Shown in pieces: positions 1 to 24,000 of a stretch of 24,000 nt of DNA (positions within the stretch are counted from its first letter, which is position 1; each line of letters starts with the position of its first letter). The notes beneath the pieces are model-generated. The model was not told the DNA's origin, made no database searches, and saw only the letters and a list, made by a program, of their open reading frames with translations. The position numbers and the translations under genes are program-made. The DNA is from an uncultured Phycisphaerales bacterium (GTDB lineage: Bacteria > Planctomycetota > Phycisphaerae > Tepidisphaerales > Tepidisphaeraceae): the NCBI GenBank assembly GCA_963728435.1, contig CAVSJX010000004.1, positions 712,180-736,179 on the forward strand, read 5' to 3'.

Positions 1-1605
<1,605 letters not shown>

Positions 1606-1789
1606 TTTTATCGACTGCCGTCGAACGTGATGACGTAAGTGCGTCATGACGCCGAAGACGGGCGATGAAAGCGAATCGAATCCATCCAAAAAGGTTCGAC
1701 GAATCGCAGTCGTGGGAATCCCACGCTTTGAATCTCAGTCATCACTTGAACAAGCAATCCGCCGGCTCGGAAACGATCCGGCGGGTCTT

Positions 1790-1899
1790 TGTCGGTGGCA
1801 ATATTGGCAGGGTCACACCCGTTCCCATTCCGAACACGGTCGTTAAGCCTGCCAAGCCGATGATACTGCTTCAGCGGGAAAGTAGGTCACTGCCGGCAT
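1790..1899 (+). rRNA. rrf: 5S ribosomal RNA
   Basis: TGTCGGTGGC...CCCGTTCCCATTCCGAACACGG...GCCGATGATACTG...GGGAAAGTAGGTCACTGCCGGCAT. It has the conserved CCGAAC loop-C region and the GTAGG motif, and helix I pairs 5' GTCGGTGG with 3' CACTGCCGGC (includes G-U pairs). It lies ~185 nt downstream of 23S, as in a normal rrn operon. Confidence 0.9.
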
Positions 1900-1906
1900 T
1901 AATCAC

Positions 1907-1942
1907 GAACCCCGAGGTCGAAAGATCTCGGGGTTCTTTTTT
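1907..1942 (+). terminator. Rho-independent terminator of the rRNA operon
   Basis: Perfect 10-bp stem GAACCCCGAG (1907-1916) / CTCGGGGTTC (1927-1936), 10-nt loop GTCGAAAGAT, followed directly by TTTTTT (1937-1942). Confidence 0.9.
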
Positions 1943-1996
1943 GTCGATTTCAATGTGGGAAGAAGCTCACTGCATCCGAAACTGATGCTGCTGCTC

Positions 1997-2731
1997 CTAG
2001 GCGCTGCCCAGGGCAGCGGCGGTGGATCCGCGGGGGATGATGCGGGTCTTGAGGCGCTCGGCGACGCTTGCCACTTCGCCACGAAGGCGCTGGATAAACC
2101 GTTCGCATCCCAGGCCGCCGACACTGTGCAGTGGCATGTGGATCGACGCGATCGACGGTGTTGTGTAGGCGGCTGGACCAGAGTCGCCGAGGGAGATCAA
2201 GGAAACCTCGTGCGGACATTCCAGGCCGCGGTGATGGATCTGGTGGAGAATGCCGATTGCCATCCGCTCGTCGGCGGCGATGATTGCGGTGATGTCGTCG
2301 CAGCGGTCGAACAGATCGGCTGCCGCCTCAGAGCCGCCGCTTTCGCTGCGCTCGGCCCGGGCAAGCAGCGAGCCGTGCGGCGCCCCGGCGTCGGTCATCG
2401 CCTGGCTGTAGCCACTGAGCATTTCAAACTCGCGATGATCCGATCCCGCCGGCCGGACAAGCGCGATCTGCCGATGCCCCAGCGCCGTCAGGTGTTTCAC
2501 CGCCTGGCTCATGGCGCCGGCGTAGTCGCAGGTCATGTGGTCGATTTTGCACCGCGTCGGGGCGCTATCGATCAGCATCAAAGGCAGATCGAGCATTTCG
2601 TGAGGGACGTCGGCCACAGTGCAGCCGACGCAGAGAATTCCCTCCACTTCGTCAGCGTCAAAGCTCGGGCGCGGCATCTGGCTTTCTGGGCTGAGCGATG
2701 CGCTCTGCTCGAGCAGCAGCCGGTAACCATA
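1997..2731 (-). pseudogene. LacI/PurR-family transcriptional regulator, C-terminal (effector-binding) fragment, separated from its N-terminus by an IS66 insertion
   Basis: ORF 1997..2764(-) encodes a periplasmic-binding-fold sugar-binding domain typical of LacI repressors (..HRQIALVRPAGSDHREFEMLSGY.., ..ITAIIAADERMAIGILHQIHHRGLECPHEVSLISLGD..). The first residues of the ORF are read-through from IS DNA. Genuine gene sequence resumes at the target duplication (..YG|YRLLLEQSASL..). Confidence 0.9.
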
Positions 2732-2757
2732 GTATTCGTTTCGCCAACCGCATCTAC
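2724..2757. repeat. Left IS66 boundary: 8-bp target-site duplication TAACCATA (2724-2731) plus left terminal inverted repeat (2732-~2757)
   Basis: TAACCATA occurs at 2724-2731 and again at 5240-5247. IRL is GTATTCGTTTCGCCAACCGCAT. The reverse complement of the right end is GTAACCGGTTCGCAAACCGCAT, matching 17 of the first 22 positions. Both ends start with GTA as in IS66-family ends. Confidence 0.9.
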
Positions 2758-2808
2758 CCGTCACCTTTTTGAATCGGCATCATGCGGCATCCTTTTGGGA
2801 GGTGTCGT

Positions 2809-3177
2809 ATGGAAGCAGCAGCAGTCAACGGTAAGGCCGAGGCGTGGCGGGAGCGGATCGCGAACCAGCGGGCCAGCGGGCTCTCGATTCGTGCCTGGTG
2901 CCGCCAGAACAATCAGCCGGAGCACGCCTTCTATTGGTGGCGCTCGCGGCTCGGGCTGGCGCCCCAGCCCAGGCGCCGTCGCTGGCGTTCGTCCAAGCCT
3001 GGCCCAGCCAATGGACCGGCGCTGGCCTTCGCCAAGGTCAACCTGATCGCTCCAGCCGATCCCGGCGCGCCGGGGCTGCGTCTTCGTCTGGGCCACGAGC
3101 GTGAACTGATCCTGCCGGCGACGTTGGCCATGTCGCGTGTGGCGGAGCTGATCGTCGCCCTGGAGCGGACGGCATGA
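2809..3177 (+). CDS. tnpA: IS66 accessory protein TnpA (Orf1, HTH-like)
   Basis: ORF 2782..3177. The preferred start is ATG 2809, preceded by GGGAGG (2798-2803). The sequence ..WRERIANQRASGLSIRAWCRQNNQPEHAFYWWRSRL.. matches the IS66 Orf1 pattern. The stop TGA (3175-3177) overlaps ATG 3174. Confidence 0.8.
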   Translation: MEAAAVNGKAEAWRERIANQRASGLSIRAWCRQNNQPEHAFYWWRSRLGLAPQPRRRRWRSSKPGPANGPALAFAKVNLIAPADPGAPGLRLRLGHERELILPATLAMSRVAELIVALERTA

Positions 3178-3499
3178 TCGGGTCCGCGGGCGCAAGCGCA
3201 TCTGGCTGGCCACGGCGGCGGTGGACGGGCGCAAGGGGTTCGACACCCTGTGCGCGATCGTCGCCTCGGCGTTGGGACAGGATCCGCTCTGCGGAGATTT
3301 GTTCGTTTTCCGGAACCGTTCGGGGGCGAGGGCAAAAATCATCTTCTGGGATCACAACGGTCTGGTTCTTTACACCAAGAGATTAGAGAAAGGGACCTTC
3401 CGCTGGCCGGAAGCGGGCGAGCGTTCCCTGGCCCTGACAGGGGCGCAGTTGATGGAGCTTCTGGCGGGACGGGAGGTGACGTTCACGGCGGCGGCGTGA
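3174..3499 (+). pseudogene. tnpB: IS66 TnpB (Orf2), frame-broken near its 5' end as assembled
   Basis: ORF 3221..3499 encodes ..VDGRKGFDTLCAIVASALGQDPLCGDLFVFRNRSGARAKIIFWDHNGLVLYTKRLEKGTFRWP.., the IS66 Orf2 signature. The same frame extends upstream as RIWLATAA. The canonical start MIGSAG (ATG 3174, ATGA overlap with tnpA) is in a different frame, which implies a 1-nt indel around 3190-3200. GTG 3221 could alternatively serve as a shortened start. Confidence 0.75.
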
Positions 3500-3553
3500 A
3501 AGAATAAATTACTTGCAACCTTCTGCTGGGGATGACGTGTCTTCTGTGTCGTC

Positions 3554-5214
3554 ATGGATGATGCGGCCCTGCTCGATCTTCCCGAAGATCCAACCACACT
3601 GCGAAGCATCATTCTCGCCGAACGTGCCGAGCACGCGGCCGCGCTTCGCCAGCGTGACGAGTCGATCCAGCTCCTCAATCAGGACAACCAGCTTCTTCGC
3701 CATCGCCTGGCCTGTCTGCTGAAAAGCAGCTACGGTCCGCGGGCCGAGCGTTTTGATCCCCGGCAACTCCTGCTGTTTGGCCTGCTGGTGCCGCCTCTCG
3801 AATCTCCAGCACCGGGGCCTGGGCGCCAAAAGGCTCCACTCTCCAGGCGTCATAACCACGGCCGGCAGAAGCTTCCGGCCCATCTGCCCCGCATCCCTGT
3901 CGAGCATGACCTGAGCGAGGAGGAGAAGACCTGCCCCTGCTGCGGAAACGAGCGTCAGCGCATCGGCTCCGAGCAACGCGAGCAACTGGAGCACCTGCCA
4001 TGCAACTTCGTGGTCCTGCGGCACATCCGCCACAAATACGCCTGCCCCCACTGCAACTGCGGAGAATGCTCCAAGTGCGATGGGAATGGGCAAATCGCCA
4101 TTGCGGCCAGGGCCGCCGAGGGGGTGGACAGGTGTCTGGCCGGACCGGGGCTGCTGGCTTATGTCGTGACCTCGAAAATGGCGGACCACCTTCCGCTCTA
4201 CCGCCTGGAACAGATCTTCTTGCGGCAGCAGGTGCCGATCAGTCGCTCGACCCTGTCGGGCTGGATCAACGCCGCGGCCAAGGTGGTCGAGCCGTTGTAC
4301 AAGCTGATGTGTGAGCGCGTGAAGCAAAGCGAGGTCCTGCACACCGACGACACGACGGTGCCCATCCAGCACGAAGGGCACTGCCGGCAGGGACGGCTCT
4401 GGACCTACATCGGCGATGCGCATCATCCTTATATTGGGTACCACTTCACGCCGACGCGATCGGCCAGCGGGCCGCTGCAATGGCTGGGAACCTGGAAAGG
4501 GTTCCTGCAGGCCGACGCCTATGCGGGGTACGACAAGTTGTATGGCGAAGGGCGCAAGCCGATGCGCGCGCCAGGCGAGGTGATTGAGGTGGCGTGCTGG
4601 GCGCACACCGGCGCAAGTTCTTCGACGCCCAGGAATCGGACCCGGCGCGGGCGTTGTGGATGCTGGAGATGATCCGCCGGCTGTATGCGGTGGAGGTAGA
4701 GGCCCAAGACCGCCCGCCGCCAGATCTCCTTTATCTGCGGCAATCGCAATCCGTGCCGATCCTGGAGCAAATCCGCTTGTGGCTCATCGAGCAACAGGCA
4801 CAAGTCCTGCCGAGAAGTCCCATCGCCGGCGCCATCGGCTACGCGTTAAACCAATGGCCGGCACTGGTGATCTACACGACCGATCCGCGATTGAGCCCGG
4901 ACAACAACGAGGCCGAGCGTGCCCTGCGGCGGGTCGCGGTGGGAAGGAAGAATTGGATGTTTGCCGGGCATGATGAGTCGGCCCAGGGGCAGGCGGTGCT
5001 GTGGTCCTTGATCGCCAGTGCCCAGCGGCACGAGTTGGACGTGCCGTTGTACCTGCGGAGTGTGCTGGCACATCTGCCGGTCACCCCGGCCGAAGAATTG
5101 CAAAACTATTTGCCAAACGTCTGGAAGCGCGAGTTGATGGTCGAGCAGCAGGCAGCGTTGAAGGCGTATCAGGCAAAGCTCACGGCCACACGCGATCTTC
5201 CGACACCGCCGTGA
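3554..5214 (+). pseudogene. tnpC: IS66-family DDE transposase TnpC, one frameshift as assembled
   Basis: ORFs 3554..4672 and 4594..5214 together give a full IS66 transposase: zinc-ribbon CPCCG..CPHC, HTDDTTVP, LQADAYAGYD, CWAHT|RRKFFDA, DNNEAERALR. The frame break is at the CC run ~4608-4609 (cac acc ggc read instead of cac acc cgg cgc aag). Confidence 0.9.
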
Positions 5215-5247
5215 ACCATGCGGTTTGCGAACCGGTTACTAACCATA
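5214..5247. repeat. Right IS66 boundary: right terminal inverted repeat (~5214-5239) plus 8-bp target-site duplication TAACCATA (5240-5247)
   Basis: The sequence ..AACCATGCGGTTTGCGAACCGGTTAC ends at 5239 and is followed by TAACCATA, identical to 2724-2731. The tnpC stop codon (5212-5214) abuts the IR. Confidence 0.9.
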
Positions 5248-5606
5248 CGCCTGTGCCGCCTCGCGGACGCCGTTGAGCAGCTCGCCGATGTACAAATCCG
5301 CCAGCCCGTGTGGCGAATTGGGTACGATCGCCGCAAGCGTGCGCGACTTGAGCCGCGCAGGGCACGGGCAGCGCGGTTGGGCCGGTAGCCAAGGCGCTCC
5401 GCGACGACGCGTACTCGTGCGGTGGTCTCGCAGCTGATGCGTGGATTGTCATTCATCACCATTGAGACGGTCGCGACCGAGACGCCCGCCAACTCCGCCA
5501 CATCATGAATGCGGACGGCTCGCTGGCGGGATTGCGGCGTTGCGGCTTCTCGAGCGTTAGATTCAGCGGAAAGCCTTTCGGTGGGGGAGTGTTTTGTGCG
5601 GATCAT
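5240..5606 (-). pseudogene. LacI/PurR-family transcriptional regulator, N-terminal (HTH) fragment; also carries a 1-nt frameshift
   Basis: ORF 5169..5606(-) encodes the LacI HTH: VRIHDVAELAGVSVATVSMVMNDNPRISCETTARVRVVAERLGYRPNRAARALRG. After ALRG the protein-like continuation (LKSRTLAAIVPNSPHGLADLYIGELLNGVREAAQAYG) lies in another frame, with an indel ~5349-5356. That frame runs into the target duplication at 5240-5247 and continues at 2731 as YRLLLEQ. Confidence 0.9.
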
Positions 5607-5617
5607 GGGAGTCCCGA

Positions 5618-5634
5618 GTAAACGTAGCGATTAC
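5618..5634. promoter_or_regulatory. Candidate LacI-type operator (imperfect palindrome) just upstream of the lacI-family start codon
   Basis: GTAAACG-TAG-CGATTAC: the half-sites are reverse complements at 6 of 7 positions and have the CG-containing core typical of LacI/GalR operators. It lies 12 nt upstream of ATG 5606 on the minus strand. The family pattern was recalled from memory and not scored. Confidence 0.3.
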
Positions 5635-6155
5635 AAACAGTCTGGAAGTGGGCGGTCGGAAATGGCCCCGAAGACGGGAACGCTCTCGCGGCCACATTAA
5701 GATCAGATCAAGAACGCGCAGTGATAGCGTCACTGCCACGTGATGGTCATGCCCCTGCCGCGGCAAACGGTGAATCGCCAACGGGCGCCGCTTCGGGGCG
5801 AATGCTGCCGGGAGAGAATCGTTTGAAGGGGGGTAACTGACTCAGTGCGGATCATGATGAACGACTCACAGAATTTCCGAGAATTAGCTGACGCAAACGA
5901 AATGCCAGCGCACTAGCGACCTAGTTTCGCCTGATTTCGACCGAGATCTGCCGCGGAACTGAGCAAACCGTGATCAGGTTGCGTAGATTCTTCGCCACAT
6001 TCCGGTGCCACGCGCGATCGGAAACGAGACTGCAGTCGAACCATGGGACTCAAATTATTTGTCGCCGATAGTAACGACGGTGGCCGGGTGGTCGTCCTTA
6101 ACGCGAGACCCGGAGGTGGTCGTTTGTTGTAGGCCGGCAGGGCAAAGGAGGCAGC

Positions 6156-6674
6156 GTGGCCGTTCGTATCAGCCGAGGATGGATCGTGATTGGCGCGGCC
6201 CTGCTCTCGACGATGGTTGCCAGGGGGGGCGTCGTCGATTGTCGTGCTTCAAATGCTTTAGGCAGTCCCGCAAAGCGCGCCATCCTACCTGCGAATGAGA
6301 GTAACACTGGACGGCCCCAGTTCGCGGCCGGCCAGACAGAGTTGGCGGAGCTGCCCATTACCCCTTTGACGCAACAGGACTTAGCCATATATGAACATGC
6401 ACCGAGCGAACCGCTTGGACTCTCCGTACCCGCATCGGATTCCGAGCCCCCTGTCGCAGAGAATTCCTGGCCGTCTTTCGTTGATGAATTGCCCGCCGGG
6501 CGTAATGTCCCTGACGCGACCTCTCAGCTGACGCAGGAGTCGGCTTTCTCAGACGGTTCGCCGGCAACGCAGGTGATCCCGCTCCCGCCGGCGTTGCCTG
6601 CCGGTTTGGGAACAATTGTCAGTATCCTCGCCGGTCGATGGATTTTGAAACGACACCCGCATTTTATCAGTTGA
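6156..6674 (+). CDS. Secreted hypothetical protein with N-terminal signal peptide and C-terminal PEP-CTERM/VPLPA-like sorting signal
   Basis: GTG start preceded by AAGGAGG (6143-6149). The N-terminus MAVRISRGWIVIGAALLSTMVARG is signal-peptide-like, followed by a Pro/Ser/Glu-rich low-complexity body. The C-terminus VIPLPPALPAGLGTIVSILAGRWILKRH has a Pro motif, a hydrophobic helix and a basic tail. Confidence 0.65.
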   Translation: MAVRISRGWIVIGAALLSTMVARGGVVDCRASNALGSPAKRAILPANESNTGRPQFAAGQTELAELPITPLTQQDLAIYEHAPSEPLGLSVPASDSEPPVAENSWPSFVDELPAGRNVPDATSQLTQESAFSDGSPATQVIPLPPALPAGLGTIVSILAGRWILKRHPHFIS

Positions 6675-6749
6675 ATCACGATATATGCAGCCGGCCGCAC
6701 CCATTGCCCGGTCCTACAAATCAAGCTCCCGCAGCCCTACGATCCCGGT

Positions 6750-7919
6750 GTGAGCGACGCAGCGTCGATCTTCCATCATCACCTGCACTTCGACGCTGCT
6801 GGCGACTTCGATGCCTTCCTCAAGCTTGCACCGGCGAAATGGTCGGTTTACCTGATGGCTGATGAGCACGACCAGCCGGTGCAGCTCCTGTGCGTCAAGA
6901 ATCTCCGCGCCAGCCTCAAACGCCGCCTCGGCGGCACTGAGATGATCGGTCCCACACGCAAAGTGAATTACCAGGAAATCGTCCACAAGATTCACTGGTG
7001 CCGTGTCGATTCCAGCTTCGAGGCCGACTTCATCTACCTCGAAGCCGCCCGCCACATATTCCCCGAGTCCTATCGCGGCATGGTCGGCTTTCGCCCCGCG
7101 TGGTTCGTGCATGTCAATCCGCAAACGAGCTACCCGCGCTATGTGAAAACTCAGAACCTGACGACTCCGACCGGTAGGTACTTCGGCCCGCTCGAAGACA
7201 AGCACTCCGCACAGAAGCTCGTGCACCTGATGGAAAACGTCTTTGACCTGTGTCGGGACTACTCAATCCTCATCCAGTCGCCTAATGCCGGACCCTGCCC
7301 GTGGAAGCAGATGGACAAGTGCATCGGCCCCTGCGATGGCACCATTTCGCTCCACGAGTACGCCCAGATTGTCGGCTTCAGCGCGCAAGTCCTTGCCGAT
7401 CCGCAGGCACATATCGAAATCGAGACGCAGCGCATGAATGAAGCCGCGGCCGATCTGCGCTTTGAGATCGCACAGAAGATCAAGTCGCAAATCGACCAGC
7501 TATCGCAACTGGGCAAAGGTCCGTTTCGCCACCTGCGGTCATTGGAGAGATTTGCTTTCCTCTCGCTCCAGCGCGGCCCATATGCGGGAACCGCCAAGCT
7601 GTTTCTAATCACCCAAGGTGAGGTCGAGGAGGTCGGCGGTTTGATCGCCGATCCAAAGCGAACCAATGACCTGCTCCGCTGGATCCTCGCTCGTTCCAGG
7701 CAGCGTCGCGATAGGTCTTTGGACGCTATCGGCACGGAACGCATCGGCGTTGTGGCCCACCACCTGTTCGTGGCCCGCAACCGCCAGGGCGTTTTTCTCG
7801 ATCTGGACGAACTCGAAGAGCGGAATCTTGCCACGGCTTATCGCGATTTGCTCAACCAGAAAGTTGTTCCCGAAAACGACCAAGCCGAAGGCGTGACCCG
7901 CGAGCTTCAGGCGATGTAG
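6750..7919 (+). CDS. UvrC N-terminal-half paralogue (degenerate GIY-YIG-like region + Cys-rich region + UVR motif), lacking the UvrC C-terminal endonuclease/HhH half
   Basis: 389-aa ORF with a GTG start. Collinear with UvrC/Cho: WSVYLMADEHDQPVQLLCVKNLRASLKRRL (GIY..YIG..NLRxR region, second Tyr not conserved); FEADFIYLEAARHIFPESY (EALxLE..P.YN region, Asn not conserved); RYFGPLEDKHSAQKLVHLMENVFDLC...GPCPWKQMDKCIGPCDGTISLHEYAQIV (FGP..C..RPC..C.gPC.G.is.eeY); MNEAAADLRFEIAQKIKSQIDQL (UVR motif). The comparison is from memory of the family pattern. Confidence 0.6.
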   Translation: MSDAASIFHHHLHFDAAGDFDAFLKLAPAKWSVYLMADEHDQPVQLLCVKNLRASLKRRLGGTEMIGPTRKVNYQEIVHKIHWCRVDSSFEADFIYLEAARHIFPESYRGMVGFRPAWFVHVNPQTSYPRYVKTQNLTTPTGRYFGPLEDKHSAQKLVHLMENVFDLCRDYSILIQSPNAGPCPWKQMDKCIGPCDGTISLHEYAQIVGFSAQVLADPQAHIEIETQRMNEAAADLRFEIAQKIKSQIDQLSQLGKGPFRHLRSLERFAFLSLQRGPYAGTAKLFLITQGEVEEVGGLIADPKRTNDLLRWILARSRQRRDRSLDAIGTERIGVVAHHLFVARNRQGVFLDLDELEERNLATAYRDLLNQKVVPENDQAEGVTRELQAM

Positions 7920-8026
7920 CGCCACAATTGCCGGTCTAAGGATCGGGTTTGTTAATCATCATGCCAGTCAGCCGTTGCTGCCGATAAACCCTGTGTGTCC
8001 GGCCCGAGCGGGTGCGGGTTCTTTGC

Positions 8027-8290
8027 ATGAAACAGGTCGGCCGTCATTGTCCGTTTCTCAACCGTGCCGACTCGCGTTGCGCCGCGCATTTCAAGCTCGA
8101 CGGGCTGCGACAGGCGTACGGTATTTGTTTTGACCGCTACAAGACCTGTCCTGTTTACCTGGAGCTCTTGATCGAGCGCCGCGCACGGCGATCTGATGCT
8201 GCCGAAAGGCTCCGTGAAGACCCAAATGTCCCGATCGTCACGCTCACGGTCTCCGCTCAAAGGCGCGGCAGAACTGCCCGAGCTGCGTGA
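8027..8290 (+). CDS. Small 4-Cys hypothetical protein
   Basis: ORF 8012..8290; ATG 8027 gives MKQVGRHCPFLNRADSRCAAHFKLDGLRQAYGICFDRYKTCPVYLELL.. with four spaced Cys, possibly metal-binding. No family recognised. Its 3' end overlaps the 5' end of the xerD-like ORF. Confidence 0.4.
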   Translation: MKQVGRHCPFLNRADSRCAAHFKLDGLRQAYGICFDRYKTCPVYLELLIERRARRSDAAERLREDPNVPIVTLTVSAQRRGRTARAA

Positions 8291-9149
8291 CTTCCTACTG
8301 CACCTCGCATCGGAACGGGGACTCGCGGACAACACGCTCTTCGCTTATCGCCGCGATCTGGCTGACCTCGGCAACTACCTCCACAGACGCTCAAAGTCTC
8401 TCAAGCGCGCAACCGGTGAGGATCTGCGCCTACCTACAGCAACAGAGCCGCAGCGGCCAGTCCACACGCACCGTCGCGCGCCGCATTGCCGCCATGCGCG
8501 CGTTTCTTCGCTATCGCGCGGGTCTTGGCGAGGACGTCTCCGCCGTTTTGTCGCAACTGGAACGTCCCAAGCCCGAGCGATCGCTACCGAAGATCCTAGG
8601 TCGTGGACAAGTCGATCAGCTCATCGCGGCCCCCGACCCCAGGTCCTCACTTTTTGCTCGTGATGTCGCCATCCTCGAACTTCTCTATGCGAGCGGCCTG
8701 CGCGCTAGCGAGCTGTGCGACCTCAAGGCGCGCGATGTGAATCTCCAGGTCGGCTGTGTTCGTGTGCTCGGCAAGGGGATGAAGGAGCGCATTGTCCCCC
8801 TCGGACGTGCCGCCAGTGAAGCGATCTCGCGATATCTGGCTGAATGCCGGCCAAAACTCGACCGCCACGCCAGCGAACGCCTGTTTCTTTGCGCAGCGGC
8901 AAGTCCATGGAGCGGATCGGCCTCTGGATGCTCGTCGAGAAATATGGCCGAAAGAGCGGCCTCCTGAAAAGCATTTCGCCACACGTCTTGCGCCATTGCT
9001 TTGCCAGCCACCTGCTGGGCGGTGGCGCCGATCTGCGCGTCGTGCAGGAGCTCCTCGGCCACAGTGACATCAGCACCACGCAGATCTACACACACGTCGA
9101 TCAGTCGCGACTGAAGAAGATCCACAAGCAGTATCACCCGCGGGCGTGA
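8196..9149 (+). pseudogene. xerD: XerC/XerD-family tyrosine recombinase (XerD-like), two frameshifts as assembled
   Basis: Three overlapping ORFs (8196.., 8287.., 8844..9149) together give a complete XerD. N-terminal SAM-like domain: LRDFLLHLASERGLADNTLFAYRRDLADLGNYL. Middle: TVARRIAAMRAFLRY..RDVAILELLYASGLRASELCDLKARDV..VRVLGKGMKERIVPLG. C-terminus: [41 protein letters not shown] (catalytic R..H-x-x-R..H..Y). Frame breaks are at ~8429-8431 and ~8881-8892. The start is ATG 8196 or 8226. Confidence 0.85.
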
Positions 9150-9183
9150 ATTGTGCCGTGGTCGTGGGGGGGGCGTTTCCTGG

Positions 9184-9405
9184 TCAGACTGCCTGCGTGT
9201 CAGAAAGCGCCGGCATCTGCTGATTTTGCAGACACAATGCCATGAAGATATGTCGCAGCCGTTCGGTCGAGAGGGTGCCTAGGTACTCATCCGTGAAGTC
9301 AATCGGAAATCGCGCCTGATAAGCGTGGAATTGCCCCAGAAGGTTTTCGCGATCCAGCGTGGCAATCAGGTTCACTAGGTCTTCGATCTGACTGGACTGA
9401 AGCAC
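9184..9405 (-). CDS. Small hypothetical protein (~73 aa)
   Basis: This is the 3' part of ORF 9184..9654(-). GTG 9405 is preceded by GAGGAG with 8-nt spacing, and the product VLQSSQIEDLVNLIATLDRENLLGQFHAYQARFPIDFTDEYLGTLSTERLRHIFMALCL.. looks like a genuine protein. The longer Arg/Cys-rich N-terminal extension overlaps queA and looks spurious. No family recognised. Confidence 0.45.
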   Translation of the reverse strand: MLQSSQIEDLVNLIATLDRENLLGQFHAYQARFPIDFTDEYLGTLSTERLRHIFMALCLQNQQMPALSDTQAV

Positions 9406-9527
9406 GCTATAAACTCCTCGTACGCTCAGACCCGCAGCGCCGGATCTCGTTAGCGGTTCCTTTACAATATCGGGAACGCGTGCAAACCCCTTTAACCTTA
9501 CCTTGAGGTTGTATAAACAGAGCTTGC

Positions 9528-10565
9528 ATGCGCACTGACGACCTCGATTTCGACCTGCCGCCCGAGCTGGTTGCGCAGGAGCCCGTCCCCGATCGCTCCG
9601 CCTCCCGCTTGCTCTGCTATCGCAGGAGTAACCGCGCGATTGCCCACCGCACATTCTCGGAGCTTCCGCAACTCCTGCGGCGGGGCGATCTGCTCGTATT
9701 CAATGATACGCGTGTGCTTCCGGCAAGGTTTGCGCTTCGAAAGGCGACAGGTGGCCTCGTCGAGGCCTTGTTCCTCGGCGAGCCACAACCGGGCATTTGG
9801 CACGTCATGCTCCGGAATGTCGGCACCGGCATCGGATTGCATCTCACTTTCCCGATCAGCGATGTTACCGCGTAAATTGTGGCCAACCACGGAAGCGGCC
9901 AGTACACGCTCAAACTGTCGCCCCCGATTTCCGCGACAGAATTGCTGCAGAAATTCGGACGAATGCCCCTTCCGCCATACATCAAGCGGGCGAAGGACCA
10001 TGACCAGCGGGACGACCTTGATCGCGAGCATTATCAGACTGTGTATGCTCGCCAGGCCGGCGCCGTCGCCGCTCCGACGGCCGGCTTGCATTTCACGCCA
10101 GATCTCCTGCAGTCGCTGGATGCTGCCGGGATCGAGAAGGCTTTTATAACCCTCCACGTCGGCATGGGCACCTTCAAACCCGTGACGACCGCGACGTTGC
10201 AGGAGCATGTCATGCACTCCGAGCGCTATACCATCTCCGCCGAAGCGGCCGAGGCATTGAATCGCGCCAAGGACGACAAGCGGCGAATCATGGCGGTCGG
10301 AACGACCTCGGCGCACGTTCTGGAGAGCCAGCCGGCGGATTGTCCGTTCGAGGCGAAAGACGACCAAACGTCGATTTTCATCTACCCGCCATATCAGTGG
10401 AAGCACGTCGATGCGATGATCACCAACTTCCACCTTCCCCGCAGCACCCTGATCGCCATGATTGCGGCGTTGGCCGGTCTCGACGAGCAGCGGCGCATTT
10501 ATCACACCGCGATCGATGAGCGGTATCGCTTCTTCAGCTACGGCGACGCGATGCTCGTTGAATGA
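9528..10565 (+). pseudogene. queA: S-adenosylmethionine:tRNA ribosyltransferase-isomerase QueA, interrupted by an in-frame TAA as assembled
   Basis: ORFs 9528..9875 and 9879..10565 are in the same frame. They are collinear with QueA: MRTDDLDFDLPPELVAQEP..LLVFNDTRVLPARF..GRMPLPPYIKR..YQTVYARQAGAVAAPTAGLHF..TLHVGMGTFKPV..HVMHSERY..AVGTTS..TNFHLPRSTLIAMIAA..RFFSYGDAMLV. A single TAA at 9873-9875 sits at an aligned residue position. Confidence 0.9.
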
Positions 10566-11445
10566 GGCACGCCTGCTTCCGGTGCGCCAGCCAAGCGCGT
10601 GCCTGCCGACGATCAATAATGGCGATTGCGATGCACGTTGCCGCCAACGGAATCCATCCGAGCAGGCCGACCGGGTTCAACCAGATCAGTTTCGTTCGAT
10701 CCGGGAAGAGCATCAGCATCGACGAGGCGCCGATGGCGTTCAACGCCGCGTGTGCCAGCGATGATGCCCAAATGCTTCCCGAGCGTTCGCAAATCCATCC
10801 AAAAATGTACGACAGGAAGATGCAACCGATCAGAAACACCGGCACGCCAAGCAGGCGGTGATTCGGAAAGTTGTACCCGTTAAGATTCAGCGGCAGGTGC
10901 CAGGCGCCCCAGATGATGCCCACCACGATCGCCGCCCGCCACGGATGCTCGGCGCCGTCCACCCGCGGCTGTAAGTATCCGCGCCAGCCGAACTCCTCGC
11001 CGAACAGCAGCGGCGTTGCCAGCACGGCGTTGATGCTGAGAAAGGGGAGCACGATCAACAATGGAAGATCTGGCTTGATTGCCGGTTGCCCCATCGCCCG
11101 CAGCGCAGACGACACTGACAGGTTCGGCCATCCGATCCCCAGCGCCATCACGAACAACGTAATGACCAGCACGAAGAAATACGGGAATAGAAGCCCCAGG
11201 AGATAATACCTCCACCCGCGCAACCGGATGCCCAGACGCGCATCGGCGAAGCCCTCGCGCGTGATCCACCGCCGCACGATGAATGCCGCAATCGCCGGCG
11301 CCATGGCGCCCGGCATGATCAGCAACTGCCCGATGGGCTTCCCGAGAAGCGCCGGACGAAACACGATCGGCATCCAGCACAGCCAGGCAAGCAGGTAAGA
11401 AATCCCCACAAAGGCGATCACGCCGCGGTGATTCCGAACGCTCAT
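10534..11445 (-). CDS. CPBP-family intramembrane glutamic endopeptidase (CAAX protease-like)
   Basis: 303-aa polytopic membrane ORF with the family motifs FGEEFGWRGYL (EExxxR), IIWGAWHLPLN (FxxxH-like) and SLAHAALN. GGAGG lies 8 nt upstream of ATG 11445. The 3' end overlaps the queA 3' end by 32 bp (convergent). Confidence 0.85.
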   Translation of the reverse strand: MSVRNHRGVIAFVGISYLLAWLCWMPIVFRPALLGKPIGQLLIMPGAMAPAIAAFIVRRWITREGFADARLGIRLRGWRYYLLGLLFPYFFVLVITLFVMALGIGWPNLSVSSALRAMGQPAIKPDLPLLIVLPFLSINAVLATPLLFGEEFGWRGYLQPRVDGAEHPWRAAIVVGIIWGAWHLPLNLNGYNFPNHRLLGVPVFLIGCIFLSYIFGWICERSGSIWASSLAHAALNAIGASSMLMLFPDRTKLIWLNPVGLLGWIPLAATCIAIAIIDRRQARAWLAHRKQACLIQRASRRRS

Positions 11446-11515
11446 CGGACTTCCTCCCGATCGTGGAGGATACGCTGTTAGCAGGTCAGCACGAGTAGAA
11501 TCGCACCATCTGTTT

Positions 11516-13393
11516 CTAAAATGGGCTGTCGCAGCGCAGTCTCAATTGCATTGGCAGCGCCGATCGCGCCGATGCGATGCGCGCCGCCCCGGTCTTTGCG
11601 TAGATCGCCGGGTTGTAATTCACGAGCAAGCGTGCGATTTCGGGTGGCGGTGGTGCCAAAGGAGGGCTCGCGGGCACCTGCAGGTAGGCCAGGCTTCGCT
11701 CAAGGATTCGCGCGGCGGCAGGCGCGGAAACGGTCCCTCCATAATGCCCCTTGGAGGGGTCCGGGTCATGAATCGCCACGCAGATTACCAACCGCGGATT
11801 CTCCGCTGGCGCTCCCGCGACGAACGAGCTGTTGTAACGTCTCGAGCTATAGGAGCCGTTGACCGCGATGAACGCCGTGCCGGTCTTGCCGAAGATGTTC
11901 CATGGGCCTGTCTCCGCGCCGCGCACGGTTCCCCGAAGCACCACATCGCACAGGATTCGCTTCATCGCCGCCGCCGTCATCGGATCAATCGCCTGCGGAT
12001 ACATCGCCGGCTCCATGGGCTTGTGCTGCTCGATGACGTTTCCATCAGCATCAAGCCAGCCCTTGACGACATGCGGCTGCACCAGCCTGCCGCCGTTTGC
12101 GTACGCACAGAACGCTCGGCACAGTTGAAGCGGCGTCGCCAGCAGCTCGTAACCCTGTGACACTGAAATCGTCGAATTCATGCCCCATTTCGGCAGTGGT
12201 CGGATCAATCCGCCGTTCTCACCCGGCATATCGATCCCGGTCTCCCGGCCAAATCCAAATCCAGTCAGCGCCTGATAGAGTCTGGCATTCCCCATCCGCA
12301 TGCCCAGCATCGACATTCCAATGTTGGACGATTTCACGAGCACATCCCACATCGCCAGCGGTCCGTAATGCTCGACGTCGGTGACGATGCGATGCCCAAA
12401 CGGGTTCCAGTGAATCGACGTGATCGGCCAGACTTCATCTGGCCGGGTGACGCCCCAGCTCATCGCCGGCCCCGCAATGAACGGCTTGATGCAGGAACCC
12501 GGCTCGTATGGATCTGTCAGGCAACGGTCGCGGCGCACCTTCGGATCCGCTTCTTCCAGATTGGATGGATCGAAGCTCGGCCAGTTCGCAAGTGCCACGA
12601 CGTCGCCGTTACGCGGATCCATCACGACCACTTCGCCGCGCTTCGCCCCATATTTTCGGCAGGCCGCGTCGAGTTCCTGCTCGGTGATCATCTGAATGTT
12701 CGCATCAATCGTCAGCACCAGGTGATGCCCCTGATCCGGCGGGACGTAGTCATCCGCCGCCACCCCGATCGACCGACGATAGGCGTCCTTGAGCACGCGC
12801 TCCGAGCCATTCTTCCCGGCAAGCTGCTTCTGGTATTTCAGTTCCAGCCCTTCCAACCCTGTCCCATCCGCGCCGGTTCCGCCCAGAAGATGTGCCGCAA
12901 TCGAGCCCATCGGGTAATAGCGTTCGTTCTGTGGTACAAATCCCACCCCGAAGATCTTGAGCTTCTGGATTGCAGTCACCGTGTCGGCGTTCAGATGCTC
13001 GGCGATCTTGACGAATCGGCTGGAACTCTTGTCCCCGAGCATCTTGGACAGTTCGAACGGGTCCTTGTCGAGAATCTTGGCCAGCTTCGCGACCGCTTCA
13101 TCCATCTCGACCAGGCTATGCCCATCCGATTGATAGCACTCCTGCATGAACTTGGGGTCCACGAAGAGTGTCCGGGTCTGGATCGTCCCCGCCATCAGCA
13201 GGCCGTTCGTATCGTAAATGCTTCCCCGGCGGGCGATGATCGTTTCCCGCTGATGCTGCTGGCGCTCGGCCCGGTCCAGCGTTGCCTGCCGGCCGATCGT
13301 CTCCAGAAAGATCACCCGGCCGATCAGCGCGGCAAAGCACGTCGTGATGACACTGATGACCACCGCCGCCCGGATTTTCGAAAAATGACCCAT
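11516..13393 (-). CDS. ftsI: Class B penicillin-binding protein / peptidoglycan D,D-transpeptidase FtsI (PBP3-like)
   Basis: ORF 11516..13435. It has an N-terminal TM helix (AAVVISVITTCFAALIGRVIF), a PBP dimerisation region, and transpeptidase motifs SCIKPF (SxxK), KSSN (SxN) and KTGTA (KTG). ATG 13393 (MGHFSKIR) is preferred over the TTG at 13435. The frame is intact. Confidence 0.9.
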   Translation of the reverse strand: MGHFSKIRAAVVISVITTCFAALIGRVIFLETIGRQATLDRAERQQHQRETIIARRGSIYDTNGLLMAGTIQTRTLFVDPKFMQECYQSDGHSLVEMDEAVAKLAKILDKDPFELSKMLGDKSSSRFVKIAEHLNADTVTAIQKLKIFGVGFVPQNERYYPMGSIAAHLLGGTGADGTGLEGLELKYQKQLAGKNGSERVLKDAYRRSIGVAADDYVPPDQGHHLVLTIDANIQMITEQELDAACRKYGAKRGEVVVMDPRNGDVVALANWPSFDPSNLEEADPKVRRDRCLTDPYEPGSCIKPFIAGPAMSWGVTRPDEVWPITSIHWNPFGHRIVTDVEHYGPLAMWDVLVKSSNIGMSMLGMRMGNARLYQALTGFGFGRETGIDMPGENGGLIRPLPKWGMNSTISVSQGYELLATPLQLCRAFCAYANGGRLVQPHVVKGWLDADGNVIEQHKPMEPAMYPQAIDPMTAAAMKRILCDVVLRGTVRGAETGPWNIFGKTGTAFIAVNGSYSSRRYNSSFVAGAPAENPRLVICVAIHDPDPSKGHYGGTVSAPAAARILERSLAYLQVPASPPLAPPPPEIARLLVNYNPAIYAKTGAARIASARSALPMQLRLRCDSPF

Positions 13394-13518
13394 GTCGTCC
13401 GATAATGATCGGCCAAACAGTCGGTCAGGCGGCAATTTTTAGGCGAGAATCTCGGCCGTTGTGCTCAGATACTTGATATCTTGAGGCCGTTTCTACGAGA
13501 GGGGCCGGGTGCGGGCCT

Positions 13519-14461
13519 ATGAGTCAAGCTGATTTGGCTGAGCTGCTCTGACTGAAGGTTCGTCCGGGCTGCGACTATTCCCTGGAGACATTACCAGCCG
13601 AAGGGGTATGCCCGGAATGCGGCCGGCCCTACGATGACAAAAACGGCCATCCTGATCGGCCGAGGCAGGGACCATTATGATGCACTTGCAGGCGGAACCT
13701 CGCCCGGCGCCGTTGTTCGAATCCTTGCATTGATCGTGCTGATTTGGATGGTCGCAAAAGAACGATGGTGGGACGACCTGGAAATGCCAGGATCCGTCGC
13801 CATTCTGGTGGTTGCAGTGGCTGGGTATTGGTATGCGCGACTGTTTTCGGCCCGCGAGCCGCGGATGCAGTTGTGGCTATCCGCAGATGGGGTAGCGCAG
13901 ATTCCATCGACGCCCGAGGCGAGGCAGTCACAACGAATTGAAGAAGATGCGTCGCTACTTACTTTGCCTATTTGCATCATCGCAATTGCGCTTCAGTCGA
14001 ATCAACGTCACGGAGTCGTTTCGCTGTCACACGGATTCCACTTAAATGGCAGGCCACAAGGACGCGCCCGGAAGCGGGGCTGCTAAACCTGGTGCGCGAG
14101 AATCACGTGGAAGCCGTATCAATTGTTCATTTGCGTAATTGCGGGTTCGATTCTAGCGATCTGGCGGCGGCGGAAGCGATGGGCCGGGATCGGGGAACTC
14201 CACTATCGACCCGCATTGTGGCCATGGACCGTGATTGAGAAGATCGAGGTCGATGATCTATCGCCGTATCGCGCACGGGTTCGCTGTCGGATGATGCGCT
14301 ATTGGTTTCGGATTGCGATACGGAGAGAGTCATTGTCGATATTGAGATTGACTACGAGGTCAAACTAGTCGAGCCGCTACGTCAGAAACTGCTCGAATGG
14401 TGGCGCGAGGCGACATCTGCACTACCCGCGGGCTCACGTTTGTCAGGCGAGGAACCAAATT
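13519..14461 (+). pseudogene. Zinc-ribbon plus transmembrane protein gene, multiply frame-broken as assembled
   Basis: Protein-like segments lie in alternating frames. ATG 13519 gives MSQADLAELL, then an in-frame TGA (13549). Next comes ..GCDYSLETLPAEGVCPECGRPYDDK (zinc-ribbon knuckle). An A5 run at 13639-13643 is the first break: reading it as A4 fuses the ribbon to TAILIGRG..VVRILALIVLIWMV..SVAILVVAVAGYWYARLF (2 TM) ..LWLSADGV... Later segments are LFICVIAGSILAIWRRRKRW..WTVIEKIEVDD (frame of ORF 14123), then SIAVSRTGSLSDDALLVSDCDTERVIVDIEIDYEVKLVEPLRQKLLEWWREA.. ending at TAG 14459-14461. This needs at least 3 indels plus 1 stop. Confidence 0.5.
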
Positions 14462-14703
14462 AGCACGCTGACGAAGCACGCGATCACGCCGATCACCAGC
14501 CACAGGGGCGGGGGTTGGCGGGGGGCGTCGGCATCTGAAATATACTTGCCGCAGTGAGGGCAGCGCTCGGCTTCCTCGGAGATCATCTGGCGACAATGGG
14601 GGCATGGCATGATGCCGGGCTCGTCGAACGAATCCATGTCGGATTCGTCCGGGAGCTCGCGGTCGTCGAACTCGTCATCATCGAAGTCGCCCTGCGCGGC
14701 CAT
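14443..14703 (-). CDS. Small zinc-ribbon membrane protein (acidic N-terminus, CxxC..CxxC, C-terminal TM helix)
   Basis: 86 aa: MAAQGDFDDDEFDDRELPDESDMDSFDE..CPHCRQMISEEAERCPHCGKYI..PPPLWLVIGVIACFVSVLIWFLA. It starts 36 nt after the FtsL-like gene and is the last gene of the rsmH-led co-directional run. Confidence 0.65.
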   Translation of the reverse strand: MAAQGDFDDDEFDDRELPDESDMDSFDEPGIMPCPHCRQMISEEAERCPHCGKYISDADAPRQPPPLWLVIGVIACFVSVLIWFLA

Positions 14704-14739
14704 GTCCTCCTTTTACGACGGCGGCGGGCGAACGCAAGA

Positions 14740-15030
14740 TCAGTCCGCAGCGGTCGGACCGATGTGGACGTCGAGCCAGTTGGGATGGCCCGGGGGAAGG
14801 GGGGTGGGAGGCGCGAGCTTGAGATTCTGGCTTACGGTCTGCTCGATGGCGTTGGGTGCGGTGGCCACGCCGATCTGAAGCTGCTCGCCCCAGAGCTTCG
14901 ACTGCATGGCCTCGATCCGGTTATGCAGGACACTATTCTGGTGCGAAAGCTCCAGATGCTGCTGGCGGAGCTGGAGGAGGTTCAGGGCGATCGCCATGAC
15001 GCTCAGAAGGCATAGGAGAAGCTTGACCAT
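14740..15030 (-). CDS. FtsL/FtsB-like bitopic coiled-coil protein (septum-formation-initiator-like)
   Basis: 96 aa with an N-terminal TM helix (VKLLLCLLSVMAIALNLL) followed directly by a heptad-like coiled coil (QLRQQHLELSHQNSVLHNRIEAMQSKL). It sits between rsmH and ftsI, as ftsL does in dcw clusters. The call rests on topology and position only. Confidence 0.5.
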   Translation of the reverse strand: MVKLLLCLLSVMAIALNLLQLRQQHLELSHQNSVLHNRIEAMQSKLWGEQLQIGVATAPNAIEQTVSQNLKLAPPTPLPPGHPNWLDVHIGPTAAD

Positions 15031-15054
15031 AGCGAATCCCTCCTTGCAAACGGC

Positions 15055-16029
15055 TCATTGCGAATCGGCAACGCTGATAGGCTTGGCGGGGAGACGGAGC
15101 TTCATGTTGACACGAATGTGGTTGGCATCGGGCAACTTGTTGAGCTCCACGATGGCGCTGACGGCGTCGGCGGTGCCGAGCTGCTCAACGGCGATTTTGG
15201 TCAGCGTGTCGCCGGGCTTGACGACGTAAATGTGCTCGGCGCTTGCGGGCGCGGCGGGGCGGGCGGAGGCTCTGGGGTCATCAACGACGACGACCTTGTC
15301 GGCGAGCTTCGGGACACTATGCGCGACCGTCGTGTTCGTGGCGGTGGGGATGATGTAGCTCTTGCCGACAATCACCTTGTCGGGGTCGTCCTTGAGCGAG
15401 GCGTTGGCGTTGATGATCAGGTCTCGATTGGTTTTCGTGTTGGCGCCGAGGAAACGGGCGGCCATGCGCGAGACGGTGTCGCCGGGCTGGGCCTGGTATT
15501 GCTTCTGACCCGTGGCGGCAAGCTGCGGCGGCTGGGCGGCGGGCTTCTGGTCCACCGGAACCACCGGTTCTTGCATTTCATTGGCGACCTGCTCAAGACT
15601 CGATTGCTTCGAGGCGTCGGCTCGGCGCGGTTCGGGAGGGGCGTTGGAATCGATGGCCGTGTTGCCCGCGATCGGCTGCTCAGGTGCGGGGGAATTTGCA
15701 GCTTGCTGCGTTTGGCGCGGTGCAGTGACGGGTTGCCCGCTGTTGGCCGGGCCGACCTGCACGACCGTCACCTGGGGCGGCTTGTGCATCATCTCTTCGC
15801 GGGTGACGACCGGCGCGTCGGGAGCGACCTGCTGGGGAACGTGGACCTGAGCGATGGGCGTCGAGGCGCCGCCGGGCACGGCGATTGCGCTGCGGACATT
15901 CTCGCCGGCCTGAACGAGGGCGGCCTGGGGCTGCTCGGTGGCGGCGGTCAGATGATCGGAAAGAAGAATTCCGATCACGATGATGAAGGCCAGGCCAACC
16001 AGAAGACCGATTTTCGTTTCCCGCGTCAT
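15055..16029 (-). CDS. Membrane-anchored protein with two C-terminal LysM peptidoglycan-binding domains
   Basis: 324 aa with an N-terminal TM helix (IGLLVGLAFIIVIGILL) and a long Pro/Gln/Ala-rich linker. Two LysM-type repeats follow: YQAQPGDTVSRMAARFLGANTKTNRDLIINANASLKDDPDKVIVGKSYIIP and YVVKPGDTLTKIAVEQLGTADAVSAIVELNKLPDANHIRVNMKLRLP. Confidence 0.8.
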   Translation of the reverse strand: MTRETKIGLLVGLAFIIVIGILLSDHLTAATEQPQAALVQAGENVRSAIAVPGGASTPIAQVHVPQQVAPDAPVVTREEMMHKPPQVTVVQVGPANSGQPVTAPRQTQQAANSPAPEQPIAGNTAIDSNAPPEPRRADASKQSSLEQVANEMQEPVVPVDQKPAAQPPQLAATGQKQYQAQPGDTVSRMAARFLGANTKTNRDLIINANASLKDDPDKVIVGKSYIIPTATNTTVAHSVPKLADKVVVVDDPRASARPAAPASAEHIYVVKPGDTLTKIAVEQLGTADAVSAIVELNKLPDANHIRVNMKLRLPAKPISVADSQ

Positions 16030-16067
16030 AGTCGCGCCTCAAAATGCGGGCGACGCAGGCGTCGCCC

Positions 16068-16964
16068 CTACAGTTTCATTGCAACACGAAGCTTGGCGGA
16101 TCGGGACCTTGGGTTGCGGGCGATTTCCGGGTCGGCGGGGGAGATGGGCTTTTTGGTGAGAACCTCGAGAAGCCCGGTCTGCTCCGCCGACCGGAACGCC
16201 TGCTTGACCATTCGATCTTCCGTCGAGTGAAAGCTGATGACCGCGAAACGTCCGCCGGGCTTGAGGTGCTTGGGCGCCTGGGCCAGGAGGGATTCGAGGT
16301 TTTCAACTTCGCGGTTCACAGCCATTCGCAGGGCCATGAAAGTTCGCGTGGCGGGGTCAATTTTCTCGTGGCCCCGAGACGGAATGGCTTGCCGAACCAG
16401 GTCAGCCAGTCGCTCCGTGGAGGTTATCGGCGCTTGACGACGGGCTTGTGCAATGTTTCTGGCGATGCGACGGGAGTAGCGCTCCTGCGCCAGCTCATAT
16501 AGGACGTTGGCCAAGTCCTCTTCGCGGAGGGCGTTGACCAGATCGGCGGCGGTTTGGGTCAGTCGACGATCAAGGCGCATGTCGAGAGGCATCGGCTGGG
16601 CGAAGGAGAGTCCGTAAGACTCCTCGAACAGTTGATTGGTGGAGACGCCAAGGTCGGCGAGCATGGCATCGACCTGGGGTTGGCCGACTTCGGTGAGAAC
16701 ATCGGGAAGCTCGGCGAAGTTGGCGTGAAAGAGGCGGACTTCACAGGGGGCATCGGCGAGGCGGGCGTTGGCGAACTCGAGGTTGCGGGGATCGACGTCC
16801 AGGCCGATGAGGCGACCCGCGGCGCCGAGGCGCTGGGCGACGGCGAAAGCGTGGCCGGCGCGGCCCAGGGTGCAGTCGATGAGCGTCTGGCCGGGCTGGG
16901 GATTGAGGTGGGAGAGAACTTCGTCGAGGAGGACGGGATCGTGGCCAGTGGGGGCGGAGTCCAT
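16068..16964 (-). CDS. rsmH: 16S rRNA (cytosine1402-N4)-methyltransferase RsmH (MraW)
   Basis: 298 aa: HDPVLLDEVLSHL..TLIDCTLGRAGHA..LIGLDVDP..FHANF..DAMLADLGVSTNQL..ERGLSF-like..PLDMRLD..HPATRTF-like (DPATRTFMALRMAVNRE)..ISFHSTEDRMVK..NPRSRSAKLR. These are canonical RsmH blocks, and the frame is intact. Confidence 0.93.
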   Translation of the reverse strand: MDSAPTGHDPVLLDEVLSHLNPQPGQTLIDCTLGRAGHAFAVAQRLGAAGRLIGLDVDPRNLEFANARLADAPCEVRLFHANFAELPDVLTEVGQPQVDAMLADLGVSTNQLFEESYGLSFAQPMPLDMRLDRRLTQTAADLVNALREEDLANVLYELAQERYSRRIARNIAQARRQAPITSTERLADLVRQAIPSRGHEKIDPATRTFMALRMAVNREVENLESLLAQAPKHLKPGGRFAVISFHSTEDRMVKQAFRSAEQTGLLEVLTKKPISPADPEIARNPRSRSAKLRVAMKL

Positions 16965-17035
16965 GGAGTTGGGGGAGTGTAGCAGGTCGGCCGGTGATTG
17001 ATGATTGGTGGTTGACCTCGGCGCGCTGAGCGACG

Positions 17036-17848
17036 TTGGGCTCGTTTCGTACTGCGCGGTGCGGATGCGGAGGAAGACTGCGTTTGCAGTTCGTGGCAGG
17101 GGTTTTGGGTTTCGTGTGGTTGGGTTGGCCTTGTTTGGGAGCGTATGGCTACTCGTTTGTCAACAACGCCGGACTGAGAGGCGTGGATCTGGTGGTTACG
17201 CCCGAGCCGGGGGCGGTGCCGGCGGCGCTGGCGCTCATTGGGCTTCTGGGCGGGGGCCGGGTGCGTCGAAGGGCGCCGTTCTCGCCGTATCGACAGGATA
17301 GGGCGGCATGGGAGGCCGCCCGGGTTGAGCAGAAATACGGCGGAGTCGGGATTCCGTTCCCCCGCGATCCCAGGCGCGGGTCCCATCCGTGCGACGACTC
17401 GGCGGTATCGGATCAGCGCTTGGCAGTCCATGCGGCGCTGAGCTGGATTACAAGGCCCTCACTTTTGCCCTGCCCGCAGGAGGGCAGGAAGAGGGGCATT
17501 CGAATCGAAATCGACCCGGCGGTCTTTCGACGCGTCGGATCGAGATCCCGCGACCTGCCGCTGGTCTTTTCGGATCGCGTCGTCCGTGACGCGAGCGAAA
17601 CGACCAACGGCCGCCGACGGGAAATCTCCCGGCTTCCGAAAGACGCCACAACCCGGTGCGCCTCCCCGAAACCTCTTGCCACGGCCAGCCGATCCAACGT
17701 CCGTGTGATCGCACTTCCAACTCCCTCCGCACTGATGAGGAATCCTTTCCTCGCGGCTGGGCTGTGCCGGCGCGGAGCATCCCTGCTGACACGCCTGCAC
17801 TTGCTGAATCGTGACAAGAACTGCGTATTCAATTGTCCACTACTTTGA
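17036..17848 (+). CDS. Hypothetical ORF on the opposite strand between rsmH and mraZ; contains a PEP-CTERM-type motif near its 5' end (possibly a small frame-broken PEP-CTERM gene plus a second ORF)
   Basis: The third-codon-position G+C bias looks high by eye along the whole 813-nt frame. The wobble-sharing antisense frame is stopped at 17413. Residues ..VVTPEPGAVPAALALIGLLGGGRVRRR (~17190-17280) match the PEP-CTERM pattern (PEP, Gly/Ala/Leu helix, RRR). ATG 17065 in the neighbouring frame gives MRRKTAFAV.., a signal-peptide-like start that would join with one indel. The remainder has no recognisable family. Confidence 0.3.
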   Translation: MGSFRTARCGCGGRLRLQFVAGVLGFVWLGWPCLGAYGYSFVNNAGLRGVDLVVTPEPGAVPAALALIGLLGGGRVRRRAPFSPYRQDRAAWEAARVEQKYGGVGIPFPRDPRRGSHPCDDSAVSDQRLAVHAALSWITRPSLLPCPQEGRKRGIRIEIDPAVFRRVGSRSRDLPLVFSDRVVRDASETTNGRRREISRLPKDATTRCASPKPLATASRSNVRVIALPTPSALMRNPFLAAGLCRRGASLLTRLHLLNRDKNCVFNCPLL

Positions 17849-17996
17849 GACCTATCCTTCCCAGGATGTGTCTCTTCGGCCCGCATGGCGGGCTCGAACG
17901 GATGTGAACCCGATACACCATTCGAAGCCGGGCGTGTTACGCACCATTCCTTGCCCGGGTTCAGTCACACCACTTATGTTCTCTGACTTCCTTTGC

Positions 17997-18467
17997 CTAT
18001 TGCGCTGGCCTGACGCTGGTTTGCTTGGCCAACTGGGCAATCTCAGGAATTCGTTCCTCCAGTGCCTGTCTTCGGAGATCCCAGTCTTTCCGATTCCATA
18101 GTTCCAAGTGATCACGCACACCGATCAGGGTGACTTCCCTGCTCAGGCCAGCCCGTTTGAGCGTTCTGTCGGGAATCAGGACGCGGCCCTGTTTGTCCCA
18201 CTCCACGCGGCTGGCCAGCGCGAAGTTCACTTGATCGAACGCCAGCACGGATTCGGCCGGCGTCAATTCCGCGGGTCGGCGAGCAACGAGTTCCTCGTAG
18301 TACCGTTCGGGGTACATCCAGGGGACCTTGTTGACGCCCACAATGAGAAAGAACGCTTCGCCGTCGCGATCGGGATCGATTTGTTTACGAACCTCAGCGG
18401 GAACAAGCAGCCTGTTCTTTTCATCAACAGTCAGCTCATACTCGCCGTATAGAAGCAGGTGTCGCAC
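17997..18467 (-). CDS. mraZ: Transcriptional regulator MraZ
   Basis: ORF 17997..18524. It has two SpoVT/AbrB-like MraZ repeats: YGEYELTVDEKNRLLVPAEVRKQI and WDKQGRVLIPDRTLKRAGL..VTLIGVRDHLELWNRKDW. GTG 18467 (MRHLLLYGEY..) fits the usual MraZ N-terminus better than the ORF-maximal GTG 18524. Confidence 0.88.
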   Translation of the reverse strand: MRHLLLYGEYELTVDEKNRLLVPAEVRKQIDPDRDGEAFFLIVGVNKVPWMYPERYYEELVARRPAELTPAESVLAFDQVNFALASRVEWDKQGRVLIPDRTLKRAGLSREVTLIGVRDHLELWNRKDWDLRRQALEERIPEIAQLAKQTSVRPAQ

Positions 18468-18611
18468 AGGGAACTCGATCCATTTATCTGAACGGCGTCT
18501 CCACTTTCTACCACCTGTCTCCACGGTTGCAAGAGAGAAATATTACCGGGCTCAAGATTTTTTAAAGAGTTAGCGCGGAAGTGGCCGAGCGGGCCGGTTA
18601 CCCACTGGTTT

Positions 18612-18632
18612 TGTGGATAACTCTGTGGAAAA
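18612..18632. promoter_or_regulatory. Two tandem DnaA-box-like 9-mers (TGTGGATAA, TGTGGAAAA) upstream of mraZ
   Basis: 18612-18620 TGTGGATAA is the exact complement of the consensus DnaA box TTATCCACA. 18624-18632 TGTGGAAAA is the complement of TTTTCCACA and fits TTWTNCACA. They are in the same orientation with 12-bp spacing, ~145-165 bp upstream of the mraZ start, next to the most AT-rich patch of the region (AAGATTTTTTAAAGAGTTA, ~18555-18572). Confidence 0.4.
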
Positions 18633-18705
18633 GATGTCGAGTTCATGTTGAGAGTCGGTGGGCTGATACCGAAGAGCTTGGGCGAGGCGGGTGGGAGAAG
18701 GCGAA

Positions 18706-19332
18706 TCAGTGGGAATTCGTCCCACCGGCAAAACCAGCGCGGGTGAGTTGCAGGGCGGCGCCAGCGATTAGAAGCAGGATGGCGGGGAGCCAGAGCCAGA
18801 GGATGGGGCGGGGGAAAGCGATGAGCGCGAGGGCGGCGGTGAGGGGGCTTGCGCCGGTGAGCCAGAGGGGCCAGGGGCCGGCGCTGAACTCGGCGTGAAT
18901 GTAATGGCAGGTGGGGATCCCCAGCACGAGCAGGTTGGCAACAGCGACGGCGGGAAGGTGCAGGCGCGGCGGGAGAGCGCTTCGCCAGAGGGCGAGCGTG
19001 AGGAGCCAGAGGGTGAGATAGGTCCAGAGGATGGCGAGGGTGGTGCAGGGCGTGGGAGAGAGCAAGCGCGTGAGGAACAAATAGGGGGCGCTTGTGACGA
19101 TCAGGGCGAGCGTCGATCGCCAATCGCGCAGGAGAAAGGGAAAGAGCATCGCGGCGGCGACAATCTGCAGCGCGAGCATTTCTTCAAGGGCGTACTGCTC
19201 GATGGGGCGCGCCAGACCTGCCGCGAAGGGATAGCGCGCCGCGGCGAGGGCGAGCGCGGTAAGTTGAATGAGAAGCCAGAAAAAGAGCGGAGCGGTGAAA
19301 GAGAGGCGCGGGGCTGAGAGGGTGGGGTTCAC
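18706..19332 (-). CDS. Polytopic membrane protein of unknown function (~6 predicted TM helices), translationally coupled to ftsQ
   Basis: 208 aa, very hydrophobic (LFFWLLIQLTALALAAA.., LALQIVAAAMLFPFLL.., LAILWTYLTLWLLTLALW.., ILWLWLPAILLLIAGAAL), with strong C-ending codon bias. Its GTG start (19332-19330) overlaps the reconstructed ftsQ stop in a GTGA arrangement. No family recognised. Confidence 0.7.
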   Translation of the reverse strand: MNPTLSAPRLSFTAPLFFWLLIQLTALALAAARYPFAAGLARPIEQYALEEMLALQIVAAAMLFPFLLRDWRSTLALIVTSAPYLFLTRLLSPTPCTTLAILWTYLTLWLLTLALWRSALPPRLHLPAVAVANLLVLGIPTCHYIHAEFSAGPWPLWLTGASPLTAALALIAFPRPILWLWLPAILLLIAGAALQLTRAGFAGGTNSH

Positions 19333-20272
19333 CGTCGGTAATCCGCTTGCGCCGCCTCGACGCTGGGGTAGGTGACGGCGTCGAAGCGGATGTCGATCCA
19401 GGGATGATTGCCATCAACCCGGCCAACTTCCTCGTAAATGGCACGAAGATACTTCAGCTTCTGCGCAGGGGAACTTCGGCGAAGACGTCTTTGGAATCGA
19501 GAGGTTGTCCCCAGCGGACCTGCGTGCCGTATTTGGTGATCAGGACGATCTGGGCTTCCCTGGGATCGCGCCGGCCGTGGAAGTTGGAGACATCCACCTT
19601 CACGATGCCCTGGGCGTAGGGCTTGTCAAAGAGAAGCTTGACCATGTCGAGCCCGGCGGCGAGATCCTGGCCGGCCCATTTGGAGCCGGGGGCGGCGGGG
19701 GGAGCCTTGACGCCTTCGATGATGCGGATGTTGAGCTTGTGGTCGCGGCCCATGACGATCTTGGGGACCTGGGGCGCGGTGTAGGCTTCGGGGAGCTTCA
19801 CGCCATCGCCATCGACGAGCCAGAAGAAGTCGCCCCAATGGACCAGGGCGACGGGGGCGCGGTAGTCGCAGTCGATGACGAGTGTGTCGGCGGGTTTTTG
19901 GCCGTAGGCGCGGCGGATCTGCTTGATCGAGCGGATCCAGGGATTGGATTTGAGGATGGCGTAGGTATCGACCAGCATCTGGTGGTCGAAGGCGGAGTGG
20001 TTGCCGGCGGGGCGGGCGAGCTTGGAGATTTCGTTTGCCAGGAAGTCGCTCATCCAGGGCGGGCGGTTGGCGAGGACGACCTTTGGAGGGCTCGCGGGGA
20101 AGACCAGATCGCGATAGACGTAGTGCTTGAGGTGGTAGAAGCCGACGCCGATCAGGGCGATGAGGATGATGGCCGCGGTCGTGTGCAGCGCGATGCGGCG
20201 GCGCAGGCGAAGGGCCTCCGGGTCTAGGGGCTTCTTGAGCTTGATCGGCTTGGCTTTGGTTTTACGGGGCAT
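19330..20272 (-). pseudogene. ftsQ: Cell-division protein FtsQ/DivIB-like (TM + POTRA-type domain), one frameshift near the 3' end as assembled
   Basis: ORF 19454..20395. ATG 20272 gives MPRKTKAKPIKLKK..RRRIALHTTAAIILIALIGVGFYHL (basic tail plus one TM helix), then ..VVLANRPPWMSDFLANEI.. / ..IRSIKQIRRAYGQKPADTLVIDCDYRAPVALV.. / ..KVDVSNFHGRRDPREAQIVLITKYGTQVRWG.., an FtsQ-like periplasmic domain. After ..DVFAEV the protein-like continuation (SPAQKLKYLRAIYEEVGRVDGNHPWIDIRFDAVTYPSVEAAQADYRR*) is in another frame. The indel lies in the GGGG run at 19467-19470 (CCCC on the coding strand). Confidence 0.7.
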
Positions 20273-20410
20273 AACCAGGCGGACTCCCTCCGGTAACGCG
20301 AACAAAGGACTGCGCCAGAAGGACTTATCGGACGAGTTGGGGGGTAATCTTAATCGGGATGGGGAAAATCCGCCGGGAGGCGCGGGGATCGCCAATGCGT
20401 CGTACGGCTT

Positions 20411-20888
20411 CTAGAGCGTGTTATGAACTTTCCACGCCCCGCGAGGGGACGCAATCGACTCAGATGCCAGGAGCGACCGCGAGAGCGGGGTCTTGATGAC
20501 CCTTTGAGCGGTTGTGACGAGGCAGTTGGGTCGATTCCGTGCCGCCTTTGGTGGGCCGGAAAGGGCATAACACGCTCTGGCCGGTGGTCATTCTGGTGGG
20601 GGTAACCTTTGGCCGCTTTGCCGGTGCGACAAATTGTCATGTTCGGACCGCCATGTCGTCAGAAGGGGCAAAAACGGGGTCGGCGGCCGGGTGGGGATGG
20701 TACGGTACTACAACGGTGAGAGTACGGTGTGAGTCGGGAGCCGAATCGGACGCAACACAGGAGCACAACATCCTGTGTTTCCGTGTTTTCATGGACGGGC
20801 TCGGGGCCGGATTGCCTGGATGAGAAGGGTCGTGGCCGTGCCCTTTCCGGCCCATCGCGGGGTGCGGAAAGTGCATAAGGCGCTCTAG
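20411..20888. repeat. Nested inverted-repeat / hairpin-rich non-coding element (four copies of a ~25-35-nt motif)
   Basis: Copy A 20411-20444 (CTAGAGCGTGTTATGAACTTTCCACGCCCCGCGA) is the inverted partner of copy D 20855-20888 (TCGCGGGGTGCGGAAAGTGCATAAGGCGCTCTAG): 29 Watson-Crick plus 2 G-U of 34. Copy B 20553-20580 (GGGCCGGAAAGGGCATAACACGCTCTGG) pairs perfectly with A over 13 bp (20413-20425 / 20566-20578). B also pairs with copy C 20839-20853 (TGCCCTTTCCGGCCC) over 15 bp. Internal hairpins are CCCC-GCGA-GGGG (20437-20448), CCGC-GAGA-GCGG (20477-20488), GGGTC-TTGAT-GACCC (20488-20502), AATCGAC/GTCGATT (20453-20459 / 20530-20536) and AACACAGGA-8nt-TCCTGTGTT (20754-20779). No convincing ORF is present. 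Confidence 0.6.
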
Positions 20889-20982
20889 TGATTCTTGCTC
20901 GATACGGTTAGCAGCCCGCATGCGGGGCGCGTTCCAGTGGCCTGCCTTTGAGGTGGAAGCCGCATGATGTGGCAAGCTGTTG

Positions 20983-21737
20983 TCAATCATGGGGATGGCG
21001 ATGGAGCAGGATGTGGGGGCGCTCCAGGCCGTTGGCGAGCATGAGGGATTCATCGGAGAGAAGCCCGGCGGTGGGGCCCTGGGCGATGAGGCGGCCGTGA
21101 TTGAGCAGCAGGACACGCGAGCAGAGCTCGACGACGAGCTCGAGGTCGTGGGTGGCGATGATGATCGTTGCGGTGAGCTGGCAGAGGAGCTGTTTGAGCT
21201 CGCGCTTGCCGGCGGGGTCGAGGCCGCTGGTGGGTTCGTCGAGGACGAGAATTTCGGGATTGCAGGCGAGGACGCCGGCGAGGCAGACGCGGCGTTTTTC
21301 GCCGAGGCTCAAGCGGTGGGGCAAGCGGTCTTCGAAGCCGGCGAGGCCCATCTGGGCGAGGCTGTGAGAGACGCGGGATTGGACGTTGGGTTCGGGGAGG
21401 CCCATTTGCGCGGGCCGAAGGCAACGTCCTCGAAGACCGTGGGGCAGAAGAGCTGGTCGTTGGGGTCCTGAAAGAGAAGGCCGACCTGGCGGCGGATCTC
21501 GGGGAGGGTTTGGCGGGTGATGGGTTGGCCGAGGACTGTGACGCCGGTGCCGGATTCGAAGTGGTCGTCGGGAAGCAAGCCGTTGAAGTGTTGGAGGAGA
21601 GTGCTCTTGCCGGCGCCGTTGGGGCCGACGATGCCGAGGCATTCGCCGGGTTCGACGCGGAACGTGATTGAGTTCAGGGCGTCGGCGGATTGGGCGTAGC
21701 GGTAGGAGAGGTCGTGGACCTCGATTGCGGGGGTCAT
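20983..21737 (-). pseudogene. cbiO: ECF-transporter ATPase CbiO/EcfA-type, one frameshift as assembled
   Basis: The N-terminal part lies in the frame of ORF 21309..22343: MTPAIEVHDLSYRY..GECLGIVGPNGAGKSTLL (Walker A) ..VGLLFQDPNDQLFCPTVFEDVAFGP. The rest lies in the frame of ORF 20983..21642: AQMGLPEPNVQSRV..PHRLSLGEKRRVCLAGVLACNPEILVLDEPTSGLDP (signature plus Walker B) ..ATHDLELV. The break is at ~21411-21416, in a short C/G run. ATG 21737 overlaps the cbiQ stop (ATGA). Confidence 0.85.
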
Positions 21738-22343
21738 CGCCACCCCCGGGCGCACATGGCGGCGTAAACGCGGTCGGCGCGGTCGGCGGAGCGGATGAAA
21801 AGCTGGCCGATAACGGTGGAGAGGGATTGCCATTGGAAGCGCCTGGTGTTGCGGAAGGTGCGGCAGGCGCGGGCGCGGTTCATGCGGTGGGCTTCGTGGC
21901 CGAGGACAAAGAGGTAGCGGTGCATCAGGAGCATCGTCGTGATCAGGAGCGAGGGGACGCGGGCGGTGCAAGACCTGGATGAGTTCCGAGACGGTTGTGG
22001 TGGCGGAGAGCAGGACGAGCGTCGCGATGCAGATCGTGCATTTGGCGATGAGGATAAGCATGACGTGAAGGCCGTGGGGTTGAAAAAGGGAGAGGATGGC
22101 GACGCCGAGGACGAAAGGTTCGAGGATGAGGACACGGCGGAGAAGATGCGGGATGGAGACGCGGCTGATGGCGAGGGCGATCAGGAGCGCGACGGCGGGG
22201 GCGATGAGATAGACGGTGTGTGACAAGGGCACCGCGACGGTTGCGAGAATCAGCACGAGTGCGGCGGCGGCTTTGATGGGTGCGGGCCAGCGGTGCGATT
22301 GCGCGGCGGGGGGAGGATCAAGGGCGATCAGGAGGTGGTGCAT
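21734..22343 (-). pseudogene. cbiQ: ECF-transporter transmembrane component CbiQ/EcfT-type, one frameshift as assembled
   Basis: The N-terminal hydrophobic part lies in the frame of ORF 21309..22343: ..IKAAAALVLILATVAVPL..APAVALLIALAIS..LEPFVLGVAILSLF..ATLVLLSATTTVSELIQVL. The C-terminal part lies in the frame of ORF 21734..22135: RVPSLLITTMLLMHRYLFVLGHEAHRMNRARACR..IGQLFIRSADRADRVYAAMCARGW, the conserved CbiQ C-terminal block. The break is at the GGG run 21960-21962. Confidence 0.8.
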
Positions 22344-23317
22344 TTGTCACCCGTGGGAGTTGTCGATGCGGGTTGCGGGACAGGGGCGGGTTTTCGCACG
22401 AGGATTCCGGCGAAGATCCACGCCAGGACGAAGACCAGGATGGTGCCGATGGCACCGGCGAGGGCGGTGGCGAGCGTTTGTGCGGAGATGCTGGGGAAGT
22501 GGTAATCCCCCAAAGGGGAGTGAATGAGAAGCGTCGCGTTTTGGAGGAAGCCGTGATCGGCGGCGGTCTTGTCCAAGCCGTCGGGGGCGTGAGAGGCGAA
22601 GGGGGAGATGAAAAGGGCCAGGCCCAGCGCGATGAGGCCGCCGTAGGCGATCAGCGGTCGGTAGGATCTGGCGGTACGCGAGATTTCGCCGGGCAGGGCG
22701 ACGAGATCGGGGCGGTTGGTCCAGACGGTTGAGAGGACGAGCGCAGTGATGATTGCTTCGCCGATGCCGATGAGGGCGTGTACGCCGGCCATGGCGGGGA
22801 AGGCAATCTTCCATGGGACGATGCCGGAGGCGGCGAGTTCGCCGGCGCAAACGATCGCGGCGAGTGCGGTGCTGACCCAGGCGGCAAACGTTGCAGCGAC
22901 GATGCGGCCGAAGAGACCTTTGACGATGCGGCTGATGGCGTAGTAGATCGCCCAGCCGAAGACGCCGCTGATGAGCGCCATGTTGAAGATGTTGGCACCG
23001 AGCGCGGTGACGCCGCCGTCGGCGAAGAGGAAGCATTGAACGATCAGGACGGATGAGATGACGATGACGGCGGCGCTGGGGCCGAGAAGGGCTGCCGTGA
23101 GGACGCCGCCGATGAGGTGGCCGCTGGTTCCGCCGGCGACGGGGAAGTTGAGCATCTGGGCGGCGAAGACGAAGGCGGCGGAGAGGCCGAGGAGCGGGAC
23201 GCGGCGAGGGGGCAGATGCAGGCGGGTTTGTCGCAATGCGACGACGAGGCCGCCGGCGGAGAGGACGCCCATTGTCACCGCAGTTTTGGCATCCAGAAAT
23301 CCATCGGGAATGTGCAT
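22328..23317 (-). CDS. cbiM: Cobalt/nickel ECF substrate-capture component CbiM fused to a C-terminal PDGLE domain
   Basis: Within ORF 22328..23359 the conserved N-terminus MHIPDGFL begins at ATG 23317 (in CbiM/NikM the mature N-terminus forms the metal site). CbiM blocks are GLSAAFVFAAQMLNFPVAGGTSGHLIGG and FADGGVTALGANIFNMA. The C-terminal region contains SPFASHAPDGLDKTAADHGF (PDGLE motif) plus a final TM helix. The frame is intact. Confidence 0.85.
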   Translation of the reverse strand: MHIPDGFLDAKTAVTMGVLSAGGLVVALRQTRLHLPPRRVPLLGLSAAFVFAAQMLNFPVAGGTSGHLIGGVLTAALLGPSAAVIVISSVLIVQCFLFADGGVTALGANIFNMALISGVFGWAIYYAISRIVKGLFGRIVAATFAAWVSTALAAIVCAGELAASGIVPWKIAFPAMAGVHALIGIGEAIITALVLSTVWTNRPDLVALPGEISRTARSYRPLIAYGGLIALGLALFISPFASHAPDGLDKTAADHGFLQNATLLIHSPLGDYHFPSISAQTLATALAGAIGTILVFVLAWIFAGILVRKPAPVPQPASTTPTGDKCTTS

Positions 23318-23472
23318 ACGCCGTCCTTCGTGAACTGGACGCGCGTGGCAAATGACCACGTGGCGGTCTTGCTGAACGTGAACTGTCAGCTAAACCATGA
23401 TAACGCCGCGCACGGAAACACAATGGCCGTTCCCAACGGTTTTGCGAAGAGGAATTTGAGACGCAGAAGCTC

Positions 23473-24000
23473 TCAGGCGATCTTCTGCCTGAGGGGCTTT
23501 TTCGCCAGTGCCGGGCCGAGGCGGACGACAGGGGTGGGCGAGGTCGCTCGCGACAGGGCACGTGTGGCCAGGCGATCGACCAGGGGGCCGAACTCGATGC
23601 CGGCGTGGGCGGCGGCTTCGGGGAGAAGGCTAGTTGGCGTGAAGCCGGGAAGCGTGTTGATCTCCAGGAGCCAGGGGTTGTTGTCGCGATCGAGCATCAG
23701 GTCCACGCGGGCCAGGTCGCGGGCGCCGGCGAGTTGGTTGGCTTTACGCGCGAGTTGACGGCAGCGATCGACCACATGAGCGGGCAGATCCAGATCGAAG
23801 TGGTGCTCGGTGCCGCAGCCTTTGTACTTGGCTTCAAAGTCGAAGAAGTCGCGCTTGACGACGATGCGGATGGGATCCAAGGGCTCTTCTTCGAGCAGAC
23901 CGACCGTCAGCTCAGACCCTTCGATCAGCTTTTCGGCCATGACTTTGGCGTACTTTTCGAGGAGGCGTTCGTATGCCTGGTCGGTCTGGGTTTGCGTGCG
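23473..24000 (-). CDS. ddl: D-alanine--D-alanine ligase, C-terminal part (5' end beyond the window)
   Basis: ATP-grasp C-terminal blocks: EKLIEGSELTVGLL..FFDFEAKY..ARVDLMLDRDNNPWLLEINTLPGFTPTSLLPEAAAHAGIEF..L. The frame stays open to position 24000. Confidence 0.88.
   Translation of the reverse strand, partial: RTQTQTDQAYERLLEKYAKVMAEKLIEGSELTVGLLEEEPLDPIRIVVKRDFFDFEAKYKGCGTEHHFDLDLPAHVVDRCRQLARKANQLAGARDLARVDLMLDRDNNPWLLEINTLPGFTPTSLLPEAAAHAGIEFGPLVDRLATRALSRATSPTPVVRLGPALAKKPLRQKIA

Follow-up and report, generated by a model that had tools for sequence, protein, structure and literature searches.

A dcw cluster joined tail to head, with lineage-specific elements at its seams, in Tepidisphaerales

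In Tepidisphaerales, the 3′ block of the dcw cluster (ftsW-murG-murC-murB-ddl-ftsQ) is fused straight onto the 5′ block (Pmra-mraZ ... rsmH-ftsL-ftsI), and the junction has lost ftsA and ftsZ. The two blocks are still separate regulatory units, mraZ retaining its own promoter, and the seams hold lineage-specific elements: an orphan protein of ~6 TM helices, a structured RNA of ~0.5 kb, a bitopic LysM protein and a Zn-ribbon membrane protein. That Phycisphaerae have lost ftsA, ftsZ and ftsB is on record from earlier work; they are reported to retain nearly all dcw genes, the exceptions being ftsZ, ftsA, ftsB and alr (PMC12283558), and they multiply by binary fission (PMC5147048). Cells of Tepidisphaeraceae are cocci with flagella, and their peptidoglycan pathway is complete and includes ftsI (PMC13514998). 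The papers cited here on FtsZ-less dcw sets give presence, absence and essentiality, with no description of the Tepidisphaerales junction and its extra genes (PMC12283558; PMC8871954). A rearranged dcw cluster with lineage-specific seam elements, for which we infer roles in division and as an RNA sponge, is the best explanation of the whole and a likely one.

Results

The analysed window is a stretch of 24,000 nt from a Tepidisphaerales genome (Phycisphaerae, Planctomycetota), as judged from best matches and from 42 of 42 related loci, all Tepidisphaerales/Phycisphaerae. The lineage is a soil or freshwater planctomycete and, in line with the first-pass annotation, an FtsZ-less PVC bacterium, the absence of ftsZ and ftsA being taken from class-level literature (PMC12283558). 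A Pfam search of the window proteins found neither ftsA nor ftsZ, in agreement with the earlier remark that neither follows ftsQ. On the minus strand, the window runs from ddl through an inserted cbiMNQO, a divergent ftsQ and an orphan 6-TM protein to Pmra and mraZ:

23473-24000, minus: ddl (D-Ala-D-Ala ligase), 3′ two-thirds, running off the window (Pfam Dala_Dala_lig_C, 3e-31)
22328-23359, minus: cbiM-PDGLE (Pfam CbiM 5.5e-57, PDGLE 7e-14)
20983-22343, minus: cbiQ and cbiO (Pfam ABC_tran split across two ORFs, weak CbiQ)
20273-20982, minus: spacer of 710 nt between transporter and ftsQ, not conserved
19329-20272, minus: predicted divergent ftsQ, with N-terminal tail, one TM helix, POTRA-like and beta domains
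18706-19332, minus: unk208, orphan membrane protein with ~6 TM helices, putative partner of ftsQ
18612-18632, minus: two DnaA-box consensus sites in tandem, TTTTCCACA and TTATCCACA, 5′ of Pmra
18499-18532, minus: Pmra, predicted from sequence and conservation
17997-18467, minus: mraZ, 156 aa (Pfam MraZ 6.9e-21, two stretches; NCBIfam TIGR00242 4.6e-21)

It continues with a GGA-hairpin RNA of ~0.55 kb, rsmH, a LysM membrane protein, ftsL, a Zn-ribbon membrane protein, ftsI and a CPBP protease:

17326-17874, minus: predicted structured RNA 3′ of mraZ (conserved blocks, covariation; 5′ and 3′ ends not mapped)
17847-17874, 17776-17787, 17737-17752 and 17575-17594, minus: GGA-loop hairpins of the RNA (fold and conservation)
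17326-17417, minus: terminal four-way junction of the RNA, carrying ACGGAU and ACGGAA loops
16068-16964, minus: rsmH (mraW), 16S rRNA m4C methyltransferase (Pfam Methyltransf_5, 1.6e-95)
15055-16029, minus: LysM324, bitopic membrane protein (Pfam LysM 1.1e-13; a second, weaker LysM-like stretch)
14740-15030, minus: ftsL, 96 aa, TM helix and coiled coil with an invariant TAPNA motif
14443-14703, minus: ZnR86 (Pfam Zn_Ribbon_1, 1.7e-5)
13436-14442, no strand: 1 kb spacer with a doubtful ORF (GC 0.56; no similarity to relatives)
13634-14086, plus: the doubtful ORF, the 'opposite-strand gene' (sub-threshold DUF6232 only)
11516-13435, minus: putative ftsI (class B penicillin-binding protein), start codon uncertain (Pfam Transpeptidase 8e-63, PBP_dimer 2.4e-19)
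10534-11445, minus: CPBP (Rce1-like) intramembrane protease (Pfam Rce1-like, 2.3e-18)

The synteny survey covered 40 distinct GTDB species-level loci, all Tepidisphaerales. unk208 follows ftsQ in 33 of them and mraZ comes next in 31 of those, which bears out the proposal that the ddl...ftsQ tail sits before the mraZ...ftsI head; this ftsQ-unk208-mraZ join is found, among others, on the complete chromosome of Fontivita pretiosa and on several contigs of megabase size. The unknown genes stay syntenic on the far side of mraZ as well, where LysM324 always lies between rsmH and ftsL (16/16 loci keeping rsmH beside mraZ). Two loci, L004 and L044, show the full order ftsW-murG-murC-murB-ddl-ftsQ-unk208-mraZ-RNA-rsmH-LysM-ftsL-(ZnR)-ftsI. 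Among the 18 relatives that keep ddl upstream, it adjoins ftsQ in 14; ftsW-murG-murC-murB are found upstream of ddl in relatives, and the ddl of the window is 56-75% identical to the ddl immediately 5′ of their ftsQ.

Because the tail-to-head join is order-wide among forty species-level relatives, it is not a misassembly. The assembly is error-prone, ftsQ, cbiQ and cbiO being frameshifted and queA interrupted by an in-frame stop (probably long-read assembly errors), and the proteins of the window have no record in the contig index, which could point to an artefact or to a rearrangement private to one metagenome-assembled genome. The survey refutes that reading, since 31 of the 40 independent species-level genomes share the join; we give the reading practically no credence.

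The canonical dcw order of E. coli and B. subtilis is mraZ-rsmH-ftsL-ftsI-murE-murF-mraY-murD-ftsW-murG-murC-(murB)-ddl-ftsQ-ftsA-ftsZ, and the internal order of its sub-blocks is kept, as mraZ-rsmH-ftsL-ftsI here and as ftsW-murG-murC-murB-ddl-ftsQ in relatives. However, the tail block comes before the head block, ftsA and ftsZ are missing, ftsI is not followed by murE and every seam has extra genes and RNA. In L004, too, murE is not next after ftsI, nor does murD adjoin ftsW. The dcw sets of Planctopirus limnophila and Chlamydia (Pilhofer 2008; PMC12283558; PMC8871954) share with this one the loss of ftsZ, ftsA and ftsB, the retention of ftsQ, ftsL, ftsI, ftsW and mur genes, and a break-up into sub-clusters with internal synteny, but in the present case the tail sub-cluster has become attached to the head one, an arrangement stable across one order, in a lineage that divides by binary fission, not budding.

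Retention of ftsQ, ftsI and an FtsL-like gene, as first annotated, is supported by fold search, Pfam and NCBIfam matches of orthologs. The window's ftsQ protein has no Pfam match, and Pfam FtsQ_DivIB_C matches just 3 of 21 ftsQ family members (E≥0.0013). Its assignment as a divergent ftsQ is a model-based prediction: for an ortholog 72% identical to it (AF2 model, pLDDT 83), the top eight matches of a PDB fold search are all FtsQ (E 1.5e-8 to 5e-6). The start was taken from P0001; a 1-nt deletion near 19470 (C4 instead of C5) puts the last 45 codons in another frame.

unk208 occupies the slot that ftsA-ftsZ fill in canonical clusters. The ftsQ stop overlaps its start (GTGA) in the window, by sequence inspection, and a 4-nt stop/start overlap (ATGA or GTGA) is found in 9 loci, which suggests translational coupling. 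In most loci the two genes overlap or lie <40 nt apart; three loci carry 3-6 kb inserted between them, and one has no room for unk208. The family comprises 673 cluster representatives, all of ~200-250 aa. We found no Pfam or PDB relative and no recognisable motifs; the AF2 model has six long helices (pLDDT 58), and an identity of 28-49% among relatives indicates fast evolution.

Upstream of mraZ, operator repeats of the canonical GTGG[A/T]G type are kept, together with a pair of conserved DnaA boxes. In Pmra, a -35-like TTGCAA (18527-18532) is followed by a -10-like TAGAAA overlapped by three MraZ-binding repeats (18499-18524), GTGGAG-acag-GTGGTA-gaaa-GTGGAG, and these repeats are conserved in the alignment of relatives; the repeat and its 4-nt spacing are those of B. 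subtilis MraZ-binding repeats (bioRxiv 10.1101/2022.02.09.479790). A GTG at 18524, given as the mraZ start in the ORF list, was rejected for the GTG at 18467, which matches a conserved TTG/GTG start in the alignment. The DnaA boxes are kept as 'gTTaTCCAC....ttaTcCaC' across 40 loci. Two perfect or near-perfect boxes, often accompanied by an inverted third and by an A/T tract, are conserved across the order and could mark a chromosomal replication origin, but there are just 2-3 boxes directly beside a promoter, the genes on either side run in the same direction, and GC skew is positive throughout 13-24 kb, with no switch at 18.6 kb. An origin is thus highly improbable.

mraZ and rsmH, first annotated as adjacent with the interval overlooked as a 1 kb 'gap', are separated by 1,032 nt (16965-17996) holding what we predict to be a conserved, previously undescribed structured RNA. 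Each of 33 loci has a single copy, which invariably lies on the strand of the genes. Covariation is extensive (94-95% of cells paired, 10-16 compensatory pairs, 0/500 shuffles as good), also in the four-way junction (95% pairing, compensatory changes in 16/26 pairs, 0/500 shuffles as good), and the region folds with a z of -4.8. ANGGAN hexaloop hairpins number 99 against 2.6 expected, with 1 in 26 kb of coding control, and CANGGAYG occurs 86 times against 4.7 expected. The commonest loop is ACGGAU closed by C-G; some loops are AUGGAC or AUGGAU. GGA hairpins range from 0 to 10 per locus, four loci having no strict ANGGAN hexaloop hairpin and L009 about 9 tandem GCCGC-ACGGAC-GCGGC hairpins. No Rfam family reached its gathering score over the RNA, and among the weak matches only those from the Csr/Rsm clan CL00106 (RsmW, E=1; TwoAYGGAY, E=6) have loops of the right type. 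No promoter or terminator of the RNA was defined at the locus.

ANGGAN hexaloop hairpins are the signature of CsrA/RsmA-titrating RNAs. Like CsrB, RsmY/Z/W and the TwoAYGGAY motif, the RNA combines many hairpins and variable stems with constant A-N-G-G-A-N loops, and its hairpin number varies between species; its RsmW and TwoAYGGAY matches are sub-threshold. It differs in a host in Planctomycetota, a position fixed beside mraZ and a conserved four-way junction at its end, which is not known from Csr/Rsm titrating RNAs. The RNA would be made with mraZ or right after it, and would act as a sponge by binding many copies of a CsrA/RsmA-type protein. Two observations speak against a sponge: four loci lack a strict ANGGAN hexaloop hairpin, and ~700 kb of Tepidisphaerales DNA yielded no csrA.

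Two other readings of the RNA were weighed. In the window and 16 loci, rsmH follows the RNA on the same strand at a distance of 93-372 nt, and the closed four-way junction resembles an aptamer, as expected if the RNA were no trans-acting sponge but a leader acting in cis on the rsmH-LysM-ftsL-ftsI operon, either a riboswitch or an attenuator that binds a protein. The Rfam 'mraW RNA motif', a structured RNA 5′ of mraW in Actinobacteria, is a precedent and likewise sits in the dcw head region, but its model is not among the Rfam matches at E≤10 over the region. Moreover, the RNA stays by mraZ, not rsmH, once the two are separated: about 15 loci have it beside mraZ with rsmH elsewhere and the next gene variable or convergent, and the relocated rsmH of L032 has no RNA copy. 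A hairpin count of 0 to 10 is also easier to reconcile with titration than with an aptamer, and we consider a cis-acting leader unlikely. Less likely again is that the GGA/UGGA loops bind MraZ itself, as a decoy beside its gene, or another non-CsrA protein. The strict linkage to mraZ, the recognition of GTGGAG repeats by MraZ, the presence of some AUGGAC or AUGGAU loops, and the absence of csrA from the ~700 kb of Tepidisphaerales DNA searched would fit this, but MraZ is known to bind double-stranded DNA and the commonest loop, ACGGAU closed by C-G, fits CANGGAYG, the consensus of CsrA/RsmE sites. Planctomycetes are, moreover, among the phyla listed with CsrA-FliW (PMC4682653).

In the head block, ftsL lies between rsmH and ftsI, and its orthologs match NCBIfam FtsL_COG5462 (13/14, best 7.4e-7), FtsL_Actino (5) and ftsL_broad (4), all below curated cut-offs. 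In relatives ftsI comes straight after ftsL (8 relatives) or after ZnR. We take the class B penicillin-binding gene at 11516-13435 as ftsI from its domains and place; the NCBIfam SpoVD, PenA, MrdA and FtsI models all score under their cut-offs. ZnR86, with an acidic N-terminus, a CPxC...CPxC zinc ribbon and a C-terminal TM helix, has orthologs between ftsL and ftsI in L004, L006 and L009 only. LysM324 consists of an N-terminus, a TM helix, a P/Q-rich linker and two LysM domains, and its N-terminus (MTRETKIGLLVGLAFIIVIGILLSDH) and TM helix are nearly invariant in 15 orthologs. It resembles FtsN, the late divisome activator of E. coli, in its short cytoplasmic N-terminus, TM helix, long P/Q-rich linker and C-terminal peptidoglycan-binding module, and is encoded inside the division operon; the analogy is functional only, as there is no sequence similarity, the module is two LysM copies instead of SPOR, and conservation lies in the TM anchor rather than in a periplasmic helix.

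Some features of the window are insertions outside the conserved design, since relatives lack them at these positions: cbiMNQO, the 0.7 kb and 1 kb spacers, the opposite-strand ORF and CPBP. The first-pass annotation was right that an ECF transporter and a structured spacer lie between ddl and ftsQ in the window, but neither is there in relatives. The Co/Ni ECF-type cbiMNQO (20983-23359, minus strand; one frameshift each in cbiQ and cbiO by three-frame translation) has no counterpart between ddl and ftsQ among 40 relatives. The 710-nt spacer folds somewhat better than 20 shuffles (z -3.5) and contains two pairs of inverted repeats, 20413-20433/20558-20578 and 20552-20567/20839-20854. An Rfam search of the spacer gave nothing at E≤1, its repeat is absent from the 44 loci searched, and only its last ~60 nt are common to the ftsQ upstream regions of relatives. 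CPBP, not murE, does follow ftsI in the window, but as a conserved design this fails: CPBP has no match after ftsI in relatives, and where flanks were checked (L004, L019, L043) a convergent queA is there. The opposite-strand gene said to separate the FtsL-like operon from ftsI is doubtful because its GC3 is low (0.57 against 0.72-0.83 for real genes), DUF6232 is sub-threshold and the 1 kb stretch, which has no Rfam match, is missing in relatives.

Discussion

FtsQ, FtsL and FtsI, together with the FtsW of relatives, would still form a septal peptidoglycan-synthase core for FtsZ-independent binary fission, with unk208 and LysM324 as accessory membrane partners. By their conserved positions, unk208, LysM324 and ZnR86 are candidate division proteins, although gene order may persist for other reasons. 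All three could instead be passengers with envelope or housekeeping roles, in a cluster that, as in Planctopirus, is no more than the broken remains of a dcw set the cell can do without. Fast evolution of the motif-less unk208, its separation from ftsQ by insertions in three loci and the patchy occurrence of ZnR86 favour passengers. The dcw genes of P. limnophila, ftsQ, ftsI and ftsW included, are non-essential (PMC12283558, PMC6952346), so even the dcw core may not drive division. However, the ftsQ-unk208 overlap suggests coupling, LysM324 has a nearly invariant TM anchor and stays strictly inside the rsmH-ftsL-ftsI unit in 15 genomes and the window, and Phycisphaerae, unlike the budding Planctomycetia, divide by septating binary fission with a full peptidoglycan set (PMC5147048, PMC13514998). 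We therefore regard passengers as a possible but less probable account, and accessory roles in division as the preferred one. The seam membrane proteins and the undescribed structured RNA are concrete candidates for how this FtsZ-less lineage divides.

Gene order across the order Tepidisphaerales

The dcw (division and cell-wall) genes of the window run tail to head, and this arrangement is real, old and order-wide. From 10.5 to 24 kb the gene content lies entirely on the minus strand, and read in that direction ftsQ is followed not by ftsA-ftsZ, neither of which occurs in the window, but by an orphan membrane protein gene (unk208) and then mraZ.

Features of the window, in order of coordinates (a second membrane protein, LysM324, lies between rsmH and the FtsL candidate, and a third, ZnR86, before the class B PBP).
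1-1898, plus strand: 23S rRNA gene (3' 1.6 kb) and 5S rRNA gene
10534-11445, minus strand: CPBP protease (Rce1-like)
11516-13435, minus strand: class B PBP
Between the ZnR86 and class B PBP genes: spacer, 1 kb
14443-14703, minus strand: ZnR86, 86-aa zinc-ribbon protein with a C-terminal TM helix
14740-15030, minus strand: FtsL candidate, 96 aa, TM helix and coiled coil
15055-16029, minus strand: LysM324, 324 aa, one TM helix, P/Q-rich linker and LysM domains
15952-16029, minus strand: LysM324 N-terminus, MTRETKIGLLVGLAFIIVIGILLSDH
16068-16964, minus strand: rsmH
Between mraZ and rsmH: interval of 1,032 nt without a credible ORF
17997-18467, minus strand: mraZ
18706-19332, minus strand: unk208, 208-aa polytopic membrane protein
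19329-20272, minus strand: FtsQ-like gene
Between cbiO and the FtsQ-like gene: spacer, 710 nt
20983-22343, minus strand: cbiQ and cbiO
22328-23359, minus strand: cbiM-PDGLE
23473-24000, minus strand: ddl, 3' part

The rRNA genes and the dcw genes are encoded on opposite strands, and approximately 8.6 kb separate the former from the CPBP gene that closes the cluster; the window has no tRNA genes and a G+C content of 61%. The lineage belongs to the PVC group (Planctomycetota, Phycisphaerae, Tepidisphaerales). A database entry is 100% identical to the FtsQ-like protein, the relatives that come next carry the names Tepidisphaeraceae or Fontivita pretiosa, and the related loci, taken from GTDB contigs with one genome per species, are without exception (42/42) Tepidisphaerales or Phycisphaerae MAGs under various names. 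Together with the reported class-wide loss of ftsA and ftsZ (PMC12283558), this places the window where the first-pass annotation had put it, among FtsZ-less PVC bacteria.

Synteny was surveyed in 40 distinct loci. The string ftsQ-unk208-mraZ is present in 31 of them, and two further loci have ftsQ-mraZ without detectable unk208. Where flanks suffice, ftsW-murG-murC-murB-ddl precedes ftsQ in the relatives, and the complete string ftsW-murG-murC-murB-ddl-ftsQ-unk208-mraZ-RNA-rsmH-LysM-ftsL-(ZnR)-ftsI is found in loci L004 and L044. The ddl gene adjoins ftsQ in 14 of the 18 loci that have ddl upstream (86-362 nt between matches), and the interval carries a 1-4 kb insert in the other four. The order-wide synteny therefore bears out the proposed junction of a ddl-ftsQ tail with an mraZ head, with the unknown gene syntenic with both ftsQ and mraZ and standing, as in the window, where ftsA-ftsZ would follow; an arrangement limited to one assembly, and with it misassembly as the source of the junction, is excluded.

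Two parts of the initial description were only partly right. The head block mraZ-rsmH-ftsL-ftsI does keep its order on a single strand, but it is interrupted by an RNA, the LysM gene and the Zn-ribbon gene; mraZ and rsmH are split by 1,032 nt that hold the RNA, which had been missed, and their link is lost in about 15 loci. The CPBP gene does follow ftsI in the window, in the place of murE and the other mur genes, but a CPBP match in this place is seen in no relative; L004, L019 and L043 have a convergent queA there.

Insertions and sequence quality

Three elements that the first-pass annotation had counted as part of the arrangement lie outside the conserved design. CbiM with a CbiN-like PDGLE domain, CbiQ and the CbiO ATPase occur together, as in CbiMNQO/ECF-type transporters; because ddl adjoins ftsQ in most relatives, cbiMNQO is an insertion at a frequently hit site, seen only in the window. 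The non-coding stretch upstream of ftsQ shares with relatives the last ~60 of its 710 nt alone. The supposed opposite-strand gene before ftsI, a plus-strand ORF with a GC3 of 0.57 (0.72-0.83 in real genes), falls in the 1 kb spacer, which has nothing in common with relatives.

Both junctions flanking ftsQ are recurrent insertion sites, holding 1-6 kb of unrelated DNA in several species: the ddl-ftsQ junction in L007, L027, L028 and L032, and the ftsQ-unk208 junction in L011, L012 and L031, the latter three with 3-6 kb. Inside the non-conserved 710-nt spacer, a unit of ~16-27 nt, TGGGCCGGAAAGGGCATAACACGCTCT, is present in three copies of alternating orientation (20413-20854). The 27-nt inverted-repeat unit has no further copy elsewhere in the window or in 44 loci, and the repeats may be a scar of the cbiMNQO insertion.

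Four genes in 24 kb are disrupted. The highly conserved C-terminal 45 residues of FtsQ are out of frame in the window, so that in alignment the product stops 45 residues early; the missing end lies in the -1 frame after a CCCC run for which relatives imply CCCCC, a 1-nt deletion in a C homopolymer near 19470. The public entry of this protein (P0001, a gene call of 272 aa) likewise lacks these residues. There is also one frameshift each in cbiQ and cbiO (20983-22343) and an in-frame stop at 9873-9875 in queA (9528-10565). So many lesions in so short a stretch suggest an unpolished long-read assembly or pseudogenisation, and the related megabase contigs stem from long-read MAG projects; we consider homopolymer errors the likelier cause, and true pseudogenes less likely.

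Identities of the division proteins

Pfam FtsQ_DivIB_C matches three of 21 members of the FtsQ-like family (E of at least 0.0013), the NCBIfam FtsQ model gives 17 bits against a cut-off of 353, and the family profile found no match among PDB sequences. An AlphaFold2 model built on a 72%-identical full-length ortholog (pLDDT 83) has an N-terminal helix at 18-55, then a POTRA-like beta-alpha-alpha-beta unit and a beta domain. In a Foldseek search of the PDB the top eight matches to this model are all FtsQ (E 1.5e-8 to 5e-6, probability 1.00, TM-score by target 0.46-0.54), and on this predicted fold the original ftsQ label is accepted, for a highly divergent FtsQ. In FtsQ structures it is the C-terminal region that binds FtsB. 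When the reading frame is restored, the ftsQ TGA overlaps the unk208 GTG.

The 96-aa protein between rsmH and ftsI appears to be FtsL, as its provisional FtsL-like label implied, from its position, its topology of TM helix and coiled coil, and matches of FtsL_COG5462 (NCBIfam) to 13 of 14 orthologs (best 7.4e-7), with FtsL_Actino and ftsL_broad also matching some orthologs, all of them below curated cut-offs. The class B PBP has PBP dimerisation and transpeptidase domains; the SpoVD, PenA, MrdA and FtsI models all fall below their cut-offs and PBP2 is not separable by HMM scores, and the protein is called FtsI because it is placed after ftsL.

Three lineage-specific membrane proteins accompany these genes. 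The unk208 protein spans the membrane with about six TM helices and has a small number of conserved residues (W19, Q23, Q56, P65, P83, W109, Y144 and E148). In nine loci, as well as in the window by sequence inspection, the unk208 start and the ftsQ stop share 4 nt; in most other loci the two lie less than 40 nt apart. A word-indexed search returned five matches, and an exhaustive search 673 cluster representatives, all of ~200-250 aa and all unannotated; no Pfam or PDB relative was found, and a match to EmrE (E 0.06) was treated as chance similarity between hydrophobic helices. An AlphaFold2 model from five sequences reached a pLDDT of 58.

LysM324 is 34-52% identical overall, but the opening 26 residues, MTRETKIGLLVGLAFIIVIGILLSDH, vary hardly at all across 15 orthologs. 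Such constancy suggests that the TM helix makes a specific contact and implies a putative specific partner. A protein search with this segment returned short fragments alone and gave no wider distribution. The build of LysM324 is that of FtsN with LysM in place of SPOR, but it has no SPOR domain or sequence similarity to FtsN and only LysM domains were found, and the resemblance is best seen as an analogy in architecture, not homology. ZnR86 was found only in the window, L004, L006 and L009. By linkage, unk208, LysM324 and ZnR86 are candidate divisome parts.

The control region of mraZ

The mraZ start is placed at 18467 on the basis of a conserved TTG/GTG start. Across an alignment of 40 upstream regions, its promoter (Pmra) has a -35-like TTGCAA followed by GTGGAG-acag-GTGGTA-gaaa-GTGGAG (18499-18524 in the window), conserved in relatives. 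Direct repeats with a 10-nt period at the promoter upstream of mraZ make this an MraZ operator; the MraZ-binding repeats of B. subtilis are likewise a GTGG[A/T]G triple repeat with 4-nt spacers (bioRxiv 10.1101/2022.02.09.479790). Approximately 90 nt further upstream, a tandem pair of DnaA-box consensus sites on the minus strand (TTTTCCACA at 18624-18632 and TTATCCACA at 18612-18620) is kept in nearly all loci, a third, inverted box is often present, and an A/T tract (18551-18569) is conserved. The GC skew does not switch at the boxes; oriC at this site is rejected on this ground, and we read the boxes as input into Pmra, probably placing it under DnaA control.

A structured RNA 3' of mraZ

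The mraZ-rsmH interval holds a candidate RNA gene with strong covariation support (17326-17874, minus strand, in the window; L009:12745-13551 and L004:12862-12957 are further examples). Comparison of the interval with the related loci by blastn revealed a block of ~76 nt, 75-87% identical in at least 18 loci, that folds into a closing stem and three hairpins, a four-way junction. When 18 sequences are aligned with MAFFT, 94.4% of cells are paired and compensatory changes occur in 10 pairs, a level reached by none of 500 shuffles; slid controls reach 40-47% pairing. For 33 sequences, a model-guided alignment, biased towards the model, gives 95.5% pairing and compensatory changes in 16 of 26 pairs. 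An alternative fold, pairing GGG 37-39 with CCC 78-80, was rejected: it pairs 90.7% of cells, compared with 94.4%, and 14 of 18 sequences do not form its fourth pair. A coding reading (ORF 17413-17886) was also rejected: in tblastx all frames are equally similar, GC3 is atypical, and short conserved blocks are separated by indels.

Frequent G-U pairs fix the RNA strand as that of the genes. In 33 loci and the window, a covariance model detects a single copy per locus, without exception on this strand and 207-880 nt 3' of mraZ. A usable exact pattern picks up only 15 of the 34 known copies. The RNA is kept in about 15 loci without rsmH downstream, where the next gene is variable or convergent, and L032, in which an inversion has moved rsmH away, does not contain a second copy; it is thus mraZ that the RNA accompanies. 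Further conserved blocks lie in the remainder of the interval, which folds better than shuffles (z -4.8). Scans of 16800-18800 for promoter and terminator consensus sequences found none, and a hairpin after the junction is frequent, not consistent across loci. In the L023-L033 clade a hairpin and then a conserved, clade-specific motif, GCGAACAGTTTGCTAAC, come after the junction, the motif at ~20-45 nt; this motif may correspond to the 3' end of the RNA or to a processing site.

The conserved blocks are hairpins with the loop sequence A-N-G-G-A-N. Over 34 loci, ANGGA occurs 299 times (98 expected) and CANGGAYG 86 times (4.7 expected). Strict ANGGAN hexaloop hairpins of at least 4 bp number 99, where 2.6 are expected, and a coding control of 26 kb from ftsQ has one. 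About nine tandem GCCGC-ACGGAC-GCGGC units are present in L009, and strict hexaloops are absent in four loci. That the loops stay constant while the stems vary indicates recognition of the loop by a protein, and to our knowledge the sole well-known reader of such loops is CsrA/RsmA/RsmE, whose high-affinity consensus is CANGGAYG. No Rfam family matches the interval at its gathering threshold and none relevant at E<=10; the only suggestive matches are two sub-threshold members of clan CL00106, RsmW (19.6 bits, gathering 52, E=1) and TwoAYGGAY (19.4 bits, gathering 43, E=6). Like the Csr/Rsm titrating RNAs, this RNA presents multiple GGA motifs in hairpin loops, but unlike them it matches no curated CL00106 model. 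A csrA gene was not found in ~700 kb of Tepidisphaerales DNA; the phyla reported to have CsrA and FliW include Planctomycetes (PMC4682653), and Tepidisphaeraceae are flagellated (PMC13514998). On the loops, their known reader and the clan matches, we propose the RNA as a tentative candidate for a CsrA-type titrating RNA, a reading that within the overall account falls just short of an even chance. As far as is known, RNAs that titrate CsrA have been characterised mainly in Proteobacteria; if confirmed here, the principle would extend to the PVC group, linked to the division cluster.

Discussion

[quoted passage not shown] According to a 2025 survey, Phycisphaerae keep nearly the whole dcw set except ftsZ, ftsB, ftsA and alr (PMC12283558), gene-order work has shown that planctomycete dcw sub-clusters keep internal synteny (PMC8871954), and the isolates of Tepidisphaeraceae, flagellated cocci with binary fission, possess all of the peptidoglycan pathway, ftsI included (PMC13514998). 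The ddl-ftsQ-X-mraZ junction (X being the unk208 slot) is not described in these papers, and this gene order adds a new, order-wide variant to the fragmented dcw clusters already known from FtsZ-less PVC bacteria. With the canonical cluster the window shares the order of the head block and the MraZ operator upstream of mraZ; it differs in having no murE and following genes after ftsI and no ftsA-ftsZ after ftsQ. The ancestral cluster may have been duplicated in tandem and then have lost its outer copies, along with the ftsA-ftsZ of the junction, or the head block may have been relocated behind ftsQ; either route would give the order ...ddl-ftsQ | mraZ..., and the position of Pmra and its operator exactly at the seam fits two blocks that stayed separate transcription units.

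A joint reading goes further, and as a whole we regard it as unlikely: a divisome independent of FtsZ, FtsA and FtsB would consist of FtsQ-FtsL-FtsI/FtsW with unk208 (coupled to ftsQ), the FtsN-like LysM324 with its invariant TM anchor, and ZnR86, and the RNA linked to mraZ, with its many GGA motifs, would act as a CsrA-type sponge beyond the Proteobacteria, driven from an MraZ/DnaA-controlled Pmra and tying global post-transcriptional control to the replication and division cycle.

What looked like a single odd locus is an order-wide conserved gene set, in which the canonical MraZ operator is retained and preceded by additional DnaA boxes. Phycisphaerae are the planctomycetes that still divide by binary fission, and for division without FtsZ unk208, the LysM-anchored protein and the Zn-ribbon protein form a short list of candidates; it is these orphan proteins and the GGA-hairpin RNA that merit follow-up.

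What the first reader, a model, noticed from the sequence alone, without database searches (positions are those of the whole stretch)
20396..20982. About 0.6 kb non-coding region between cbiO and ftsQ built from nested inverted copies of one motif, with GNRA-capped hairpins: MITE-like element or structured RNA
There are four copies of GGAAAG-NN-CATAA-NN-CGCTCT(A/G)G, two extended by TCGCGGGG. Copy A (20411-20444) is inverted and copies B (20553-20580) and D (20855-20888) are direct; copy C (20839-20853), a partial inverted copy, directly abuts D. A can pair with D (34 positions: 29 WC plus 2 G-U) or with B (13 perfect bp plus 5). B can pair with C (15 perfect bp), and C with D locally. These are mutually exclusive helices. 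The A-B interval (~170 nt) folds into a multi-hairpin junction with two GNRA tetraloops (GCGA, GAGA) and a 7-bp long-range helix (20453-20459 / 20530-20536). The GNRA loops and G-U pairs exist only on the plus strand, antisense to the flanking genes. A 9-bp hairpin (20754-20779) lies in the B-C interval. No ORF is credible. The motif occurs nowhere else in this window. Explanations are a ~170-bp MITE plus a solo hairpin copy, a ~480-bp non-autonomous element bounded by A/D, or a plus-strand structured ncRNA or regulatory switch upstream of ftsQ.
Basis: seen in the sequence. Interest (0 to 1): 0.65.

Follow-up and report, generated by a model that had tools for sequence, protein, structure and literature searches.

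The report
Composite MITE carrying a repeated core
The 0.6-kb spacer is one copy of a small non-coding transposable element (a MITE) that is scattered through this one genome in hundreds of related copies, so it is an ordinary kind of selfish DNA, though its conserved middle part is unexplained.

Summary
The inverted motif copies are real: exactly three full copies in the window, none expected by chance. But the region is not unique. Window 20414-20885 is a 472-bp composite non-autonomous transposon flanked by TA. Four more copies (94-97% identical) lie in unrelated contexts in the same 6.2-Mb genome.

Its ends (GAGCGTGTTATGnACTTTCC) match the ends of an ~862-bp IS5-family insertion sequence elsewhere in the genome (DUF4096 plus DDE_Tnp_1).

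The composite has three parts:
- a ~165-nt palindromic MITE unit (A..B, ~19 copies);
- a ~225-nt core;
- a terminal hairpin (C/D).

The core has ~200 copies. About 90 of them sit in a second MITE family with different ends, whose IS5-family parent has ~28 copies.

The core carries an invariant triple ACGGT at 11-bp phase. There are 269 such arrays in this genome, none in 140 genomes of the family, and one chance hit in 400 genomes of the phylum.

No Rfam match and no global conserved fold were found. Two local plus-strand hairpins in the core do show compensatory changes.

Verdict: the MITE reading is supported; the structured-RNA or ftsQ-switch reading is not. The core's function is unknown.

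The parts
20412..20413 (.). TA next to the left end (inside CTAG 20411-20414); presumed target duplication
   Evidence: Sequence. TA or YTAR abuts most copies of this terminal repeat genome-wide.
20414..20885 (+). 472-bp composite non-autonomous element (A..D)
   Evidence: Four further copies at 94-97% identity over window ~20411-20888 (C4:91786, C1:1545899, C2:26423, C4:588598), each with different flanks.
20414..20433 (+).
   Evidence: It matches the left end GAGCGTGTTATGGACTTCCGCC of the IS5-family element at L086:546-1407.
20414..20577 (.). A-B unit: ~165-nt long imperfect palindrome, a MITE in its own right
   Evidence: ~19 loci in the genome. It matches itself on both strands. It folds as a single long hairpin with z -10.7 and -7.3. 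An IS110-family element has inserted into such units.
20558..20577 (+).
20578..20605 (+). Linker (TGGCCGGTGGTCATTCTGGTGGGGGTAA), homologous to the sequence just upstream of cores that have no flanking terminal-repeat modules ('bare' cores)
   Evidence: Compared with ..gcggcggtgattctcaaagggca.. upstream of bare cores.
20606..20830 (+). Repeat core
   Evidence: 233 nhmmer hits in the genome, 152 near full length. 144 of 152 are intergenic. The core is carried inside two MITE families with different terminal repeats, and also occurs bare.
20702..20728 (+). Three ACGGT at exact 11-nt phase, invariant in the core
   Evidence: 269 such arrays in the genome against 0 for the control motif. No match to the array's two-repeat 18-nt part (ACGGTGNGNGTACGGTGT) in 140 genomes of the family. 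One chance hit to the full three-repeat pattern in 400 genomes of the phylum.
20734..20752 (+). Short hairpin (6 pairs, one usually mismatched) with compensatory changes
   Evidence: Alignment columns 164-169 with 177-182. Pair 165/181 reads CG 21, UA 19, UG 16. Pair 164/182 reads GC 33, CG 3. Pair 169/177 is G.U in 53 of 60.
20754..20789 (+). 9-bp hairpin plus T-rich tail (terminator-like)
   Evidence: Eight of the 9 pairs were tested on the alignment (columns 186-193 with 202-209). Pair 189/206 reads CG 7, GC 2, GU 5, UG 1. Pair 190/205 is G.U in 47 of 60 and A-U in 9.
20839..20853 (-).
   Evidence: The same C/D structure forms the 3' end of subfamily 2 of the A-B units.
20866..20885 (+).
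   Evidence: It matches the right end ..AAAGTGCATAAACACGCTC of the IS5-family element in L086.
20886..20887 (.). TA next to the right end (inside CTAG 20885-20888)
   Evidence: Sequence.

Best explanation
Window 20414-20885 is a composite miniature inverted-repeat transposable element (MITE). It has no gene of its own.

Its two ends are ~20-nt inverted repeats. An IS5-family DDE transposase made elsewhere in the genome binds such ends, cuts the element out or copies it, and inserts it at a TA (often CTAG), duplicating the TA. That this transposase is the one acting on this element is inferred.

This copy landed between the cbiO-like and ftsQ-like genes. Internally it is nested:
- a ~165-nt palindromic MITE unit of the same family (A..B);
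- a ~225-nt passenger core;
- a terminal double hairpin (C/D) that supplies the right end.

The core is a separate, older repeat of this lineage that has been picked up by at least two different MITE vehicles. It is not needed to explain mobility.

Shown: copy number, end matches, the transposase families, the TA flanks, and an empty-versus-filled site for the sister family. Inferred: that the single IS5-family copy found, or a lost relative, is the acting transposase, and that the element has no dedicated role at ftsQ.
For: (1) Multi-copy.
- 61 BLAST matches in a first search and 299 with short words.
- The 23-nt terminal motif has 108 copies at up to 5 mismatches.

(2) Moves as a unit. There are 5 copies of the A..D composite at 94-97% identity, with unrelated flanks.

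(3) Autonomous partner.
- L086:546-1407 (G000:C3) is ~862 bp and bounded by TA|GAGCGTGTTATGGACTTCC... and ...GTGCATAAACACGCTC|TA.
- It encodes DUF4096 (84.7 bits) and DDE_Tnp_1 (44.2 bits).
- This is the size and two-frame layout of small IS5-family members such as the 860-bp IS427-group element listed in PMC3196728.

(4) Sister family.
- 47 complete M-type elements of 471-573 bp carry the same core between ends RCACTACAGCGCT, flanked by YTA|..|TAR.
- Their parent is a 1005-bp IS5-family element (DUF4096 70 bits, DDE_Tnp_1 43.6 bits) present in ~28 copies.
- An F2 repeat reads cctgctatttggaggg when empty and cctgctattt|element|ttggaggg when filled, which is a 2-bp duplication.

(5) Genomic placement. 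144 of 152 cores are intergenic, with no orientation bias.

(6) Lineage-specific. No matches were found in 140 family genomes, 400 phylum genomes, metagenome contigs or viral contigs.

(7) No Rfam family matches.
Against: - Only one full-length IS with these exact ends was found, and its DDE domain is split over two frames beyond the expected orfA/orfB shift. It may be decayed, or the assembly may carry an indel there.
- TA is not present at both ends of every composite copy: left in 4 of 5, right in 2 of 5.
- No empty site was found for the H-type composite itself.
- Beyond ~20 nt the MITE interior does not resemble the IS.
- A DDE cut-and-paste element needs no internal hairpins, yet two hairpins in the core keep pairing through compensatory changes with plus-strand G.U pairs. 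The core is also more conserved than its flanks in old copies. Something beyond mobility may therefore be selected.
Confidence: 0.85

Rival explanations
1. The core is a functional non-coding module that rides in MITEs. Either it is a ~150-170-nt plus-strand RNA ending at the 20754-20779 hairpin, or it is a phased array of ACGGT sites bound by a protein. This is compatible with the MITE explanation for the ends.
For: - Two hairpins keep pairing through changes on both sides: 82.7% of cells paired against 23-52% when slid; covariation 0.150 against 0.127 +/- 0.007, with 0 of 500 shuffles reaching it.
- G.U pairs dominate at two of the pairs, so only the plus strand pairs.
- The second hairpin has a T-rich tail.
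- ACGGT x3 at 11-nt phase is invariant while the bases between the repeats vary.
- The array also lies at the centre of two other repeat families, F2 and F3, and expands in tandem up to 15 units.
- The core has been joined to terminal modules at three or more different junctions.
Against: - No sigma-70-like promoter.
- The whole-core fold is no better than shuffles (z -0.3 and -0.15).
- The consensus fold of 60 copies is only -8.7 kcal/mol with 14 pairs.
- No orientation bias to genes for the core or F3.
- Not found in the other 540 genomes searched, as expected of recent selfish DNA rather than a host function.
- The covariation counts are few events shared by subfamilies, and I drew the structure from these same sequences.
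Confidence: 0.2
2. The region is a locus-specific plus-strand structured RNA or switch controlling ftsQ.
For: It lies 140 nt upstream of the ftsQ-like ORF. The A-B unit folds very stably on the plus strand (-105.8 kcal/mol).
Against: - The same sequence lies next to unrelated genes in ~150 places and in both orientations.
- The plus strand here is antisense to both neighbouring genes.
- The minus strand also folds far better than chance.
- No Rfam hit.
- Same-genus relatives keep the ftsQ-like gene, but no copy of the element's core was found in their genomes.
Confidence: 0.03
3. The hairpin modules are REP/REPIN- or BIME-like units moved by a RAYT (Y1 HUH transposase), not by a DDE transposase.
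For: - The genome has 25 Y1_Tnp matches.
- Solo 62-64-bp double hairpins of the motif exist.
- The repeats are mosaic, like BIMEs.
- An IS110-family element targets the A-B unit as IS110 members target REPs (the REP habit is from my own knowledge).
Against: - The RAYT-like genes examined are flanked by their own unrelated inverted repeats (GGGGACGTAGCTCTTCA.. and GGGTCGCACATCGATT..), not by this motif.
- The motif does bound a DDE-type IS5-family element with TA flanks.
- There is no GTAG or CGTC head as in the REP superfamilies described in PMC3733652 (abstract only).
Confidence: 0.05

Closest known systems
MITEs derived from IS5-family insertion sequences (small two-frame IS427/IS1031-like members)
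   Same: Short and non-coding. ~20-nt terminal inverted repeats identical to those of a resident IS. TA or short target duplication. Tens to hundreds of intergenic copies. Subfamilies.
   Different: The interior is not a deletion derivative of the parent IS. It holds a passenger core that is shared with a second MITE family whose ends differ.
Mobile insertion cassettes (MICs) of Bacillus cereus, mobilised in trans by IS231 (from my own knowledge, not checked in a paper here)
   Same: IS ends flank foreign passenger DNA and move it in trans.
   Different: MICs carry genes. Here the passenger is a ~225-nt non-coding repeat, and copy numbers are far higher.
BIMEs and REPINs of enterobacteria and pseudomonads; BOX elements of Streptococcus pneumoniae
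   Same: Mosaic interspersed repeats built from interchangeable hairpin modules. Intergenic. Targets for IS110-family insertion.
   Different: Those are tied to RAYT (REP/REPIN) or have no known mover (BOX). Here the modules end in DDE-type IS5 terminal repeats with TA flanks.
CORE-SINEs of vertebrates (analogy only)
   Same: One conserved central domain is combined with different heads and tails in several mobile families.
   Different: Those are retroposons with pol III promoters. Nothing here suggests reverse transcription.

Membership tests
MITE (non-autonomous DDE transposon) | Short (under ~0.6 kb) with no coding capacity | tested here: met
   The element is 472 bp. No frame has a conserved start, and the candidate ATG varies (ATG, AGG, AAG, ATA) among copies.
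MITE (non-autonomous DDE transposon) | Terminal inverted repeats | tested here: met
   20414-20433 and 20866-20885 match the same 20-nt pattern on opposite strands; the extended arms 20411-20454 and 20845-20888 are 44 nt, 82% complementary.
MITE (non-autonomous DDE transposon) | Many dispersed copies with unrelated flanks | tested here: met
   5 composites, ~19 A-B units, 108 terminal motifs and 152 full cores.
MITE (non-autonomous DDE transposon) | Ends match those of an autonomous IS that encodes a transposase | tested here: met
   L086:546-1407 has the same ends and encodes DUF4096 plus DDE_Tnp_1. It is a single copy, and its DDE domain is split by an extra frameshift.
MITE (non-autonomous DDE transposon) | Target-site duplication | tested here: inconclusive
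   TA lies on both sides of the window copy and one other composite; one side is degenerate in three. The result is clear for the sister M-type family (YTA|..|TAR in 36 of 47).
MITE (non-autonomous DDE transposon) | Empty versus filled site | tested here: inconclusive
   Shown for the M-type family inside F2 repeats, with a 2-bp duplication. Not found for the H-type composite. Relatives lack the cbiO-ftsQ junction.
REP/REPIN with RAYT | The repeat flanks the RAYT gene that moves it | tested here: not met
   The two RAYT-like gene groups examined have other inverted repeats at their borders.
Any Rfam RNA family | Covariance-model match | tested here: not met
   The best hit scored 15.4 bits against a gathering score of 40, E 3.1.
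Small RNA gene with intrinsic terminator | Promoter, discrete transcript and terminator hairpin with U-tract | not testable with these tools
   A hairpin plus T-rich tail is present and no sigma-70-like promoter was found.

The most novel reading that the evidence does not exclude
The ~150-nt conserved core, with its invariant ACGGT x3 array at helical phase and two compensated plus-strand hairpins, is a functional module: either a small RNA or a protein-binding array. Under this reading it has been captured independently by three MITE vehicles with different ends (the H-type and X-type IS5 ends, and the F2 'GGCCTGCCA' ends) and spread to ~270 intergenic sites in one lineage. That would make it a bacterial counterpart of a CORE-SINE, or a mobile regulatory cassette.
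Probability: 0.2. Interest if true: 0.65.

Novelty: new member of a known kind. Interest (0 to 1): 0.3.

Why it matters
For annotation, the spacer should be labelled as a repeat, not as a candidate riboswitch or ftsQ regulator. The same label applies to roughly 1% of this genome.

For biology, the case shows a genome in which two related IS5-family elements have each produced MITEs that carry the same passenger. It also shows an IS110-family element using those MITEs as landing sites.

If the passenger core turns out to be active, as an RNA or as a binding array, it would be a clean system for asking how MITEs distribute regulatory sequence. As it stands, this is a well-documented but ordinary class of selfish DNA.

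Tried and rejected
- Coding. Two plus-strand frames are open in 58-70% of copies, but the strand is G-rich and stop-poor, and the start codon is not conserved. No gene family ends upstream of bare cores.
- TnpB/omega-RNA idea. No Cas12f1-like_TNB match in the genome.
- IS110 bridge-RNA idea. The similarity near IS110 genes turned out to be IS110 copies inserted into A-B units.
- RAYT link. Cores lie within 6 kb of the seven RAYT-like genes of two groups, but at variable distances with other genes between, and the RAYTs have their own repeats.
- IS630-family partner for the TA/CTAG target. There are 42 DDE_3 hits, but their ends (ATACGGATTC.., CTAGTGTACG..) differ from the window's ends.
- IS200 ends. 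No similarity.
- Searches elsewhere. The one genome-contig scan gave only a chance coding hit in a Patescibacteria MAG. Two metagenome scans and one viral scan were empty.
- Organism name. It could not be obtained, because records of the window's own genome are withheld.
- A permissive all-pairs covariation screen was uninformative because the strand is G/T-rich. One script failed on a wrong regex.

Full report
**Observation**

- The 20-nt pattern GGAAAGNNCATAANNCGCTC occurs at 20414-20433 (minus), 20558-20577 (plus) and 20866-20885 (plus), and nowhere else in the 24 kb. Shuffles expect 0.
- A/D pair over 44 nt at 82%. B/C pair 16 of 16. C abuts D.
- The hairpin 20754-20779 with a T-rich tail is the only terminator-like site.
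- The detailed fold proposed for the A-B interval was not reproduced. The 170 nt fold as one long imperfect hairpin on either strand: -105.8 kcal/mol (z -10.7) on plus, and -83.7 (z -7.3) on minus.

**The region is repeated DNA**

A search of the window's own 6.2-Mb, 10-contig assembly gave 61 matches and 299 with short words. The matches fall into nested units.
- The whole A..D composite (window ~20411-20888) has four more copies at 94-97% identity, each with different flanks.
- The 3' ~307 bp (core plus C/D) has ~14 more copies.
- The A-B unit alone has ~19 loci and matches itself on both strands.
- The 23-nt terminal motif has 108 copies at up to 5 mismatches.
- A ~225-nt core (window 20606-20830) gives 233 nhmmer hits, 152 of them near full length.
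- Conservation stops within ~250 nt upstream and ~600 nt downstream of the core, so no gene travels with it.

**Who moves it**

The ends GAGCGTGTTATGnACTTTCC recur at G000:C3 (locus L086, 546-1407). There they bound an ~862-bp element written TA|GAGCGTGTTATGGACTTCC ... GTGCATAAACACGCTC|TA.
- On its minus strand lie a DUF4096 orfA (84.7 bits) and a DDE_Tnp_1 domain (44.2 bits for the N-part, with the C-part in a third frame).
- This is a small two-frame IS5-family insertion sequence. An IS427-group element of 860 bp with two frames is listed in PMC3196728.
- The extra frameshift may be decay or an assembly indel. The cbiO-like gene beside the finding is also split across frames.

**A sister family carries the same core**

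- 92 core copies belong to an 'M' class. Its consensus is [~100-nt module with ends TTAACACTACAGCGCT..AGCGCTGAAGTGCTAA] + core + ~170 nt + [second copy of the module].
- 47 complete M elements of 471-573 bp have unique flanks and read YTA|RCACTACAGCGCT...AGCGCTGTAGTGY|TAR.
- The parent is a 1005-bp IS5-family element (L085 242-1246; DUF4096 70 bits, DDE_Tnp_1 43.6 bits) present in ~28 copies.
- Copies of another repeat (F2) read cctgctatttggaggg when empty and cctgctattt|M element|ttggaggg when filled. This is a direct empty-versus-filled comparison giving a 2-bp duplication.

**What the window's architecture means**

- A is the left end.
- B is the right end of an inner A-B MITE unit.
- C/D is the double-hairpin right end, which subfamily 2 of the A-B units also carries.
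- GGGTCGATTCCGTGCC before B is repeated as GGGTCGTGGCCGTGCC before C (D2). This suggests the core sits between a duplicated 3' part of an H-type MITE.

**The core**

- With a crude gene caller, 144 of 152 cores are intergenic. Their orientation relative to neighbours is unbiased: 45, 44, 33 and 30 for the four arrangements.
- About 21 'bare' cores lack either kind of end, are more diverged, and share ~110 nt of weakly conserved upstream sequence. No gene family ends upstream of them.
- The core joins terminal modules at three or more different positions: X module at TA|AAAGGGC, H module at TA|AGGGC, and H module ~27 nt further upstream in the window type. Capture therefore happened more than once.

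**RNA tests**

- Rfam gave nothing.
- The core's fold is no better than shuffles on either strand.
- On 60 deliberately diverse copies (A1), RNAalifold finds 14 pairs at -8.74 kcal/mol with a covariation term of -0.38.
- Two local hairpins that I specified do better: 82.7% of cells paired against 23-52% when the partner is slid; covariation 0.150 against 0.127 +/- 0.007 in shuffles (0 of 500); five pairs with changes on both sides.
- G.U is the dominant state at two of the pairs, so only the plus strand pairs.
- The tool's own caveats apply. The sequences are related, and the structure came from them. I read this as real but modest support for two conserved plus-strand stem-loops, not for a large structured RNA.

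**The ACGGT array**

- The genome has 269 arrays of three or more phased ACGGT against 0 for a control pentamer: 179 in cores, 56 in a family F3, 26 in F2, and 8 others. 254 of the 269 are intergenic. Tandem expansion reaches 15 units at C2:165543-165701.
- F3 (52 copies) also shows no orientation bias.
- F2 appears to have its own inverted ends (GGCCTGCYA.. / ..TGGCAGGCC; my reading).

**Distribution**

- The core was not found by BLAST in 40 relatives (including two same-genus genomes) or in 140 genomes of the family.
- The 18-nt array pattern has 301 hits here and none in those 140 genomes.
- A 28-nt array pattern with one mismatch allowed has 387 hits here and one in 400 genomes of the phylum.
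- Metagenome and viral collections hold no exact match to two core invariants. Records of the window's own genome are excluded from those scans.
- Many relatives are fragmented MAGs in which repeats assemble poorly, but several have 1-10 contigs.

**Conclusion**

The finding is a composite IS5-type MITE: a new member of a known kind. The ftsQ-switch reading is rejected. The core's conservation, its repeated capture, its phased array and its two compensated hairpins leave about a one-in-five chance that it is more than a passenger.

Noticed in passing
window 20983-22343 (minus strand): The cbiO-like ABC ATPase is split across two overlapping frames. The N-terminal part of ABC_tran is in 21309-22343 and the C-terminal part in 20983-21642. 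This is either a frameshift or an assembly indel. Similar frame breaks elsewhere suggest homopolymer errors in this assembly.
   Followed up: partly
Homologues at 72% identity exist in both same-genus genomes. Those genomes have no close cbiO homologue (best match 34% identity, on other contigs), so the cbiO-ftsQ junction is not conserved.
   Followed up: partly
G000:C1:687959-689722, C2:386734-388497, C7:30040-31802: A 1764-bp IS110-family element sits inside A-B MITE units at ..CGCTCAAAGGG^TCATCAAGACC.. Only one half of the unit is left at each copy. This suggests the MITE is a preferred IS110 target, as REPs are elsewhere.
   Followed up: partly
whole genome G000: The genome has a very heavy mobile-element load: 25 Y1_Tnp, 30 DEDD_Tnp_IS110, 42 DDE_3 (IS630-type) and 35 DUF4096 (IS5-type) matches, and no TnpB.
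   Followed up: no
G000:C2:165543-165701; C1:407545-407650; C1:107357-107407: The 11-mer ACGGTGTG(G/A)GT expands in tandem, up to 15 units, inside F2-type repeats.
   Followed up: no
52 loci, e.g. G000:C1:1394981, C1:1404802, C4:881045: Repeat family F3 has an ~80-nt highly conserved block: TTTGCACGGTG..ACGGTGAGAGTACGGTGTGGGTCGGAGCTTTTGCACAAGCGGATGTCAATATGTCGTATGGG. By eye, its part after the array resembles the core's part before the array. Its function is unknown and it shows no orientation bias.
   Followed up: partly
G000:C3:376880-377572 and four near-identical copies; C6:115330-116022: There are two groups of RAYT-like or IS200-like Y1 transposase genes with their own flanking inverted repeats. 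One of these repeats carries a GTAG-containing hairpin (GGGGACGTAGCTCTTCA / TGAAGAGCTACGTCCCC), as in GTAG-tagged REPs.
   Followed up: no
G000:C1:1422545-1423730 and five copies: A 1186-bp IS630-family element (ends ATACGGATC.., TA flanks) has inserted into a larger ~1.2-kb repeat that itself contains an M-type MITE. This gives three levels of nesting.
   Followed up: no
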